A stretch of DNA of 64,000 nucleotides from the sequence record MW735835.1; one strand, given 5' to 3'. The position numbers were made by a program, and so were the translations under genes. Shown piece after piece: positions 1-64,000 of the stretch (positions are counted from its first letter, which is position 1; every line of letters starts with the position of its first letter). The notes under the pieces are model-generated. The model worked only from the letters and a program-made list of their open reading frames with translations, ran no database searches and was not told where the DNA came from.

Positions 1-210
1 GAGGGCCTGACCTAGTGCCGGATTGTTGGTGTTGGCTCCAGCCGGATAGAGGCGGAGTTTAACGCTTTCGGCATAAAACGGGCCACTGCGCGGAATGATG
101 TAATAATGGTCGAACATCCCACGAGATTGGATCTGTTGGGTTTCGACCACCTTATTCGTCGCCGCAGTCCCCGTCGGATCGAAAGGGTATTGTGGAAGGA
201 CAGTACTCAT
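1..210 (-). CDS. Virion structural protein, phiKZ-family tail/baseplate type (partial, runs off left edge)
   Basis: Not in the ORF track. The minus strand from ATG at 210 reads MSTVLPQYPFDPTGTAATNKVVETQ...YIIPRSGPFY with a GGAGAG SD upstream. I recall the YPFDPTG...IIP..GPFY pattern from phiKZ-like tail-associated proteins. Confidence 0.65.
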   Translation of the reverse strand, partial: MSTVLPQYPFDPTGTAATNKVVETQQIQSRGMFDHYYIIPRSGPFYAESVKLRLYPAGANTNNPALGQAL

Positions 211-324
211 TTAAGCTCTCCGTGGGGGAACTCCATCGGTTTCAAATAGCCGCGTGGAAGGCCTCGAAATCTGAGTCATTCTTTAAAAACAAAGTCTGTT
301 TAATATTGGATATCAAACAACTGG

Positions 325-333
325 CATACCATT
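325..333 (-). promoter_or_regulatory. Candidate late promoter AATGGTATG
   Basis: Same 9-mer at 7095-7103 (-) and 46468-46476 (+), each upstream of virion genes in a divergent gap; phiKZ late promoters carry TATG. Confidence 0.5.
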
Positions 334-352
334 ATCGTGGGAGACTCGATAA

Positions 353-1654
353 ATGTACGAATACCAAGGCGCTTTGGTCAAGCACCGTAAGCCTGACGTC
401 CGCTTTGAAGAAAAGGACGTGAAGGATATCGCGGTCAAGACCCTCCTGCGTGATTATGCCGAGGTCTACCTCACCCTGACTCATCCGAGTCTGGAAGGGA
501 AACACACCCTCGTGTTGACCGAAGTGGCAGACCGGACAGGCAGCCTTCTCGAAACCACCACCGTAGCGCAGTGGTTGGTCGATAACGGCAATCTGACCCT
601 GCCCACGCACGAAGGAATCCCATTCACCAAGACCAGTGTCGTCATGGCGCGTGATGCCTGGATGGCAGGGTATCGGGTGGATCGCTGCATCCCCAATGGT
701 TCTCCGTTCAACGACGCCATTGACTCGGACAAGACCGACATCTGGCTGACTCGCGACGACACCGACTACGTGGATGTCCAACGCCACTGCTTGGGCACAG
801 TCAACGGCCTGTTCCACCGGGTGGATGCAGACAACGATGGCGTCTACCTGAAAGACGGCGGTATCACGTTCCGTAAAACCCAGAACGCGCTGGTCGGTCT
901 GGTGAGTTTCAAGAACATCGGTCGAGTGCACACTGCCAGCATCACGCCGGACATGGTGTACAACCCCGACATCACCAAGCGTTACTCGGACAACTTCTAC
1001 CTGAAGGTCCCGTTCGACACCAGCAACAAGGTAATGGGCATCGTGATCGGTGGTTACCTGCATCTGCACACCAACGACATCCAAGTCATCGGCGGCAATG
1101 CGATGAAGGTACGCATGAACAAGATCCCGTTCCTGGATCGTTACATGGTTTCGCGCTACCTGATCGACCAGTCGTCTATGGAACGCTTCCACGAGGTGTC
1201 GGCCACCAACGAATTGGACTATGACCTGCAAGGGTTCCTGTCCAATGAATGCATGTTGGAACTGTTGACCCTGAGTCAGTCGTTCATCGTTGGTATCGAA
1301 GTGGATCATCTGACCACCAAGGTGTTCCAGACCTCGCGCACTCATCTGCCGGGTCGGTTCTACCATGACCAACGTCCCCTGCTGCCGCTGCGTACCCAAC
1401 TGGGCCTGATGCCCTCGTACATCAGTGAAGAAGAGAACGGTGTCTGGGTTATCCGGGTGGACAACAACCTGCAACAACACCGCTTCATGAACACCCGTGA
1501 TTACAGCCTCCAACCCAAGGTCGATGAGAAACGCATCTCCTCGGAACCGGAGACGCTGGCCCGCGGCGAACTCGTACAGTGGGCAACCCACACGGTCGAG
1601 ATCAAGGTTCCTGAAGTGCAAGTCCCGGCAGACATCCTGCCAATCGTGCCCTAA
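353..1654 (+). CDS. Hypothetical protein, probably virion-associated (433 aa)
   Basis: Long ORF with phage-typical C/G third positions, GGGAGA SD, followed by a hairpin; lies among tail tip genes. Confidence 0.75.
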   Translation: MYEYQGALVKHRKPDVRFEEKDVKDIAVKTLLRDYAEVYLTLTHPSLEGKHTLVLTEVADRTGSLLETTTVAQWLVDNGNLTLPTHEGIPFTKTSVVMARDAWMAGYRVDRCIPNGSPFNDAIDSDKTDIWLTRDDTDYVDVQRHCLGTVNGLFHRVDADNDGVYLKDGGITFRKTQNALVGLVSFKNIGRVHTASITPDMVYNPDITKRYSDNFYLKVPFDTSNKVMGIVIGGYLHLHTNDIQVIGGNAMKVRMNKIPFLDRYMVSRYLIDQSSMERFHEVSATNELDYDLQGFLSNECMLELLTLSQSFIVGIEVDHLTTKVFQTSRTHLPGRFYHDQRPLLPLRTQLGLMPSYISEEENGVWVIRVDNNLQQHRFMNTRDYSLQPKVDEKRISSEPETLARGELVQWATHTVEIKVPEVQVPADILPIVP

Positions 1655-1661
1655 CGGCAAA

Positions 1662-1689
1662 AGAGGAGGGCCAGTGGCCCTCCTCTATG
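1662..1689. terminator. Convergent hairpin with TATG flank
   Basis: AGAGGAGGGCCA-G-TGGCCCTCCTCT then ATGCTG, between the convergent ends at 1654 and 1695. Confidence 0.7.
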
Positions 1690-1694
1690 CTGTC

Positions 1695-1958
1695 TTACGG
1701 GATGTCCATATCACTGGAGCCTGTGGCTCCGTGGCCGCACGAGGCGACGCTTCCGACCCGAGTCACGGGAATGCCATTGATCGTCATCCAAGGACTTGCT
1801 GTGGAGATTACAGGGGCGTTGTGAGGGGGTTGTCCGTGGCCACTGACGCCATCACCCAGCAACGAGATGGGTTTACCGTTCCAGGTCCAATTGGGAGCGC
1901 CTGGTCCAGTGATCACAGCGCCAGCAGAGTCGGCTCCGACTAACGATACGATGCCCAT
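1695..1958 (-). CDS. PAAR-like tail spike tip protein (87 aa)
   Basis: MGIVSLVGADSAGAVITGPGAPNWTWNGKPISLLGD...GHGQPPH...INGIPVTRVGSVASCGH: PAAR-type repeats with His/Cys metal ligands. TGATG overlap with the spike stop at 1958-1960. Confidence 0.85.
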   Translation of the reverse strand: MGIVSLVGADSAGAVITGPGAPNWTWNGKPISLLGDGVSGHGQPPHNAPVISTASPWMTINGIPVTRVGSVASCGHGATGSSDMDIP

Positions 1959-2755
1959 CAGCTCATCCCTTTGAAGGTTGGCGTTACGAGAGTGGTGCCG
2001 CTCGCTTCCAAGGTGAAGACACTGCCTCCACCATTCAAAGTGATCTTCATCGCCTTGACATCGACGTTCTGATCGGCCTTGAGGAATATGTTCTGCGGAG
2101 CGTACCCGTTGATGTTGCGCTTGTTCAGCTCGAAGAATGTGCCCAGTTGGTTCATCAACTTGATGTGCACGTCCTTGGAATTGATGAAGCCGTAGTTGCC
2201 GAGGTTGTCCTGCGCGACGATCTTGCCATTGCCAGCGTCGATCTGAAGATCGTAGGTACAGTACTCGCCATTCATCTGGCTGGTGCTGATCGTGATGGTC
2301 TTGGAGTGGCTGGACCATTCGATGAAGTACATGTGTTCCGGGTCATCACCGGCCTGTTCCACCGCAGGGTTGGCATTGATGCCGAAGACTACGGTTTCCA
2401 GACGACGCAGGTTCTCATCGAGGTTCTGACAGCGCCAGTAGTACTTGTCGTTGCTACCGAATTGGTACAGGTCGATTCGTTCACCCCGACGTACGTTCGG
2501 CGGGGTCTTGCGGTTACCTTCTGGCAACCAGATGGCTGGGACAGTCTGCCCGACAAAGCTCTGACCAGCGGTTTCTTTACCTTCCAGGTTCTGGCCTTGG
2601 TACTCCAGGGTATCTACGCGATCGACGGTCTCGCCGTCTTGGAACCCCAGCTTCTCGTGGGAGTTGACCATGAGTTCGCGTGAACCCATCTTGAGGTTCT
2701 CGGCAGCAGTGCCGATGGCAACCCGCCGGAACATACTGACACCGTTATCGAACAT
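1958..2755 (-). CDS. Baseplate central spike (T4 gp5 / phiKZ gp164-like)
   Basis: OB-fold-like N-terminus (PPNVRRGERIDLYQF..YYW) and a beta-rich repetitive C-terminus; translationally coupled to PAAR. Confidence 0.75.
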   Translation of the reverse strand: MFDNGVSMFRRVAIGTAAENLKMGSRELMVNSHEKLGFQDGETVDRVDTLEYQGQNLEGKETAGQSFVGQTVPAIWLPEGNRKTPPNVRRGERIDLYQFGSNDKYYWRCQNLDENLRRLETVVFGINANPAVEQAGDDPEHMYFIEWSSHSKTITISTSQMNGEYCTYDLQIDAGNGKIVAQDNLGNYGFINSKDVHIKLMNQLGTFFELNKRNINGYAPQNIFLKADQNVDVKAMKITLNGGGSVFTLEASGTTLVTPTFKGMS

Positions 2756-2820
2756 AACAACCTCTTGTTTAACAAAACAGTACGGACCTATCCTACAGAA
2801 TTAGGGGAAGGACTCTATCA

Positions 2821-5289
2821 ATGTTTATCTCTGAGTTAGTCTTGCACAGGTGCAGACGCTTTTATCTGAAGGGGATTGAGACGCTCAAGATAGACCCGTC
2901 CTTGAAAACTCAGATCATCCTGGGTACCAACGGATCGGGCAAGTCGAGCTTGCTCAAGATCGGTTTCACTGTGCTCCCTGCTGATGCACGAGACTTCCTG
3001 AAAGGGGGGTATAAGTACATCAAGGTGCTGCACAATGGCCGAGTGTACGAACTCAAGAACAGCTTCGAAGGTAAATCGCCTACCCACAGTTTCATTGTGG
3101 ACGGTGAGGAACTGAACGAAGGCATGACCGGTGCGGTACAACGCGAACTGGTCCGTGAGCACTTTGGCATGACTCAGGAACTGCACCAGGTTCTGTCTGG
3201 TCAATTGAAGTTCACTGAGATGAACGCCATCCAGCGCCGTGAGTGGATCACCCTCTTGTCGTCTGCTGACTTCGAGTACGTGATCAAACTACATGGTCGT
3301 ATCAAGCGAGCCGTGCGCGATACCAACGCGGTCATCAAGCACCTGTCGGGTCGTCTGGTCAATGAATCGGCCAAGAAGGTCGATGAAGCCACTTTCAACA
3401 GCCTGCGTCGTCAGTCCCAAGAGGTCTACGATAAGCTGATGTCGTTGCACCAGCATTCCAAGCGTGAAGGGCTGCCGGATACGTTCGACTACTACAACCG
3501 TGAGTACCACAGCCTCTCTGCGGAGATCGAGTCCCTGCTGCACCATGCTTCTGCATTGAAGTCGGAAGTCCCGGTGATCGTCAAGGACACGGACAACGAT
3601 GCAGTCATCGCATTGAAGGACAGTCTGCGTACTCGGGTCCAGATGCTCGAAGCGGCCTTGCACGAAGTCTCCGATCGTCACCAAGAGATCGACAAGCAGT
3701 TGCACGACCTCAGCGAGCTGGAAGATGTAGACCCGGTCATGCTGGAAGAGCAGATCATGGCCTACACGGACCACTTGCTCGAACTCAAGGGAAAGTTCCG
3801 TACCAGCAGCGACAGCACCAAGTTGCCTAACCACGAGTACTGCTTCGCCACCATCCGTGAAACGATGGACCTGCTGCATGACGTGGTGATCGCAGACGCA
3901 TCTTACCTGGACCGCAATGTCCATGTGGAGAAGCAACGTGAGTTGTCCGAACTCCAGAACAACATGATGAAGGGTCAGTCCCGCATCGGTGAGCTAGAGT
4001 ACCGACTGGACCACATCCGCAACTGCGCCAGCGTGCAATGCCCGAACTGCAACCATTCTTTCAAGGAAGGGGTGTCGGGTAACGAGGAAAGTGAGATCCG
4101 GCAGTTGCTGGAGAAGGGCTATTCCTTCCGCCGCAATACGGAAGAGAAGATCGCATCGATCACGTCATGGATGCGTGAAGCTCACGCCATTGGCGAAGTG
4201 ATGTATACCCTCCAGAACCTACGGGATCATAACCCAGACCTGTCACAACTCTGGTACCTCATCACCACCAACGGTGGCTTTGAGGCAGGGCGTGCCCTGA
4301 TCCCGTTGTGCAACGACTTCATTGGTGACGTGAAGAACAACCTCGCCATCATTGAAGCCGAACGTGAACTCAAGCCGTTGTTAGAACGGCGTCAGCAATT
4401 GCAACAGGCTGATGGTTCCACGCACCTTCGGGAAGTGGCACACAGCCTGAGTGAACGGGTGGTCGATCTGAAGGGTCACCTCATCGATGCACGTGAGACC
4501 TTAAAGGAAGTCGAGGCGTTCCACGTCAAGATGACCGAATCGCGTCAGATCTCGCAAGCCGTTGAGATGGGCATGGCCCGACTGAACGAGCTGATGGACT
4601 CCATGGTCAAGTTCGTGGCCGTGGAAGAGATCGAAGCCCAGGTCAAGCGTCATCAGGTGCAGCTCGGTATGCTGGAGCAATCCCTGGCCGAAGCTGAAGT
4701 GCAGATGGGCATCGTCAATGACCTCAACCGTTCCTTGGAAGAGGCTCGGGATGAAGAGGAAGCCCTGATCGAATTGGAGAAGCTGCTGTCCCCGAAAGAC
4801 GGCATCATCGCTGAGCAGATCCTGGTCTTCATCAACACCTTCATTGGCGCCATCAACGATGTCATTGCGAAGGTGTGGGGTTACAACCTTGCACTGGACA
4901 CCTGCAACCTCGAAGAAGGTGAGCTGGATTACAAGTTCCCGATGTACATCCACAACACCGACAACATGATCGATGACATTCGCTTCGGTTCCGACAGTCA
5001 GATAGACATCGTTAACCAAGCGTTCGTCCTGGTCGTGTACCAGTTCCTGGAGCTACAGGGGTATCCTCTGTACCTCGACGAGCTGGGTCGTACCTTTGAC
5101 GAAGTGCATCGACTCAACCTGACGCTCGCGCTGAAGGACCTGATGGACGATGAGACCTACTCGCAGGTGTTCTTCATCAGTCACTCGTTCGAAAGCCAGA
5201 ACAGCTACCCCAATAGCCAGCTGGTGGTGATTGATGACTCGCATGTGTCCCTCAAACGGACATACAACGAGCATGTGGAGATCCTGTAA
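2821..5289 (+). CDS. sbcC: SbcC/Rad50-like SMC ATPase
   Basis: Walker A GTNGSGKSS, long coiled coil with CPNC zinc hook, Walker B LYLDELG, H-loop FISH. Confidence 0.92.
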   Translation: MFISELVLHRCRRFYLKGIETLKIDPSLKTQIILGTNGSGKSSLLKIGFTVLPADARDFLKGGYKYIKVLHNGRVYELKNSFEGKSPTHSFIVDGEELNEGMTGAVQRELVREHFGMTQELHQVLSGQLKFTEMNAIQRREWITLLSSADFEYVIKLHGRIKRAVRDTNAVIKHLSGRLVNESAKKVDEATFNSLRRQSQEVYDKLMSLHQHSKREGLPDTFDYYNREYHSLSAEIESLLHHASALKSEVPVIVKDTDNDAVIALKDSLRTRVQMLEAALHEVSDRHQEIDKQLHDLSELEDVDPVMLEEQIMAYTDHLLELKGKFRTSSDSTKLPNHEYCFATIRETMDLLHDVVIADASYLDRNVHVEKQRELSELQNNMMKGQSRIGELEYRLDHIRNCASVQCPNCNHSFKEGVSGNEESEIRQLLEKGYSFRRNTEEKIASITSWMREAHAIGEVMYTLQNLRDHNPDLSQLWYLITTNGGFEAGRALIPLCNDFIGDVKNNLAIIEAERELKPLLERRQQLQQADGSTHLREVAHSLSERVVDLKGHLIDARETLKEVEAFHVKMTESRQISQAVEMGMARLNELMDSMVKFVAVEEIEAQVKRHQVQLGMLEQSLAEAEVQMGIVNDLNRSLEEARDEEEALIELEKLLSPKDGIIAEQILVFINTFIGAINDVIAKVWGYNLALDTCNLEEGELDYKFPMYIHNTDNMIDDIRFGSDSQIDIVNQAFVLVVYQFLELQGYPLYLDELGRTFDEVHRLNLTLALKDLMDDETYSQVFFISHSFESQNSYPNSQLVVIDDSHVSLKRTYNEHVEIL

Positions 5290-5636
5290 TGAAAGCGCAG
5301 ATCGACAAACGCACGCTGAAGTTCTACATCGGCGCGGCAACCACTGGAGAAGGGCCGGGTAAGTGGACCTGGCCTGGACGTGACTTACCGTTCCTGTACC
5401 AGCGGGAGTGGAACATCAATTCCAGTTGCTCCATTGAGCCCGACCTCGACACCTGGAAGAAATACGGGTGTGTGGTAGCGTTCATCTATGGACAAGGCCT
5501 GCGCTTGATGAAGTTCGATGAGTTCTTCACTCACTTCGGTGAGGCTGAGGCAACGGAGATGCTTTCGAAGTCGCGTGGGACGTACCTCAAGGAGTCTAAG
5601 GACGAAATCCTCGACACCCTGGGCTGTCCTCGATGA
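5289..5636 (+). CDS. Hypothetical protein (115 aa)
   Basis: TAATG coupling to sbcC; ends at a hairpin. Confidence 0.7.
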   Translation: MKAQIDKRTLKFYIGAATTGEGPGKWTWPGRDLPFLYQREWNINSSCSIEPDLDTWKKYGCVVAFIYGQGLRLMKFDEFFTHFGEAEATEMLSKSRGTYLKESKDEILDTLGCPR

Positions 5637-5642
5637 AGCAAA

Positions 5643-5674
5643 CATACGGGAGGGGCACTAGCCCCTCCCGTATG
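5643..5674. terminator. Convergent CATA...TATG hairpin
   Basis: CATACGGGAGGGGC-ACTA-GCCCCTCCCGTATG between convergent genes. Confidence 0.75.
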
Positions 5675-5679
5675 CTGCG

Positions 5680-7056
5680 TTACTCCAGTTCAGGCTCGCC
5701 AGTACCGCCACCCAGGGACTCGTCGTTATACGAGTACTTGGAAGCAACGATCAACTGGAAACGATCCAGGGTGTAGGAGACGTACAGCACGCCGTCTCGG
5801 ACCAAACGAGTGAACTTCACCGGTACGGCCGAGTCAGGGGTCATCTCTTCAGCTACAGTCAGCATTTCTGCCAGTGCGAGCACGAAGCGACGGGTCTCCG
5901 GATTCATCCGCATGAAATCGAGCGAGGTCGAGTCCACGTTGATGTAATCGTAGTACCGCTGAACGAACGAGGTGATACCATCACGGTTGTGCGGACCACC
6001 TGCTACGGTGACGGTGATGGCCTTGTGGCTGGCACCGAACACTTCAGCGTTGCTGTCGAGGTATTCCTCGGTGTAACCCTCACCCTTGACCAGGCGCTTG
6101 AGCTGCGCCTTACCGGCGTTCATGTTGGTCACGGAGCTGTACAGGCCTGCTTCCAGTTCCCGGTTGGGAATGGAGTAGTTGCCCCACAGTGGAACGAACA
6201 CGAACTCGGTGGAGGTGAAGATCTCCGGGAAGATCTCAGCCCACTCTTCCTTGGTGTGAGTCGAGTTGTCCAGGATGTAATCCCGGATGGCCTCTTTGAT
6301 CGCATCGACGTTGTTACCGGCGATGCCGTAGATCATCGGAGTCCAGTAGGTTGCGATGCGGCGGGTCTTATCCGTCGGGTCGGTCGGGTCGAACCACTCG
6401 TACATCGGACCGCTGATGTAGGTCTCAGGATAGACTTCCTGAATTTCCTGCACCCGGGCCATCTTCAGCTCATGGGTGAAATCGGCCAGGGCCGTGATCA
6501 CCGCAGTCCGCCCCAGGAAGAACACGTCCAGCTCTTGTACCGGCGGTACCACTTCGATGTGGTACTCGTCGTACTGCTGTTCGAAGGTTTCCGAGGCGAA
6601 CCACAGCTTGTACTGGAGGGTGTCATTGGCGATCGCATGGATCTCGATGACACCCGGCAGCCAGAGGTTCTGACCACCTTGCACCATTTGCCCGACACTG
6701 TGGATCGAGTACTTGGTGCCCCATTGTTGGATGAACGCAGTGCGGAAAGATTCAGCACTGGCAGTGAACTGGCCTGCCAAGGCCCGCTCATACGCCCACT
6801 TGCTCACCAGCAGCAGTTCGCCAGCCAGCACAGGGTTGGTCTGCTCGGCAACACCTTCGCGTTTGCTCGAGAATACGACCAGGGTATGGCCCGGCGCAGA
6901 GGCCGAGTTCAACTTCTCTTTGTTGCGACCATATGTCCATGCCCGATCGGAGAGTTCCCCAATCGGGGAGACTACATCGACCGTGTTGTCGATCAACGCG
7001 GCGATCTGGCAAAAAGCCTTCAGTTTATACATTTCACTCTCCGTTCGGATTGCCAC
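5680..7056 (-). CDS. Putative virion structural protein (458 aa)
   Basis: Long coding-biased ORF, GTG start, late-type motif upstream; syntenic with a structural gene near RNase H in phiKZ-like phages (from memory). Confidence 0.65.
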   Translation of the reverse strand: MAIRTESEMYKLKAFCQIAALIDNTVDVVSPIGELSDRAWTYGRNKEKLNSASAPGHTLVVFSSKREGVAEQTNPVLAGELLLVSKWAYERALAGQFTASAESFRTAFIQQWGTKYSIHSVGQMVQGGQNLWLPGVIEIHAIANDTLQYKLWFASETFEQQYDEYHIEVVPPVQELDVFFLGRTAVITALADFTHELKMARVQEIQEVYPETYISGPMYEWFDPTDPTDKTRRIATYWTPMIYGIAGNNVDAIKEAIRDYILDNSTHTKEEWAEIFPEIFTSTEFVFVPLWGNYSIPNRELEAGLYSSVTNMNAGKAQLKRLVKGEGYTEEYLDSNAEVFGASHKAITVTVAGGPHNRDGITSFVQRYYDYINVDSTSLDFMRMNPETRRFVLALAEMLTVAEEMTPDSAVPVKFTRLVRDGVLYVSYTLDRFQLIVASKYSYNDESLGGGTGEPELE

Positions 7057-7094
7057 TTACTTTATGACAATCGTTAAAGAAAACTCGGAACGTC

Positions 7095-7103
7095 CATACC
7101 ATT
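7095..7103 (-). promoter_or_regulatory. Candidate late promoter AATGGTATG
   Basis: Exact copy of the 325-333 motif, about 40 nt upstream of the 7056 start. Confidence 0.5.
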
Positions 7104-7115
7104 TTAGGGATTAAG

Positions 7116-7571
7116 ATGCAACTTCTGGCATTGTTTAAGGTCATCAAGGCGGCCCTCCTCTTCGTGAGAGAGATTTGGCTCCGCGATCGTACCTTCAGAC
7201 AGTTTGTCCGTGAGAATCTCTCCCTGATCGTGACTTCGTTTGGTTTTGTCATCATGACGATGTTCTTCCTCCATGTGGTAGGCATCGTGAAAGATCAGGA
7301 AGCGCAGCTCGTCGAAAACGAGCACTCCATGGCAGCGCTGAAGAAACAGATCGAGAGCGAAATCCCGTTCCTCAAAGAAAAGTTGGAATGGTACCGCGAT
7401 AGATATTACGAACTGAAAGCCCCCAAGCAACCTGCTAAGGGCAACTCACCAACGGCGCATAAGGAACCCACGCCACCTCCAACCCCGCGACCCAAGCCGG
7501 TAGAGAAGCCGACCATCAATCGCCCGCCATCCAACGACATCCAAGAGCGTTGGAAACGGTTAAGTCAATAG
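7116..7571 (+). CDS. Candidate inner-membrane spanin (i-spanin)
   Basis: One N-proximal hydrophobic helix (LSLIVTSFGFVIMTMFFLHVVGIV), then coiled coil, then Pro-rich tail; immediately upstream of a lipoprotein gene. Confidence 0.5.
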   Translation: MQLLALFKVIKAALLFVREIWLRDRTFRQFVRENLSLIVTSFGFVIMTMFFLHVVGIVKDQEAQLVENEHSMAALKKQIESEIPFLKEKLEWYRDRYYELKAPKQPAKGNSPTAHKEPTPPPTPRPKPVEKPTINRPPSNDIQERWKRLSQ

Positions 7572-7580
7572 GTCCCAACC

Positions 7581-7943
7581 ATGATCGCCAGATTCTTCGA
7601 TGGAAGCAAGGTGTTTTACCTGTTTTGGATTGTGGTATCGCTGGGTTCTTGCACCTACATCCAGACCAACGACAATCGTGTCTTCACCCTGAGCTTGCAG
7701 CCGGATCAGACAGAGTCTGGCTGTGGCGAGTTCAAGCGCAGCATTCACCTGGACCATAAACGGCCCATCTTCCCCAAGGTCGATATAGCGTCCCTGTCCC
7801 CTGACGAAATCAACGACCTATTGATGTCACACACCGAGAAGCTCATCCGCTACCTGGATAATGAGGAGCGATTCCTCCTGGAAGATATCATCCGGCACAA
7901 CCAGAAATGTGCCCCGGACGAGCCCGTAGTTTTTCAGAAATAA
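7581..7943 (+). CDS. Candidate outer-membrane lipoprotein spanin (o-spanin)
   Basis: Signal peptide ending in lipobox-like LGSC (Cys24); two further Cys residues. Confidence 0.55.
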   Translation: MIARFFDGSKVFYLFWIVVSLGSCTYIQTNDNRVFTLSLQPDQTESGCGEFKRSIHLDHKRPIFPKVDIASLSPDEINDLLMSHTEKLIRYLDNEERFLLEDIIRHNQKCAPDEPVVFQK

Positions 7944-8000
7944 TCCGGTGTATCTCATGAGCATTTGCCAAGTGCTAAACAATCAAACAAGGGCGCAGTA

Positions 8001-9503
8001 ATGACCGAGGTCAACAAGGACAATCCGACTGGAGTCGCGTACCACGGGGTATTGTACGCGGACGGTGGATTTTACAGCAGCGAACGCGCTGGGGGGTGGG
8101 GTTTACACGGTTACGTGTACTCAGCGGAGAGTTTGCCGGATAAGGCTAAAGGAAGCGGGGTGCCGGGTTCGACACCAACAGCCAAGGGTTACAGTGATAC
8201 CAAGGATGAAACCAAAGCCGTCAACGTCCTCAACTATATCGACAGTTTCGGTGGGGTGCCTAAGGCATCGAGCAACAACCACACCGAACTGCTAGCCGCG
8301 AAGGAGGCACTCACATACGTCCTTGAGAAGGGCTTGCATCAAACGACTATCTACTCGGATTCCGAGTATGTGGTCAAAGGTGTCAATCAGTATCTCGATC
8401 GCTGGAAGCAAACCGGCTGGCGAAACCGCAATGGCGACGAAGTGTCCAACAAGTCGGACTGGCTCGCTGTGGATTCGTTGCTGACGCAACTGCGCGACAA
8501 CCAGAACCAGGTGACTCTGGCCTGGATCAAAGGCCATAACGGCCACACAGGTAATGAGAAAGCGGATTCGTGGGCAGGTAAGGGTAACTGCATCGGCCTG
8601 AACGGATACGATCTCAGCTTCAAGCTCGAACAACCTCCTGAGGGGTACTGGAAGAGCGTGAGCAACTACAACCGAATGCTGGATCAGCCCAAGTGGTACT
8701 TTAGCTCTGATGCGAAGGAGTGCCGACTCTCTAAGGACGGTCGCCACGTTTACTGGACTGGGCAGCACGGGGACGACGAAGACGTCGCCAAACCTCAATC
8801 TGACTCGAGCAACGCGGTACTGTACCTCAAGGAACAGCTCCCGGTGTTGGAGAAGGTGCGAGAGCACTTTGTTGAGAAAGACCATCACCAAGTAGGACAC
8901 CTATTCGTTGGCGCCTTGCGTAACCTCCTGAATGCAAACGTGGCAGAAGACATCCATCGCTTCGGCCTCAAAGTGTTCAAGGGGAATAAAGCCAACTGGA
9001 GCCTTCAGACCGAGAAGAAAGTACCGGTCGTTCATCATGTCACCCCGACGGGGCTGTCCTTCTACAACGTGGACAACCTCACCAACATGACGGTCATCCT
9101 TGACCAGTTCATGGAAGGGGACAAGTCGGTACTTGTGACCGATTTGACTGACCTACTATATGAAGCCGTGGAAAAGAAAGCTGTGACCACGCGGAAACTA
9201 CGTAAGGAGATCGCCAATACGGTGAAGCACCTGGACGTGTCCGTGGGGTACAACACAGCCTTTGCCCGCGAGCTGAGGGCGATGGAAGACGTCCCGAGAA
9301 AGGTAGCGAAAGTTCGCCTGATCGTGGGGTCTGACATCATTGGTCGAAATGCCCTTGCGGCACTCGCTGAAACCGTAAAGCGAGTGGTGGTCCTTACCTG
9401 GCGTGAATCGGACACGGTCATTCGTTACGCAACGGTGATCGAGACGGAGCACGACATCGGTATTTGGGCTAACCCGTTCGGGAATTTCAAACTGGTGAAC
9501 TAA
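8001..9503 (+). CDS. rnhA: Ribonuclease HI with long C-terminal extension
   Basis: Catalytic motifs YADGG, SNNHTEL, YSDSEYVVKG, WIKGHNGHTGNEKAD. Start at 8001 is preferred over 7965 but is uncertain. Confidence 0.9.
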   Translation: MTEVNKDNPTGVAYHGVLYADGGFYSSERAGGWGLHGYVYSAESLPDKAKGSGVPGSTPTAKGYSDTKDETKAVNVLNYIDSFGGVPKASSNNHTELLAAKEALTYVLEKGLHQTTIYSDSEYVVKGVNQYLDRWKQTGWRNRNGDEVSNKSDWLAVDSLLTQLRDNQNQVTLAWIKGHNGHTGNEKADSWAGKGNCIGLNGYDLSFKLEQPPEGYWKSVSNYNRMLDQPKWYFSSDAKECRLSKDGRHVYWTGQHGDDEDVAKPQSDSSNAVLYLKEQLPVLEKVREHFVEKDHHQVGHLFVGALRNLLNANVAEDIHRFGLKVFKGNKANWSLQTEKKVPVVHHVTPTGLSFYNVDNLTNMTVILDQFMEGDKSVLVTDLTDLLYEAVEKKAVTTRKLRKEIANTVKHLDVSVGYNTAFARELRAMEDVPRKVAKVRLIVGSDIIGRNALAALAETVKRVVVLTWRESDTVIRYATVIETEHDIGIWANPFGNFKLVN

Positions 9504-9513
9504 GGGTTCGGCT

Positions 9514-9894
9514 ATGTACCGATCAGTTGCGATGAACCAATCTCACGGATTTTGGACATCGGCCAAACGGACACTGTTCGTGGTCAGTCTGTATTTCCGT
9601 CTGATTCGGAACTACGATCCTGACGAGTCCCTGCTCGCTGAGTTCAACAGGCTCTTCTACTTGGTCAATGACCCAAGGTCCTTGTCCTTCCCGGCCATGA
9701 CGGCTCGGGTGTTGTGGAAAGGGAACATGGTCGATCAGGTGGTGGAGTGCTGTGAGCAAGGAGATTTCAAGCAGGCTGTTGAACTGGTCTACGGCACCGT
9801 GCCCAAGTGGCTTCGGTACCTGGACAGGGAAACGATGCTTCGTGACGTCGAGCGTGTATTACGGCAATCGCAGCACCGTGAACAAATCGCATGA
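9514..9894 (+). CDS. Hypothetical protein (126 aa)
   Basis: ORF directly after RNase H, ending at a hairpin. Confidence 0.65.
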   Translation: MYRSVAMNQSHGFWTSAKRTLFVVSLYFRLIRNYDPDESLLAEFNRLFYLVNDPRSLSFPAMTARVLWKGNMVDQVVECCEQGDFKQAVELVYGTVPKWLRYLDRETMLRDVERVLRQSQHREQIA

Positions 9895-9896
9895 TG

Positions 9897-9941
9897 CGGC
9901 ATAGATGGGAGGGACTCGTGCCCTCCCATCGACTTTTATGC
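9897..9941. terminator. Convergent hairpin with CGGCATA / TATGC flanks
   Basis: CGGCATA-GATGGGAGGG-actcgtg-CCCTCCCATC-gacttttatgc. Confidence 0.7.
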
Positions 9942-9948
9942 GCGTTGC

Positions 9949-10803
9949 TTATTTTCGCATCTCTTTCATGCTGTCTTTCATGGCTTCAGAGAACTGACGC
10001 ACACGGAACAGCAGGGTGCCGTAGGATTCCATTTCCTTGGCCATCAGCAGGGTCAGGTCGACCAGCTGTTGGATGCCGATGTCCACGGCTTCCTGGTTGG
10101 ACAGGCTCTTGTCGGCGATGGCAGCTTGTACAGCGGCCATTACGCCGCCAGCCAAGGTCATGGCACGATCAACGGCGTCCACTGCCTTCTTGGCCGGATG
10201 GGCCTTATCGAGGGCGATGGTGTCGTTGAGGTTGTTGTAGGTGGTGCGGATGTCAGTTTGACGTTCTACCACCGAACCCAACATGCGCGTGATGTGGTTG
10301 CTCTTGCCGTCGAAGTAGGTCTGGCCGATGTTCACCATGCTGGTGGTCAGGCCCAGGCCCATCGGGCCGTTGTGACCGATGCCGGAGGCGGAAGTGAGCA
10401 GCGTGGGGTCGTAGGTAATGCGGCCCAGGGTCTCACAGAAGCTACGCAGCATGTATTCCAGTTTGGTAGCGTCGCTCATGGCTTGCTTCAGAGCAGCCGA
10501 GTACGGTACCCATTGACCCACGAAGCCCTCAGGAACGATGACGGGCTTGTTGGACGCATCCACGAAACCTACTTTGGCCACGAAGCCTTCGAGGTCGCGC
10601 GGGGTCAGGCCGGTGATGGCCAGAGCAGTGAACTTCATCTGGTTGAAGAAGCCACTGGCGGCGCGGAAGAACTGTGCCCCACGGTCGCGCATCTTCATGG
10701 GGTTGACGTTCGGCATGCCGTGTTCCATGGAGATGGTGCGCGCCATGCGCTCCAGCGATTCCAGGGAGACGCTGTCGAAATCGTCGACGATGTTCTGGTT
10801 CAT
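9949..10803 (-). CDS. Putative head protein with cleavable propeptide (284 aa)
   Basis: Acidic N-terminus with VSLES and ISMEH, matching the S/A/G-X-E prohead protease motif. Confidence 0.6.
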   Translation of the reverse strand: MNQNIVDDFDSVSLESLERMARTISMEHGMPNVNPMKMRDRGAQFFRAASGFFNQMKFTALAITGLTPRDLEGFVAKVGFVDASNKPVIVPEGFVGQWVPYSAALKQAMSDATKLEYMLRSFCETLGRITYDPTLLTSASGIGHNGPMGLGLTTSMVNIGQTYFDGKSNHITRMLGSVVERQTDIRTTYNNLNDTIALDKAHPAKKAVDAVDRAMTLAGGVMAAVQAAIADKSLSNQEAVDIGIQQLVDLTLLMAKEMESYGTLLFRVRQFSEAMKDSMKEMRK

Positions 10804-10889
10804 TCAGGATGACTCCGTGTTAAAAGAAAGTAGTTTTTCATATCGTTTGCGCACCAACCGTACACCTTCTCAAATGGAAAAGAGTCAAC

Positions 10890-12497
10890 ATGTCTAACAG
10901 TCCCTTTGCCAAGTTCAAGAAGGCGCCTTCGATTCGTCCGATGTGGAACATCGGGGCGCTCTTCGACATCCAGACCGGTAAGTACTACAAGGGCAAGTAT
11001 GGCGAGTCGATCCTGTGCGGTGGTCTGAACCACTTCACCGGCGTTGCTGGCCTGCCCAACATGTTCAAAACCGTAATCTCGCTGTTCCAGCTGGGTTCGG
11101 TCATGAACCGGGTCTCGCTCGCCATTATGATGGCGCATGACTCAGAGAATACGCTCTCGCCGGGGCGGATCACGAACGTCTTCAGGCAATTCCCTGAGCT
11201 GTTCGGTCGCGATTTGATCGATGACGAACGCCTGCTCTTCACCGACGCCAACACCTACACCGGTAACGGCTGGTGGAACGCCATGCGTGAATACGCTGAC
11301 GATCGCCGCAACAACAAAGACATCCTCATCACCACCCCGTTCGTCGATGACAACACGGGTGAGCTGATCAAGATTCCGTCTCCGACACTGGTCTTCCTCG
11401 ACTCGCTGTCCGGCCTTCAGACCGAAGGCGTCATGGACATGTACGAGAAAGGCGACGTCGGCGGCAAAGAACTGAACATGGTCGCCATGAAAGGCGCCGG
11501 TGCGAAATCCCAGCTGATCGACCAAGTGACCGGGGTGACCGGTGGTTCGGGCGTACACTTCCTGATGACAGCGCACGTCGGGCAAGAGTACCAGCTGGAC
11601 ATGTACAAGCCCAACGTCAAGAAGCTCAAGTTCCTCAAGGGCGATCTCAAGCTCAAGAAGGTGCCGGAGAACTTCTCGTTCCTTACCGCGAACTGCTGGT
11701 ACTGCGTGGCCCTCGTTCCGCTGATCGACGGCGACAAGCTGCCTGAGTTCCCGCGTGACGAAGACGACGATCTGAAGGGCGATACCGACCTGATCTGTAT
11801 CACGTTGGTCAACCTGCGTGGTAAGTCCGGTCCGTCGGGCATCCCGTTCGAGGTCGTGGTATCTCAGTCCGAAGGTCTGAAGACCGAACTGACCGAGTTC
11901 CTGTACTGCAAGGGTTACGACTACTACGGTATCAGCGACAAAGACGGCAACAAGGCCAAAGGCAAGCCGAACTTCCGTCTGGACCTGTACCCGAACGTCA
12001 ACATGACCCGTAAGACCATCCGTGGTCTGATGGAAAGTGACTCTCGCCTGAGCCGGGCGATGAACATCACTGCTGAACTGTGCATGATGCGCAACCTGTG
12101 GCACGACGAACTGCCGGATGAACTGCGTTGCAGCCCGAAAGAACTGTACGACGACATCAAGGCGAAGGGTTACGACTGGGACCTGCTGCTCGACACCCGC
12201 GGCTTCTGGCTGCCGCTCGAGGAACAAGGCACCTACGTCGACATCCCGTTCCTGTCGACCATGGACCTGCTCAACATGCGCGCGGGCACCTACCGCCCGT
12301 ACTGGTACGACGCTGCGCTGAAAGCCAAAGGCGTCGCTACCGCTGCAATCGCCACCGTTTCGGAGGCGAGCGCAGGTACTGACACTGGCAAGGTCGTCAC
12401 CCCGGCAGCCGTTGCCGAAGCGACCAAAGCCAAGAAGGTGACGGGTGCCGATCTCCTCAAAGAGATCGCAGATCGTCAGGGGGCGAAAGCTTCCTAA
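10890..12497 (+). CDS. uvsX: RecA/UvsX-like recombinase (phiKZ gp152-like)
   Basis: P-loop variant GLPNMFKT, Walker B VFLDSLS, RecA-like MTAHVGQ segment; Ala/Lys-rich C-terminal tail. Confidence 0.8.
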   Translation: MSNSPFAKFKKAPSIRPMWNIGALFDIQTGKYYKGKYGESILCGGLNHFTGVAGLPNMFKTVISLFQLGSVMNRVSLAIMMAHDSENTLSPGRITNVFRQFPELFGRDLIDDERLLFTDANTYTGNGWWNAMREYADDRRNNKDILITTPFVDDNTGELIKIPSPTLVFLDSLSGLQTEGVMDMYEKGDVGGKELNMVAMKGAGAKSQLIDQVTGVTGGSGVHFLMTAHVGQEYQLDMYKPNVKKLKFLKGDLKLKKVPENFSFLTANCWYCVALVPLIDGDKLPEFPRDEDDDLKGDTDLICITLVNLRGKSGPSGIPFEVVVSQSEGLKTELTEFLYCKGYDYYGISDKDGNKAKGKPNFRLDLYPNVNMTRKTIRGLMESDSRLSRAMNITAELCMMRNLWHDELPDELRCSPKELYDDIKAKGYDWDLLLDTRGFWLPLEEQGTYVDIPFLSTMDLLNMRAGTYRPYWYDAALKAKGVATAAIATVSEASAGTDTGKVVTPAAVAEATKAKKVTGADLLKEIADRQGAKAS

Positions 12498-12562
12498 TAC
12501 TCTGAGGCCGCTGTGCGTGGGCGCGGCGGCCTTATCCCAACAAGCCCACTGGAGACATTGCC

Positions 12563-12847
12563 ATGAGCAACTCGGTTGTGTCCGCCGTCGTAGACATGCT
12601 GGCGGATAAGAACCCCAACGCGGCGACTCGGTTCGCTCGCAACTTCAACCCCCCGGTGCGGGACGAGAACGAAGAGATTCGTGCGCTCAACCGTTTCTGG
12701 CGTGATCAGCTGTCCTCGCTGCACACTTCGACCATCTCGGCTCGTAGCTGCCTCGTTGACGACATCCGCCCGCGTGATTGGCTGCGCCATTTCCGCGACC
12801 TGGTTCTCCCCACCATCGTGGCTCACGATCTGCCCACCGTTCATTGA
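12563..12847 (+). CDS. Hypothetical protein (94 aa)
   Basis: CTGGAGA SD and coding bias. Confidence 0.7.
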   Translation: MSNSVVSAVVDMLADKNPNAATRFARNFNPPVRDENEEIRALNRFWRDQLSSLHTSTISARSCLVDDIRPRDWLRHFRDLVLPTIVAHDLPTVH

Positions 12848-12856
12848 GGAAATTCC

Positions 12857-13558
12857 ATGACCAGCCGTCAAAAGGTCACTGCATTCATCGTGAACGCGAT
12901 TGCGGACATTATTCCGGGTGACCGGTACAATGCCGATCTGACCCAGCAACGTCTGGACGCAATGTCGGATGCAGAGTTTGACCAGTATATCCGGTCGCTC
13001 GCGAAACCGGAAACTGAGGAAGGTCGAGCAACGCAGGAAATCCTGCCGTTCTACTCACCCAACCTGAAAGATCCGCGCATCACCATGGAAAACCTCCTGG
13101 TCGTCGCGGACAAGATCGGTCACAAGTTCTTCCAACAGCTCTGGCTGACCGATCCACACACCGGTCGGGTATTCCTGACCCCGCAGAAGTATCTCGTGCT
13201 TGACATGACCGTACGTCGTCAGGCCCAGATGCTCACCAAGAAGTCCTCCATCCCGGAAAACGCCAGGCACGTCGACGAAATGTCCGGTCAGGTTACTGGG
13301 AAGTCGAAGGGCTCCAAGATTTCGTTCCCCGAGCTGCAAGCGCAACTCGCCCAAGGGCTTGAGAACACCCTGATCGAAGAGATCAAGGTGCGCGGGGGCG
13401 ATCGGACGGCGCAAGTCGAGTTCGATCGTCAGCTAATCGAGCACGGGGAAGCCAGCATCTCTGATGTCACTGCCGGTGGCGGTGTCACCAAGTCAACCTC
13501 GTCTGTGGCCATCCTGTTCCGTGGTGCCATGATCGACAACAACATGGATGAAGTCTAA
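12857..13558 (+). CDS. rpoB: Virion RNA polymerase beta subunit, C-terminal piece (phiKZ gp149-like)
   Basis: LTDPHTGR...RRQAQMLTKK...SGQVTGKSKGSKISFPELQAQLAQGLENTLIEEIKVRGGD parallels the RpoB C-terminal region (QQPLGGKAQFGGQRFGEME...LQEMLTVKSDD). Confidence 0.75.
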   Translation: MTSRQKVTAFIVNAIADIIPGDRYNADLTQQRLDAMSDAEFDQYIRSLAKPETEEGRATQEILPFYSPNLKDPRITMENLLVVADKIGHKFFQQLWLTDPHTGRVFLTPQKYLVLDMTVRRQAQMLTKKSSIPENARHVDEMSGQVTGKSKGSKISFPELQAQLAQGLENTLIEEIKVRGGDRTAQVEFDRQLIEHGEASISDVTAGGGVTKSTSSVAILFRGAMIDNNMDEV

Positions 13559-14064
13559 TGACAGAAGGCGGCTACGCAGTCCACGACAAACGTATCCTGG
13601 AAGACCTCAAGCAAGCGCTGCGGAATTGGTGCAACATCTTCTTTGCCGATCCGATTACCGCGGCCCTTGGGGTGAAGGAACACATCGTCAACAATGACCT
13701 TCCAGAGCTGCGCCGTATCCGCTGGTATGCCACCAGTGACGAGATGGCCGCAGAGAAGCTCTGGCTGCGTTACATCGATAACCAGGAACTGGAAGCCAAC
13801 TCCGAGCTGCGCAACACGGTGTTTGACTTCTACATGTCCGGTGCGACTTACATCTGGCTACACACCCCTGTGGCTTCGGGTCATCTGGACCAGTTCATCG
13901 GCCATTTGACCCAGAGCCTCACCTGGGCTAAGAGCTGCAAGTTCGTCCCAGAAGCAGCCCGTGAGTACATGTCGACCCCCGAGGAAATGAAGACCTTCCT
14001 CAAGGGTAACCATTGGGCCGTCTTCATGGTGTTGCTGTCGATGTCGGAACTGTCACTCCAGTAG
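13558..14064 (+). CDS. Hypothetical protein (168 aa)
   Basis: TAATG coupling to the upstream gene. Confidence 0.7.
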   Translation: MTEGGYAVHDKRILEDLKQALRNWCNIFFADPITAALGVKEHIVNNDLPELRRIRWYATSDEMAAEKLWLRYIDNQELEANSELRNTVFDFYMSGATYIWLHTPVASGHLDQFIGHLTQSLTWAKSCKFVPEAAREYMSTPEEMKTFLKGNHWAVFMVLLSMSELSLQ

Positions 14065-14069
14065 TCGAC

Positions 14070-14090
14070 TTTTCATCAGCAATACATTAT
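14070..14090 (+). promoter_or_regulatory. Candidate early-type phage promoter TTTTCATCAGCAATACATTAT
   Basis: Member of a 7-copy intergenic motif, T-tract then ATACAT(T/G/A). Confidence 0.55.
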
Positions 14091-14107
14091 CCTTACGAGG
14101 ATGCAAC

Positions 14108-14914
14108 GTGAATAACAACGTGTTCAACCTGCTGTTCGATCTCGATGCGATGTTTGATACGCGCATGGGGACTTTGTTGAACCTGAGTGAAGATGTGCAC
14201 ACGTTCCTGCCCATTCAGGAGTACCGCAATCGGACCAAGGACGATTTCGGGAAACTGACGGGCGGGCGTATTACTCAGGAAGCCTTTGAAGAGCGGTACG
14301 CCAAGCGCGACATCATGGTCTTGCGCCGTAGTCTGATCACCGGCCTCGTGCCGGTCGTTATGAGCTACATCGAAACTCTGCGTGAGCGGCTCTTCCGGGG
14401 TGTGGACGTCAGCGCCATCAACATCGACATCAACATCCATCCGTATATCTTGCCAGGCCCTATCGTGCAGACCATCAAGGACTGCTTGCGGGGCATCATG
14501 CCGACCTATGTCAGCATCTCTGCGGTGAGCTACGACCTGGACAAGCTCAACCTTGACTTTGTCGGGCAGCACTACAGTGGCTGGGCAACGTACGACATCC
14601 ACAAGTGGTTGGAGAAGTACCATGAGGCTTTGCTGCTCAAGCCGGTAAACGGACTTTCGGCCATAATCCCCAAGCTCTTTGTGCAAGAGCCTGGGGATCG
14701 TTCTGGACCGGAATCAGAGTTCTTCAACGGGGTGGATCGTCATGGTCTGCTGGAGATGGTCATGGAGGATTTCATCCACCTTGAACATGTTCCGGTCAGT
14801 GACTTCTGCTTCGTTGTACCGGGCAGCTACAAGATGCTGGAGGATCAGTCCTCTTCGCGTTCAGCAGCAGCGGCGTTCTCGGAAGCTTCTACGGCGGCTA
14901 CGAAGTCGTCGTAG
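14108..14914 (+). CDS. Hypothetical protein, possible HAD-fold (268 aa)
   Basis: N-terminal LLFDLDAMFDT resembles HAD motif I; GTG start with GAGG SD. Confidence 0.6.
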   Translation: MNNNVFNLLFDLDAMFDTRMGTLLNLSEDVHTFLPIQEYRNRTKDDFGKLTGGRITQEAFEERYAKRDIMVLRRSLITGLVPVVMSYIETLRERLFRGVDVSAINIDINIHPYILPGPIVQTIKDCLRGIMPTYVSISAVSYDLDKLNLDFVGQHYSGWATYDIHKWLEKYHEALLLKPVNGLSAIIPKLFVQEPGDRSGPESEFFNGVDRHGLLEMVMEDFIHLEHVPVSDFCFVVPGSYKMLEDQSSSRSAAAAFSEASTAATKSS

Positions 14915-15393
14915 TTCACAGGCTGAGTGCCCTGGGTGGTGACATCCGGGACCAGCTTGGGGGCGGGCAGTGCAGCAGCCGGGTCGGCACGCTGAGTGAT
15001 GGCCGGCATGCTGCCCACTTCCACAGCGAACGGGTTGCGGCCATTGAGCATGCGCAGCAGTTCGTTGTTGGCTTGGGCCAGACGCTCGGTCTCGCTGCCT
15101 TGTGCTTCTTCCACGTCGATCTTCCGCGTGGTGAGTGCAGCGGAGTCCAGGTCGCGGAGCAGTTGCAGGTTCAGGTTCAGTTCTTTGTCGTCAGACGGGA
15201 TGCCGCGCTTGAAACGATCCTCCAGGATCTTCAGGCGGATACCCTGCGTGGTCTTGATGACCGCACTGGGATCGACATCTTGGTTGACCGCAAGCGGACG
15301 GTTTTCAGAGGCGAGATACTCACCATCCTTAACAGGATCGAGGTCGTCGCCGAGGGGAATCAACGTGCCTTCAAGGGGCTTCTGGGCAGACAT
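14845..15393 (-). CDS. Hypothetical helical protein (182 aa)
   Basis: GGAGA SD and coding bias; 3' end overlaps the convergent gene by 70 nt. Confidence 0.7.
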   Translation of the reverse strand: MSAQKPLEGTLIPLGDDLDPVKDGEYLASENRPLAVNQDVDPSAVIKTTQGIRLKILEDRFKRGIPSDDKELNLNLQLLRDLDSAALTTRKIDVEEAQGSETERLAQANNELLRMLNGRNPFAVEVGSMPAITQRADPAAALPAPKLVPDVTTQGTQPVNYDDFVAAVEASENAAAAEREED

Positions 15394-15456
15394 GGGATAA
15401 TCTCCAAACAGTATTCATCCATAGGATCAGTTGCGATGGGCAAGGAACCATCAAGT

Positions 15457-15936
15457 ATGCGTAAGCTTTTCACATGGATATTCGGCAGTAAGGAGCCCGA
15501 ACCGATCGTCGGTAAGGACATTTATGAAACACTCATCAACCAATTAGGAGACATCGATGACCTAGTAGCTAAGAAATTCAGTGCATCGCAAACCAGACGA
15601 GTCGCGATTGAAACCGCGACAGCCAACATCGAGGAGTTGGCGGACTATCTGGTTGAAGCGTCGGCTTTTGTCAGCAAGGGCGAGACTTTCCCGCAGCGTT
15701 GGCAAGACCAAGTACTGAAGTACGAGACTCGCACCCTCGAGCAATATATCGCAGAAGCCGGTGAGCTTATCCATCCGTTGGATTGGATCAAAGCCCATCA
15801 GCACAACATCGTAAAGCTGTTGGACGCCTTCATGAAGATGGATGCTGCCGACCGTGACTACTACCAACGTAAGTGCAACTTCGTAGTCGAAGATATCCTC
15901 GAACTGATTAAGTCAAGTCGGGAGTGTGTTCGATGA
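15457..15936 (+). CDS. Hypothetical protein (159 aa)
   Basis: 3' part of the track ORF 15073..15936; start reassigned to ATG 15457 after an AAGGAA SD. Confidence 0.65.
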   Translation: MRKLFTWIFGSKEPEPIVGKDIYETLINQLGDIDDLVAKKFSASQTRRVAIETATANIEELADYLVEASAFVSKGETFPQRWQDQVLKYETRTLEQYIAEAGELIHPLDWIKAHQHNIVKLLDAFMKMDAADRDYYQRKCNFVVEDILELIKSSRECVR

Positions 15937-15957
15937 ACATCCAGGAAATCATCCATC

Positions 15958-16572
15958 ATGAGCAAAGAACAACTTCGCATGATGAACGCAGACGACAAAC
16001 TGATTGGCGAGGCTGGCAACCCGCTGACCAACCTGTTCCGTCGTGTTCTACTTGCTTTGGAACTGGAGCCTAAACTCTGGAACCGTAAGCTCACCACCTT
16101 CCTCCAAAGCCCGCTCTCTCGTGTTCCCAAGAATGCGAAGGACATTGGTCAGGAGCGAAACAACTTCAACCGCGCGATTGCTAAGCGGTTCATCACGTTC
16201 AAGACCTTTCAGAAAGCCATTCAAATCATGGGATGCGTTCGCTATTCTATGAGCATCACGTTGGAGATGCGGGATGGCAGGAAAGTGGAAGTCTCCACAG
16301 GGATGATCAAAAATCCCTACGCGGCACTGGATACCCTCCAGTACGCAGTGTCTGGTAAAGGCGTAAGCCCTGAGCAGGACAACGTCGATTACGATGAAGA
16401 TATGGAGATGGAAACCCACATCACTGACGAAACCGTCGGCGACATGATTCATCAGATCGATGATGATAGACCCGTGCCCTTCCCTAGCATCACCCGCGAT
16501 CCGTCTCGGCGTGCACGCAAAGATGCAGTGGTCTCGTCGTTTATGTCCGCCCAAAAAGACCCCAAGAACTGA
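15958..16572 (+). CDS. Hypothetical protein (204 aa)
   Basis: CAGGA SD; basic N-terminal half and acidic C-terminal half. Confidence 0.7.
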   Translation: MSKEQLRMMNADDKLIGEAGNPLTNLFRRVLLALELEPKLWNRKLTTFLQSPLSRVPKNAKDIGQERNNFNRAIAKRFITFKTFQKAIQIMGCVRYSMSITLEMRDGRKVEVSTGMIKNPYAALDTLQYAVSGKGVSPEQDNVDYDEDMEMETHITDETVGDMIHQIDDDRPVPFPSITRDPSRRARKDAVVSSFMSAQKDPKN

Positions 16573-16616
16573 CAGTGGTCATACGGTCGTCTACCCAGCT
16601 ATAACAGGATACAGCT

Positions 16617-17201
16617 ATGTCTACTGACATCCAAGCGAAACACCCCGCCAACGCGCCCTTCGATCCCGCGGAAGATGGCAAGACGCACATCAACGTCTAC
16701 TCCCGTGGCGCCACTGCATTCGGCCGCTCCCTGAGCAACCTCGCCGACTGCAACATCGAACACCCCTATTTCGGCCACTTCCGCACCCTGGAAGGGCTGT
16801 GGTTCTGGATGAAGACCGGACAGAAGGACGACTCCTTCCGGATCATCAAGGGCCTTGCTGCCCGCGACTTGGGCAAGAGCATGGAAAGCTCGCACTACCC
16901 GCTGTTCAGCAAGATGTTCAAGCTGGGCATGCTCGAGAAGCTGGAACGCAGTCCGCAGCTGCAACGTGAGCTGGTGGAAAACGAACTGCCGCTGGCGCAC
17001 TACTACGTGTACGGCAAGAAGCAGATCATGCAGGATCGCCACCAGTGGCAACTGGACTTCTGGCTCCTGCTGCGCGCCGCGCTCAAGACCACGGGCAACC
17101 TCGACACCATTCGCGCTGAGCTGGTCGACAGCATCAAGTACCACCTGGACAACCAAGCCCAGGAGGACAAAGCGAACGGTCCGGGTACCCCGGCACAGTG
17201 A
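16617..17201 (+). CDS. NADAR-like protein (T4 gp30.3-like)
   Basis: LSNLA...HFRTLEGLWFWMKTG...IKGLAARDLGKS matches the LSNFA...F..LEG...K...GLAA...G.S pattern I recall for phage NADARs. Confidence 0.6.
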   Translation: MSTDIQAKHPANAPFDPAEDGKTHINVYSRGATAFGRSLSNLADCNIEHPYFGHFRTLEGLWFWMKTGQKDDSFRIIKGLAARDLGKSMESSHYPLFSKMFKLGMLEKLERSPQLQRELVENELPLAHYYVYGKKQIMQDRHQWQLDFWLLLRAALKTTGNLDTIRAELVDSIKYHLDNQAQEDKANGPGTPAQ

Positions 17202-17204
17202 CCG

Positions 17205-17242
17205 CATGGGGCCTTCGGGCCCCATGACTCACTCCTTTCTTT
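17205..17242 (+). terminator. Intrinsic terminator with C-UUCG-G loop
   Basis: CATGGGGCC-TTCG-GGCCCCATG followed shortly by a T-rich run. Confidence 0.75.
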
Positions 17243-17263
17243 TTTCTTTGTCAGAGGTCGGAA

Positions 17264-18268
17264 ATGTCATTGATCTCCAACCCGTTGTTCAAGACGGACA
17301 ACACCGAGAAACTCGCGGTAGGGGACGCCTACGACATCTCCAGCACCCGGCCGATCAACAAGATCTTTGATGCGGCTAAGGACGGCGCTTCTAAGCTGTT
17401 CGACCGTGCTGGTGGTATCAACGGCATCGCTTCGGGTCTCCAGAGCATTATCTCCGCAAAGATGTCCGGTGCCACCGGTAAGCAGATGCTGGAAGCTGGC
17501 CTCGGCATGTTCAACACCAGTACCATTGGGATCTTGCGCGATGCCTCTAACGGTATCCTGGATCGTGCTGGTACATTCCTTGACTTAGACCCCTCGATGA
17601 TAGACCGGGTCAAGTCGGCAGGCAGTGACGTCGCCAACCGCATGCAGTACGGTGGATTCGACGACTTTACCAGCTATGGTTCATTGACCACGCTGATTGG
17701 TGACATGGCCGGCTATCCTCAGTTGGCCGAATACGTCAACATGGGCATGGAGGCGGCGGTATGGGGCAGTGCGATTTCCCAGACCATCGACTACGGTCAG
17801 TACCATTACATGGACGATGTGAAGCAGTATATCGATCCTGAGGTTTATCGCCAGGCACTGATCTACAGCATCCCGTCTGTGGCCACTTCTGGTGAACTCA
17901 CCGCAGTCACGACATTGTTGGGTCAGCTCACCGCAGCTGAAGTCTACGCCAACAAGCCTGACTTCGTTAAGGTGTTCCTCCAGCGGTTCAAGATGCCGCA
18001 GACCCCGCCTGCGGACTTCGTTGCTTACAGCAGGGAAGTTGTGAACACCTGTAGTCAGATCCAGACGGGCTGGTACACCTACAAACGTGGTGCGGAAACT
18101 ATCTACGATCTGACCTGCCTAACCACCGCGTCGGAAGATGCACAGCGTCTGTTGCAACTGCACCCAGAACTTGGTGTCATCGTGCAGATCGCTCCGGAGT
18201 TCCCAGAGCAGACAGTGGATGAGAACATCCATCAACAGTTCTCGTTGATGATCATGACGTTGACATAA
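17264..18268 (+). CDS. Putative tail/baseplate-associated protein (334 aa)
   Basis: GAGG SD; convergent with the tail gene block. Function is inferred from position only. Confidence 0.6.
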   Translation: MSLISNPLFKTDNTEKLAVGDAYDISSTRPINKIFDAAKDGASKLFDRAGGINGIASGLQSIISAKMSGATGKQMLEAGLGMFNTSTIGILRDASNGILDRAGTFLDLDPSMIDRVKSAGSDVANRMQYGGFDDFTSYGSLTTLIGDMAGYPQLAEYVNMGMEAAVWGSAISQTIDYGQYHYMDDVKQYIDPEVYRQALIYSIPSVATSGELTAVTTLLGQLTAAEVYANKPDFVKVFLQRFKMPQTPPADFVAYSREVVNTCSQIQTGWYTYKRGAETIYDLTCLTTASEDAQRLLQLHPELGVIVQIAPEFPEQTVDENIHQQFSLMIMTLT

Positions 18269-18270
18269 CG

Positions 18271-18308
18271 GACATAGGGCCCAGGGCAGCTGCCCTGGGC
18301 CCTATGTC
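18271..18308. terminator. Perfect 38-bp palindrome between convergent genes
   Basis: GACATAGGGCCCAGGGCAG|CTGCCCTGGGCCCTATGTC, no U-tract. Confidence 0.75.
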
Positions 18309-18311
18309 GCA

Positions 18312-20384
18312 TCATCGACGATCTGTTGCCAGAGCGAACGCTTTTGCCACGTCGCCAATGATACCCGACATGCTCCACATGACCGCACGTTCTGGGGAAT
18401 GCGCATCATCGAACGCTGCTTGCTGACGAGCCAGACGGATCGCCCATTTACGCAGCCCGTTGATCTCTGCTTCCAGCGGGATGCCGGCCAGGATCGACAG
18501 GAAGTCGGTATAACTGTTGTCATCGTCGTAGGTCGAGCCCAAGAACATCGAGGCTACCGCTACGCCGTTCTCGCCGCCCACAGATGGGATACCACCACCG
18601 AGCCAGGAGATACCTGCACCCACACCGTAACCAGCCGCTTGTACCACACGGTCCGACAGTTCGAACGCAGGGTTGAGCGGCATGTTAATGGCGTTGGTCA
18701 GGTCCAACAGACCCAGTTGGCAATCCACGCCGAGGAAGCCCCCGGTGTTGTTCCAACCGATGTCACCGACACCACGGGTGAACGTCAACGAATCGACGAT
18801 CGCCAGACGGGAGTGAGCACGACCCTGAGCGAAGTACTCGATCAGGAACGGAGCAGTGTGCGACTGCTTACCAGTAGCCAGAGGCACAGACATGGCAAAC
18901 AGGCAGCACATCGGCAGGATCAGGTTCTGCAAGCGCGACACGGGGTCGCCGTACGGGCTTCGCAGCGGGATACTCAGCGACAGCTTGTTGAAGTCACAGC
19001 TGGAGCTGTCCCACACTTTCGGGATGTCGACGTAAGCCGAGCCGGCGAGCTGTGCAAGGCCTTGAATGCCGATACCCTGGCCGATACCAGTGGCGAAGTC
19101 TTTCAACGCACCAAGGGCACCAGAGACGATCCCAGACCCATCGATGTTGCCGTCAAACATGGAGAAGCGAGTCTCACGGGCCGAGGCCGAGATGGCGTTG
19201 ATCTGTTGTCCGACCGAAGCTTCCTTGGTACCGTTGTTGAACGACTCCGACTGAGTGCCGGTGTAGTCCACACGCAGGGACAAGAATTCAGAGCCCATAC
19301 GGGCTTCGGCCATCAATGCATCCTTGGCACGATTGATGACATCGTCACCCATCCGACCAGTCTTCTCAGCGTTCTCGGTCCGGGAAGCCTCTTGCGAGAT
19401 CTTACCCAGCATCTCACTGTCTTTCCAGATCTTGACGTAACCTTCGTAGCTGTTGTCGACCTTACCCACCAGGGCGTAGACGTCACCCATGTCCTCACCG
19501 TAGAGACGTTTCTTGAACGCCTCACGCATCGCTGCTTTACTGGTGATGCCGTTGAGTTCATCGTCGAGAAGGTTACGACGATGGTTGACCAGACGCTGAC
19601 CACGCTGAGCCACAGCGAACACGTCAATGCCACCGTTCTTCCGGTAGATCGATGGGATCAGGTTGTGGTAGGTCTCCACATCCGTGGCCGAGATCCCGTC
19701 TTCGTTCCCGTAGAGTGCCTTGGCACCCTCGTAGATCGGACGCGGGATGATGCCCATGTTGGCTGCGATGCCGTTGACCATCGACGACACCCCACTCCAG
19801 TAGGGCAGCATGGACGGCTTCAGGTAGTAGTACTTCGACGCCGGACGGCGGAAGAAGAAGTTGACAGCCTTACTTACCAGGATCGCAGGCATCAGCGGGA
19901 TAGTCGCTACCGACCCCAATGCCCAACCCAGCGAGTAGAAGAATCCAGGCGCTCGACCCGAACGGGCCATGGAGGCAGCCGGGATCGAGTAGTAGTTCGC
20001 ATAGAACGACGTCAAGCTGTTGAACTGCGGGAAGCCCATACGGAAGTGAACTACCTGCATGTTGTCGTCGAACTTCTCGGAGTACACACGCCCCATGCCG
20101 TTGGTCGACGTGGAGTTGGTGCTGTTGGTCCGCGTGACCTTCGGAACGAGGATACTTTTACCCCGTGCCTCAGATCGACTAAGGATGTTGTGTTTCAAGT
20201 CAGCATAACGGGTGAACTGGGGCAATGGGTTGATAACGTAGTTACCGCCCAAGGTCGTGTCAGTGGCTTTCTGCATCGACGTCGAGTAGATCCGGTTGAT
20301 CACCGCGTCAGTGCCACCGATCACCTGATCAGCGGGCAGCAAGAAAGCCGATTTCACCCAGCTGTCATCCAGAATGTTATCCAT
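18312..20384 (-). CDS. Putative baseplate/tail protein (phiKZ gp182-like, 690 aa)
   Basis: Directly downstream of the giant tail lysin gene, as in phiKZ-like phages; tube/hub-like segments. Confidence 0.6.
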   Translation of the reverse strand: MDNILDDSWVKSAFLLPADQVIGGTDAVINRIYSTSMQKATDTTLGGNYVINPLPQFTRYADLKHNILSRSEARGKSILVPKVTRTNSTNSTSTNGMGRVYSEKFDDNMQVVHFRMGFPQFNSLTSFYANYYSIPAASMARSGRAPGFFYSLGWALGSVATIPLMPAILVSKAVNFFFRRPASKYYYLKPSMLPYWSGVSSMVNGIAANMGIIPRPIYEGAKALYGNEDGISATDVETYHNLIPSIYRKNGGIDVFAVAQRGQRLVNHRRNLLDDELNGITSKAAMREAFKKRLYGEDMGDVYALVGKVDNSYEGYVKIWKDSEMLGKISQEASRTENAEKTGRMGDDVINRAKDALMAEARMGSEFLSLRVDYTGTQSESFNNGTKEASVGQQINAISASARETRFSMFDGNIDGSGIVSGALGALKDFATGIGQGIGIQGLAQLAGSAYVDIPKVWDSSSCDFNKLSLSIPLRSPYGDPVSRLQNLILPMCCLFAMSVPLATGKQSHTAPFLIEYFAQGRAHSRLAIVDSLTFTRGVGDIGWNNTGGFLGVDCQLGLLDLTNAINMPLNPAFELSDRVVQAAGYGVGAGISWLGGGIPSVGGENGVAVASMFLGSTYDDDNSYTDFLSILAGIPLEAEINGLRKWAIRLARQQAAFDDAHSPERAVMWSMSGIIGDVAKAFALATDRR

Positions 20385-20396
20385 ACATGACCTCTG

Positions 20397-20437
20397 AAAA
20401 GAAAAGAGGTGTGAGGGGTGTTACCCCCTCACACCTC
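20397..20437 (-). terminator. Intrinsic terminator after the giant tail gene
   Basis: GAGGTGTGAGGGG-tgttac-CCCCTCACACCTC preceded by AAAAGAAAA, which is a U-tract on the minus strand. Confidence 0.7.
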
Positions 20438-20443
20438 AGTCGC

Positions 20444-23400
20444 TTATACCCGTGCTACGGACACCACTCCCTTCGGTGCAGCTTTAGGAGTGTTGATCGA
20501 TGGGTTCTGCGTCGTCTGAGTCGAGGCTTGCAGCTCTTGAGCTTGCTGGCCAGGAGTCGGCATCGGCAGACCACCGGACTTCACGAGGTTCACGAGGATG
20601 GTCAGCTGTTCAAGCTGGTCTTCGTTCACGTCGATCAGTCGGCCCATGTTCTTGTCCATGCCACCGTAGGTGTTGGCGGCATTTGCAGATTGGGTAGAAG
20701 TTTGAGTCTCAGCCACGCGAGCTGCCACTTCCATCGGTGCAGTGGTGTTCTGCACTTGGCGGGCATCTGCCTTTTCCGCAAGGTTTGCGTTGTCGGCCGG
20801 TGCGGCTTGTGCCACAGTATTTGGAGCACTTGTGGTGTCCGTATCGCCGGCGGGTTTGACCATCGAGGGTACGCTGGCCGAACTGCCGCTGGTGTCTGTA
20901 GCATTCCCACCCGAAGCCACCGCCGTCCCATCGTCTGCCTTCACAACGCCACCGTTGATGCTTTGAGCGACTTGTGCCGCGTCGGCCTTACGGTGTTTCG
21001 TCAACTTAGCGTCGAAGTCGTTGTATACAGCAGCAACAGTCCGAGGGTTGCCGTTCCGATCGTAGAAGATCGACGGGTTGGATTTCGCCTGGTCAGCGCC
21101 TACGTGGTTGATGGCCGGATCACCAGGTGGTGCCGCAAGGAAGCGCTTGGCTCCGTACGGACCGAGGAAGTGAGCCATGTAGACGTCGGTGTCCGTCACA
21201 TTGCTCTTCACCTTCTTGATGACGTCGATGTTTTCCTTGATGAATTCCAGGCCAAGGAGTGCGTTAGCACGAGGATCATGCTGGGTCGTGTTGGGGTTGA
21301 TGCCGTACTTCGCCGCGTACTTCTTCATCAGCTCCGCCCAAGTGCCTTTAATCACTTGGTAGAACGAAGCTGCCGAGGAGAGGACTCCTGCGGAAGGGTT
21401 CTTCGGGTTCTTGTACGGGATGGCATTCGGACGGAAGCCCGATTCCACACCAGCAATGGACGCAGCCAGAGCCGGGTCTACCCCCACCATGTTGGCCGCA
21501 GCCATCAAGGTGTCTTTCACGTTATCCCACCCATCGCCTTTCGGCTCAGGGATGCTGTTGATGTTACCGCCCGAACCACCACCCGGGTGCGAGATCGGTG
21601 TACCCGGGGTGAATGCAGCCGCACCCGACGGTTGTACCGATTGGCCAGACGGACTGACCGCACCTTGTTGTGCCGGCTTGGAATCGCCACCAAAGCCCAG
21701 AGCGTCTTTCGCGCCTTTCCACATGCTGCCAAACCAGCTATCGGATTCACCCGATTGGCTACCTTGACTGCCGGAGCTTGGGCCCTGTTGGCCATCGGCC
21801 GAGGCAGGACGATTGATCTGGGTCTGGTCCTTCTCGATGATCTTGCCGTCTTTGTCGCGGACTTGACCAGCAATCGGAGCGGTGTTCTCCTGGAGGGTCT
21901 TGTCTTTGATCTTGGTGGAGAGCAGGTACAGCGGCTCCTTCACCGACTCGGGATCATCGTTGAGGGCGTAACCAGGCCACGGCGATTCAGTGATATCCCA
22001 CACGGAGATCTCAGCTTCACCACGGGCGTTGGCGGTTTCCCTCAATACATCGACCAGCTCTTCCGTCTTCAGGCGGTCTGCTGCATCCTTGGCGTCAATG
22101 TTAGCACGCCGGCGGACAGACGAGCAGTATTGCAGGAAGGTCGGCATGAACCGGCGATAGAACCAGATGTACACGTTCTCGGCTTCGTTCCCGATGGGGG
22201 AGAAGATCGACTCAGCGATACCGTGACACTCACTTGGGTCGTCGAAGAACGCTTGGTTGCCTTTGTCGTACTTGACACGGTCCCAGAGGCTGTTCTCCAG
22301 CATCTCCAGGTGGCCCGACTTGATGGCGAGCATTTCAGTCAGACCGTAGACACGATAACGGACAGGTTTGCCGTCATCCAGTTCTGTTGCAGCGCCTGGC
22401 TTCATCATCAGCAATGCCGCACCAGCCGCGGCTGGTGCACTGGTCATGCCTGTCTTCAGCAGGGCACCTGGACCGCCTGTTGCTTTCTGAATGCTCTGTA
22501 CCGGCGGAACATCCGTCTTGCTGGCGGTTGGGATCGCGGACTTGGACCCGGTATCGACGTTAGCGGCCTCGAGGCGTTTCGCCGCTTGGCCACGGATCTG
22601 GCTACCGATGACACCAGAAGCCACAGCCCCGGCCATCTTCTCGCCACTCGTCTTATCCTTGTCCTCTTCCTTCTTGATGTATTCCTTGATCTCGTCCTTG
22701 GCTTCAGCAATGACGTCTTTCACGTCACCGGCATCCATGTCCAGCTCCTCGTCTTCGAAGGGACTGACCATGGCGTTGAACACTTCCGGTTGATCGTACA
22801 TGGCAACCTTGTCAGCAAACTGGAACGCTGCCTTACCGGTTACTTTTGCATCGATCTGCGTCAGGTCCGTGGACTTGGTCAAAGCGTAATAGTTGGAGAC
22901 GTGCTTCAGGTACACTGCCGCGAAACGTCCCTTCAAGAACTGACCGGCCCTGGCAAAGAGTTCGTTCTCCTCAGCAGGGATTTCGGTGTCGATCTTGAGA
23001 ATTTTGGTGAGAGCTTCCACTGGTACGGATTGGGAGTTCACCGTTGCCTTACCTTCGGAGTCAACCGAGGTGTATTGGGCGAACAGTTTCTCCAGCTCAA
23101 CGAGTTGCTTGAACTCTTCGGAGTCAGCCTTAGGCTTGATACCGTACTGAGCCATCCGGATACGGGTCAGGGGAGGCAGCTTTTCTTTGTTCTGGGCGTA
23201 GATGTACGCACCGATGGCGATACCTGCACCAACGATACCGATCACCGCCAGTACTGGAGCACTGACGAGACCAGCAGCACCGATCAAGGCACCCAACGCG
23301 GCACGCCCGGCCATGCCGGCTACGAGGCGAGTCAACGGGTTGGTCAGAATACCACCTGCCAACCGAGCAGCGCCGCCTACACCACGGAACGCAGTCTTGG

Positions 23401-26400
23401 TAGTCCACCATGCCGCTTTCGCCGCATTCTTGGTGAGCCACGCACCACCTTTGAGACCGCCCTTCAGAATCCGTCCTGCGGTACCCATCTTGTCGAGTTG
23501 ACGACCGCCCCAGTTGGCGATCTTGCCCAAACGACCAACGCGTCCAGCTCGACGAGCAGCCGTACGGCCTGCACGACCACCTTTACGTTTGCCATCCGGA
23601 CCGTCACCACCACCGAACCAGTCACCGATGGAATCCATGATCCCACCGCCTTCTTCGTCGTCACCGTCACCCTTGTTGCCCAGCTGCGCCATCAGAGTGG
23701 CCAGAGCACCATTCTTGGCGAACAGGCCTTGGATCTCACTCCCTTTACCTTTGGCTGCTTCCTTGACTTTCTCAATGGCTGCATCGCGCTTGGCTTGCAG
23801 GTCCTTGTAGCTGCCCTTGCGGACGCGCTCTTGGGTTACCTGCTTCAGGGTTTCGTACTGGAGTTGAACAGAGCGAAGTGCCAGGGTCAGCATGTCTTCA
23901 TCTTTGTCGCCAGTCAGCTCGCTCGAGACATCCGCGCCAGCTTTCCCGCCTCCAAAGAACCGCATCAGACGCTTCATGCGCGGCCTGAACTTCTTCTTCT
24001 CTTCCGCAGCCTTACGGCCGAGGTTGTCCACGAATTCACCCGGCTTGCCGGTGCCACGCATCTCGTTGATGGTGTTGCCCAAGCTATTGATCCTGGCTTT
24101 CCCGCCAGCGATCATGCCGGATGTCCATACACCAGCACCACTGGTTTTGAACTTGGCGTACTTGTCAGCGAAAGTGCCTTGGACCTTTCCTTTATAGTCC
24201 GCGATCACACCGCTGTCGACGATGTCGTTGTACTTGGCAATGGTCCGGCCTTTGAGGTCGACCACGTCGCCCTGGATATCCTCCCAACGCTTCAGGACTT
24301 CGCCCGTTGCCTTGTCTTTGTACTCGCCCGCACGGAGCTTGTACTCCTGGAGGATAGGGTGGTCCTCACCCTGAATCCAGATGTCCTTGGCGGTTGCCTT
24401 GAACTCACCGAATTTCTTCTGGCCTTTCTTGTACTGCCCGCGGCTCCAGTCAGACAGCTTCTTGCTGTTTTCACTGACGCTGCCTTTGAACCCACGCCAC
24501 CCGTTCTGGATGTCGCCGTAGAGTTGGCTAGAACCACCGCCACCCCCACAACCGCACTTGGTCAGTTCCTTGAGCAGGTCCACGGTCTCCGAGTGGAAGT
24601 CCCGCGACTCACGGATCAACGTGATGAGGGTACTCTTGTCTCCTAGGAACCTTTCGAGTCCGGATCTTCGAGTTTCGCCTTCACCTCGTTCAGACACCAT
24701 GCGATCAGCTCGATTAGCACTATCGGCAAGAGCAGCACTAATTTTGCCAACGATACCACCACGATCCCCAAGCTTACCAGCAAGATCAGGAGCATTCGGC
24801 CCGCTTTGCGGAGTTCCTGCTTTGCCTGCATTGTCATCTTCATCGAGTATCGAACTCCAGATCTTGTCAAAGTTGATCCGGTCTTCCCGGCCTTGACGTT
24901 CGATGAAACCCAGCTTACGCAGGGAGTCCTTACCCAAGACGTCGCCCAAGATGCGGATACGGTCACCCGCAGCAGGGATCATGCTCGTCATCCCGAGGAA
25001 CTTATCGCGGATGTCGTTGAAGCGCGACTTACCTTCGGTGCTCCCGTCGGCCATGTTGCCGTCGAGGTCGAGGTTAAACGTATCAATGATGAGCGACGTG
25101 ATCTCATCGACAACACCGACGTCTTCGTTGGGGTACGAAGCCGGATCGGCCAGGCGCTTAGGTACGAGGTCGTTCCCGTTGGCCAGTTCGTCGAGGATCT
25201 TGCGCTTCAGAACCCGCTGAGCTTTCGAGGACATGGTGTCCCCGCCGATCTCCTTCAGGAAGTCCTCTGCGGCCAGGCGCAGCGAATCCCGTTCAGAGCG
25301 GTTCAGGATCTGACGGCTTACGTCTTGAAGCTGTTCTTTCTCGGAGGTGAAGCCACCCCGAATGACGTTGTAAACCCGGCGGTCTTCCTTGGACTCACCA
25401 GTGACCGCGATGCGGCTCCAGTGAGCGATCTCCGACAGGTAACCCGGAATGATCTCGATCAACGAGCGACGCGCGATGGCGTCAAAGGTCGCGACTTCAT
25501 CCAGTTTGGTGACCGACGTACCGCCTGGGCGCGAGTCCAGCGAGAACTGCGGCAGGAAGTTCTTGAACATCTGGGTTGCGATTGCACGGAACCCGGTGCC
25601 CTCGGTCTTGGACTGAGCGTATTCGTTGATCCGCTGCGGGATACCAGAGAAGGTATTGCGCAGCTTCTCACCACCACGAGCAATGTACTTGTTCTTAGCG
25701 AGGTAAGGCGACAGGTGGAGCGAGGCATAATCCCGCACCGTCGACCCAATCATCGAGCCGATCACATTACCTGCCATCTCGTGCTTGTCGATGTCCTCGC
25801 CACCCATGGCGTTCATCTGACGCATCGGGTCCAGAACGCCCTGCACCATGCCGGAGACGTTGTTCATCACCTGCGAGGCGTAGTTCTGGGTCCAGTTCGA
25901 GATGGTGTTCAGACCCGCACCCATCAGGCGCTGGTGAGCCAACTGGCTGAACATTTCGCTACCGCGGATTTTCACCGCTTCAGGCAGCGCCGTGTTCTTC
26001 CGGATGTTCTCCAGGATGACGGTGTGTTTCTGAGTCGCTTCCGTCATGATGTCGACGAGCTGGCGCTGCGTCGCAAACTGACGATAGTTGAGTTCCAGCA
26101 TCTTCTGCTGGTACTTCGCAGTGACCTTGTCCTGATAACCAACCAGGCGGGCCATGCTCTTGTTGATTGCAGTCAGTACCTGAATGTTGGATTTGAAGCG
26201 CTCTTGGTCGAGGGCTTTTTCTTCCAGATTCTGGGCAGCATCTTGCTTACGTTGTTCTTCGTCGGCAGCGCCCTTGGCTTTGAAGATTTCAGCCAGGGCA
26301 GCAATCTCAGACTCTTCCTGTTCACGCTTATAATCAGCGTCCGACTTGACTTGGTAGTCGGTGTCTTCTTCCAGGGAGTCGTTGATCCGTTTAACCAGTT

Positions 26401-26764
26401 TCGCAGGGAGGACCTTGTTGCCCACCATCTGCATGGCTTTTTGACCGAAACGCTTACTGCCACGAACGATCTCTGGGGAATCTCCAGTTATCTTATCGTA
26501 TAGCGATCGGGCATCGGATGCGACGTTTGAAACGGTGTCTGCGGCAAGGCCGTAGCCTGCTGGCAGGGCCATCGTCATGGCTTTGCGCAAAGCGGCCGGG
26601 GTGGCCAATTCTTCTTTGGCCCCTTGCAGCGCACCTTTGACTACACGAGTGACTGGCTTCCGGGAATTCTCGTCTGGCTCTTCATCGCCCTTCCATTCAG
26701 GAATGTCGAAATCGAAGCTATCGAGATCCATGTTGTCCAAGTCGATGTCGTCTTTCTTTGCCAT
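20444..26764 (-). CDS. Giant tail protein with C-proximal lytic transglycosylase domain (phiKZ gp181-like, 2106 aa)
   Basis: GVDPALAASIAGVESGF (catalytic Glu), YQVIKGTW, VYMAHFLGPYGA motifs; central Gly/Ala hydrophobic segment; mostly helical N-terminus. Confidence 0.88.
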   Translation of the reverse strand: MAKKDDIDLDNMDLDSFDFDIPEWKGDEEPDENSRKPVTRVVKGALQGAKEELATPAALRKAMTMALPAGYGLAADTVSNVASDARSLYDKITGDSPEIVRGSKRFGQKAMQMVGNKVLPAKLVKRINDSLEEDTDYQVKSDADYKREQEESEIAALAEIFKAKGAADEEQRKQDAAQNLEEKALDQERFKSNIQVLTAINKSMARLVGYQDKVTAKYQQKMLELNYRQFATQRQLVDIMTEATQKHTVILENIRKNTALPEAVKIRGSEMFSQLAHQRLMGAGLNTISNWTQNYASQVMNNVSGMVQGVLDPMRQMNAMGGEDIDKHEMAGNVIGSMIGSTVRDYASLHLSPYLAKNKYIARGGEKLRNTFSGIPQRINEYAQSKTEGTGFRAIATQMFKNFLPQFSLDSRPGGTSVTKLDEVATFDAIARRSLIEIIPGYLSEIAHWSRIAVTGESKEDRRVYNVIRGGFTSEKEQLQDVSRQILNRSERDSLRLAAEDFLKEIGGDTMSSKAQRVLKRKILDELANGNDLVPKRLADPASYPNEDVGVVDEITSLIIDTFNLDLDGNMADGSTEGKSRFNDIRDKFLGMTSMIPAAGDRIRILGDVLGKDSLRKLGFIERQGREDRINFDKIWSSILDEDDNAGKAGTPQSGPNAPDLAGKLGDRGGIVGKISAALADSANRADRMVSERGEGETRRSGLERFLGDKSTLITLIRESRDFHSETVDLLKELTKCGCGGGGGSSQLYGDIQNGWRGFKGSVSENSKKLSDWSRGQYKKGQKKFGEFKATAKDIWIQGEDHPILQEYKLRAGEYKDKATGEVLKRWEDIQGDVVDLKGRTIAKYNDIVDSGVIADYKGKVQGTFADKYAKFKTSGAGVWTSGMIAGGKARINSLGNTINEMRGTGKPGEFVDNLGRKAAEEKKKFRPRMKRLMRFFGGGKAGADVSSELTGDKDEDMLTLALRSVQLQYETLKQVTQERVRKGSYKDLQAKRDAAIEKVKEAAKGKGSEIQGLFAKNGALATLMAQLGNKGDGDDEEGGGIMDSIGDWFGGGDGPDGKRKGGRAGRTAARRAGRVGRLGKIANWGGRQLDKMGTAGRILKGGLKGGAWLTKNAAKAAWWTTKTAFRGVGGAARLAGGILTNPLTRLVAGMAGRAALGALIGAAGLVSAPVLAVIGIVGAGIAIGAYIYAQNKEKLPPLTRIRMAQYGIKPKADSEEFKQLVELEKLFAQYTSVDSEGKATVNSQSVPVEALTKILKIDTEIPAEENELFARAGQFLKGRFAAVYLKHVSNYYALTKSTDLTQIDAKVTGKAAFQFADKVAMYDQPEVFNAMVSPFEDEELDMDAGDVKDVIAEAKDEIKEYIKKEEDKDKTSGEKMAGAVASGVIGSQIRGQAAKRLEAANVDTGSKSAIPTASKTDVPPVQSIQKATGGPGALLKTGMTSAPAAAGAALLMMKPGAATELDDGKPVRYRVYGLTEMLAIKSGHLEMLENSLWDRVKYDKGNQAFFDDPSECHGIAESIFSPIGNEAENVYIWFYRRFMPTFLQYCSSVRRRANIDAKDAADRLKTEELVDVLRETANARGEAEISVWDITESPWPGYALNDDPESVKEPLYLLSTKIKDKTLQENTAPIAGQVRDKDGKIIEKDQTQINRPASADGQQGPSSGSQGSQSGESDSWFGSMWKGAKDALGFGGDSKPAQQGAVSPSGQSVQPSGAAAFTPGTPISHPGGGSGGNINSIPEPKGDGWDNVKDTLMAAANMVGVDPALAASIAGVESGFRPNAIPYKNPKNPSAGVLSSAASFYQVIKGTWAELMKKYAAKYGINPNTTQHDPRANALLGLEFIKENIDVIKKVKSNVTDTDVYMAHFLGPYGAKRFLAAPPGDPAINHVGADQAKSNPSIFYDRNGNPRTVAAVYNDFDAKLTKHRKADAAQVAQSINGGVVKADDGTAVASGGNATDTSGSSASVPSMVKPAGDTDTTSAPNTVAQAAPADNANLAEKADARQVQNTTAPMEVAARVAETQTSTQSANAANTYGGMDKNMGRLIDVNEDQLEQLTILVNLVKSGGLPMPTPGQQAQELQASTQTTQNPSINTPKAAPKGVVSVARV

Positions 26765-26803
26765 CGAAATTCTCCAAATTGGCTTATAATACTAAGCCTC
26801 CTT

Positions 26804-26812
26804 CATACCAAC
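26804..26812 (-). promoter_or_regulatory. Candidate late promoter GTTGGTATG
   Basis: Variant of AATGGTATG about 40 nt upstream of the 26764 start. Confidence 0.4.
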
Positions 26813-26839
26813 TGTCTAAATGACTCCGAAATTTACGGG

Positions 26840-28543
26840 ATGCCTTTTATGACCGCCGATATGCAGCCCATCAACGGGCCTGTGGGACCCAGCATCCAGT
26901 ACGCTGAAGTCCCCGCAAAAGTCTGGCCGATGGTCCTGACGAAAGAGCGGGTGAGCCGGATGACTCCGGTGACCAGCTTGGACATCTACGACGGGGCCAG
27001 CAGCGAGTTCCACGATCAAGGTCTGTACTCGACTGCGATCTTTGGCCGTGTTGGTTCGGACGAGCGTGACACCACGTTCTCCTACATCGACCTGAAGGTG
27101 CGCATCTTCCACCCGAAGATCTTCCGTGACCTGATGAGCCTAAAGTCCATCTACCGCGGCATCTGCTCCGGGCGTGAGACGGCCATCTTCGATCCGGTGA
27201 CCAAGGACTTCGTTGCAGACAGTTCCGAGAAGGCTGAAACCGGCTACAGTTTCTTCGTACGCCACTTCCCTGAACTGCAACTGCGCAAGTCGAAGTCCCC
27301 GACTCGTCAGATCCGGGTGGAGTTCATCAACAAGTGGAAAGATGCAGCCCTCACCCGCTACATCCCTGTGTTGCCAGCAGGTATCCGTGACATCGAGATC
27401 GATGACAACGGCATGGCAACCAAGAACGAGATCCACGACCTCTACTACCGCGCGCTGTCCATCTCGAACACCATCCCGGTGACCTCCGACATGGAAAGTC
27501 CGGCCCTGGACATCGCCCGTAACGCGTTGACCAACTGCCTGTCCGAGATCTACGACCTGATCGAAGGCATGCTGGCTGGCAAGAACGGCTTCATCCTCGA
27601 CAAGTGGGCTTCGCGGCGTGTGGTCTACGGTACGCGTAACGTACTGACCGTGATGGACACCTCCATTGCGGACCTGAACAACGACAACGCCCCTGGTTTC
27701 GATGCGACCACCCTCGGCCTGTTCCAGGTCATCAAGGGCATGACGCCGCTGACCATCCACCACATGCGTCGGACCTTCGGCAATCAGATCCAAGCCGGTG
27801 AAGGCCAGGCTCAACTGATCGACAAGAAGACCTTGCGGCCAGTCTGGGTGACCCTGTCGCCCGATTCACGCGACCAGTGGACCACTCGTGACGGCCTGAC
27901 TGCGGTTATCGACCGTTACCAGATGGTCGAGATGCGTAACCGCCCTGTGGAGATCGAGGATCACTACCTCGCGCTGATCTACCGGGGTCCGGACAACACC
28001 TTCCGCATCTTCTTCGACATCGCCGAACTGCCGGATCACCTCGATCCGATGAACGTGCACCCGATCAACCTGGTCGAGCTGCTGTACCTGTGCGGTTATG
28101 CGTACTGGAACAAGTACTTCGCTCAGATCTGTCGTTACCCGATCTCCGGTAACCGCTCCATCTATGCTTCCCGCGTTTACGTCAAGACCACGGTGGTCGG
28201 TGAACGTCGTGTGGAGCTGAATGAGATGTGGGAACCGTACACCGATGAAGACCATGTGGCGCTCGAGTTTCCAAAACCGGGTTCGACCTCCTATATGGAC
28301 ACGCAGTCCCCGCACAGCACCAAGCTGGTCGGCCTGCAAGCGGACTTCGACGGTGACACCGGTTCGGCAACACTGATCATGTCCAAGGAAGCCATGCAAG
28401 AGAACGATCGTACTCTGCGTTCACGCCAGTACTGGGTGGATACCGACGGCTCCCTCATTTCTTCGTACGACTACGACACCCTCAAGTACGTCGTCACCAA
28501 CCTGACAGGACGATTCAAACATGGGCGTAATGTTTCTCTATGA
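26840..28543 (+). CDS. rpoC: Virion RNA polymerase beta' subunit, N-terminal piece with catalytic motif (phiKZ gp180-like)
   Basis: GLYSTAIFG...YIDLKVRIFHP (beta' region A), IPVLPAGIRD, catalytic LQADFDGD. Start is 26840, 26849 or 26861. Confidence 0.92.
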   Translation: MPFMTADMQPINGPVGPSIQYAEVPAKVWPMVLTKERVSRMTPVTSLDIYDGASSEFHDQGLYSTAIFGRVGSDERDTTFSYIDLKVRIFHPKIFRDLMSLKSIYRGICSGRETAIFDPVTKDFVADSSEKAETGYSFFVRHFPELQLRKSKSPTRQIRVEFINKWKDAALTRYIPVLPAGIRDIEIDDNGMATKNEIHDLYYRALSISNTIPVTSDMESPALDIARNALTNCLSEIYDLIEGMLAGKNGFILDKWASRRVVYGTRNVLTVMDTSIADLNNDNAPGFDATTLGLFQVIKGMTPLTIHHMRRTFGNQIQAGEGQAQLIDKKTLRPVWVTLSPDSRDQWTTRDGLTAVIDRYQMVEMRNRPVEIEDHYLALIYRGPDNTFRIFFDIAELPDHLDPMNVHPINLVELLYLCGYAYWNKYFAQICRYPISGNRSIYASRVYVKTTVVGERRVELNEMWEPYTDEDHVALEFPKPGSTSYMDTQSPHSTKLVGLQADFDGDTGSATLIMSKEAMQENDRTLRSRQYWVDTDGSLISSYDYDTLKYVVTNLTGRFKHGRNVSL

Positions 28544-31500
28544 CCGCTATGTGAAATTGTTCGGTATCCGTCGGTTGGGTGAGATGGAAAACCCACGTGT
28601 ACGACCAATCGCTCGATTCGGTCTGCCCCGTGGGACCAACTTCCACTACCAACCGATGAACGAAACCGAACTGGGCCCCAGTGGGACCTCGCCGGTCATC
28701 GCAGCAGCGCAGCGTCTGGTGTACATTGACCATGTGCCCGACCTGTTGGCGAAAGAAGGGAACCCGCGTCCTACTTTCAAGCTGCTTGCTCCGATGATGC
28801 AGCAGTACCGTCGCGAGAACATGCAGATCCGTCCGATGAAGGACTACGATCAGGCTGCCAAAGAACCGCTGAACATGATTGTGGTGAACTACGCCATGGT
28901 CAGCCAGATGTTCAAGTACCAGCGCTCGGCGCTGAGTCGTTGGTGGGCTTGGCGTAACCTGCGTGGCACTCAGTGGGAACGCTTCAACCGCATGAAGACC
29001 ACGCACGAGCGTCATCACATCGTGGTCTTTGATTGCCCGAACTCGCTGCCTGCTCTGTCGGACCTGCGTAAAGCAGAACGCGCCATGACCCCGGCACTGA
29101 TGCAGGTTTTCAACACCCGCGAGCGTCTGGATTTGCTCGACCTGTTCATCTGGTTGGGTGAGAACCGCAAGTCGACCCCCATGGGCGTGCTGGATGAATC
29201 CCGCCTGCACGAGATCGACCTGATCATCCGTCGTGAAACTGGCTTCATCAGCATCAACCTCGGGCTGCTCAACAGCTTCCGTAAGGCTGGCGCTGGTGTG
29301 TCCATGGAATCCTTCGCCGACCAACCGGTCAGTGAGGACTTCGACTTCGAGGAAACTTACCAGCGTTACGTCTCCATGGAGATGGCTGGTGACGACACCC
29401 TCGATGAGGACATGCAGGTCTCGATGGAAGCTGCTCCTGGGTTGGACCCGAAGATCATCCAGCTGCGTTTCCTCAAGCTGCTGACCAAGATCATCGATCA
29501 GACCAACCCGATCGTGACAGCTCCTGCCGAACAGCAAGTGGAGGCCATGACCGAGGCGAAAGCTGAGGAAGAGGCTGCCCAGGCAGAAGAAGAACAGGCA
29601 CAGGAAGAACAACTCCTCGCAGAGACCGGCGCTGATGAACTGCTGGTCAACGAAGAGGAAGAGTTGGCTGCGGCGTTGGACGAACCGGCACAACCGGCCA
29701 ACGATTCCGAGCTGACGGACGAAGATGGTAACCTGATCATTGAGACCGGCAACCAGAACAAGGAAGCCGAGATCCAAGTGGTGGGCACGAGTAACATCAC
29801 GCACACCCTGACCAGTACCATCCAGTCGAAGATCGAAGACCTGGTGGACAAGGAGCTGATCACGGCGGCGCAATACCGTCGCATGCAGCGCCTAGCGGAA
29901 TCGTACAAGACCATGGAGAACCCATGGGACAAGTCGAAGACCGTCGAACAGTCCCTCGAGATCCCGTTCGAAGACCTCGCGCTCCAAGAGTCCGAGAACT
30001 ACCCGCAGATGGATGCCATCCGTGACCAATCGATGCGCCAGTCTACCGTCGAGAAGATGGATAGCCAGTACATCGAAAAGGTGATGAAGGGCGATATCCT
30101 GAACGCGGTGATGTCTGTTCAAAAGGCAGGCATCGCGGTGACCGGCTACGAGATCGAGACCGTCAAGGATGCGGTCAGCAACTACGAGATCCACCGGATT
30201 CAGTTGACCCCGGTGACGGGCAAACCGTCCACCATCAGCTTCCGTGTCCCGATCGTTGACAAGCGGGGTGTTTACATCTCCAACGGTCAGCGTTATCGCA
30301 TGCGGACCCAGAAAGCCGACGTACCGATCCGTAAGGTCAGCCCGATTCGGGTCGCCCTGACGTCGTACTACTCCAAGATGTTCGTGGAGCGTTCGCAGCG
30401 TGCGACGTTCAACTACGACGCTTGGGTTGGCAAGCAAATCATCGCTAAGGGCCTGGACCCGGCAGACACCAGCATCACCAACGTAAAGGTCGCTGACGTG
30501 GCCGACTACGAGCTGGACGTACCGACTGCGTACACCGTGATCGGTAGCCGCGTGATGAGCTTCGAGGCCAATGGCCATTACTGGTTCGACTACAAGAACC
30601 GAGAGCGTTCCCGCCTCTTCGACATGAAGCTGGTGGAGAAGATCGAAGCTGAGCACAAAGGCATGATCGTCTGCGGTCGCCGTGACCAGCGTTACATCAC
30701 GGTTGACAAGGACAACGCGTTCTACCTGCTCGACGAGAAGACCGGTCAGGTGACTGAACTGGGTCAAATCGAAGACGTGTTGGCGCTGCAACGCGACAAG
30801 TCTCCGGTGGGCATGGCCGAGATCAGTATCTTCGGCAAGATCATGCCAATCGGTATCGCGCTGTCGTACCTGCTCGGTCTGGATCGTCTCCTGGAGATGA
30901 CCAAGGCGAAGTACCGTGTGGTTCCGCTCGGCACCCGTCTGCAAATGTCGGATGACGAGTACGCCATCAAGTTCCTGGACGAGACCCTGGTGTTGGAGAA
31001 ATCTGACGTCCAATCGAGTCTGATCTTTGCAGGCTTCCTGCATTACCACAAGCACATCCGTAGCTTCTCGCGTCACAGCTTCAACGCGAAGGATGTGTAC
31101 TTCAATATCCTCGAGGCCAACGGCATTGGGCTGCGCTACATGCGCGAACTCGACCTCATGAACGCCATGTGGGTTGACCCGATCACCAAAGGCATCCTGG
31201 AATGGATGAAGGAACCGACCGAGTTCGTACCGTTGCTGATCCGTGCAGTGGAACTGCTCGTGACCCGTTACGTCCCTCAGAACGTCGAGGGCGCAGATGG
31301 GTTGGTCGAAGGGCAAGAACGTGCCAAGGGCTACGAACGTATCCCGGGTGCGATCTACGGTGAGCTGGTGCGGTCCATCCGCGTCTACAACTCCCGCTCT
31401 GCCTCGAACACCTCTTCGGTCTCCATGAAGCCACATGAAGTGTGGACCAACATCGTTCAAGACCCGGCCTCGGCGCTGGTCGACGACATCAACCCGATCC

Positions 31501-32912
31501 AGAACCTCAAGCAGAAAGAGATCATCACTTACGGTGGCCGTGGTGGCCGCAGTAGTCGGTCGATGACTGCTGAATCGCGTCTGTACAAGGAAAGCGACAT
31601 CGGGTTCATCTCGGAATCCACCGTGGACTCCGGTGACGTGGCGGTAATCACCTACATGTCGCCGAACGCGAACATCACCAGTGTGCGCGGCACGATTCGG
31701 AAGTACGATAAGGAAAAGGACGGCGCAGCTAACATCGTGTCGACCTCTGCCCTGATCTCTCCGTTTGCTGACCGAGACGACCCTAAGCGGGTGAACTTCA
31801 TCGGTATCCAGCAGTCTCACGTGATCTCTTCCGAGGGCTACCGTGAGTCCCCCATCAGCACCGGCTACGATCATGTTCTCGCTCACCGCGTGGATGAGAT
31901 CTTCGCCGTACCCGCCAGCAAGAACGGCGAGGTGGTGGAACGCACCGACGAGCACATCGTTGTTGCGTACGAAGATGGTACCTTCGAACACCTTGACCTG
32001 AGTACGCAGTACGGTATCTCGGCAGGGGCAGTCTACCCGCAGTACCAAGCCTCCACGTTCCAACTGGGCGACAAGGTCCAGAAGGGCGACATCCTCAAGT
32101 ACAACTCGGGCTTCTTCAAGCCGAGTCGTTTCCACCCACGTCAAGTGCAGTGGAAGGCTGGGGTCATCGCTCGGACGGCTTTGATGGAAGCCTCGTACAC
32201 CCTCGAGGACTCCTCGGCAATCGACGACTGGCTCGCCAAGCAATTGGGGTCGGAAGTCACCAAGGTCAAGACCATTGTTGTACGGTTTGACCAGACCATT
32301 CGGAACCTTGTCAAAGAAGGCGAGCATACGGACATCACCAGTATCCTATGCACGATTGAAGATGCTGTAACGGCGGATTCTGGACTCTTCTCTGACGATG
32401 ATCTCGACATCCTTCGCAAGATGGGCTCGGCTACTCCTCAAGCAGGGGCAGTTGGCGAAGTCTCGAAGATCGAGGTCTTCTACCACGGCGACCCGGACGA
32501 CATGTCGGATTCGCTGTTGGAGCTGGTGACCGCTCACGACAAACAACGCCGTAAGGCTGCGAAACGTCTGGGCATGGTTCCGTTCACCGGTCAGGTCGAC
32601 CAATCCCTTCGTATCGACGGGAACGGTCTGGAACTCGATCACGTTGCCATCAAGGTCTACATCACTCACCGTGAAGGCATGGGTGTCGGCGACAAGGCAG
32701 TGTTCTGTAACCAGATGAAGACAGTAGTGGGCCATCGTCTCGACGGGGTCAACGAAACTGCTGACGGGACAAAGATCAATGCCATCTTCGGTGCCAAGTC
32801 CGTAATGGACCGTATCGTCAGCTCGGCTTTGCTGATCGGCATGACGATCTCGACACTCACCGCTATTGGTGAGAAGGCCGCGGACATGTGGACTAACGTG
32901 TCCGAGCAGTGA
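28521..32912 (+). CDS. rpoB: Virion RNA polymerase beta subunit, N-terminal/main piece (phiKZ gp178-like, 1463 aa)
   Basis: SALISPFADRDDPKRVNFIGIQQSH, YTLEDSSAI and GVGDKAVFCNQMKTVV match RpoB conserved blocks; long non-RpoB N-terminal region. Confidence 0.92.
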   Translation: MGVMFLYDRYVKLFGIRRLGEMENPRVRPIARFGLPRGTNFHYQPMNETELGPSGTSPVIAAAQRLVYIDHVPDLLAKEGNPRPTFKLLAPMMQQYRRENMQIRPMKDYDQAAKEPLNMIVVNYAMVSQMFKYQRSALSRWWAWRNLRGTQWERFNRMKTTHERHHIVVFDCPNSLPALSDLRKAERAMTPALMQVFNTRERLDLLDLFIWLGENRKSTPMGVLDESRLHEIDLIIRRETGFISINLGLLNSFRKAGAGVSMESFADQPVSEDFDFEETYQRYVSMEMAGDDTLDEDMQVSMEAAPGLDPKIIQLRFLKLLTKIIDQTNPIVTAPAEQQVEAMTEAKAEEEAAQAEEEQAQEEQLLAETGADELLVNEEEELAAALDEPAQPANDSELTDEDGNLIIETGNQNKEAEIQVVGTSNITHTLTSTIQSKIEDLVDKELITAAQYRRMQRLAESYKTMENPWDKSKTVEQSLEIPFEDLALQESENYPQMDAIRDQSMRQSTVEKMDSQYIEKVMKGDILNAVMSVQKAGIAVTGYEIETVKDAVSNYEIHRIQLTPVTGKPSTISFRVPIVDKRGVYISNGQRYRMRTQKADVPIRKVSPIRVALTSYYSKMFVERSQRATFNYDAWVGKQIIAKGLDPADTSITNVKVADVADYELDVPTAYTVIGSRVMSFEANGHYWFDYKNRERSRLFDMKLVEKIEAEHKGMIVCGRRDQRYITVDKDNAFYLLDEKTGQVTELGQIEDVLALQRDKSPVGMAEISIFGKIMPIGIALSYLLGLDRLLEMTKAKYRVVPLGTRLQMSDDEYAIKFLDETLVLEKSDVQSSLIFAGFLHYHKHIRSFSRHSFNAKDVYFNILEANGIGLRYMRELDLMNAMWVDPITKGILEWMKEPTEFVPLLIRAVELLVTRYVPQNVEGADGLVEGQERAKGYERIPGAIYGELVRSIRVYNSRSASNTSSVSMKPHEVWTNIVQDPASALVDDINPIQNLKQKEIITYGGRGGRSSRSMTAESRLYKESDIGFISESTVDSGDVAVITYMSPNANITSVRGTIRKYDKEKDGAANIVSTSALISPFADRDDPKRVNFIGIQQSHVISSEGYRESPISTGYDHVLAHRVDEIFAVPASKNGEVVERTDEHIVVAYEDGTFEHLDLSTQYGISAGAVYPQYQASTFQLGDKVQKGDILKYNSGFFKPSRFHPRQVQWKAGVIARTALMEASYTLEDSSAIDDWLAKQLGSEVTKVKTIVVRFDQTIRNLVKEGEHTDITSILCTIEDAVTADSGLFSDDDLDILRKMGSATPQAGAVGEVSKIEVFYHGDPDDMSDSLLELVTAHDKQRRKAAKRLGMVPFTGQVDQSLRIDGNGLELDHVAIKVYITHREGMGVGDKAVFCNQMKTVVGHRLDGVNETADGTKINAIFGAKSVMDRIVSSALLIGMTISTLTAIGEKAADMWTNVSEQ

Positions 32913-32926
32913 CAAAGTAGTCGATA

Positions 32927-32951
32927 GTCCGGGAGTCGCAAGGCTCCCGGA
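32927..32951 (+). terminator. Hairpin with GCAA loop after the RNAP beta gene
   Basis: GTCCGGGAGTC-GCAA-GGCTCCCGGAC then CTTCCTTT. Confidence 0.65.
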
Positions 32952-32992
32952 CCTTCCTTTACAGCGCCTCGAATTTTCACAGGAACTTGCTC

Positions 32993-33187
32993 ATGAGCAA
33001 TGCCAACACCTTCGACAACCTCGCGGTCATCGCGGGGGCTGTTGACCTCTCCGTGGAGATCGTCAACAACCTGGCGGGTAACCTCGTCTCCAGTTATCTG
33101 GACGGCGCACCGGTGAACGACCGCACCATTGCTGCCATTGCAGCTGCCGACATCAACAACGTCATCGAGGGCCGCGACAATGCTTAA
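32993..33187 (+). CDS. Small hypothetical protein (64 aa)
   Basis: AGGA SD, strong codon bias, overlaps the next start. Confidence 0.7.
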   Translation: MSNANTFDNLAVIAGAVDLSVEIVNNLAGNLVSSYLDGAPVNDRTIAAIAAADINNVIEGRDNA

Positions 33188-34532
33188 CCGCATCGCTATT
33201 GAAGCCGCCCTGCCAGTCGCTCAGCGTCTGGACGAGCGCAAGCTGCGCGTTCTGCCTGACCAGAACACCCCGCTGCTGAGCCTGACCATGGCCGTGGACC
33301 ATACCCTGGTCGACAACGCCTTGGGCAACAACAGCGACATCGTGGCTGTCCTGCAATCCCGTTCCAACGGCGACGCCCACCGCGTGGCCAAGGCCGACAT
33401 CATCCGTCTGGCCTCCCTGTCCATCGCCCGTCTGCACGACGTGACCCGCACCACCGTGCTTCCCCACATCAAGGAAGTCGCTGCCAAGGTGCAGGAGTAC
33501 GTCAATGCCCGTCGCCTCGAGGCTTCCCTGCCTTATTCCGTGGTGATGCGTGAAGTGCCGCCGGTGTATTCCAACGCCGCGCTGCGCACCCTGGCCGAAC
33601 GCTATCCCGCTGCCTCGCAGCTGGACTACATCGTCCGCAACATCGCTCCGATCACTCTGGAGCGTGTGAAAGAACTGTGCAAGACCGGCATGGCTGGTTT
33701 CGACAGCGAACTCGACGTGACCCTGTCCCAGGGCAACAACGAAGGCTACGCTGAAGTGCTGCAAGTGCTGACCGGCGCCAAGGGCCCGCAGCAGATCTGC
33801 CCGGACTACCTGCCCGGTGTCCTGGTGACCGCTCAAGCTCTGTATGACGCCCCGGAACCCGGCGTGCAGATGACCCTCGTTGAATACAACGACCAGGTCA
33901 ACCGCCTGCTGGCCCGTACCGCTGCGCTGGTGAAAACCGCTCAGCTGCGTTACGACGAGCAAGAGAAGTTCGGCAGCCTCTACAGCGATCGTCCGCGCGA
34001 AAGCCTGACCGTCATCGAAGTGATGGGCAAGCCGTACCGCGCCCTGCTCGAGAAGGGCCTCACCCCTGAAGCACTGATCGGCAACGACATGTCCGGTCGT
34101 CGTTTCAAGGAAGGCGAACTGCTCGAGAAGAAAGCCCTGCTCGAGTCCGTCTACACCCGCGAGATGAACCTGCGTAGCGTCAAGGTACAGGCCGAGATGG
34201 CCGGTATCGTGCGCGATGCCATCAAGGTCGTCGTGGGCGAGTCCATGATCGAGAAGCAACTCGGCGAGAAGGCCGCCGATGCCAACGCTCGTCTGCTGCA
34301 ACTCGTGGCGAAGATCACCCCGCAGAACTGCGATGCTCTCAACCTGCTGGTCGAGGAAATCATCTGCGACGTGTTCTACCCGGAAACCGACGCCATCACC
34401 TTCATCCGCCTGATGAACCAGGCTGGTAAGGCCGTGGCCGAAGATACCGACCCGCGCGAGATCGCCCTGCTGGCGACCATCAAGTACGTCAACTACTGGC
34501 TCTGCCGGCAGATGGGCTTGGTGTCCGCTTAA
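33180..34532 (+). CDS. Putative internal head protein (450 aa; phiKZ gp177 / SPN3US gp243 position)
   Basis: Strong codon bias; start reassigned to MLNRIAIEAA; lies between RNAP beta and the protease locus. Confidence 0.65.
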   Translation: MLNRIAIEAALPVAQRLDERKLRVLPDQNTPLLSLTMAVDHTLVDNALGNNSDIVAVLQSRSNGDAHRVAKADIIRLASLSIARLHDVTRTTVLPHIKEVAAKVQEYVNARRLEASLPYSVVMREVPPVYSNAALRTLAERYPAASQLDYIVRNIAPITLERVKELCKTGMAGFDSELDVTLSQGNNEGYAEVLQVLTGAKGPQQICPDYLPGVLVTAQALYDAPEPGVQMTLVEYNDQVNRLLARTAALVKTAQLRYDEQEKFGSLYSDRPRESLTVIEVMGKPYRALLEKGLTPEALIGNDMSGRRFKEGELLEKKALLESVYTREMNLRSVKVQAEMAGIVRDAIKVVVGESMIEKQLGEKAADANARLLQLVAKITPQNCDALNLLVEEIICDVFYPETDAITFIRLMNQAGKAVAEDTDPREIALLATIKYVNYWLCRQMGLVSA

Positions 34533-34586
34533 CTACGTCACCAGCCGGAGGGGTAAAACCCTCCGGCTATCATCAGGATTTTCGCA

Positions 34587-35318
34587 ATGAGCATTAAATC
34601 GAGCCAGTTCATCCGAGACGCTGCCCGTGTCCACAAGGCCTGGGAGAAAACCTCTGAAGGGTCGATGGTGGCGCTGAAGCCGTTGAAGGTGTACATCCCT
34701 GCTCGGTTCCCTCAGCGCGAGTTGGCCTTGTTCGAAGACGAGATCACCTTCGTCGGTATCTGTGCAGTCGTGTTGGAAGACAAGTACTACATGGCTTCAC
34801 GGATCTGTGCTCCGATCCGCAGTGAACCCACGCTGGTCAACAACGTGGTGATTGATGATGTCGAGTACATCGAGATGCAGTACGAACCGGGCGACCGAGT
34901 CATTTGCTCCGAAGACCTCGTCATGATCGACAACCTGCTGTATCGGATCTACGACGAGATCATCGCGAAAGGGCGCGTACCGTGGTACGTCTCTTACCGC
35001 GAACTGGGTGGCATCTTTGCTACCTCGTTGAAGCACGCTGGTGTCCGCGTGGGTAAAACCCCCACGGTGATGGAGATCATTGCCAGTGCTATTTGCCGTG
35101 ACTCTGAGGACCTCAGACGGTATTACCGTCAAACCGTGGAAACTTATGAGGATATCACGGCGAATCCGCCTACCATCATTCCGCTCCGTAACGTCAGCTA
35201 CGGTGCCACCAACACCATCGCAAAGCTAACCGGTTCTCGCTTCGACGAAGGTATGACCGCTGCAATCGTCAACCCCGGCGAGCGTGTCGAGAGAACCGAG
35301 CGGGTACTCCGAACGTAA
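34587..35318 (+). CDS. Probable vRNAP beta' C-terminal piece (phiKZ gp176 / SPN3US gp244 position)
   Basis: C-terminal IIPLRNVSYGATNTIAKLTGSRFDEGMTAAI resembles the RpoC C-terminal clamp segment; immediately upstream of the protease. Confidence 0.55.
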   Translation: MSIKSSQFIRDAARVHKAWEKTSEGSMVALKPLKVYIPARFPQRELALFEDEITFVGICAVVLEDKYYMASRICAPIRSEPTLVNNVVIDDVEYIEMQYEPGDRVICSEDLVMIDNLLYRIYDEIIAKGRVPWYVSYRELGGIFATSLKHAGVRVGKTPTVMEIIASAICRDSEDLRRYYRQTVETYEDITANPPTIIPLRNVSYGATNTIAKLTGSRFDEGMTAAIVNPGERVERTERVLRT

Positions 35319-35330
35319 AAGGATTCCGAC

Positions 35331-36116
35331 ATGGAACGAATCATTTATCAATGTAACGTGTTGAAGGGCATCAATAAGGTTGGGGACCTGAAGAAGCTCG
35401 ACAACGGTTACGTAGAAGTGCGCCTGGGGGCCATCGGGGCCTTCAACAGCGCAGGTTGGCTCTACCGTGAGGAAGAGGGCCGTCGTCTGCTCGAGGGTTC
35501 GGGCGGTCTGATGCGCATGATCAACCAGAACAACACCCTGCGTGGTGAGTGCGGCCATCCGCGCTTCCAGCCGGGCATGAGCCAACTGGCTTGGTTCACC
35601 CGTGTCAACGACATCTTCGAACCGAACACCTGCTTCCACATGCGCCGCCTGATGCTGGCGCCTGGCAAGGACGAGCAGGGTCGTCCGGTCACCGACGTGC
35701 TGGCTGAAGTCCGTGCCTCGGGTAAAGAAAGTGCTTGGTTCGACAAGCAGCTGGAGAACCGTGACGAGAACGTCTGCTTCTCCATCCGTTCCTTCACCGA
35801 AGACAAGGTCATCGGCGGCGTCAAGACCAAGCTGCTGAAAAAGATCGTGACCTGGGACACCGTCAACGAGCCTGGCATCGCCAACTCGTCCAAGTACGGT
35901 ACCCCGTCGCTCGAATCGGCCTCGTCCGACATCATCCTGCCGGAAGCCGAGCTGGAACACGCCTTCTTCGTCGACGCTCTGCGTACCGAAGCCAAAGCCC
36001 TGCCGGTCGGCGTGGGTGAAGGTGTCAGCTTCGAGAGCGGCAGCAACGTCATGTCCCTCATTGCTGAGATCGAGCGTCCTATCCGGGCCTTCGTTCCCAG
36101 TTCCTGGAGGTGGTAA
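35331..36116 (+). CDS. Prohead maturation protease (phiKZ gp175-like)
   Basis: LRGECGHP (His), CFSIRSF (Ser), WDTVNEPGI motifs; C-terminal SLES and SFES self-cleavage-type sites. Confidence 0.88.
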   Translation: MERIIYQCNVLKGINKVGDLKKLDNGYVEVRLGAIGAFNSAGWLYREEEGRRLLEGSGGLMRMINQNNTLRGECGHPRFQPGMSQLAWFTRVNDIFEPNTCFHMRRLMLAPGKDEQGRPVTDVLAEVRASGKESAWFDKQLENRDENVCFSIRSFTEDKVIGGVKTKLLKKIVTWDTVNEPGIANSSKYGTPSLESASSDIILPEAELEHAFFVDALRTEAKALPVGVGEGVSFESGSNVMSLIAEIERPIRAFVPSSWRW

Positions 36117-37406
36117 ATGCAAGACTCCATCAACTCGGCGTTGGTGGGGGCTGCTGACCAGCTGGAGTCGGAGATTTCTCTGGCTCCAGCCCTTCCCGTT
36201 ATTTCTGAGTTGGCCGATATCGAGGACAGTCGTCTTCTCCTCGAAGGTTGCGTCGAACAGATGACCATGGCCGATGGTTCGGTCGTGGATGTACTGGAAG
36301 CTGAGCAGACCTACCGTGATTGGCGAGCGAACCACACCGACCTGGTGCCTGGTCACGCCGTTACTGGTGATGCGCTGGTGGATGAAATCCGCGCCACCAT
36401 GGAGATGCTGAACAATCCGTCGATGGAATCGGATCTGGTGCAGCAGCTCAAACGTACCTTCTTCTCTATGTCGACGGCCATGAAGACCTTCGGCAAGAAC
36501 CTGGTGGATATCAAGGCTGCGCTGGGCACCAAGAAGACCGCCATTGCTGCCAACCCGGTCCTGATTGGGTCGCCTGCTGCGTACGGGTTCCTGACCCGTG
36601 ACAACAAGGCAGTGGACATCGGCAGCACTTCGCTGGACGAGGACATCAAGTTCATCGATCTGGCCACCGAGCACTACCAGCGCATGTTCGACAAGTCGGC
36701 TGAGCTGGGTAAACGGTTCCGTGAAGCTTGCACCAGTGACAGCAACGAGAACATCCGTGAGGCCATCGACTTCTTCGATGACAACATGGTGGACCGCAGT
36801 CAGCTGGAAGACCTCACCAAGTTTCATCTGCTGGGTAACCGTACTGTCTACCTGGACAAGCATGGCTACCCGCAGTTCAAGAAGTCGGGCAATATCTGGA
36901 AAGCCGCCTTCGGTGAATCCGGTGGTCTGATGCCTGCATTGGCGAAGAAAAAGGTCCATGGCTTTGCTATCGGCGGTCCGCTGAAGGCAGTCTCGGTCCC
37001 GGGCATGAACGACGTGGCAGCGAAACGCCAGGTCAACGCAGCCATCAAAGCCAGTGGTGGGGAAACCGCAGTCGGCGAGTTCATGAGCACCTTGGACAAA
37101 GCCATCCTGCTGAACAACCGTGCTGTCAGGTTTGCACAAATGGCAGCATCGATGAGTGAGCGCGTGCAGCGCCTCTCGGCTGACATGGAAGACGCGTACG
37201 ACCATGTCAACGACGAAAAGGTACTGCATGAGAACCTCATCCGTATTCGGGAACTTCGGTCGCTGTACCGCACTGGTCGTCGGACTGTAGCGCAGTACAT
37301 GTTCCTGGGTAAAGCCATCGCCACCATGATGGAAGACCATGCGTCTTACGTTTACCGCAACATCACTCTTATCGCCAACGACGTCCTGAAGAAGGCATCG
37401 AAATAA
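36117..37406 (+). CDS. Processed internal head protein (429 aa)
   Basis: Acidic N-terminal propeptide ending near NPSMES; directly follows the protease. Confidence 0.65.
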   Translation: MQDSINSALVGAADQLESEISLAPALPVISELADIEDSRLLLEGCVEQMTMADGSVVDVLEAEQTYRDWRANHTDLVPGHAVTGDALVDEIRATMEMLNNPSMESDLVQQLKRTFFSMSTAMKTFGKNLVDIKAALGTKKTAIAANPVLIGSPAAYGFLTRDNKAVDIGSTSLDEDIKFIDLATEHYQRMFDKSAELGKRFREACTSDSNENIREAIDFFDDNMVDRSQLEDLTKFHLLGNRTVYLDKHGYPQFKKSGNIWKAAFGESGGLMPALAKKKVHGFAIGGPLKAVSVPGMNDVAAKRQVNAAIKASGGETAVGEFMSTLDKAILLNNRAVRFAQMAASMSERVQRLSADMEDAYDHVNDEKVLHENLIRIRELRSLYRTGRRTVAQYMFLGKAIATMMEDHASYVYRNITLIANDVLKKASK

Positions 37407-37417
37407 GGAATTGCGCC

Positions 37418-38677
37418 ATGCGCCAAAACTCCATCCTGCAACACGCACTGAACGTGTCTGTTGAATCCCAGCAGGCCGATGCGGCCATTGAAGAGCTGGT
37501 CAGCGAACAAGCCATCGAAGGCATCATGCCGGCTCCCCAAGCGCTCGAAGAGATCGCTCAGGTAGAAGGCGACATCGAGACCCTCGACCAGGTCGAACAA
37601 ACCCTGGGTAGCGACGGCGTATCCCTCGAGTCCCTGGCCCACGCCCGCGGCATCATCGACGCCATCGGCCTGCGCTACGGCGCCACCAGCACCTACGCTT
37701 CCATGGAATCGGCCGACGACTACCGCCTGAACAAGGACGCGATCCTGGCCGATCTCCAGCAGTACCGCACCGGCCTGGAAAGCCACATCACCGCTTCGAT
37801 GGAAGGTTTCTTCCTGGCCGGTAACAGCCTGAAGAACATCGGTAAGAATATCGATGTGATGAAGAAGACCATCACCGTCCTCAAGTCCAGCGAAAACGAA
37901 AAGATCAAAGAGATCAAGTTCGGCACGCTGAAGCTCTTCCTGCGCATCGGCGGCGGTTTCCCGCAAGACCTGCCGCGTGCCATCAAGGAAGTGGGCCGGG
38001 GCCTGGAACTGGCCAACAAGCACTCCGATGACGTCCTGGGCGCTGCGCAACGTGCTGCCGAGATCGCCATCAAGACCGACTGGTCTGACCTGAACGCTGC
38101 CGACAAGGCCCGTGAGCAGATCAAGGGTATCAACCTGGACCTGGCCAAGATCTCCTCCGATCTGAACGGTTTCCCGATGTTCGGCAACCGTGCCTTCGGT
38201 GTGAAGATCAAAGGTGACGCCGGTGAGCTGGGCGAGTGGAACAAGAAGTACTCCTTCGGCGCTGGCACCCCCAACGCTGGCTTCCTGCGCACCACCATCA
38301 TGATGGTAGGTCTGGCCCTGAGCCTGACCTTCAGCCCGCTGGGCGGCATCCTGATCATCGTGGCTGCCGGTAACGCCGGTGGCGGCAAGCGCGAGATCCC
38401 GATCAAGGACTTCGCTGCTGGTCTGAGTGACTACGCCAAGTCCGCTGAGAAGGTGTACGCTCAGCGCGGCAACGCCATCAAGAAGAGCACTGTCCACAAG
38501 AAGCTCATGGGCGACCTGAAGAACGTCAAGGGCCTGCCCAAGGACGTCCGCAAGGCCATCGCTCGCGCTTCCAGCTTCGGCTGGAGCATCTCCAACGGCG
38601 TCTACGACGTTGTGGAGCACAGCGTCTACGCACTGGCTGCTGCCAGCGTGAAAGCTGCCTACAACACCGACGACTGA
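37418..38677 (+). CDS. Processed internal head protein (419 aa)
   Basis: Propeptide with VSVES, VSLES, ASMES and ASMEG; late hydrophobic segment; very strong codon bias. Confidence 0.7.
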   Translation: MRQNSILQHALNVSVESQQADAAIEELVSEQAIEGIMPAPQALEEIAQVEGDIETLDQVEQTLGSDGVSLESLAHARGIIDAIGLRYGATSTYASMESADDYRLNKDAILADLQQYRTGLESHITASMEGFFLAGNSLKNIGKNIDVMKKTITVLKSSENEKIKEIKFGTLKLFLRIGGGFPQDLPRAIKEVGRGLELANKHSDDVLGAAQRAAEIAIKTDWSDLNAADKAREQIKGINLDLAKISSDLNGFPMFGNRAFGVKIKGDAGELGEWNKKYSFGAGTPNAGFLRTTIMMVGLALSLTFSPLGGILIIVAAGNAGGGKREIPIKDFAAGLSDYAKSAEKVYAQRGNAIKKSTVHKKLMGDLKNVKGLPKDVRKAIARASSFGWSISNGVYDVVEHSVYALAAASVKAAYNTDD

Positions 38678-38684
38678 TCGTCAA

Positions 38685-38724
38685 CATACAGGGAGGAGCC
38701 TAGGCTCCTCCCTGTATGCCGTGT
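38685..38724 (+). terminator. Perfect 34-bp palindrome plus TATGCCGTGT
   Basis: CATACAGGGAGGAGCCTAGGCTCCTCCCTGTATG at 38685-38718, continuing CCGTGT. Confidence 0.75.
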
Positions 38725-38743
38725 GTTCGATTCGATTCCAATA

Positions 38744-38763
38744 TTTTTCAATGATACATGATA
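38744..38763 (+). promoter_or_regulatory. Candidate early-type promoter TTTTTCAATGATACATGATA
   Basis: Motif family member upstream of the small membrane ORF array. Confidence 0.6.
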
Positions 38764-38815
38764 CCAGTGACTAAGGAGAATAATCTCCCTTAACCATCTC
38801 CCTGGAGGAGTTATC

Positions 38816-38956
38816 ATGAAAGAGTTCCTGCTGCTTAGTGTAGGTGTTGGTCTGGGTTTCTGGCTCCGTGGTCGTTTCGACGCTGAGAAGAAGCTGAAGG
38901 AAGAGAACATCATCCTTCGCAACAAACTGAAACCCGAAGAAAACAAAGGCGAATAA
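38816..38956 (+). CDS. Small single-TM protein (46 aa)
   Basis: GGAGGAG SD; MKEFLLLSVGVGLGFWLRG then a charged tail; not in the ORF track. Confidence 0.7.
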   Translation: MKEFLLLSVGVGLGFWLRGRFDAEKKLKEENIILRNKLKPEENKGE

Positions 38957-38958
38957 CC

Positions 38959-39096
38959 ATGGTCGGCTTTAACCCCTGGATCGACACCGCGATCATCTGC
39001 GCTCTCATGGCCATCTGCGCCCTCGGCTGGTATGCTGAGGTCAAGTGGAACAAGCGCAAGCAATCCCAACTGCGTGGCGCTACCCGCGTCGCGTAA
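38959..39096 (+). CDS. Small single-TM protein (45 aa)
   Basis: MVGFNPWIDTAIICALMAICALGWY then a basic tail; starts 2 nt after the previous stop. Confidence 0.6.
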   Translation: MVGFNPWIDTAIICALMAICALGWYAEVKWNKRKQSQLRGATRVA

Positions 39097-39152
39097 CAAC
39101 CCCGCAACACAAACCCAACGCAATACCCTTTCCACTACTGGAGATACGTAAC

Positions 39153-39425
39153 ATGGCATTCCTCGAAACCCTGAAGCAACTCGGTCAAGTCGTCGTCGAA
39201 GGCGTCAAGAACCATCCCATCGCTGCCGCCGGCATCGGCGTAGGCACTGTCGCCACCATCGGTGGTGTCAGCTACTACCGCCATCGCAAAGGCAAGAAGC
39301 TGGCCGAAGCTGCCATGACCACCCTCGGTTATGACAAGAACAACCCGGCCCAGCCTCTGGCTGAACCCGCCGTCGCTGCTGCTGAAGCTGCCCCCGCTCC
39401 CACCGAGCCGGCGCCTCAGCAGTAA
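39153..39425 (+). CDS. Small single-TM protein (90 aa)
   Basis: CTGGAGA SD; PIAAAGIGVGTVATIGGVSYY then RHRKGKK and an Ala/Pro tail. Confidence 0.75.
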   Translation: MAFLETLKQLGQVVVEGVKNHPIAAAGIGVGTVATIGGVSYYRHRKGKKLAEAAMTTLGYDKNNPAQPLAEPAVAAAEAAPAPTEPAPQQ

Positions 39426-39432
39426 CGACCAC

Positions 39433-39466
39433 CGAAAGAAAGGGCCTCCGGGCCCCTTCTTTTTTG
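39433..39466 (+). terminator. Intrinsic terminator
   Basis: AAGGGCC-TCCG-GGCCCCTT followed by CTTTTTTG. Confidence 0.7.
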
Positions 39467-39489
39467 CCCTGAGAGATTCCATTCAAGGA

Positions 39490-39508
39490 ATTCTCAGAGA
39501 TACATTAT
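39490..39508 (+). promoter_or_regulatory. Candidate early-type promoter ATTCTCAGAGATACATTAT
   Basis: Motif family member about 105 nt upstream of 39613. Confidence 0.5.
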
Positions 39509-39612
39509 CAACGTGTATATTGGAAGCAGTGCGTAAATAAAAACGCAACGCGCTGAAGATGTGCGACAACACGTGTTGATCGATCATTTCTACATCCCTA
39601 GGAGTTACACCA

Positions 39613-40092
39613 ATGAGTGAAGTTCTGAACAAAGTCAGCCAGGCCATGAAAGACGTCGCCGCTCAATTCGAGAGCGCTGTTGGTTTCGACGACGATGGCG
39701 CAGCTGTACTGCCCGAGACCTGGGTCAAGGACAACCTGGCACTGGCCTCCGGTAGCGAAGAGCTGAGCCTCGAGACCGTCAACCTGGTGCAGAACACCGA
39801 AGCCACCTTCGCCGGCGGCATCGCCCTGGGTCTGGGTAACTCCGGCCTCAAGCGCATGCAGGAAAAAGCCGACCTGGAACGCGTCTCCGCCTCCGTCGAC
39901 TTCGGCAGCAACACCATCCGCGCCTCCGTCGATCGCCAGATCATGGTCCGTGCACCGGGCTCCACCGAAGAGAAGCCGAAGCACGGCAACGTCTCCGTCA
40001 AGCTCGATTCCGGCGCTGCCGCGAAGAAAGGCGACCTGAAGCGCGTCGTTACCCACGTGAACGAAGCCTTCACCGCCGCCTTCAGCAAATAA
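39613..40092 (+). CDS. Highly biased hypothetical protein, possible divergent HU/IHF-like DNA-binding protein (159 aa)
   Basis: TAGGAG SD; C-terminal FGSNTIRASVDRQIMVRAPGSTEEKPKHGNVSVK resembles the HU beta-arm. Confidence 0.55.
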   Translation: MSEVLNKVSQAMKDVAAQFESAVGFDDDGAAVLPETWVKDNLALASGSEELSLETVNLVQNTEATFAGGIALGLGNSGLKRMQEKADLERVSASVDFGSNTIRASVDRQIMVRAPGSTEEKPKHGNVSVKLDSGAAAKKGDLKRVVTHVNEAFTAAFSK

Positions 40093-40110
40093 GCTGATCG
40101 CCCCGGCCCG

Positions 40111-40147
40111 CATCCAGCCGCTCTCGTAGCGGCTGGATGTTTATGCC
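40111..40147 (+). terminator. Hairpin plus TTTATGCC
   Basis: CATCCAGCCGCT-ctcgt-AGCGGCTGGATG-tttatgcc. Confidence 0.65.
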
Positions 40148-40182
40148 CTTAATTTTTTCTCTGATACCAAGGACGCACCACC

Positions 40183-40728
40183 ATGGACAAGAAGCAATTC
40201 GTGAAGGATGAGCTGAAGACGCTCGGCGAAACACTGCTCGGCCTGGGTTACTACTTCCGTCTGATCATGACTGACGACATCGACAGCATGACCCTGATCC
40301 GCGAACGGGCCAAAGAAAAGGTCTCCCACGCCAGCAAGAAGGAATGGGGCCAGGAGTTCTACAACGGCCTGTGCATCGGCGACGCCCTTCAGGAACGTGT
40401 GGATGCGCTGGTGCGCCAGTACAAGCCCGAGGTACTGGCCCTCATCAAAGGCAGTCGTGAAGAGCTGGATCAGCTCGGCATCGAGGTCATCGAAGACAAG
40501 CAGCAGAAAGCCAACCTGCTGATCTTCTCCTGCTGCGGCATGGGCTTCTTCATCTCCGAACGTATTCACAAGCCTCGTGACCAGCGTGCTCGCCGTACCA
40601 CTATGGCGGATGTACGTCACCAGGCCCTTTCGACGCCTCCGGCCAAGCCGGCTGCGGCGCACAAAGACCAACCGGTGACTCGCAACAAACGTCGACAGTT
40701 TGTGACCATCCGTCGCATCGTCAATTGA
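40183..40728 (+). CDS. Hypothetical protein (181 aa)
   Basis: AAGGA SD; basic C-terminal tail. Confidence 0.75.
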   Translation: MDKKQFVKDELKTLGETLLGLGYYFRLIMTDDIDSMTLIRERAKEKVSHASKKEWGQEFYNGLCIGDALQERVDALVRQYKPEVLALIKGSREELDQLGIEVIEDKQQKANLLIFSCCGMGFFISERIHKPRDQRARRTTMADVRHQALSTPPAKPAAAHKDQPVTRNKRRQFVTIRRIVN

Positions 40729-40773
40729 TCCGCGAGTGGGGAGTGCGTTGACGCTCCCCTACTGAGGTGTCTT

Positions 40774-41289
40774 ATGAAAGCGCTCACCCCTATTGAAGGC
40801 GCCTTGATTGGAGCAATGCAGGCGGCTCGTCCGTACATCCAGCGCTCATTGCTCGAACAGCAAGTGTGGACGTACCAGTTTGGTGACGGTCCTACTTACC
40901 CCGAGGACTTCACGATCCTGGACAGTCTGGACAGCGATAACGACATCATTGAATTGCGCTTCACTCCGACCAACCGGCCGGATTATGAACTGCGCATCTG
41001 GGTGAAGTTCATCGAGGCTCCGACCAAGCAAGTGACCGACCACCTCGAAATCGATGTCAACCTGACGCATGGTGCTGTCTACATGGAAGGCGCTACTTGC
41101 GAGTGTCACTCCGAAGAGTACAACATCGTCCAGGACATCGGGACGGTCATCAATGTCATCGCGAACATGGACCTGTGCTTCAAGGTGCGCGCCGAAGCTG
41201 CGGCTGCCCTAGCACAAGTCGCCCAAGCCCAGACCGAACGAGAAGAACGCAAGGCGCGCTTCTCCGTCGTTGAAGGCACCAAGCATTAA
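40774..41289 (+). CDS. Hypothetical protein (171 aa)
   Basis: GAGGTG SD and coding bias. Confidence 0.75.
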   Translation: MKALTPIEGALIGAMQAARPYIQRSLLEQQVWTYQFGDGPTYPEDFTILDSLDSDNDIIELRFTPTNRPDYELRIWVKFIEAPTKQVTDHLEIDVNLTHGAVYMEGATCECHSEEYNIVQDIGTVINVIANMDLCFKVRAEAAAALAQVAQAQTEREERKARFSVVEGTKH

Positions 41290-41301
41290 GGCCCAGCCAG
41301 C

Positions 41302-41670
41302 ATGGAACTTTTCGATTATTACGTCGAACCTGTGGTCAATGTAGAGACAGCCTTTAACCATGTGGCCTTAGAGGCCGCTATAAGGCTCATAGAGAGCGAT
41401 TCAGACGTTCACCCGTACAATCCCTCTCAACGCATTGATCTACGTGCTATGACGCACGTGGAGAGCATTAATGCCCTGCGTGAGCTGATCCATATGTCTG
41501 GCTTCGAACTGGACATCAACAAGATCCTCTGCGAGAACAACCGTTTAGAGACCCCGTACGAGCGCACCATCAAGAAGGCGTTCATGACGAATCACTACAT
41601 GGTCGAGTCCTCAAAAGGCTGGCTGGTCTTCGATACTCATGTGGACACTCACATTGAGGTCTACAAGTGA
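41302..41670 (+). CDS. Hypothetical protein (122 aa)
   Basis: AAGG SD; ends at a hairpin; weaker codon bias than neighbours. Confidence 0.65.
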   Translation: MELFDYYVEPVVNVETAFNHVALEAAIRLIESDSDVHPYNPSQRIDLRAMTHVESINALRELIHMSGFELDINKILCENNRLETPYERTIKKAFMTNHYMVESSKGWLVFDTHVDTHIEVYK

Positions 41671-41675
41671 ATACT

Positions 41676-41709
41676 GGGGAGAGCGCTTGCTCTCCCCGCT
41701 ATGCCGTGT
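41676..41709 (+). terminator. Hairpin plus TATGCCGTGT
   Basis: GGGGAGAGC-gctt-GCTCTCCCC-gc-TATGCCGTGT. Confidence 0.7.
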
Positions 41710-41720
41710 CGATTGAAAAG

Positions 41721-41740
41721 TTTTACAGCAATACATGATA
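41721..41740 (+). promoter_or_regulatory. Candidate early-type promoter TTTTACAGCAATACATGATA
   Basis: Motif family member upstream of 41782. Confidence 0.6.
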
Positions 41741-41781
41741 GCAGTGAGTAACCACCATCCTATCCATCCTGGAGATGTATC

Positions 41782-43419
41782 ATGAGTAAAGTTGCAAACG
41801 TAACCATCATCGAAGGCGCTGACAAGATGTTCAAGACCGGCAAGGTCGTCAACACCTTCAAGCTCCTGGAACAGTCCGCTGTGCTGCTGCACGAAGGCAA
41901 GCCCAGCGTGAACCTGCAAGACACCGAGACCCTGATCGTCCGCCGTGGACAGTACGGCGCCATCAATATCAGCATGCTGACCGGTGAAGGCGATGGCGAA
42001 CTGGGCATCAAGATCACTGCCGATGGCCAGGGCTTGGAAGACTGCCACGCAGATCGCACTGGCAACATCATCATGCGTTGGGCCTATTCCAAGATCAAGG
42101 AAGAAGGTCCGTCGCTGTCCGGTGGTGTCGACGATCGTCACGAGCTGGAAGAACAGCGTCGTGATCCGGCGGCCGTGGCCGCACGTGCTGCTCAATCGGG
42201 CGGGCCGGACAACCTGGCCGAAGCTGCGTTCATGGAGAAGATCATCGACATCGAGGCTCACCACAACTCCGACATCAAGACCTCCTTCAACCGCCACGGT
42301 GTGAAGGCAATCCTGACCTGGGCACATCGTCAAGACCTGGACGGCGCCTCGGCAATGGCGCACGAAGGCAAGCTGGTCGATGACACCATCGAAGTCCTGG
42401 CCCGCAATATCCGGGAATTCCCGGAATCTCCGCGTGATCTGCGTGTTGCCCTGAAGGCCGATCCTGCTGGCCTGGGGATCGACGTCGTGGTATTCGGTCG
42501 CACCACTGACCTGTACCGTGTCGACATCGTCAACAACGACCTGAACCTGGTTCATCGCAACTTCGCAGTCAGCAAGGACATGCCGATGGTGATCATCAGC
42601 GACGTTACCATCAACGGTACCGCGCCGGTGACCATGGCTCGTCTGCCGGTGAACGAAGTCACCAGCTTCAACCAGACCACTGCCGATGTGAAGTTCGACG
42701 CGCTGATCCTCAACGCTGACCTGGAGCACGTGATCGCCTACTTCGGTCCCGAGCAACTGGATAAGCTGGTAGGTTACGTGGTCACCGAGGTCTTCAAGGA
42801 CCCGACCGTGACCATGAAGTGGGTGGACAGCATCAACGTCCGTCTGGTCGACAATGCTGATGGCTACTTCCTGGTTGTGGAAGTGGTGCAGCAAGGTTCG
42901 ACTCCGTCGTACGTCGGCGAGCTGTACTCGGTCAACGAGAAGGGTATCCTGATCGAGGACCACAACGTGGCGTTCGCTCTGCACCCGGGCTGGACCATTC
43001 AACTGACTGGCTTCCGGGCTACCCCGGCCAGTGTGCTGATGGGTCGCAGCCATCGTCCTCGCCTGCATGCGGATCGTGACTTCGGTCGTGGCCGTGAGCT
43101 GGGGGATTACGAACGTCTGGGCCCGCTGTCTGGTGGTCAGGAGGAAGAAGAGCAGCGTCGTGAAGATCCGGTCCGTATCCCGAACCGCGAATGGATTCCG
43201 CAGATCAACCAGTTCGTCCACATCGAGGGCGAGCCGACTCTGTACTTCATCGCGGACTACGACCAACTGGAACATCGCTTCCTGCTCAAGCAAGCCGACA
43301 GCAGCCGCCGTGAACGCGACAGCCGTCTGGACAGCCGTTACCGTGACAACCGCAAGAACGCCGACGGCCTGATCCCGGTTGAACCGGGTCGTCTGCGCCC
43401 GTTCACCTTGTTCCACTAA
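41782..43419 (+). CDS. Multi-segment hypothetical protein (545 aa)
   Basis: CTGGAGA SD, strong codon bias, no motif recognised. Confidence 0.8.
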   Translation: MSKVANVTIIEGADKMFKTGKVVNTFKLLEQSAVLLHEGKPSVNLQDTETLIVRRGQYGAINISMLTGEGDGELGIKITADGQGLEDCHADRTGNIIMRWAYSKIKEEGPSLSGGVDDRHELEEQRRDPAAVAARAAQSGGPDNLAEAAFMEKIIDIEAHHNSDIKTSFNRHGVKAILTWAHRQDLDGASAMAHEGKLVDDTIEVLARNIREFPESPRDLRVALKADPAGLGIDVVVFGRTTDLYRVDIVNNDLNLVHRNFAVSKDMPMVIISDVTINGTAPVTMARLPVNEVTSFNQTTADVKFDALILNADLEHVIAYFGPEQLDKLVGYVVTEVFKDPTVTMKWVDSINVRLVDNADGYFLVVEVVQQGSTPSYVGELYSVNEKGILIEDHNVAFALHPGWTIQLTGFRATPASVLMGRSHRPRLHADRDFGRGRELGDYERLGPLSGGQEEEEQRREDPVRIPNREWIPQINQFVHIEGEPTLYFIADYDQLEHRFLLKQADSSRRERDSRLDSRYRDNRKNADGLIPVEPGRLRPFTLFH

Positions 43420-43430
43420 TCCTGGACAGA

Positions 43431-43478
43431 CGGCATACAGGGCGCCCATTGGGCGCCCTGTATCCGTTTCTTTTTTTT
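43431..43478. terminator. Convergent hairpin: CGGCATA flank on one side, U-tract on the other
   Basis: ATACAGGGCGCCCA-T-TGGGCGCCCTGTAT (43435-43463) then CCGTTTCTTTTTTTT. Confidence 0.75.
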
Positions 43479-43492
43479 GTTTCCAGCAAGCC

Positions 43493-44359
43493 TTACAGCT
43501 TGATGAAGGTGCGGTTGAACTCCGCAACTTGCTCGGTGTAGCCCACGTTGTGCTTGGCCACGTCCGCTTCCACACCGGTCATGAAGGCCGGCTTCAGGTT
43601 CGGAGAGGTACCGGTCTTCGGCATCGCGTCCAGCAGTTGCTGAGCGAAGCGATCGACCGCGAGACCTACCTGCTGCATCCCGGTGAACGGGATGGACAGG
43701 ACAAGCTCCTCGCCATCGGCGGTCTTGTCACGACGGCCGGTGAAATCACCGGCAGTGGTCGGGTACATGTTGGTGATGAGCCACGCCGAGTTGACCTTGG
43801 TGAAGGACGGGTCCGGCTCGAAGGCGATGATGCTCATCGAGTAGATGTCCGGCAGCAGGTCGGTCGGGCGGTTGACGCGGGTAGCGATACCCGGCACCTT
43901 CGAATCCGGGTCCATGATCAGTTCGGTGATCCAGGATTCGAAGAACCGCTGAACCGGACGACCGTACTTCTCACGGATGGTCATCGAGGGGTCGGAACGC
44001 TGACGCGTCACGTTGCTCGGGGTCTGTTGCATTTCGCCAGCACCCGACACCGGCGCTTCGACGCTGTTCACAGTCAGGGTACGGTTGAAGCCGTCCCAGG
44101 TCTGTGCGTGCATCTCCACAATGCCCTTGAGGGCCTTGTAGTAGCTGTCCGGGTTGTCCAGGTATTGGAAACCACGCGGCGCTTGCAGAACCTTGATGAT
44201 CAGGTTGCGGCGTACGTAGTCGGTGTTGGCATGGAAGTAACGGAGGTCCGACTGGTAGGCGTTTTGACCGCCCAGTGCCAGGTTGACCATCGGCGAGTTG
44301 TTGTACTCGCCGTAACCCAGGCCGTTACCCAGGAGAGTGTCGCGATGACGGACGCCCAT
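43493..44359 (-). CDS. Tail tube protein (phiKZ gp30-like)
   Basis: Coupled (TAATG) downstream of the sheath; 288 aa; YVRRNLIIKVLQAPRGF pattern I recall from phiKZ-like tube proteins. Confidence 0.8.
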   Translation of the reverse strand: MGVRHRDTLLGNGLGYGEYNNSPMVNLALGGQNAYQSDLRYFHANTDYVRRNLIIKVLQAPRGFQYLDNPDSYYKALKGIVEMHAQTWDGFNRTLTVNSVEAPVSGAGEMQQTPSNVTRQRSDPSMTIREKYGRPVQRFFESWITELIMDPDSKVPGIATRVNRPTDLLPDIYSMSIIAFEPDPSFTKVNSAWLITNMYPTTAGDFTGRRDKTADGEELVLSIPFTGMQQVGLAVDRFAQQLLDAMPKTGTSPNLKPAFMTGVEADVAKHNVGYTEQVAEFNRTFIKL

Positions 44360-46419
44360 TATGCAGTCTCCGCACCAGAGGTACGACGGCCGGCAACGAT
44401 GGTCAGAACTTCAACCGTCTTCATGCCGTCGAACAGGCCTTCGATGTCCGTGTGCCAGCTGTAGCCGCGCTGGGTGTCAGCCGCGGTGTAGTAGGAACTC
44501 GGGGTGATGTCGGCACGACCGTCGTAACGATCCTTGATCTGCCCTTCGATGAAGCGGTCCACGTTCACCGCGTACTCGTCCGCAGTCATGCGGCTGTCGC
44601 CAGTGAACATGCGCCAGGCCAGCTCACCGATACGGTTGAGGTGGCAGCAGATCGCCATCGGGAAGAACGAGTTGAGGACCGACGTGTTGTCGTGGTAGAC
44701 GGTCTGGATACCCGGGAAGAACACTTGACCGCGATGGTCGAAGGGTTCGGCCGAGGAGATACCAGCTTGCCAGTCGGTGTTGCGCGGCTTGACCGGACGG
44801 AACTTCGCGTTGTGGTTCACGAAGCGGGTCACGACGCGGTAGGTGCTGTTGTCCGGCGCGTAGCCGGCACGCATGCGCTCGCCACCCATGTAGGTAGCGA
44901 CCTTGACCGCGAAGTCCACGGTGAACGGCAGGATGCCGTCGTACGGGGAGTCCAGGTACTCACCAGCGTGCTTCATGACGACAGCACGGCAGGCGCCGGT
45001 GTTGTAGAATTCCGACTCCGGCACGAGGCTCAGCGCGTTACGCAGCATGGCACCGATGCTGGAATCTTCTTCCGGGGTGTTCAGGGGCTCGTTGACGTCC
45101 TGAGTGGAAGCCAGGACCCACGCGTCCGGACGGACCGCCATGACGTTGGCCATCAGCTTCTTGGTTTCGAGGCTGAAGCCGGTGTCGATGAAGGCCGACA
45201 TCGGGAAGCTGGCACGGTCAGCGTACGGCACGTCGCCTTCGCCGAACACGTTCAGCTCGTCCTGGACCGCTTGGTCGTAGTCCTCACGGGTCACGTCGCC
45301 GTCATCACCGCCTTGCAGCCAGTGAGTGGCGGTCTCGCCGAACAGAACACCGTTACCGGCCGGGCCTTCCACCTTGACGGTGTAGTACGGCACGCCGTTG
45401 ATGTTCACGCCACCAAACAGGTTGATGGTTTGCTCGGGGGTGACTTCGCCTTCGATCAGGCCGTACTCTTCTTCGGTCGCGAAGACCTGGTCGAGAACGG
45501 TCTGGACGTGCTGGCTGTAGACGTAGAACGTCTTCAGCGGACCGTAGCCGGAGAACACCTCGGGGTCGTTGTTCTCGAACGCCTTGAGGATGCGCTTGTC
45601 GTAGCTGTAGTTGATGTTGGTCTTCGGATCGACCACACCGGTCTTCAGCGAGAACTCGACGGACGGATCGCCGTTCAGGTTCATCAGCACCTGGCCGGTG
45701 CTGTTCTGGTTCGCGCGTTCCAGAATCGACAGGCGGTACAGGAAAGCACCTTGGCTTTCTACCAGCTCGGCGTTGGCCGGGGTGCTGGAGTTGGTGGTCG
45801 GGGCCACCAGACGCAGACCGAAGTTCTTGCCCTTCGAACCTTCGAAGCGAGCTTCGATGTCGAAGAACGGGTACATGGTCGAAGCCTTGCCGTCGTAGTT
45901 GGTCATCAGACCAGTGGTCGGGCTGGCGTTGCGCACGCCTTCTTCGCCACCGATTTCCTCGACGGCCCAGCGGATGCGGTTGCCGTCCAGCGGTTCACCG
46001 GTTTCCACCAGTTGACCGTCGGTACGCTTGAAGCTGCCATCCGGGTTACGCTCGTACTGAGCGATCTTGTCGTCGACGATGTCGCACCAGACGCGCAGGG
46101 TAGCGGTCTTGGCGCCGTTCGCTTTCATACGACGGACCAGGGACATGGCGCCGGTTTGCAGAACTTTCTGCAACATGGCAGCCTGGTGGCTCAGGAACGG
46201 GGAGCCTGCGCCGAAGGAATCGGCACCGTAGATGGTGTTGAAGCCTGCACCCGAAACCAGCAGAGCGGTATCGGACGGACCCCAAGAGGTGAACAGCGGG
46301 GTCCAGGGCAGGAAGATCGGCAGATTGACGATCTCCAGCGGCTGACCCTGACCGCTCACATCTTTGAAACCGAGCACCTCAGTGCGCGGCAAAGACGAAG
46401 CCATCGAAACAGACGACAT
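44359..46419 (-). CDS. Contractile tail sheath protein (phiKZ gp29-like, about 686 aa)
   Basis: Size, sheath-type C-terminus (D..F....K..M, YSWH), paired with the tube; start reassigned to MSSVSMASS after a GGAG SD. Confidence 0.85.
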   Translation of the reverse strand: MSSVSMASSLPRTEVLGFKDVSGQGQPLEIVNLPIFLPWTPLFTSWGPSDTALLVSGAGFNTIYGADSFGAGSPFLSHQAAMLQKVLQTGAMSLVRRMKANGAKTATLRVWCDIVDDKIAQYERNPDGSFKRTDGQLVETGEPLDGNRIRWAVEEIGGEEGVRNASPTTGLMTNYDGKASTMYPFFDIEARFEGSKGKNFGLRLVAPTTNSSTPANAELVESQGAFLYRLSILERANQNSTGQVLMNLNGDPSVEFSLKTGVVDPKTNINYSYDKRILKAFENNDPEVFSGYGPLKTFYVYSQHVQTVLDQVFATEEEYGLIEGEVTPEQTINLFGGVNINGVPYYTVKVEGPAGNGVLFGETATHWLQGGDDGDVTREDYDQAVQDELNVFGEGDVPYADRASFPMSAFIDTGFSLETKKLMANVMAVRPDAWVLASTQDVNEPLNTPEEDSSIGAMLRNALSLVPESEFYNTGACRAVVMKHAGEYLDSPYDGILPFTVDFAVKVATYMGGERMRAGYAPDNSTYRVVTRFVNHNAKFRPVKPRNTDWQAGISSAEPFDHRGQVFFPGIQTVYHDNTSVLNSFFPMAICCHLNRIGELAWRMFTGDSRMTADEYAVNVDRFIEGQIKDRYDGRADITPSSYYTAADTQRGYSWHTDIEGLFDGMKTVEVLTIVAGRRTSGAETA

Positions 46420-46467
46420 TGTAATGTCTCCCATGGGAAAAAATTCAACTTCGCGCGTGAAGTTACG

Positions 46468-46476
46468 AATGGTATG
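46468..46476 (+). promoter_or_regulatory. Candidate late promoter AATGGTATG
   Basis: Exact motif copy facing 46584. Confidence 0.5.
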
Positions 46477-46536
46477 GCCCTTGCCTACATTTGAAAACGT
46501 AGGATTCGGTACTCGATGTGTTCGATACCACCACCA

Positions 46537-46545
46537 CATACTATT
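46537..46545 (-). promoter_or_regulatory. Candidate late promoter AATAGTATG
   Basis: One-mismatch copy facing the sheath gene. Confidence 0.45.
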
Positions 46546-46583
46546 TTGTTATTTTTTACTGGGTGCAACGGAAGAGGTAGAAG

Positions 46584-47519
46584 ATGATTACCAGTCCCTG
46601 GAATTCCACGGCCTTGCGCCAGCACAAGCTGGACAAGATTCTCAGTGAAATCGCCATCGCAAAAGCCATGGGCGCACTGATCAATGATGGACCCCGAGTC
46701 CTGCTGGTCACCCCGCTCGCCGAGAAGGTTGACGCCTTCGTTCTTCCGATTACCTCGGTCGAATACGCCGAGCGCAAGCTGAACGACAACGGCGCCGTGT
46801 TCATGGACGGTCGTTCGTTCATGCGCAAAGAAAACCGTAGCGACTCCGGCTTCGTGGTGAACAACCAGATGCAGGCTGACTTCTTCAACCGCATCGGTGA
46901 ACTCACTGCACTGTGGATTGCACAGCCGATCATGCGCGAAGACTTCATGCGCACCGGCGATATTGCTGCCCAGGTGTACATCTCCTGGCTCAGCAGTGCC
47001 ATCACCAACAAACTCGGTGTGGACTTGGAAGTCGCGCGCGAGATCCAGATCATTACTGCTGTTTTCTTTGCCCAGCAGTTCCACAGCGCCGAAGATTCCG
47101 TCTCCGATCGCGGTAAAGAGAAGTTCGTCAAGCTGATCCAGCGCTGGACTCGCCACCCGATTCAGCTCATTCAGAGCATCGTGGAAAGCCTGCCTTACAT
47201 GGAGCTGCTGAGCGACTTCGTCAAGGCCCTGCAAGAGCATTTCTCCCAGAACACCCGCGTGACTCAGGTCAACACTGGTTATTTGGTAATGTCTCTGGGT
47301 CGCTCCTGGTTCGGCTATGGCGCTACCGAGATCGCTTCGGTTGCTCTGGAATACCCACCGGTGTTCCTGGCTCTGGTCGAAGCAGCTGCCAACGCGAAGG
47401 TGTGGCGCAAGACCCATCTGGGCAAGCTGGTGGAAAACCTGAACCAAAGCCGTGCGGCAGAATCGTTCGCCCGGTCCATGGAGATTCTCGCTGGCGAAGC
47501 CCGGGGCTCCAATCGTTAA
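46584..47519 (+). CDS. Putative virion protein (311 aa; phiKZ gp28 position)
   Basis: GAGGT SD; first gene of the operon ending in terminase. Confidence 0.65.
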   Translation: MITSPWNSTALRQHKLDKILSEIAIAKAMGALINDGPRVLLVTPLAEKVDAFVLPITSVEYAERKLNDNGAVFMDGRSFMRKENRSDSGFVVNNQMQADFFNRIGELTALWIAQPIMREDFMRTGDIAAQVYISWLSSAITNKLGVDLEVAREIQIITAVFFAQQFHSAEDSVSDRGKEKFVKLIQRWTRHPIQLIQSIVESLPYMELLSDFVKALQEHFSQNTRVTQVNTGYLVMSLGRSWFGYGATEIASVALEYPPVFLALVEAAANAKVWRKTHLGKLVENLNQSRAAESFARSMEILAGEARGSNR

Positions 47520-47534
47520 TAGAAGGTGGACTTC

Positions 47535-50105
47535 ATGACCTCCGATGACTTTCTGATCGACCACGCGTACAAACACGTGTGGTGTGCGCCGGAGCAGGAC
47601 CGGCAGCACATCCTGCGTCCTGCGCGCATCAGCCCTAAAGTCGGGGCTCGTGGAAGTACTGACGTGTTGTGGAACACGTTCAACCTGCCCACCGAAAAAG
47701 AACGCTACCATGTCTTCCAGTTCGGCAACATCGCTCAGAGCAACCTTGATCTGAAGCTGACGCGGAACACCTGGACGAGCGCCAGCTCCCAGATGGTGGA
47801 CAGCATGATGCTGGTGGACATCTACACCGAAAGGGGGTTGATGATTCCGCGTCGGTTGGCGTACTTCCTGATGACCAACGATGGCAACATCGTGATTGCT
47901 GTGGAACACCTGCCGAACATCGGTGACTTCGGTCGCGAAGATATCTACGTTCGTTTCTACAGCAACCAGTTCTTCGCTCGTTTGGACGTGCCCGATGACG
48001 AAGAAGGCATCGAGTACCATTACGGCAAACCGGCCAGCACGGGTCAGCTGAACGCCCTGACGTTCAAGCTGCGCGACCTGCGCCTGAAGTCCGGTTACAC
48101 CTTCGCCTTCGTCAATGGCTGGCGAGTGAACGAGATCAACAACGCAACGGTGGCCATTGGTGACCGGGTGGAGTTGGTCCGTGACAGTTCCGTGGTGCGT
48201 GTAGAAGAGTTCGAGGTCAAAGACCTGCCGGTGTTCCTCTCCGAGTTCGACGAGTGCCAGAAGTACTTGATCCATTCCAAGGTTCCGAACGATGACCAGA
48301 TCTGGTATCGCGACGACCAGGACCTGTTCCTGTACTACAAGAAGACGCCGTTTGTCCACAAGGGCATTTATTACCACAAGAACCAGGAAGACTCCATCCG
48401 CATGGTCACGCATCGGGACTACTCGATTCCGACCGCGTACGTCGACCGGTTCCTGACGCAGAACCCCAACTGGGCGGTGAACAGCCAGCTCACGGTTCAG
48501 CTCGTGGTACGGCGCTCCGGCATGGACAAGGAGCTGATGAGTGAGGCTCACCACATCAAAGAACTGTACAAGTTCGATGACGCGGATTGGCTGGCTGCCA
48601 TCATCGGTACTGAGGCCGTAGTGGACGTGTGGCGGATCGAAGAACTCGAGAAGTCCATGTACACCGCGCTGATGCGCGCCCCTGCCGGTACCATCACCCG
48701 CGAGATGGTCGAAGCCGCTTATGGTTACAACACCATCGCCCGGATCGTGGCGGACACCCCTCAAAAGGTGCCCGGTCCCAAGCAGTGGGTCGAACTCCCG
48801 TTTGGCCTGCGTGGCGAAAGCACCATCTACGAGTACGACTCCTCTGGCAAGTTGCTCGGTTGGTACGCCAACCAGAACGTGCAGTGGTACGTGCCTCGGT
48901 CGCTGCGTTGCAGCTACATCGAAGGCATTGTGGGCAAAGGCACGGACGTGCTCAGCACGGTCTACGCTGGCAACCACAAGCCTGCCGCTGGCCTGACCTA
49001 TCGTTGCTACATCACCGCCATCGAGAACGGTTACCCCACCGGTGACTGGATCGACGTGACCGGGGATGACACCAAATACGACCTCATCGATGGGGAAGTG
49101 GTGTGGAAGGTCAACCCGCTGTTGTTTTACACCGCAATCAAGATGGACGATTCCTTCTTGACCTACAACCTCGAACTCGATTACGCGGACGGGTTGCTGC
49201 GGTTCAGTCTGAACGTGAAGGAGCTGCGCATCAACGGCATCCTTTACACCGGGCTGGTGGAGATCCCGGCAGGGTTGCTGGAGATCTGGTTGAACGGTTG
49301 CCCGCTGATCGAGAAACTCGATTGGTACATGGAAGGCAAGGAAATCGTCATCGTCAACAAGCAGTACCGCAACCGGACTGGCACGTCGAATACCATCACC
49401 ATTCGCCACACCGGCTTCTGCAACCCGGACATGACCCGGGTGAAAGAGTCGGAGTACGGTTGGGTGGAGAACGGTCTCCTGAGCCGGAACAACCGCTGGA
49501 ACCTGCGGGACGACAAAGTGGTGCGTGTCATCGCTGATGGCCGTATCTGGAGCCGAGAAGAATTGAGCTGGGCAGAAGACCGCCCAGAAGTGGTCTTGCC
49601 GGGTGTGCGCAATGGTGCAGCTTATCAGGTCACCGAACCGCTCATCCCGCTGCGCGGCGTGACGTTCGAGGATGCCTACGAGATGCGCGATGTGGCGGAA
49701 GCCACGGACAAGCAGATCGAGGATTACATGACCGAGCGTCTGGGTGAAGTCCCACCGCAAGAGTTCAACCCGATTCCGTTCCGCCACACGCTGTACAGTC
49801 CCTTCGTGGGCAAGCTGATGCATGACCTGATCAGCGGGTACTTCGATCAAACCCCTCTGACCGATTACTACAGCGACGTGGATGTGCGTAAGTGGTGCGA
49901 ACCCTACGTCTGGTTGCTCAAGTACGAGCCGACCAAGCGTAACCTCGACGAGCGGTACGTCGTTGTGGATGCGCATGAGCGCGTAGAGCCGTTCCGGCTG
50001 CCGATTCACCAGTACAACTTCTTGGCCCGCGCCATCAAGGTGATGCTGGACGACAAGATCGACATCACGCACTCGATTCTGATCGACCACCTGCCCATTG
50101 AATAA
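47535..50105 (+). CDS. Large virion/baseplate protein (phiKZ gp27 position)
   Basis: Long biased ORF; W..WCAPEQDRQ N-terminus typical of this family (from memory). ATG 47535 chosen over GTG 47526. Confidence 0.65.
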   Translation: MTSDDFLIDHAYKHVWCAPEQDRQHILRPARISPKVGARGSTDVLWNTFNLPTEKERYHVFQFGNIAQSNLDLKLTRNTWTSASSQMVDSMMLVDIYTERGLMIPRRLAYFLMTNDGNIVIAVEHLPNIGDFGREDIYVRFYSNQFFARLDVPDDEEGIEYHYGKPASTGQLNALTFKLRDLRLKSGYTFAFVNGWRVNEINNATVAIGDRVELVRDSSVVRVEEFEVKDLPVFLSEFDECQKYLIHSKVPNDDQIWYRDDQDLFLYYKKTPFVHKGIYYHKNQEDSIRMVTHRDYSIPTAYVDRFLTQNPNWAVNSQLTVQLVVRRSGMDKELMSEAHHIKELYKFDDADWLAAIIGTEAVVDVWRIEELEKSMYTALMRAPAGTITREMVEAAYGYNTIARIVADTPQKVPGPKQWVELPFGLRGESTIYEYDSSGKLLGWYANQNVQWYVPRSLRCSYIEGIVGKGTDVLSTVYAGNHKPAAGLTYRCYITAIENGYPTGDWIDVTGDDTKYDLIDGEVVWKVNPLLFYTAIKMDDSFLTYNLELDYADGLLRFSLNVKELRINGILYTGLVEIPAGLLEIWLNGCPLIEKLDWYMEGKEIVIVNKQYRNRTGTSNTITIRHTGFCNPDMTRVKESEYGWVENGLLSRNNRWNLRDDKVVRVIADGRIWSREELSWAEDRPEVVLPGVRNGAAYQVTEPLIPLRGVTFEDAYEMRDVAEATDKQIEDYMTERLGEVPPQEFNPIPFRHTLYSPFVGKLMHDLISGYFDQTPLTDYYSDVDVRKWCEPYVWLLKYEPTKRNLDERYVVVDAHERVEPFRLPIHQYNFLARAIKVMLDDKIDITHSILIDHLPIE

Positions 50106-50143
50106 CCTCAGGAGCACGGGGACAGTGTCCCCGTGATGAATAG

Positions 50144-51820
50144 ATGAGTACTGTCGACGATATCCCATTGGTGGGTGAGGTAAACCTCGAGCGAGGTTGG
50201 AAGATCTGGAACATGAAACAGATCTTCACCGGTCTGCCGGGTACTGGCAAGATCTGTCCCAACGTGGACGACCTGGTCATCGACCTCAAGACTGGCTGGT
50301 ACCTGGTGACCACCATCGACATTACCACCGGTAAGTGCACCATGATCCCGTGGACGCTGCCGATGGTCAGTCAGAACAACGTGGTCGTGGACCAACTGCT
50401 CGGCGTAGGCACCGGTGCTCAGTCCGAGACCTGGCGCGTCTACATCGACACCCGTCAGATGCCCTACTCGATGCAGATCGATGGCCGTCTGCACCTGTAC
50501 CGCAGCGATGCGGATCACTACAAGGTGTTCCTCGGCACTGACATCAGCGAGAACGGCACCCTGATCTCGGCGAGTTACTCGCCGTCGGGCGAATACCAGA
50601 ACGAGAACATCGGTCTGGAGCATGTTGGTGATGACAACATCAACAACTGGGCCATCTGGGCTCCGAAAGCAGGCAACACCAACCGCCGCCTGAACAACGG
50701 CGAAGTGGTCACGGTGGTGCTGTACAACGCTGTCGGCAATGCGCTGAGCCATTCGTCCATGCTGGTGGAAAACACCACGCTGGTACGCCGTACTGCGGCT
50801 GGCCTCAAGCACATCAAGTCCATCGGCATCAGTTCGCCGTACCTGTCGGAATCCGACCCGTCTCAACTGGTGGTCCCGATCAACGTGGACCTGCGTACCG
50901 TCACCCTGACCGGTGTCGTGCGCTACAACACCGGTGAAGAACTGGAAGTGCCGATCGTTCAAGACGGTACCGGCAAGATGTCCCTGCACGGCCTACGGTG
51001 GTATTCGCCGACCATTCAGTCGTACCCGCACAAGCTCACCCTGAGCTACCGTTTGAGCGAGGATGAGTTCTCTCTCGAGCACGGTGTGACCGAAGAAGGC
51101 TACATCACCGAACCGTTCACCATCAAGGCTGTAGCGGCAGAAGGCGCTTATAGTGTGCGGCTCTACGCCTTCCCGACCTGGAATTCTCCAGCGTCGCGTT
51201 ACGACCTGGATTTCTGGCTCTTCAATATCGACCGCGACCAGTACTACCGTGTACCGCGTTCGATCGTGGAAATCCCGGACAACGAAGTGGCCTTCGACGG
51301 CTCCGACTTCATCTCGCGTCAGCGTCTGAAGTTCGGCCTGCTCCTGAGCAACGTCGATCCGATTTTCCCGCAACACAAGTTCGTGCAGTCTGCTGAGATC
51401 GCTCTCAACAAGGCTGGCTCGGAAACCGGAGACAAGTGGCAGGTCAAGTGTGACCCGTCGCAAGAGAAGTTCTTCGGTGCGGGTGTGATTGCGAAGAACC
51501 GTTTCGTCAACGTCAACCTGTCGTACCTCGATCTGAAAGCGGGTGCAGCCGACCTCGATGCTTGGCTGAACAAGATCTACTACCCGCTCAACCATCTGTT
51601 CGACGACACCAGTGAAGTCCGTGCGCCGGAACCGACGCACTTCATCATTCACACCAAGACCCGCGAATATCCGTTTGCGGTGTCTCAGTGGAATCAGGAA
51701 TTCCCGATTCTCAACGATGTGACCATCGGCGAGACCATCTACCTGCGGTGGGTGCGGGAAACCTCCAGCGGCCAGCTTCAGCTGGGCGTGACTGGTCTGG
51801 CTATCGAACAGAGCAACTGA
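50144..51820 (+). CDS. Virion protein (558 aa; phiKZ gp26 position)
   Basis: Beta-rich ORF directly upstream of terminase. Confidence 0.65.
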   Translation: MSTVDDIPLVGEVNLERGWKIWNMKQIFTGLPGTGKICPNVDDLVIDLKTGWYLVTTIDITTGKCTMIPWTLPMVSQNNVVVDQLLGVGTGAQSETWRVYIDTRQMPYSMQIDGRLHLYRSDADHYKVFLGTDISENGTLISASYSPSGEYQNENIGLEHVGDDNINNWAIWAPKAGNTNRRLNNGEVVTVVLYNAVGNALSHSSMLVENTTLVRRTAAGLKHIKSIGISSPYLSESDPSQLVVPINVDLRTVTLTGVVRYNTGEELEVPIVQDGTGKMSLHGLRWYSPTIQSYPHKLTLSYRLSEDEFSLEHGVTEEGYITEPFTIKAVAAEGAYSVRLYAFPTWNSPASRYDLDFWLFNIDRDQYYRVPRSIVEIPDNEVAFDGSDFISRQRLKFGLLLSNVDPIFPQHKFVQSAEIALNKAGSETGDKWQVKCDPSQEKFFGAGVIAKNRFVNVNLSYLDLKAGAADLDAWLNKIYYPLNHLFDDTSEVRAPEPTHFIIHTKTREYPFAVSQWNQEFPILNDVTIGETIYLRWVRETSSGQLQLGVTGLAIEQSN

Positions 51821-51830
51821 TAGGGGCATG

Positions 51831-51866
51831 GGGCTGTCGGGGAAACCCGACAGTCCTGTGTGCCGT
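51831..51866 (+). terminator. Hairpin with GAAA loop plus TGTGTGCCGT
   Basis: GGGCTGTCGGG-GAAA-CCCGACAGTCC-tgtgtgccgt. Confidence 0.6.
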
Positions 51867-51901
51867 TCGACGCGATTTGACCAATCGCCTAGGGAAAGAC
51901 C

Positions 51902-54121
51902 ATGGAAACAATTCTCTTCAAGCGGGACTGGGACCGATACCCGACCGCGATTTGGGACCTCGAGACCAAGAACGAATCGTTCCTCGAATTCTCAGCCTTG
52001 CTGAAACACATGGGCGTCGAGAACCATCTCTTCATGCTTGCGCTCATGCAGCCAGACCTGCAAGGTGTCGACCCGTTCGACCCGTTCTTGACCGAAGAGC
52101 AAAAGCTCAAGATCAAGATCGAATGTACGTTCAACCCCTGGTACTTCATCCGTGAAGTGATGCGCGTACCACCAGCTGCGGGTGACACCCCGATGAAGCT
52201 GGAAGCCAACCGGGGCAACATCTCCTTGTGGTGGAGCTTCCTCAACCACATCGACTACTTCCTCGTGCAGATCCGTCAGACCGGTAAGTCGCTGAACTCT
52301 GACGGTATCTCCGTGTGGTACCAGGTCTTCGGTGCCCGTAACTCCCGTTCCAACTTGTTCACCAAGGGTGACTTGTTCAAGGAACACATTGCCCGTCTGA
52401 AGAAACTGCGGGGCTTGCTGCCCAAGTATCTGGTTAACATTGTCAAGAAGGACACGGACAACCAGAAAGAGTTCACCAACATGTCCCAGGGCAACCGCAT
52501 GGTGGTGTACATCCCGCAGAAAGACGAAGAAGCCGCCCGTAACCTGGGCCGGGGTCTGACTACCCCGCACAGCCACACTGACGAAATTGCATTCTTGAAG
52601 AACGTGCACATCTCGCTCGGTGTTATGCTGGCAGGTGGTGGTGCTGCTCGTGAAGAAGCGGCACGCAACGGCCTCCCGTACGGCAACATCTTCACCACTA
52701 CTGCTGGCGAACTGGACACCAAGGAAGGGGCTTACGCCTACGACCTGATGACCGGTGGGGCAGAGTGGAACGACAGCTTCTACGACTGTGCCAACAGCAC
52801 GGAACTGTACGAAGTCGTCCGTAAGCAATGCCGCAACAAAGACGCGATCCTCATCAACGGTACCTTCAACCACAAACAGCTCGGCAAGACCGATGCGTGG
52901 CTGCGGACCAAGATCGCTGAATCCCGTCAGACTGGTGACGAAGTCCGCCGTGACTACCTCAACGAATGGACCTCGGGTAACGCCCGAAACCCGCTGTCGA
53001 AAGATACCCTGCGGAAGATCCATGCGTCGGTAACCAAACCCACCTACCTCGAAATCGACAAGATGGATCACTACTCCATCCGTTGGTACATCCCGCAGTG
53101 GGAAGTCGAGGCTGGGATACCGAACCGTGAACTCACCATGGGCATGGATACATCCAACGCCGTGGGTCGAGACAACATCACTGGTGTGATCATTGACAAC
53201 AGTACCCTCGAGGTCGTGGGTGCGTGGACGGTCAACGACTCCAACCTCACTGTGTTTGCGATGTGGCTCGCCAAGATCCTCGTCCGCTTCCAGAAACTCA
53301 CGATGGTGCCCGAATCCAAGTCTACCTGGATCGGTATCCTCGACACCCTGTTGCTTACGCTGCCGACCCACAAGATCGATCCGTGCAAACGGATCTACTC
53401 GACCTTGGTGGATGCCAAGGACCAGTCGCCAGATGACCGTAGGCGTTACCACGAATACATCGGAGACCGGGACAACTACCGGTCGTACCGCAAGCACTTC
53501 GGTTTCCCCACCAACTCCCAGCTGCGTGAGATCATCTATGGTCCCGTGTTGCAGGAAGCGGCGAAGAAGACCGGTGCAGTGGTCCGCGATGCCAAACTTC
53601 AGGCAGAACTGTCGCGCCTCGTAGAGCGGAACGGTCGAATCGACCACGATGCCTCGGGTCACGACGACCACGTCATCAGTTGGTTGCTGTGCCACTGGTT
53701 CCTCACCTATGGCCGCAACCTCGAGCACTACGGCATTACCCTCAGTGAAGTGAAGCGTCGTGTATACGAAGCCGAACACAAGCTGTCCTGGGAAGAACAA
53801 CGCCGTTACGACCAGCAGCAAGACATCCGTGACGAGATCACTCAAATCGGTGAGCGCATCAGCCAAGAACGCAACACGTTCGAGCGGATCAAGCTTCAGC
53901 ACCGCTTGGAACTCTTGCTTCTGCAAGTCAGTGACGAGTTCGAAATGGAAGGGGCACAATCCCTAGACCAGATCAAGGAGAACAGTCGTGAGAAGTTGAA
54001 TATCGTCAACCGGAACTTCGGTCCGGGACGAGAACTCGAATTCGAACGACCGCTCAACTTGAACATGACGCAGCGTCGAGCCTATTCGATGCCGAGTCGC
54101 CAGAACGTGGTTGTTTGTTGA
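51902..54121 (+). CDS. terL: Terminase large subunit
   Basis: Walker A QIRQTGKS, Walker B HTDEIAF, nuclease MGMDTS...RD and HDDHVISW; uninterrupted. Confidence 0.92.
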   Translation: METILFKRDWDRYPTAIWDLETKNESFLEFSALLKHMGVENHLFMLALMQPDLQGVDPFDPFLTEEQKLKIKIECTFNPWYFIREVMRVPPAAGDTPMKLEANRGNISLWWSFLNHIDYFLVQIRQTGKSLNSDGISVWYQVFGARNSRSNLFTKGDLFKEHIARLKKLRGLLPKYLVNIVKKDTDNQKEFTNMSQGNRMVVYIPQKDEEAARNLGRGLTTPHSHTDEIAFLKNVHISLGVMLAGGGAAREEAARNGLPYGNIFTTTAGELDTKEGAYAYDLMTGGAEWNDSFYDCANSTELYEVVRKQCRNKDAILINGTFNHKQLGKTDAWLRTKIAESRQTGDEVRRDYLNEWTSGNARNPLSKDTLRKIHASVTKPTYLEIDKMDHYSIRWYIPQWEVEAGIPNRELTMGMDTSNAVGRDNITGVIIDNSTLEVVGAWTVNDSNLTVFAMWLAKILVRFQKLTMVPESKSTWIGILDTLLLTLPTHKIDPCKRIYSTLVDAKDQSPDDRRRYHEYIGDRDNYRSYRKHFGFPTNSQLREIIYGPVLQEAAKKTGAVVRDAKLQAELSRLVERNGRIDHDASGHDDHVISWLLCHWFLTYGRNLEHYGITLSEVKRRVYEAEHKLSWEEQRRYDQQQDIRDEITQIGERISQERNTFERIKLQHRLELLLLQVSDEFEMEGAQSLDQIKENSREKLNIVNRNFGPGRELEFERPLNLNMTQRRAYSMPSRQNVVVC

Positions 54122-54123
54122 TG

Positions 54124-54163
54124 CGGCATACAGGGCAGGCCACTTGGCCTGCCCTGTATGTTG
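54124..54163. terminator. Convergent CGGCATA...TATG hairpin
   Basis: CATACAGGGCAGGCCA-CT-TGGCCTGCCCTGTATG at 54127-54160. Confidence 0.75.
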
Positions 54164-55039
54164 TCAGTGCGTTTCCAGCCACACCAGCATGCGCAGGTGG
54201 TTGGCGATGGAGCGTGCTCGGGCGAACAGTGCACAGAGGATCTCGCTGTTGAGCGGGTTCTGCATTTCACGGTCAATGAACTGGATGATCCGATGGGGTT
54301 CTTCATCGGTTCTGGCCAACTCACGGAACGATTGCAGTTTGGAGATCTCGACATCCATGGGTGGAAACACTGCGTCGATCTGATCAGCTACTGCATCGAA
54401 GCGTGCGGCCCAATGGACCATCGACTTGGCTTTCTCCGCATCCAAGCGGATCGGGTAGGCCGATTGACCGTAGTCAGGGCGCTGAGGGACCTGGAAGGTC
54501 ACCAGAACGTCACCGCGGAACGGAGAGACCTTGACCAAGGGTGCCTTCTCGCGCATGCCCAGTAGGCACGGCCGGACTTCCGAGAGGATCTCAGCAGCCG
54601 TCTTAGGACGACGAGCGAGTTCGACATCCTTGTTGATGACGTCGAGGCGGTAGGTGGTCATCTGCGCCCAGCCCAGGAAGGCAAAGATCCGAGTCTGCAC
54701 CATGCCAATGATGACCTGGTACATCTTGACCTCGGCCTCCAGTGCTCGGAACACCGCATCACCCAAAGGCTCACCGCCCAGCATCAACCAGGCGGCTACT
54801 GGGGTCTCGAATGACTTGGCCTCCTTACGGTACTCAGCCCGATCCAACCACTCATCCGTGTAGTGGTACTCCGACCCAGGGCGATTCCATGGACCGCTGG
54901 TGATCTTCTGAGTGCCGTAGATCGACGGCAATTCAAAACTACCAAAGATACGACCGAACTTCGACTCGGATTCCATGGAAACTCCAGCAGTCTCCTCACC
55001 TGCATAATTGGCACGCAGATACGCTTCGACGGTGGTCAT
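54164..55039 (-). CDS. Putative head protein with short propeptide (291 aa)
   Basis: N-terminal EETAGVSMESES matches the protease motif. Confidence 0.6.
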   Translation of the reverse strand: MTTVEAYLRANYAGEETAGVSMESESKFGRIFGSFELPSIYGTQKITSGPWNRPGSEYHYTDEWLDRAEYRKEAKSFETPVAAWLMLGGEPLGDAVFRALEAEVKMYQVIIGMVQTRIFAFLGWAQMTTYRLDVINKDVELARRPKTAAEILSEVRPCLLGMREKAPLVKVSPFRGDVLVTFQVPQRPDYGQSAYPIRLDAEKAKSMVHWAARFDAVADQIDAVFPPMDVEISKLQSFRELARTDEEPHRIIQFIDREMQNPLNSEILCALFARARSIANHLRMLVWLETH

Positions 55040-55041
55040 TG

Positions 55042-56304
55042 TTAGCTTTTCCTGTAATAGCTCATGGTGATGGTCCGTGCCACGATGTACAGGATGACGC
55101 CTGTCCGGATCGAGTTCACGAGGTTGTCGTTCTTGGTCTTCACGGCCTTGCGGATGATCTTCTCGCCCACGGTGCGCATTTGCATGAGCAGGTCGTTGTT
55201 CGAACGCGAGGCCTTGTACAGGTTGCTCAGTTTCGACAACAGGGCGGGGATGTCATTGGTGCGGATGGTGTTGCGGTTAGCCGCAATGAAGTCGAACAGG
55301 TGCTCGAGCGTCAAGTCTACCAACTTGGCCACATCAGGATCGCCCTTGAGTTTGGACGACTTGCTGGTGATGTACTCCAGTGCCTGGACCATGTTGTGGA
55401 GCGGCAGTTTTGGCATGGTGGATGCCACGATCTCGACCAGCTCCTGCACAATGAAGCTGTTGCGGTCAACGATGATCTCGTCGAGGTAACGACGATAAGT
55501 GGCGTACATGGACTTCTTGTTCTTGACGACCACTTCACCGTCCATGTTCACCGTGGTGTTGCTGTTGGTGCGGATCAGTGCAGTGGGATCGCGACGAACG
55601 ATCTCGAACTCATCCCGGATGTTCTTCAGGTAGCCTTTGATTCGGCCCTGGATGTCGTTCACCATGTAGATGATGTCGTAGTCATCGTCGAACTTCTGGT
55701 ACGTCTTGTTCTTGGTGTGCGGGGACGCCGCTTCCACGGTGGCCTCGGCACGGTACTGAAGCAGCGCGCCCCAGCTACCCAGTTCCTTGAGCTTGTACTT
55801 CTTCGGCAGGCGGGCATAAGTCGCCACAGCGACCGCTTCGTCAGCCCGGTTGGGGAACCAGTAAGCCAAGATCGAGGTGATGAACTTGTATTCCAGGATC
55901 AGCAGGGTGTCGATGATCGCACTGTGCTTTTCCTTGTCGTTCAGGTGGGTGGAATTGAAGATCTTGTGGACGACCCAGAGGCACGACAGGTTCATCACGT
56001 CCGTGGAGACGTAACGGACCTTCTTGGGATCGGGCACCAAGGTCGACAGAGTGAGCAAGTCTTCCTGAAGCGACACATCATCGATGTCAAGCACGGTGGC
56101 GAACCACTCGTTCCGGTCAGCACGGGTGAAACGGACATCTTGAACGCCCATCAAGTGACCGCCGAAGAAGGCTACGTGATCGTCGTTCTTGTTGGCAAAG
56201 TTTTGCCGGTACGTCTGAAGACGTCTGATGAAGGTGCGGTCTGCGACGATGTGCGAACCTGCCTCGTCAAACAGCGACTTCACATTGGGGGCGGGGGTTG
56301 ACAT
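55042..56304 (-). CDS. Conserved-type hypothetical/virion protein (420 aa)
   Basis: Start reassigned to MSTPAPNV (TATG context, CAGGA SD); helical. Confidence 0.7.
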   Translation of the reverse strand: MSTPAPNVKSLFDEAGSHIVADRTFIRRLQTYRQNFANKNDDHVAFFGGHLMGVQDVRFTRADRNEWFATVLDIDDVSLQEDLLTLSTLVPDPKKVRYVSTDVMNLSCLWVVHKIFNSTHLNDKEKHSAIIDTLLILEYKFITSILAYWFPNRADEAVAVATYARLPKKYKLKELGSWGALLQYRAEATVEAASPHTKNKTYQKFDDDYDIIYMVNDIQGRIKGYLKNIRDEFEIVRRDPTALIRTNSNTTVNMDGEVVVKNKKSMYATYRRYLDEIIVDRNSFIVQELVEIVASTMPKLPLHNMVQALEYITSKSSKLKGDPDVAKLVDLTLEHLFDFIAANRNTIRTNDIPALLSKLSNLYKASRSNNDLLMQMRTVGEKIIRKAVKTKNDNLVNSIRTGVILYIVARTITMSYYRKS

Positions 56305-56366
56305 AGCTGGTATCCTGTTGGAGACAGTAGCCTGAGTATCATAGCGATACGCGGCTCCATTCGAAA

Positions 56367-56387
56367 TTTCTTCAACCATACATGATA
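56367..56387 (+). promoter_or_regulatory. Candidate early-type promoter TTTCTTCAACCATACATGATA
   Basis: Motif family member upstream of 56435. Confidence 0.55.
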
Positions 56388-56434
56388 ACGGTGACTTAGC
56401 AACACTAACCAGTAATTGCCTTAGGAGTTTTACC

Positions 56435-57055
56435 ATGACCCTCGCTGCCCACCCGGTAATCAAGTTCCTCGCTAACAACGAAACCGAAGTGAACCTGCAC
56501 ATTGACCACGAAGCTCTGGAGACCATCATGAATCAGGAAGATAACCGCCCCATGGCCGATGACCTCTTCGCTCACATCCTGAGCCCTACCCGCATCGTGG
56601 CCAAAGGCGATACCATGGGCATCGGTGCCATCCAGGAAGTGGAAGGTACGCTGACCAGTCGGATCTTCTCGTTGCTGGAAGAGACCCGGGGCTGCAAGTT
56701 GCAAACGGAATTCCGTGAGCGTGCCTGGGATCATCCGGCCTACGAGCTGATTCATGACGAACTCAAGCAGGCTCTGCTGGCGGGTTCGCTGAACAGCAAG
56801 TTCGACCAGATCGAAACCACCGGCGCCGTCGTGGTCTACGACAAGCAGCGTAAGCTGGCGACCATCGGCCTGAACATGGTCGCCATGCGCAGCAACATCC
56901 GTGAGCAGGCATTCCTGATGGCTGACCACAAGAACGCGCGTATCATCGATCGCATCAACGGCGTCCCGGAAGCCAACTTCACCTTCGAGCCGAAGAAGAA
57001 GCCGGAACCGCATGTCGAGATGAGCACCACGTTCTACGTCACCTTCGAACTCTGA
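56435..57055 (+). CDS. Hypothetical early-type protein (206 aa)
   Basis: TAGGAG SD, strong codon bias. Confidence 0.8.
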   Translation: MTLAAHPVIKFLANNETEVNLHIDHEALETIMNQEDNRPMADDLFAHILSPTRIVAKGDTMGIGAIQEVEGTLTSRIFSLLEETRGCKLQTEFRERAWDHPAYELIHDELKQALLAGSLNSKFDQIETTGAVVVYDKQRKLATIGLNMVAMRSNIREQAFLMADHKNARIIDRINGVPEANFTFEPKKKPEPHVEMSTTFYVTFEL

Positions 57056-57159
57056 ACATATCCCCTTGATCCTTACCACAGCCCCAAACCGGCTGTGGCG
57101 CTCCCCCTTAGCCGTTTAACGGCCGGTGTGGTAAGGATCTTTTTTTGCGGACATCCATC

Positions 57160-57573
57160 ATGACACCCCTTGACGTTGCAATCCTTGATTTCAAGGAACT
57201 GGTGAAAGTACACCAAGAGCGGACGAACAATCCGAACCCTCCACCTTTGACCCATGAACTGAAGCGGAAGATCGGTGATACCTTGGACCGTATCGCTGAG
57301 TTTGCTGTGGGGTATCAGAAAGACAGCTTGGTCGGATTACCGATCCTGGAGACTGTGGAATCCATGCGCTGTGTCAGACGGGATATCTACGAGCGACTCC
57401 AGGAAGAAGGTATCGAGTACTCCCATGCTGTCTCCAATGGAACCATCGCATGTGTTCTGACGGACAAGGAGACCGGAGCATCCATGCACGTCTCACTGAG
57501 TGATCGATTCGATCATGAGTTGCTCCATCGACTGTCCTGGGAACGGAAGATGGAGTGGGTAAGTCTCCACTGA
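57160..57573 (+). CDS. Hypothetical protein (137 aa)
   Basis: ORF between hairpins; start uncertain (57145 or 57160). Confidence 0.65.
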   Translation: MTPLDVAILDFKELVKVHQERTNNPNPPPLTHELKRKIGDTLDRIAEFAVGYQKDSLVGLPILETVESMRCVRRDIYERLQEEGIEYSHAVSNGTIACVLTDKETGASMHVSLSDRFDHELLHRLSWERKMEWVSLH

Positions 57574-57577
57574 CAGA

Positions 57578-57614
57578 CATAGAGCCTAGGGATCTCCCTA
57601 GGCTCTTTTCTTTT
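57578..57614 (+). terminator. Intrinsic terminator
   Basis: AGAGCCTAGGGA-TC-TCCCTAGGCTCT then TTTCTTTT. Confidence 0.8.
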
Positions 57615-57630
57615 GAATGAAGGGGGTCTG

Positions 57631-57932
57631 TATAGTATGCAAGTCTTGCTCACTTACTCGGGAAGGAAAGAGAAGGGGGTAAGACTAATGACGAACGAAG
57701 TGAGGAATTAGTCTGGGGGATGAGATAGGAAGGGTATAGTCTGCCGTGTTGGTGGCTATCTGGAGGGAGAGGTTACTCGACCGGAGGAGAGACAACACAC
57801 GAGCCCTTCTAGTGAGGCGAAGCCTCACCTTATATAGATTTTGGGATGACGACCCAAGTGATATGGCAATTTTCGTAGAGAAAAACTTTTAGACCTCCGC
57901 CCCAGTCAGCGCAAGCTGACGTTTTTATTTTT
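57631..57932 (+). ncRNA. Candidate non-coding RNA or cis-acting DNA locus
   Basis: ORF-free; TATAGTATG at 57631-57639; several hairpins; ends in GTCAGC-GCAA-GCTGAC plus a T-tract at 57905-57932. Confidence 0.35.
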
Positions 57933-57973
57933 GATGTCTGGATACTGTATAGCTTCGGCAATGGAGAAAACAC

Positions 57974-58459
57974 ATGAACCTGTTTGTATCGTTGGAGGAA
58001 GTGCTTTCTCCGATTGGTGAACCCAAAGCTCCGACTGTGGGCCTGCTGGTCCAAGACTGGGACGAGAACGTCACAGGTGTGGCGGAGCAAGTGGTCAACC
58101 TGGGCTATGGGGTCCAGCTGATCCCGGCGGGGGCGAAGTACTCCCCTGAAGGCATCGGTCACACCACCATGACCAAGAGCGCCAAAGAGAAGACACCCCA
58201 GTCGATCTCTGAACGCCGTGAGGACCATGGGGATGAAGGGGACAACGATGTCCCTGATCCTCGCAACTTCCCGCATCAGCCTCAAGTCCTGTTCTACTAC
58301 AAGGGCAAACCGGAAGATGCCGCAGAAGGAATCCCTGTCCTGGTCGCTGAGGATGGGAAAGTCAAAGTCAGCGTCGAAGGGCGCGTCAAGGAGTTGGCCG
58401 AGTACCTCGGCATGCTCGAGGAGAATGACAATGATCCAGGCGATCATGAATATCGTTGA
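57974..58459 (+). CDS. Hypothetical acidic protein (161 aa)
   Basis: GGAGA SD. Confidence 0.7.
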   Translation: MNLFVSLEEVLSPIGEPKAPTVGLLVQDWDENVTGVAEQVVNLGYGVQLIPAGAKYSPEGIGHTTMTKSAKEKTPQSISERREDHGDEGDNDVPDPRNFPHQPQVLFYYKGKPEDAAEGIPVLVAEDGKVKVSVEGRVKELAEYLGMLEENDNDPGDHEYR

Positions 58460-58760
58460 ATGGCTGTTGGTGTTGTTCGTTCTGTGGATGGCGGTGTACC
58501 CGTACATTGCGTATTTCCACAGTGAAAGGACCTTCAAGGGCATCCTAGTGGAGAATGGGGCGGGATACCTCATTGTCCTGGCCAGTAAGCTGCACAAGCA
58601 GTTCGTGGAGATCGTAGCGACGTTGGCCATTGTGGCCTTCTTGGCTGCGTGCTTCCCGAAGTTTGCTTACGCCGTGGCGATCTGGTTCTTCCAGGTGGCG
58701 GTCGTGTGCCACACTGCCCTCAAGGCAGGGCATGAACCGTACGTCACTGAGATCGGCTAG
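58446..58760 (+). CDS. Multi-pass membrane protein (104 aa)
   Basis: Start reassigned to MNIVEWLLVLF; about three hydrophobic segments. Confidence 0.7.
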   Translation: MNIVEWLLVLFVLWMAVYPYIAYFHSERTFKGILVENGAGYLIVLASKLHKQFVEIVATLAIVAFLAACFPKFAYAVAIWFFQVAVVCHTALKAGHEPYVTEIG

Positions 58761-58768
58761 GAGCTGCC

Positions 58769-59260
58769 ATGGATAAGATCGTTCCCTTGAATCGTGCCAT
58801 CACCGCGATGTGCCGAGCCACTGCTGCGGTCCACCCGACCAATGTCACGTTGGCCTGGACCATCTACAAAGTGCCGGCGTTCTTCCTGGCTCAGCGTCAA
58901 GCAGATCAGGTGGCGTATGCATACCCGCTCACCTTGGCCCGTTTGATGTACTGGTTCGGCGATGCTCCGGTCAATGCGGCGCTGCATGCCCAGTGGCCTG
59001 AGACCATCAACCGTGACAAGCGCATGATCCTCGAGGCTTTGTTCAAACGTGTGATGATGCACGTGGATGAGATCCTCGACAGCGTCTCCCACCCAGCCGA
59101 TTGGCCCTCGTTGCCACCGGCCAGCACGGAATCGTTGGAGATCGCCCGTATCCTCCTTGCCTTCGAAGACTTCTTCACCAAGGCGATGGAGAGTGGGGAG
59201 ATCCCCGATACCGAGGAATGGTGGAAAGCCTTGACCGTCAAGGTCGAACCACAAGTCTAA
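58769..59260 (+). CDS. Hypothetical protein (163 aa)
   Basis: TAGGAG SD. Confidence 0.75.
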   Translation: MDKIVPLNRAITAMCRATAAVHPTNVTLAWTIYKVPAFFLAQRQADQVAYAYPLTLARLMYWFGDAPVNAALHAQWPETINRDKRMILEALFKRVMMHVDEILDSVSHPADWPSLPPASTESLEIARILLAFEDFFTKAMESGEIPDTEEWWKALTVKVEPQV

Positions 59261-59294
59261 CATAGCGGAGGGCCTAGGCCCTCCGCTTATGCCG
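59261..59294 (+). terminator. Perfect 24-bp palindrome plus TATGCCG
   Basis: CAT-AGCGGAGGGCCTAGGCCCTCCGCT-TATGCCG. Confidence 0.75.
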
Positions 59295-59317
59295 CCTCAC
59301 CGAATTCTATTCGAATA

Positions 59318-59336
59318 TTTTTCAGCAATACATAGT
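59318..59336 (+). promoter_or_regulatory. Candidate early-type promoter TTTTTCAGCAATACATAGT
   Basis: Motif family member upstream of the second small-ORF array. Confidence 0.55.
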
Positions 59337-59392
59337 CACAGTGAGCATGGATAAACCTGCTCGACAATTACCTGTTCTTAGGAGAACAAACA

Positions 59393-59761
59393 ATGCAACA
59401 CGCCAAAATGATGGACATCGCTCGTGCCGTTGTAGCCAATGGCTTCAAAGTCGTGGACGATCACAGCCCGAATGGGAGCCTGGAATCCCTAGCGGCAGTG
59501 GGCTATCACTACCGTGGCGAGCGTATGCACGTTGTTGCCCTGTACGAGAACACCCCGTACTTCAGCATCAACGAAGTGTACATCGACGAAGAAACCGGCA
59601 AGCCTCATCTGAGCCGGACCTCTGTCGGTGGCGTCATCAAACCCCAAGGCGATCTGGAAGCTGGCATCGAGCAATACAACGAAAGCCAGAAAGCCTATCG
59701 CTCCAACAATCCTGCGTACATCGGCGAAGTGTTCCGCGCCGAAGAAGGAGAAGCAGCATGA
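59393..59761 (+). CDS. Hypothetical protein (122 aa)
   Basis: TAGGAGA SD. Confidence 0.75.
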   Translation: MQHAKMMDIARAVVANGFKVVDDHSPNGSLESLAAVGYHYRGERMHVVALYENTPYFSINEVYIDEETGKPHLSRTSVGGVIKPQGDLEAGIEQYNESQKAYRSNNPAYIGEVFRAEEGEAA

Positions 59762-59877
59762 AAGAATCCACCAAGAACGAACTGAAGTTCTTCGGTCGTG
59801 TCGCCGCCATGGCAGCCGTCTCTGCGGTTGTCGGTGCTGTAGTCGGCCACTGCGTGCGTAAAGCACTCAACGGCTAA
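59758..59877 (+). CDS. Small single-TM protein (39 aa)
   Basis: ATGA overlap, GAAGGAG SD; VAAMAAVSAVVGAVVG helix. Confidence 0.7.
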   Translation: MKESTKNELKFFGRVAAMAAVSAVVGAVVGHCVRKALNG

Positions 59878-59933
59878 CCCAACCGGGGGAGGGCAACCTC
59901 CCCTATCCATCCATCCCATTCGGAGAAAACATC

Positions 59934-60065
59934 ATGGGACGTTTCCTGTTCGGCGTACTCTGCGGTCTCGGCCTCGCTGCTTACATCCAGAGCGAGAAAG
60001 AGAAAGCTGCAAAGAAAGCCACCGAAGAACCGGCCAAGCCGGCTGCTGAACCCGCTGCGTCGTAA
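59934..60065 (+). CDS. Small single-TM protein (43 aa)
   Basis: GGAGA SD; MGRFLFGVLCGLGLAAYI then a Lys/Glu/Ala/Pro tail; not in the ORF track. Confidence 0.7.
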   Translation: MGRFLFGVLCGLGLAAYIQSEKEKAAKKATEEPAKPAAEPAAS

Positions 60066-60105
60066 GACGCAGCACCCATCCTCACTAGCACTGCAAGGAA
60101 AGATC

Positions 60106-60261
60106 ATGAGCACATTGGATAAAGTCGTTCTGGGTGTAGGCGGCACTATCATTGCCGGTTCCACCATCGCCCTTGCGGTGCTGTGGAAGAAACACGGCAC
60201 ATACACCAAAACCGTAGAAGGCGACAAGGTCACTCGTCGCTGGACCTTCAACGCTAAGTAA
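60106..60261 (+). CDS. Small single-TM protein (51 aa)
   Basis: AAGGA SD; VVLGVGGTIIAGSTIALAVLW then KK; not in the ORF track. Confidence 0.7.
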   Translation: MSTLDKVVLGVGGTIIAGSTIALAVLWKKHGTYTKTVEGDKVTRRWTFNAK

Positions 60262-60285
60262 TAACCCGATCTCTGGAGATCCACT

Positions 60286-60630
60286 ATGAACACCGCACTC
60301 GCTATCATCGACATCCTGCTGGCTGTTACCTCGGTCTTCGGCCTGCTGACCACCGCCGCGATGTACATCTTCTTCTGGAAGAAAGGCCAACTCACCGTGT
60401 CGGAAATCTACGACATGCTGATGATGTCCATCGTCCTCAGCTGCTTCAGCAAGAACTGGCTGACTGCTGTGAATTGGGCCTTAGCTGGTGTAGGCTTCGG
60501 CATCCTGTCGTACTACAACCACTTCTGGTTCATCAATGTCTCTGTCGTTGCCTGCGTCGGCTACCTGCTGATCGTCGGCTTCCTGTGGAAAGTCGTCCAC
60601 AACAAAAAGAAAGCTGCTCCGGCAGTCTGA
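60286..60630 (+). CDS. Multi-pass membrane protein (114 aa)
   Basis: CTGGAGA SD; about four hydrophobic helices, basic C-terminus. Confidence 0.8.
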   Translation: MNTALAIIDILLAVTSVFGLLTTAAMYIFFWKKGQLTVSEIYDMLMMSIVLSCFSKNWLTAVNWALAGVGFGILSYYNHFWFINVSVVACVGYLLIVGFLWKVVHNKKKAAPAV

Positions 60631-60637
60631 CGGAATA

Positions 60638-60683
60638 AGAGCCGGGGCATGCGCCCCGGCTCTAGTCCTTCTTTTTTTCTTTT
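60638..60683. terminator. Intrinsic terminator between convergent genes
   Basis: AGAGCCGGGGC-atgc-GCCCCGGCTCT then a T-rich run. Confidence 0.75.
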
Positions 60684-60747
60684 TTGCTCCAGTAAAGAAA
60701 TACGCAAGTGAGCCATACTCTGAGAGACTGGTTCCTGCTTCTTTCTG

Positions 60748-61575
60748 TTACCGGCGCGAGCCTACCACGTAACGGAGGAGTCGTCGGTGCTGGTCTTTGT
60801 TCGCCATCACGCCGGACTTTCTCCACTTCTCAGTGAAGAACTCCTTGTACATCTGGTTGGCATCGGCGTAGGTGTCGATGATCTCCCGGATGCGGCCCAG
60901 GGACGCACCACCACGGATCGCACCTTCATCCAATGGGATGACGGTCTTGTTGAAGATCCAGGCTTTGCAGGCCAGCGTCACCATCTCGCTGAACTTGTCC
61001 GCCCACAAGCCCGAGATGTTCGCGAGGTTCGGGTCGTGAGTGACCAAGCAGCGCAGGAAACTGATGCCCGGGACACGGTTCATGTTGGTGACCATCACGG
61101 TGTTGTCCGCCACCAGCGTGCAGTACGCGCTCTGCACTTGCGTCCAGGCAGCGTTGGATTGCATCACTCCAGCGGCTGCTTCCAGTACCATCGACCGGTC
61201 CTCGGAGATCACCCCCACGTTCCCCAACGTGTGTCCTTGGCCATAGCTGAGGCCATAGACCTCGGTGATGCTCCGGCCCTGGGTGAGTTCTTTTGGGATG
61301 CGGTAGATGTAGGTCCAGTTATCGACCCGTTCGCCGGGCACGTTGGTCAGCGGCAGGAAGACTTCGACACCCGAACAGAGGTTCATGTCTACCAGCACGC
61401 GGCCTTCGATGATCTGGCGGCGGATCACGGTATCGTTGCTGATACCGGTGGAGTAATCGCGAATCAGACCTTGTTTGGTCGGATCGTAACGAGTCGGCGA
61501 GAAGGCGTAACGAAGCACTTCTTGCGGAATCTCGAAGTTTCTGAGCCTGTCAAGGGCTACGGTGATAAGGTCCAT
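60748..61575 (-). CDS. Putative virion structural protein (275 aa; phiKZ gp32-like)
   Basis: Start reassigned to MDLITVAL after a GAGG SD; family call from memory only. Confidence 0.5.
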   Translation of the reverse strand: MDLITVALDRLRNFEIPQEVLRYAFSPTRYDPTKQGLIRDYSTGISNDTVIRRQIIEGRVLVDMNLCSGVEVFLPLTNVPGERVDNWTYIYRIPKELTQGRSITEVYGLSYGQGHTLGNVGVISEDRSMVLEAAAGVMQSNAAWTQVQSAYCTLVADNTVMVTNMNRVPGISFLRCLVTHDPNLANISGLWADKFSEMVTLACKAWIFNKTVIPLDEGAIRGGASLGRIREIIDTYADANQMYKEFFTEKWRKSGVMANKDQHRRLLRYVVGSRR

Positions 61576-61636
61576 TGTGAGTGCCTCAATGAAGACGAAG
61601 GTACACATGATGGGTGTCAACATAAGGAGCGCACTC

Positions 61637-62359
61637 GTGCAACAAGAAACGGCCCACCTCTGGGATAGCTTGCAGTACCGTCAGGAAATGCATGATCGAC
61701 TGTTCCACAGCGACATCTACAACCTGGCCAAGCCCCACCGCCTGACCCACTTGGTTCTGCATCAGGCCAAGTACGTGTCGCGCTACCACATGGCCCTCAA
61801 GGATGCCGATGCGTTCCGTAAGACCTACTCGGACAAGTCGGAAACCACCACGTTGCCCGAGGGCCACATCACTGAAGCCGTGAGGCGACTGACCATCGAC
61901 GGGGTGATCATCTGCCTGTCCACGTTGAACGTCTGCAACCGCAAGATGTCCGACCTGCTCGACAAGTACATGATCTGGGATCTGAACGAATGTGCTGATC
62001 AACTGATCGTCTCCATGGGCAAGATGGCCAAGACTGTGGAAGACATCGACCACATGGCGCAGATCCGTCCGCTGGGCACCATGGTCGAACTGACAAAGGT
62101 CATGACCCAGGCGTACATCAACCTGTGGACCTTCTCCAGTGACCGAGATGGCGTTAATCATTTGCTAGAAGCATGCTACCATCGGCTGAACGAGGTAGAG
62201 CGGAAGCACATCTTCGCCGATCAGCTCCAGACCGAGATGCTCGTCAGTATCAACGAACATCGCAAGCGCACCGGCCATCCGACCGTGACCCCATCTGCCG
62301 CCTACATGGACATCGCTGTATGGCGCAGTGGTAATGGCGGCGGTGCCGTCTCCGGCTAA
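61637..62359 (+). CDS. MazG-like all-alpha NTP pyrophosphohydrolase (putative)
   Basis: GTG start after AAGGAG; Q..HD..FH.DI..L....RL.HL.LH..KY and a D..II.LS..N helical pattern. Confidence 0.45.
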   Translation: MQQETAHLWDSLQYRQEMHDRLFHSDIYNLAKPHRLTHLVLHQAKYVSRYHMALKDADAFRKTYSDKSETTTLPEGHITEAVRRLTIDGVIICLSTLNVCNRKMSDLLDKYMIWDLNECADQLIVSMGKMAKTVEDIDHMAQIRPLGTMVELTKVMTQAYINLWTFSSDRDGVNHLLEACYHRLNEVERKHIFADQLQTEMLVSINEHRKRTGHPTVTPSAAYMDIAVWRSGNGGGAVSG

Positions 62360-62365
62360 TCGAAC

Positions 62366-62385
62366 TTTCCACAATGATACATTAT
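62366..62385 (+). promoter_or_regulatory. Candidate early-type promoter TTTCCACAATGATACATTAT
   Basis: Motif family member upstream of phuZ. Confidence 0.6.
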
Positions 62386-62427
62386 CTTTGTGCACATACT
62401 TCAACCACCTCCGTGAGGAAGCAACAC

Positions 62428-63420
62428 ATGAATCAGAACAACGGCCTCTCTACCCGCCCCGTCGGCAAGATCCGCATCTACGGTTGCGGTGGTGGTGGCG
62501 TGAACATCGGTAAGGAATACCTGGATCAGGGTCACAGTGGCGACATCGCCAACATCGAGGCCTGCTTCATCGATACCTCCGACGCCAACCTGGAAGACCG
62601 CCTGATCGACAAGACCTGGCTGTTCGACGACCTCGATGGCTCCGGCGCCGTTCGCCAGACCAACGTGGCCGCCATCCAGAAAGCAATTCCCGACATCATC
62701 CGCAAGTTCCCGGCGGCCGACGTCAACATCGTGATCTTCACCCTGGCCGGCGGCACCGGCTCGGTCGCAGGTCCGCTGCTACTGCAACAACTGCTGGCCG
62801 ACGGCCACATGGCGGTCGCCATCGTCATCGGTGCCAAGCACTCCGGCCGTAACGCCGAGAACACTCTGGCCACCGTCAAGACCCTGGACGCCATCCGTCA
62901 CGTCACCGGCAAGCCGGTCGTCATGCACCTGGGCATCAACTCCACCAACGCGCCGACCGATGACGGCGTGGACCGTGAAGCTCATCTGATGATCACCTCG
63001 CTGGCCATGCTGTGCTCCCGCCGTAACCATCGCCTGGACACCGCCGACCTGCGTTCGCTGTTCGACTTCACCAAGTCCACCAGCGCCCCGGCTCAGATGT
63101 GCCGTCTGCACGTGACCGACAACACCGAAGCCTTCAACAAGGTGATGAAGACCGGCCCGCTGGCCGCTGCGTACCTGCTGCGCCAGTCCACCGACCCGGT
63201 ACCGGATCTGTTCGTGCCTTACAGCACCTACGGCACCATGCCGGCCATCGCCCAGGCCAGTGGCAGCCTGTTCTTCGGCATCGAGAGCGGTTCGATGGTT
63301 GAACTGCACAAGCTGGTCGCTGACCTGCAAAAAGAAGTCGAAACCCAGAAGCGGGCGGCTACCCAAGCCACCAACTTCGTCGATGCTCCGCCGGCCGGCG
63401 GCAGCGTCCTGGTCTTCTGA
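62428..63420 (+). CDS. phuZ: Phage tubulin PhuZ (330 aa)
   Basis: GCGGGGVNI, IDTSDAN, tubulin signature AGGTGS, T7-loop LDTADL; start reassigned to MNQNNG after a GAGGA SD. Confidence 0.93.
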   Translation: MNQNNGLSTRPVGKIRIYGCGGGGVNIGKEYLDQGHSGDIANIEACFIDTSDANLEDRLIDKTWLFDDLDGSGAVRQTNVAAIQKAIPDIIRKFPAADVNIVIFTLAGGTGSVAGPLLLQQLLADGHMAVAIVIGAKHSGRNAENTLATVKTLDAIRHVTGKPVVMHLGINSTNAPTDDGVDREAHLMITSLAMLCSRRNHRLDTADLRSLFDFTKSTSAPAQMCRLHVTDNTEAFNKVMKTGPLAAAYLLRQSTDPVPDLFVPYSTYGTMPAIAQASGSLFFGIESGSMVELHKLVADLQKEVETQKRAATQATNFVDAPPAGGSVLVF

Positions 63421-63427
63421 CCCACAC

Positions 63428-63467
63428 GGACTGTGGAGCTAACCCCTCCACAGTCCTTATGCCGTGT
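63428..63467 (+). terminator. Hairpin plus TATGCCGTGT
   Basis: GGACTGTGGAG-ctaaccc-CTCCACAGTCC-t-TATGCCGTGT. Confidence 0.7.
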
Positions 63468-63487
63468 TACCGAGACAAGGAGATTCC

Positions 63488-63964
63488 ATGTCATCCACCC
63501 ATCCTGGCTACATCAGCGCTGCTCGCCTCGAAGACCTGCGCGACCTGTGCCAACCATCGCAGTTCAATACCACCGAAGAAGCCCACAGCGCCCTGCATAA
63601 CGGCATTATCGGTCTGCTCAAGAATACCGACAAACTCTGGGTCGATGCCCGGCGTTTGATCCCCGGTGACATGTTCATGAACGACGACGCCAGCGGTCGC
63701 GTGTTCATCGTCAAGGATCGTTTCTTCCATTACACCCACCATACCCGGCTGTCTCAGCGTATGGTGTTCGGTGAACCCCAAACCCCGCACGGGACCAACG
63801 TCCTGCAAGGCGAGTACCTCGAACTCTCCCTCAAGGACACTGTGCCCGGCGCATCGTTCTACGCATGCGTTCACACTGGTCTGATTTACAGCGCTGTCGC
63901 AGACAAAGACCCCTTCCCGGATTACAAGATCGGGAAGTCCGTTTACCTCATCACTAAGCCCTAA
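63488..63964 (+). CDS. Hypothetical protein (158 aa)
   Basis: AAGGAGA SD before ATG 63488. Confidence 0.75.
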   Translation: MSSTHPGYISAARLEDLRDLCQPSQFNTTEEAHSALHNGIIGLLKNTDKLWVDARRLIPGDMFMNDDASGRVFIVKDRFFHYTHHTRLSQRMVFGEPQTPHGTNVLQGEYLELSLKDTVPGASFYACVHTGLIYSAVADKDPFPDYKIGKSVYLITKP

Positions 63965-63976
63965 CAGGAGACCATC

Positions 63977-64000
63977 ATGTCCCAGAAGAAAGAACTGATC
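63977..64000 (+). CDS. Start of next ORF (partial)
   Basis: CAGGAG SD then ATG TCC CAG AAG AAA at the window edge. Confidence 0.5.

Follow-up and report, generated by a model that had tools for sequence, protein, structure and literature searches.

Genomic context

The window analysed here, a stretch of 64,000 nucleotides, comes from Pseudomonas phage pPa_SNUABM_DT01 (DT01; record MW735835.1), a phiKZ-like jumbo phage with a GC content of 56%. Subunits of both a virion (vRNAP) and a non-virion (nvRNAP) RNA polymerase and the tubulin PhuZ are annotated, indicating that the phage carries its own RNA polymerases of the phiKZ type, and a homologue of phiKZ gp123 was detected with BLAST and phmmer. 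A search of the whole window against Rfam gave zero family matches. Thirteen elements at gene ends consist of a GC-rich hairpin with a tail of the form TATGYYG or a close variant, as follows (+ and − denote the strands).

1655–1692, both strands: candidate two-way terminator; hairpin 1660–1688; + tail TATGCTG 1686–1692 behind PA10_00070 (stop 1654); − tail TTTGCCG 1655–1661 behind an unannotated PAAR-like ORF (end 1695)
5640–5677, both strands: candidate two-way terminator between convergent genes 73 (+, stop 5636) and 74 (−, end 5680); palindrome 5641–5676, CATA...TATG; + tail TATGCTG 5671–5677; − tail TATGTTT
9897–9944, both strands: candidate two-way terminator; hairpin 9902–9932; − tail TATGCCG 9897–9903, gene 79 (−, end 9949); + side U-rich, CTTTTATGCG, behind gene 78 (stop 9894)
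18270–18309, both strands: candidate two-way terminator; 18-pair palindrome 18271–18308; + tail TATGTCG 18303–18309, gene 89 (stop 18268); − tail TATGTCC 18270–18276, gene 90 (−, end 18312)
38682–38725, +: candidate terminator of gene 99 (stop 38677); 16-pair palindrome 38685–38718, CATA...TATG; tail TATGCCG(TGT) 38715–38721
40111–40148, +: candidate terminator of gene 103 (stop 40092); hairpin 40111–40139; variant tail TTTATGCCC, with TATGCCC 40142–40148, then a T6 run
41676–41710, +: candidate terminator of gene 106 (stop 41670); hairpin 41676–41697; tail TATGCCG(TGT) 41700–41706; no CATA partner
43431–43479, both strands: candidate two-way terminator of mixed type; hairpin 43433–43465; − tail TATGCCG 43431–43437, tail-tube gene 108 (−, end 43493); + classical U-tract 43467–43479 behind gene 107 (stop 43419)
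51831–51865, +: candidate terminator of gene 112 (stop 51820); hairpin 51831–51856 with a GAAA loop; variant tail TGTGCCG 51859–51865
54124–54163, both strands: candidate two-way terminator between the terminase gene (+, stop 54121) and gene 114 (−, end 54164); palindrome 54127–54160; + tail TATGTTG 54157–54163; − tail TATGCCG 54124–54130
59264–59294, +: candidate terminator of gene 120 (stop 59260); hairpin 59264–59287; tail TATGCCG 59288–59294
60631–60678, both strands: candidate two-way terminator of mixed type; hairpin 60638–60663; − variant tail TATTCCG 60631–60637, gene 126 (−, end 60748); + delayed U-tract behind gene 125 (stop 60630)
63426–63467, +: candidate terminator of PhuZ tubulin gene 128 (stop 63420); hairpin 63426–63458; tail TATGCCG(TGT) 63458–63464, without an upstream CATA
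39435–39469, +: sister class lacking the TATG tail, gene 102; hairpin 39435–39462, then TTTTTTGCCC, a classical U-tract still ending in GCC
20406–20437 (−) and 57579–57608 (+): other U-tract hairpins of the window

An earlier note on this DNA had described hairpins followed, in the direction of transcription, by TATGCCG. A coordinate check bore this out on the plus strand at 38715, 41700, 59288 and 63458 and on the minus strand at 9897, 43431 and 54124, and the variant tails likewise adjoin the foot of a hairpin (TATGCTG at 1686 and 5671, TATGTCG at 18303, TATGTTG at 54157, TATGCCC at 40142, TGTGCCG at 51859 and, on the minus strand, TTTGCCG at 1655). The CGGCAAA at 1655 does mark a minus-strand gene end, but the gene is the PAAR-like ORF ending at 1695 and not the annotated spike gene (end 1958). 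Two further copies of TATGCCG in the window (69–75, minus; 455–461, plus) lie within genes, have no hairpin and are ordinary chance copies.

Placement and strand polarity

Genome-wide counts were made on a DT01 genome rebuilt from seven annotated pieces, with genes called by a codon-usage script (297 genes compared with 310 annotated; stops in the window, compared by eye, agree). In the window, a site was scored when TATGYYG began between −8 and +6 relative to where an intergenic hairpin with at least nine pairs ends on its 3' side. Hairpins start 1–30 nt behind the stop codon; sense orientations number 119 in the genome, of which 26 fall in the window. The DT01 hairpins have a mean folding energy of −28 kcal/mol (z = −6.7).

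The word by itself is not clearly enriched in the window (nine TATGCCG against 4.2 expected; 20 TATGYYG against 17.5), but 12 of the 20 TATGYYG copies adjoin an intergenic GC-rich hairpin at its 3' foot, where 0.10 would be expected (P = 2.5e-23). A k-mer count made without a prior motif gave its highest ranks to words that overlap TATGCCG (for TATGCCG, 22 observed and 0.13 expected). The association of gene-end hairpin and TATGCCG is thus real and far beyond chance. It is also strand-polar, as the earlier note had it: the word accompanies 11/26 sense and 1/16 antisense hairpin orientations in the window and 39/119 and 5/137, respectively, genome-wide (Fisher p = 2.6e-10), while inside genes, genome-wide, word and hairpin coincide in 2/1416 cases.

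In 23 of the 39 genome-wide copies TATG forms the 3' base of a palindrome and is paired with an upstream CATA; this corrects the earlier description of the tail as following the hairpin. The tail is unpaired in eight of the 39, and the word is nevertheless kept. T is commonest at position +8, after TATGYYG (19/39), and the position of the first T in TTAT is occupied by C or T. Convergent genes flank seven of the 13 window elements, with 5641–5676, 18271–18308 and 54127–54160 as the clearest palindromes; the six co-directional elements lie 27–102 nt upstream of the next start codon.

The tails are poor in U: the 9 nt preceding the invariant G contain 3.7 T on average. The absence of poly-T had been remarked on before and holds for every element except that at 40142, where a T6 run lies 9 nt further on. 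A standard scan for hairpins with a U-tract over 36001–56000 recovered no TATG-tailed element, none having five or more T in eight directly behind the stem. About a third of the DT01 gene-end hairpins have neither a TATG tail nor a U-tract.

Conservation, loop polarity and covariation

Hairpins followed by TATGYYG are present in all seven chimalliviruses tested, which range from 37 to 58% GC and carry 20–50 sense copies each. Over this range TATG is constant and the U content of the tail falls. The combination is absent from PaBG (0/40) and SPN3US (0/70); AR9 had too few GC-rich gene-end hairpins to be scored. Among hairpins with one sense orientation in the seven phages, TTCG loops outnumber CGAA loops by 130 to 2 and GNRA loops are favoured by 42 to 4; in DT01 alone the count is 21 to 0. 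The preference for UUCG over CGAA on the sense strand points to a function as RNA.

For covariation, an alignment of 34 paralogous DT01 copies with MAFFT merely right-aligned them because their stem lengths differ, and orthologous sites were used instead. At the terminase end, 20 orthologous sequences (DT01 and 19 uncultivated relatives) are paired in 98% of cells, with compensatory changes in 9/15 pairs and a covariation score of 0.516 compared with 0.163 in shuffles (0/500). The only invariant pairs are those of CATA with TATG; the rest of the stem covaries.

The PhuZ orthologue set comprised only five loci, and one whole relative genome was therefore compared with DT01. In this uncultivated relative (62% identity) TATGYYG is kept at 19 of 30 orthologous gene ends and six more have a one-letter variant; inspection of gene ends missed by the script revealed three with a hairpin ending in TATG, two of them TATGCTG. 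Stem sequences turn over between the orthologous gene ends. At element 63426–63467 both hairpin and tail are kept in relative R1.

Comparison with phiKZ and 201phi2-1 terminators

The conserved terminator of phiKZ, derived from 61 mapped terminators, is a stem-loop followed by TTATKYYGT (Putzeys 2024, microLife, PMC10914365), and the listed sequences have the build CATAA–stem–TTATGYYGT (PMC10914365). Placed on the genome, 31 of 32 published phiKZ 3' ends lie 0–6 nt from the first T of TAT(G/T/A), mostly at +2, +4 or +5. In 201phi2-1 the hairpin-tail element recurs as motif A and in A/B combinations, and eight terminators assayed in uninfected P. chlororaphis all stopped expression (PMC11512511). 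All eight consist of a hairpin with a TATG-like tail (six strictly TATGYYG), and seven of their eight RNA ends fall on the base directly before G. This type of element is therefore already known from RNA-end sequencing in phiKZ and 201phi2-1, and DT01 provides a further instance. The 3' ends in these relatives were obtained by ONT-cappable-seq and could in part be processing products. For DT01, the public sequencing runs retrieved were all metagenomes; the four that were compared with it (two labelled as RNA) consist of Logan contigs with patchy cover, those of the RNA-labelled pair being short and from relatives, and yielded no usable RNA ends.

In phiKZ, as in DT01, genes are closely followed by a GC-rich hairpin and then T-A-T-G/T-Y-Y-G-T, UUCG loops are frequent, each genome contains dozens of copies, and the phage has both virion and non-virion multisubunit polymerases. 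Palindromes of the form CATA(A)...(T)TATG occur at convergent genes in both; the phiKZ pairs T012/T013, T018/T019, T059/T060 and T070/T071 are built like the two-way palindromes of DT01. DT01 differs in that its tail begins C/T-C/T-TATG (CTCTATG, CTGTATG) rather than TTTATG, prefers CCG and is much poorer in U, and in its longer stems (up to 18 pairs); the phiKZ set is known from mapped RNA ends and that of DT01 from sequence. The TTTATGYYG build of 201phi2-1 motif A, with RNA ends just before G, and the elongated stems found there when a second motif is added also resemble DT01, whose tails contain fewer U; activity in uninfected P. chlororaphis was demonstrated for the 201phi2-1 elements.

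Likeness to Rho-independent terminators extends to a hairpin 7–9 nt upstream of the expected release point and to two-way forms with complementary flanks, but the DT01 tail is a fixed word and not a run of U. A minority of the DT01 terminators do have a true U-tract, and two hairpins (43433–43465 and 60638–60663) carry a U-tract on one strand and a TATG tail on the other.

Proposed function

Placement, polarity and the match to mapped phiKZ terminators support the earlier suggestion that these gene-end signals mark transcript stops. The DT01 elements are, with high probability, phiKZ-type terminators of transcription that act independently of factors. An RNA hairpin that is GC-rich and very stable, in many cases with a UUCG or GNRA loop, would fold 0–30 nt behind the stop codon, and the transcript would be released a few nucleotides past it, inside the tail (C/T)TATG(C/T)(C/T)G(T), which would stand in for the usual U-tract. 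By analogy with phiKZ and 201phi2-1, the DT01 RNA is expected to end either at UAU or on the pyrimidine that precedes the invariant G. This is a pyrimidine-then-G step, of the sort at which pausing by multisubunit polymerases is common (the consensus pause), and a pause of this kind may set the RNA end. Between convergent genes each strand reads a hairpin followed by TATG, such that the full palindrome CATA–stem–loop–stem–TATG would halt transcription both ways. During infection, it would be the virion and non-virion polymerases of the phage that encounter these signals. With some 3–4 U in 9 nt, the classical weak-hybrid mechanism may not suffice in DT01.

In a refinement that is compatible with termination, the tail is a sequence-specific stop word for the phage polymerases: a β-lobe pocket like that of gp123 could, for example, catch the non-template TATG, as at late promoters, so that the polymerase halts for a time once the hairpin has been passed, making a U-tract unnecessary. 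The constancy of TATG while tail U content falls is consistent with such reading, as are the invariant CATA:TATG pairs within an otherwise freely covarying stem, for which pairing alone is not a sufficient explanation. phiKZ gp123 binds non-template TATG base-specifically (PMC12809450); in the DT01 homologue eight of 14 pocket residues are identical, including the stacking residues F151, H185 and H331, with Tyr406 replaced by Phe, although this comparison comes from an alignment at about 30% identity. In SPN3US, which lacks the tail, the pocket is more diverged. However, the transcribing complex is stated to lack a complete pocket (PMC12809450), and the same tail is found at genes of the phiKZ early class, PhuZ among them, which the virion polymerase presumably transcribes. 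The eight hairpin and TATG-like terminators of 201phi2-1, moreover, stop the host polymerase in uninfected P. chlororaphis, and the idea in the earlier note of a signal specific to the phage RNA polymerase is not supported. We regard base-specific reading of the tail by the phage enzymes as doubtful, and a general rule for nucleus-forming jumbo phages, with TATG marking where transcription starts as well as where it stops, as equally so; if true, GC-rich members such as DT01 could terminate without a U-tract.

Processing or 3'-end protection, in which read-through RNA would be trimmed to a blunt nuclease-resistant CATA...TATG hairpin, is improbable as an alternative to termination. Pairing of CATA with TATG would leave a nearly blunt mature end on a stem of 13–18 bp, and the 3' ends sequenced in the relatives do not on their own distinguish termination from trimming. 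On the other hand, the eight 201phi2-1 elements cut reporter expression in a terminator trap as strongly as lambda T0, the DT01 word stays the same in the eight copies with an unpaired tail, and the mapped RNA end stops short of the invariant G, in keeping with a signal at the DNA or polymerase level.

The core of the phiKZ late promoter is likewise TATG on the non-template strand (Yakunina 2015; Chen 2026), with G as +1 (PMC4666361), and the gp123 pocket is largely kept in DT01. The TATG at the foot of a hairpin might thus be a late promoter, acting as part of a stop-and-restart cassette or as a source of antisense RNA, and the location of the six co-directional elements shortly before a start codon would suit restarting. 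This is very unlikely. Promoter TATG lacks a preceding hairpin of the terminator kind, whereas the terminator word continues past +1 to YYG, often followed by T, and the loops are optimized as RNA on the sense strand. For the seven elements between convergent genes, a start could yield antisense RNA only. The re-initiation sites that had been suggested find no counterpart in phiKZ: none of 48 hairpin-adjacent TAT(G/T) lies within 2 nt of a mapped same-strand start (starts between 19.8 and 118 kb), and the promoters are situated 6–58 nt further downstream. TATG outside hairpins upstream of DT01 genes (39 sense, 25 antisense) is too weakly biased for promoter calls.

A cruciform, recombination or packaging signal or mobile palindromic repeat acting as DNA is scarcely credible: copies within the genome do share stem sequence (GAGGGAGG / CCTCCCTC), and a loop flip at 41685–41688 is the only change at element 41676–41710 in the metagenome relatives, but a strand-symmetric function cannot account for the strong strand bias shown by the loops and, with respect to the gene before it, by the tail, the copies are located only at gene ends, and orthologous copies swap stem sequence while keeping the pairing.

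Termination of the phiKZ type, if correct, adds about 45 terminators to the DT01 genome; the record and paper of DT01 make no mention of them, and predictors that rely on a U-tract miss them. GC-rich relatives and the uncultivated DT01-like clade retain every letter of the stop signal first seen in the AT-rich phiKZ, although it no longer resembles a U-tract there, and terminators of the DT01 type should therefore be a good substrate for distinguishing reading of the tail as a word by the non-canonical phage polymerases from the effect of a weak hybrid alone. Following the precedent of 201phi2-1, the DT01 elements are also compact and strong candidate insulators for Pseudomonas synthetic biology.

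The stems divide the phages in another respect: 5' arms rich in purines (0.72) occur in DT01, FLC9, RAY and Xoo-sp14, and pyrimidine-rich ones (0.28–0.30) in phiKZ, 201phi2-1 and LucasX.

Phage, genome and methods

The window covers bases 62001-126000 of Pseudomonas phage pPa_SNUABM_DT01 (DT01; MW735835.1, 265,520 bp, 56% GC). Because the record annotates subunits of virion and non-virion multisubunit RNA polymerases, PhuZ tubulin and phiKZ-like head proteins, DT01 is, judged by its gene content, a phiKZ-like, nucleus-forming jumbo phage. The DT01 genome paper mentions neither promoters nor terminators.

The full genome was joined from seven annotated pieces. Genome-wide gene calls came from a self-trained codon-usage script and not from the record annotation (297 genes versus 310 annotated); within the window its gene stops match the record, positions being compared by eye. 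Hairpins were accepted with up to one mismatch and a loop of 2-9 nt, and the placement test in the window used intergenic hairpins of at least 9 pairs. The published phiKZ coordinates used here amount to about half of the phiKZ tables.

Hairpins followed by TATGYYG

All sites listed in the earlier note, GC-rich hairpins at gene ends followed by a TATGYYG or variant tail, were found as described. The bare word shows no clear excess in the window (TATGCCG, 9 against 4.2 expected; TATGYYG, 20 against 17.5). Twelve of the 20 TATGYYG words start at -8 to +6 from the 3' end of an intergenic hairpin (0.10 expected, P = 2.5e-23). The strand polarity proposed earlier is borne out: relative to a same-strand gene ending just upstream, the tail follows 11 of 26 sense versus 1 of 16 antisense orientations in the window, and across the genome 39 of 119 sense versus 5 of 137 antisense (Fisher p = 2.6e-10) and 2 of 1416 hairpins within genes. 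A k-mer count around the stem 3' end, made without a prior motif, ranked words overlapping TATGCCG at the top, with TATGCCG itself observed 22 times against 0.13 expected. An upstream CATA pairs with TATG, the last part of the palindrome, in 23 of the 39 DT01 copies, and TATG is fully unpaired in eight.

A true U-tract replaces the TATG tail at about 13-20 other DT01 gene-end hairpins, and some two-way elements are mixed, among them:

43433-43465, both strands: U-tract on one strand, TATGCCG on the other
60638-60663, both strands: likewise U-tract and TATGCCG type on opposite strands, the minus-strand tail being the variant TATTCCG

A standard terminator scan of 36-56 kb matched two U-tract elements only. 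Matches to sigma-70-type promoters are depleted in window 36001-56000 (1 found versus 6.6 expected from shuffles), in keeping with a phage independent of the host polymerase. In contigs from one wastewater and one soil run, the match is confined to window 38683-38722, the hairpin and TATGCCG, with unrelated flanks on both sides; the same terminator module therefore occurs in other genomic contexts. One of these contigs carries symmetric 2-nt deletions in both arms.

Distribution among jumbo phages

The same census, run on whole genomes of other phages, gave 20-50 copies of a sense hairpin with TATGYYG in each of seven phages of 37-58% GC:

phiKZ, 37% GC
201phi2-1, 45% GC
RAY, 50% GC
LucasX, 55% GC
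FLC9, 56% GC
DT01, 56% GC
Xoo-sp14, 58% GC

In all seven, antisense copies are several-fold rarer and copies within genes nearly absent. The element was not found in PaBG, an unrelated P. aeruginosa jumbo phage (0/40), or in SPN3US (0/70), both of which have U-tracts. The 5' arm is purine-rich (purine fraction 0.72-0.81) in DT01, FLC9, RAY and Xoo-sp14 and pyrimidine-rich (0.28-0.30) in phiKZ, 201phi2-1 and LucasX; the tail is identical in both groups. Counted over the 9 nt that precede the invariant G, T residues number 4.8 in phiKZ and drop to 3.3-3.7 in the GC-rich phages.

Among hairpins with a single sense orientation only, TTCG loops number 130 versus 2 for the complement CGAA, and GNRA loops 42 versus 4 for its complement; in DT01 alone, TTCG occurs 21 times and CGAA 0. 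The transcript is therefore under selection, no other explanation fitting this strand bias.

Relation to mapped terminators

ONT-cappable-seq mapped 133 termination sites in phiKZ, with 61 intrinsic terminators sharing a stem-loop followed by TTAT and the consensus end GGGRRGGBYTTATKYYGT (PMC10914365); the same motif lies at 59 of 132 sites in 201phi2-1 (PMC11512511). The phiKZ sequences in the supplement are built like the DT01 copies, with CATAA, a GC-rich stem (CCCTCCC/GGGAGGG), often a UUCG loop, and TTATG-Y-Y-G-T, mirrored at convergent genes. Placed on the genome, 31 of 32 published phiKZ 3' ends fall 0-6 nt from the first T of a TAT(G/T/A) word, most commonly at +2, +4 and +5. All eight 201phi2-1 terminators tested in vivo consist of a hairpin and a TATG-like tail (six strict TATGYYG, one TATGACG, one TATACCG), and their mapped ends lie on the base just before G in seven and one base earlier in the eighth. 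We read the DT01 elements as terminators of this phiKZ type.

Polymerase specificity and mechanism

The earlier note had proposed a signal specific to phage RNA polymerases. Phage enzymes do meet these signals during infection; exclusivity is contradicted by the eight 201phi2-1 terminators, each of which halted expression in P. chlororaphis without infection, four better than lambda T0, two equally and two more weakly (PMC11512511). The signal, at least in its U-richer form, is therefore not exclusive to phage enzymes.

Selection acts on two features, a stable RNA hairpin where genes end and a fixed word downstream of it. As in the relatives, the transcript would be released either at UAU or at the pyrimidine that precedes the invariant G. 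The pyrimidine-G step is predicted to resemble the consensus pause of multisubunit polymerases, the G-10 Y-1 G+1 element.

The beta-like subunit gp123 of the phiKZ polymerase binds TATG base-specifically (PMC12809450). Since 8 of the 14 residues of its pocket are identical in the DT01 homologue (Tyr406 is Phe), TATG probably serves in the late promoters of DT01 as well. A polymerase reading the non-template TATG of the tail with this promoter pocket would agree with the invariance of TATG, but we consider it unlikely: the result with the host enzyme weakens it, the pocket is stated to be incomplete in the transcribing complex (PMC12809450), and the same tail also follows genes that in phiKZ are early, PhuZ among them. 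Re-initiation was suggested in the earlier note on the grounds that TATG is also the late promoter core; in phiKZ the G of this core is +1 (PMC4666361). It is very improbable at the terminator TATG itself, as none of 48 phiKZ hairpin-adjacent TAT(G/T) sites (19.8-118 kb) lies within 2 nt of a same-strand mapped start, the next promoters lie 6-58 nt beyond, and 7 of the 13 window elements stand between convergent genes.

A candidate promoter-like box, (G/C)ATACATTATC, with a T-rich patch upstream, occurs on the plus strand at window 14083, 39501 and 62378. It precedes the PhuZ gene, a gp105-like gene (genome 136925), a beta/beta' operon resembling the non-virion polymerase and other genes, and may be an early or middle promoter of DT01. 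TACATTA has 21 copies genome-wide, 16 of them intergenic by our own gene calls, and most are directed towards the start of a gene on the same strand, 16-105 nt away.

Evolution of individual sites

Uncultivated DT01-like phages (terminase 54-90% identical) form a clade of about 25 contigs in IMG/VR, ten of 250-277 kb, and DNA near-identical to window 38000-44000 (up to 89% of sampled 31-mers) occurs in metagenome runs of 8 studies, from estuary, soil, tobacco and wastewater; the 'orphan' DT01 therefore has many uncultivated relatives.

At the end of the terminase gene, a hairpin lies 0-13 nt behind the stop, or just overlaps it, in 27 of 27 loci, always bordered by CATA and TATGYYG. The covariance comparison proposed in the earlier note supports this stem: in an alignment of 20 distinct sequences, bases are paired in 98% of cells, compensatory double changes occur at 9 of 15 pairs, and the covariation score is 0.516 versus 0.163 in shuffles (0/500). 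The invariant pairs are exactly the four of CATA:TATG; the G of YYG does not vary either.

A complete relative of 276,554 bp shares 223 reciprocal orthologues with DT01 (mean amino-acid identity 62%). Thirty DT01 gene ends with a TATGYYG terminator have an orthologous end in this relative, which keeps TATGYYG at 19 and has a one-letter variant at 6; three more, missed by the script, proved on inspection to have a hairpin ending in TATG, two with TATGCTG. In many cases the stem sequence has been replaced. At co-directional sites the tail can persist after loss of the upstream CATA (e.g. genome 191511 and 221830); this confirms the polarity. At window 41685-41688 the loop GCTT reads AAGC, its reverse complement, in two soil-metagenome relatives with stem and tail unchanged, a loop flip as recombination between palindrome arms would give.

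One open reading frame adjoins a hairpin near the window start:

1695-2318, minus strand: unannotated ORF, chiefly about 1695-1950

Immediately upstream of it is the annotated central spike/baseplate gene (1958-2755, phrog_3216), and its own end is 7 nt away from the 1660-1688 hairpin. Its residues 129-204 match the PAAR-motif family phrog_281 (E = 9e-15). The ORF is probably a spike-tip gene that the annotation missed.

Follow-up and report, generated by a model that had tools for sequence, protein, structure and literature searches.

A conserved candidate non-coding RNA with mirror-image purine arms in the Pseudomonas jumbo phage pPa_SNUABM_DT01

To our knowledge, very few non-coding RNAs have been found in nucleus-forming jumbo phages, and none of them has an assigned function. 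Phages of this kind are used in phage therapy. We likewise know of no purine-motif triple helix or reverse-Hoogsteen hairpin in a natural RNA. Synthetic RNA polypurine reverse-Hoogsteen hairpins (PPRH; Ciudad and Noe) bind both single-stranded and double-stranded DNA targets (PMC8466063). Triple helices stabilise natural RNAs, and the known natural ones belong to the pyrimidine motif; the participation of RNA in purine-motif triplexes is contested, in vitro work having found RNA to be excluded (PMC7583470). Here we describe a locus of Pseudomonas phage pPa_SNUABM_DT01 whose mirror-covarying purine arms are new and are explained by no known RNA class.

The DNA analysed (the window, a stretch of 64,000 nt) comes from the genome of this phage (MW735835.1, 265,520 bp), to which it is 100% identical; window coordinates are those of the record minus 62,000. 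The DT01 genome codes for virion and non-virion multisubunit RNA polymerases, a PhuZ-like tubulin and phiKZ-type head proteins, and this combination marks DT01 as a phiKZ-like, presumably nucleus-forming jumbo phage. Judging from sequence, it stands isolated among cultured phages. The 420-aa virion protein adjoining the locus has homologues in 290 GenBank phages, the top match being only 37% identical, and tblastn searches of GenBank phages with both proteins flanking the locus returned only DT01 itself.

No CDS is annotated between positions 57574 and 57973, which form the longest annotated intergenic gap of the window (the runner-up measures 303 nt). The initial annotation, made from the letters of the window, had singled out this gap as the longest and had proposed that it holds a discrete promoter-to-terminator transcript with no protein product or, alternatively, an origin or packaging region. 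All the features that it listed are present where it placed them, among them the terminators on either side, the late-promoter-like TATAGTATG at 57631-57639 and the perfect stem of hairpin 1 (Table 1). The top strand is indeed skewed towards G and A: with 68% purine, the stretch ranks second among the 150-nt windows of the 265.5-kb genome. The reported 24-codon ATG frame exists as well, inside a 32-aa TTG ORF (57613-57711). Some of the listed features carry no weight or are not conserved. The repeated AAGGGGGT is present, but its three copies in the window, against 1.3 expected, are a number that 16 of 100 shuffles reach, and the copy at 57620 is not conserved. Both hairpins noted further downstream are also present, but only that at 57812-57828 is kept in relatives, while TTGGG...CCCAA (57841-57857) is specific to DT01 and not conserved. 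Folded as a single sequence, the + strand has an unremarkable energy (z = -2.2). The initial annotation did not include the features that tell most about the locus: the mirror relation of the purine runs, the invariant loop of hairpin 1 and the existence of a clade without terminator.

Table 1. Features of the DT01 locus (window coordinates)
Feature	Position	Strand	Remarks
Intrinsic terminator of upstream gene PA10_00117	57581..57614	+	12-bp stem and T-tract (hairpin 57581-57606, then T-tract to 57614); insulates the unit
Promoter-like box TCTGTATAGTATG	57627..57639	+	Ends in TATG; G57639 putative start by the phiKZ rule
Pyrimidine-rich 5' leader	57640..57659	+	Possible helix P1: 57642-57651, 57653-57655 and 57657-57659 with 57677-57686, 57673-57675 and 57670-57672
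Purine arm L	57660..57679	+	20 nt, all G/A
Hairpin 1	57682..57714	+	Perfect 8-bp stem (57682-57689/57707-57714) around 17-nt GA-rich loop 57690-57706
Purine-rich arm R	57715..57734	+	Mirror image of L, A to U at two places
Middle domain, irregular long hairpin	57746..57800	+	57746-57751/57796-57800, 57753-57761/57786-57794, 57765-57766/57781-57782
Pyrimidine tract	57803..57810	+	Possible pairing with arm L at its end nearest hairpin 1 (57674-57680)
Hairpin 3	57812..57828	+	7-bp stem, G/A-N-A triloop; three pairs with compensatory changes
3' tail of conserved core	57829..57887	+	Ends with invariant A-run 57881-57885; nhmmer match stops at 57887
Terminator of the RNA	57905..57932	+	6-bp stem, GCAA loop, T-run (57905-57920, then T-run to 57932)
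Second TGTATAG box	57946..57952	+	22 nt before the PA10_00118 ATG (57974)

The element recurs in uncultured relatives. IMG/VR holds contigs of 250-277 kb that carry a homologue of gene 118 (51-54% by the best tblastn segment or 53-64% by full alignment), and in these relatives the upstream gene, PA10_00117, is 20-34% identical. Gene order is kept: a 420-aa virion gene on the minus strand is followed by a gene of about 200 aa, one of about 140 aa, a gap of 340-440 nt free of ORFs and the homologue of gene 118, with one or two unrelated genes (phrog_5043, phrog_23338, a 323-aa ORF) sometimes lying between the gap and that homologue. Across about 250 nt the gaps align far better than the flanking proteins, which are 20-64% identical. 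The synteny search suggested in the initial annotation finds the same sequence of about 250 nt at the same place in about 20 uncultured relatives. In a profile search with nhmmer the core is present at full length in about 20 contigs, with scores of 195-236 bits, and DT01 itself has a single copy (window 57639-57887) and no paralogue of the RNA. Box, core and terminator recur in about 20 relatives, the hairpins show compensatory changes and no ORF is common to the clades; this comparison supports a conserved, structured non-coding RNA with no protein product, and with it the proposal of a discrete promoter-to-terminator unit. The independent clades number only about five.

The distribution of matches indicates that, among phiKZ-like jumbo phages, only the pPa_SNUABM_DT01 clade has the RNA. 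With the RNA as query, BLAST returned DT01 alone from 50,697 GenBank phages and nothing from all complete E. coli genomes. Rfam, which had also been suggested as a check, gave no family match: the whole window contained none at the gathering score (Rfam 15), a search of 57400-58100 at relaxed E-value yielded chance-level matches only, on the upstream terminator, and neither the rest of the genome nor 37 loci with the GA loop of hairpin 1 produced any. ARAGORN found no tRNA or tmRNA in the window, and a literature search for the loop sequence found no match. A pattern scan for the box plus GGGAAGGAA turned up one further, truncated homologue, the remaining matches being due to chance.

Not all parts of the element are equally widespread. 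Clades E and F retain the 3' domain and the G-runs and lack the mirror arms and the GA loop, which are consequently not essential to the family. The DT01 genome also contains a second conserved, structured ORF-free region that is headed by the same box and is not purine-rich. As to the surroundings, the locus lies 3.5 kb from terL and 1.3 kb from a divergent gene boundary. Pfam and PHROGs assigned no function to ten neighbour genes, including those inserted in relatives. The AlphaFold model of gene 118 was unusable (pLDDT 47); that of gene 117 (pLDDT 91) has no fold relative in PDB or BFVD. No partner protein for the RNA was found among the neighbourhood genes.

The late promoters of phiKZ, used by the non-virion RNA polymerase, have the motif T(-3)ATG(+1) with the G as start site (PMC4666361, PMC7598289), and early virion-polymerase promoters look like invariant AT-rich sequences of about 10 nt near -10 (PMC7598289). 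The DT01 box, including TATAGTATG, is invariant across 14 homologues; its TATG (57636-57639) is invariant in clades A-D, and a more distant relative carries TATTGTATG as its box. Since the DT01 box matches the late TATG motif and also the description of the early promoters, it may belong to either temporal class, and G57639 serves only as a working start. In the whole genome TATAGTATG is present just twice, each time at the head of a conserved region without ORFs, and by our own estimate two copies are about the chance expectation for a 9-mer of such composition. Counts of GTATAGT and TGTATAG in the window are likewise at chance level.

A hairpin and T-run stand at the place of the upstream terminator in all relatives. 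The 3' end of the RNA is marked by a hairpin and T-run in clades A and D and by a hairpin followed by TTATGC in clade B, a terminator type described for phiKZ (PMC10914365) and frequent in DT01 too. Past the terminator, clades A, B and D have a second TATAG box, placed about 22 nt ahead of the next ATG, and the second RNA locus of DT01 shares this layout; the TGTATAG box at 57946-57952 is likely a separate promoter of PA10_00118. Clade C has neither a terminator nor a second box, and its core stops 20 nt short of the start codon with which the gene 118 homologue begins, so that in this clade the element would be a 5' leader or 5' UTR.

A Watson-Crick model of the RNA has 96.6% of its cells paired in the 14-sequence alignment, as opposed to 37-48% when the partners are slid. 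Nine pairs are changed on both sides, and the covariation score is reached by none of 500 shuffles; the clear compensatory changes are located in hairpins 1 and 3. Two pairs of the hairpin 1 stem covary (C-G to U-A and A-U to G-C), and its 17-nt loop is invariant except for one N position. We propose that this loop folds as two tandem sheared G.A pairs separated by C-G, followed by A-U, C-G and a GNA triloop. A K-turn reading of the loop is ruled out by the covarying stem, which fixes the register, and a likeness to loop C of 5S rRNA and to the hammerhead core was dropped because the folds do not correspond. The middle domain contains four pairs with double changes and is weak in clade C, and clades E and F have different stems where hairpin 3 sits. 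The long-range helix between 57674-57680 and 57803-57810 is 98% paired, with changes on one side only.

The two purine arms that flank hairpin 1 are related in another way. Running antiparallel through the linker, L and R are identical at 18 of 20 positions in mirror register. Every homologue compared shows this relation: 340 of 346 mirrored cells are G-G, A-A or A(L)-U(R), and all six exceptions to this code are C(L)-U(R); the agreement drops to 57%, 35% and 30% when the register is shifted by one, two and three positions. Four positions switch between G-G and A-A/A-U from clade to clade. Clade B has acquired an 11-nt insertion in each arm, and the insertions mirror each other, while a fifth clade (L309) has another arm sequence, which is mirrored again. 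The mirror score is reached by at most 1 of 500 shuffles, and the 265.5-kb genome holds no second mirror repeat of at least 16/18 within 150 nt. Such position-by-position covariation argues for direct base-to-base contact between the arms, as mirror repeats neither arise by ordinary duplication nor suit a two-fold symmetric protein. By analogy with H-DNA and PPRH, the code (G-G, A-A, A-U) and the confinement of U to one arm are those of the antiparallel purine motif. The mirror covariation therefore suggests an unusual fold of triple-helix type.

A possible third strand is the 5' leader, which is pyrimidine-rich in all clades despite its varying sequence. Its predicted partner in clades A-D is the half of L nearest to hairpin 1, and in the divergent clades E and F it is the first purine run. 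A helix of leader and purines is thus preserved in the divergent clades D, E and F, each time from different sequences. The pairing of 57642-57650 with 57678-57686 is 96.8% paired, again with one-sided changes only. The top of the leader-L helix uses bases of the lower hairpin 1 stem, so that both cannot be fully formed at once. The 72 leader-paired positions of L all (72/72) give C.G*G, U.A*A, U.A*U, U.G*G or G.C*U, a count that is partly circular, two pairing rules having already been imposed; it signifies compatibility with the purine motif, not proof. The lone C in arm L of clade B lies opposite a leader G and an arm R U. The tract 57803-57810 is a possible second partner of arm L.

Taken together, these observations give, in our estimation, about an even chance that the locus encodes a stable and structured non-coding RNA, some 250-295 nt long, that acts in trans and has a triplex-type 5' domain built from the mirror arms. 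A phage RNA polymerase probably transcribes this RNA from the invariant box TCTGTATAGTATG; the transcript would begin at G57639 and end either near 57887 or at the terminator (57932). Arm R would lie antiparallel on the Hoogsteen face of arm L, the Watson-Crick face of which would be taken by the leader or by the tract 57803-57810. The outcome would be a purine-motif triple helix or a reverse-Hoogsteen hairpin, with the tandem-G.A hairpin as its cap. A compact 5' domain of this kind could stabilise the RNA and display the invariant GA hairpin to a partner, and the RNA would act in trans as a scaffold or decoy, not through target pairing. Arm L has no match elsewhere in the phage genome; when G.U pairs are allowed, it matches only the U-rich tails of terminators, which is unspecific. 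A fixed target in trans is also unlikely because L drifts and gains an insertion between clades; the selected feature would be either the L-R contact itself or the template strand of L. Confidence in the triplex model is limited by the doubts in the literature about purine-motif triplexes of RNA (PMC7583470) and by the absence of the arms from clades E and F. Only tentatively would we go further and suggest that no natural RNA before this one had a polypurine clamp or an intramolecular triplex of the purine motif (antiparallel, reverse-Hoogsteen) as its framework, that the clade reserves a dedicated promoter class for two structured RNAs, and that the GA-hairpin cap recurs, on different stems, in unrelated bacteria, archaea and mobile elements.

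The arms could, however, work in cis. The nascent purine-rich RNA would then re-anneal to its own template, arm R or the displaced DNA strand would lock a triplex, and the hybrid would prime replication or mark the genome for packaging. Such an R-loop would account for the drift of L and its insertion without a co-evolving target, and within the phage genome arm L is perfectly complementary to nothing but its own template strand. The promoter directly precedes one of the most purine-rich stretches of the genome, the mirror element is unique there, the position relative to terL and the divergent gene boundary would be suitable, and the mirror code is the same as that of H-DNA (PMC11667243). Nevertheless, cumulative GC skew, proposed earlier as a check, merely follows gene orientation and has no inflection at the locus, iterons are absent (there are only weak two-copy direct repeats) and so is an AT-rich unwinding element; the origin or packaging alternative of the initial annotation thus gains no support. 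About 150 nt of conserved, structured sequence downstream of the arms, the use of the same box ahead of a second structured RNA without purine richness, and the lack of arms in clades E and F fit this explanation poorly, as does clade C, where the transcript runs on into an mRNA that must exit the phage nucleus. We therefore consider cis action unlikely, though a serious candidate. The situation in clade C is, on the other hand, what would be expected of a cis-regulatory 5' leader of PA10_00118 and its homologues, in which a choice between the leader helix and hairpin 1 decides on termination at 57905-57932 or read-through, the short RNA being a by-product. The two mutually exclusive pairings of 57682-57686, both conserved, agree with such a switch, and phiKZ has 17 candidate RNAs derived from 5' UTRs by premature termination (PMC10914365). 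Yet clades A, B and D have a separate TATAG box after the terminator, unrelated genes intervene before the gene 118 homologue in several relatives, Rfam reveals no known riboswitch, and the terminator stem lacks a conserved anti-terminator partner, all of which makes a role as leader rather unlikely.

The remaining alternatives concern the nature of the arms or of the product. With function otherwise as in the trans-acting RNA favoured above, the arms might form a G-quadruplex, within one molecule or in a dimer, and not a triplex. The G5 runs flanking hairpin 1 are invariant, clades E and F still carry the G-runs, as G6, without having the mirror arms, and both arms end in G3 runs. A quadruplex would leave unexplained the mirrored, covarying A positions and isolated G positions, as well as the tolerance of U only in arm R opposite A, and we judge it improbable. 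It is very improbable that the RNA is a sponge for readers of GGA or Shine-Dalgarno-like sequences (RsmA/RsmN or the 30S anti-SD), although it contains 10 GGA and 2 GGAGG and the host has an Rsm system: GGA is not enriched (10 observed against 10.9 expected, with 229 of 300 dinucleotide shuffles at least equal), clade C has seven GGA and no GGAGG, the motif lies mostly in the arms, where mirror pairing accounts for the pattern, and no Rsm family matches in Rfam. A small protein gene hidden in the gap is hardly credible. ORFs of 32-48 aa occur on both strands, but none keeps its frame or borders across clades, indels of 11 nt and 1-5 nt that are not multiples of three break all frames, a Shine-Dalgarno sequence is lacking, and the substitutions observed are compensatory in stems.

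The DT01 locus provides a conserved and well-delimited candidate for a jumbo-phage non-coding RNA, and the same genome offers a second one. Mirror-image covariation of the kind described here is invisible to standard RNA tools, which score Watson-Crick covariation alone. Should the triplex or reverse-Hoogsteen model prove true, it would settle the disputed use of this motif by natural RNA and provide a natural model for synthetic polypurine clamps. Should the RNA instead prove to be locked to its template strand, this would lead to the replication origin or to a genome-marking mechanism of these phages.

The DT01 element belongs to none of the families with which we compared it, although it shares traits with each. 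Like the pRNA of phi29, it is a phage-encoded, structured non-coding RNA, in this case near packaging and virion genes, but there is no likeness in sequence or fold and no Rfam match. As with RNA II of ColE1 and the R-loop primers of T4 oriF/oriG, a promoter is followed by a G-rich structured transcript that would be capable of a persistent hybrid with its template; in contrast to these, the DT01 locus has no origin signal, has a terminator 270 nt downstream and contains a mirror repeat. The ncRNA candidates of phiKZ (Putzeys 2024, PMC10914365) are likewise short and non-coding, belong to nucleus-forming Pseudomonas jumbo phages and are bounded by a phage promoter and a terminator, but they are unrelated in sequence, and the DT01 RNA is larger, more structured and headed by its own invariant box. 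Natural RNA triple helices (the ENE of MALAT1 and PAN, telomerase, SAM-II, preQ1-II) also place an intramolecular third strand in the groove of a helix; theirs are U.A-U and parallel, whereas the one proposed for DT01 is of the purine motif, antiparallel and at the 5' end. In H-DNA and *H-DNA, as in the DT01 element, homopurine stretches form a mirror repeat, and the pairing code is G*G, A*A, T*A (PMC11667243). We do not class it with them, as arm R has 2-6 T interruptions and the spacer measures 35 nt and not a few; moreover, the DT01 element has a promoter and a terminator, the third partner would be part of the same strand, and the conserved structure continues for 150 nt past the arms. Finally, PPRH also consist of two antiparallel polypurine mirror arms joined by a linker. 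One arm of a PPRH offers its Watson-Crick face to a polypyrimidine strand, and one arm of the DT01 element might do the same. Unlike PPRH, the DT01 arms have no external target in the phage genome, and the DT01 element is a natural one, with a structured linker of 35 nt and U opposite A in one arm, set within an RNA of 250 nt.

The invariant GA-rich loop of hairpin 1 also occurs in unrelated bacteria and archaea: exact-match scans found GACGAACGNAGTGAGGAA in at least 120 of their genome contigs and at least 119 metagenome contigs (loci L031-L269). About 70 matches in genome contigs would be expected by chance, according to our estimate. Yet the matches listed fall into 211 distinct contexts, 25% of which flank the loop with a stem of at least 5 bp that differs in sequence, compared with 7% for shuffled pairings; the extra 5' T stands beside the loop in 68% of the contexts. 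Among the same matches, the tip of a rod hairpin of approximately 100 nt is a frequent position of the loop, and several copies adjoin tRNA genes; one MAG carries at least 14 copies inside a MITE-like repeat of approximately 170 nt. No family covering this motif is present in Rfam. Within the window, a 16-nt stretch (ATGACGA...AAGTGA) is 88% identical to the start of the loop region and may represent a decayed duplicate of the GA hairpin module. This near-copy sits in a non-conserved hairpin (57841-57857).

Two more distant relatives (L318 and L320) have neither the GA loop nor mirror arms. They keep the box-like start, the G6 runs and the GCGUAGC mini-hairpins, as well as a hairpin where hairpin 3 would lie; in their predicted fold, every purine run pairs with a pyrimidine run of its own. 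In several relatives, the terminator of the RNA is separated from the gene 118 homologue by the insertion of unrelated genes, either one or two in number (phrog_23338, phrog_5043 or a 323-aa ORF assigned to no family), and each inserted gene is preceded by its own TATAG box. The site immediately 3' of the RNA looks like an insertion hot spot.

Features of the RNA locus, its relatives and the DT01 genome
Feature	Location	Strand
Loop of hairpin 1, GACGAACGNAGTGAGGAA	window 57689-57707	
Near-copy of the loop region start	window 57846-57861 (vs 57688-57703)	
More distant relatives	L318:4440-4752; L320:4470-4722	reverse
Genes inserted between the RNA and the gene 118 homologue	L002:4591-5996; L003:5280-5996; L006:5175-5855; L010:3604-4575	
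Second candidate RNA gene (outside window)	L289:36318-36775 (record 262318-262775)	
Other long unannotated gaps (outside window)	L287:45764-46270; L289:24160-24799; L289:27152-27649	
GATACATTAT motif	window 38753, 39499, 62376, 14082	
Hairpin + TATGCCG	window 38715, 41700, 59288, 63458	+
Hairpin + TATGCCG	window 54130, 43437	-

A second GGTATAGTATG box heads another ORF-free region of the DT01 genome, of approximately 440 nt. The very strong structure of this region (fold z = -6.9), its 3' terminator, its conservation in the same relatives that carry the window RNA and the absence of a match in Rfam, together with the box, make it a candidate for a second RNA gene with the same type of promoter. 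The terminator is followed by TATAG, 22 nt ahead of the next gene, which encodes a DUF488 protein. Among the other long gaps, one, located after a tRNA pair, contains a tRNA-like 3' half (GGGTTCAATTCCCACC...) called neither by Rfam nor in the sequence record; another, of 640 nt, ends with a T-run, and a third resembles an ORF that lacks annotation.

The word with the highest enrichment ahead of genes is GATACATTAT, which follows a T-rich stretch and is distinct from the box of the RNA. Present in 12-19 of 108 upstream regions, versus about one expected, it probably represents the principal class of phage promoters in DT01. Across the genome, TATGCCG recurs directly 3' of GC-rich hairpins. Since this motif contains the late-promoter TATG, terminator and promoter may be fused at such sites. 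The DT01 arrangement is the terminator motif reported for phiKZ, a hairpin plus TTATKYYGT (PMC10914365).
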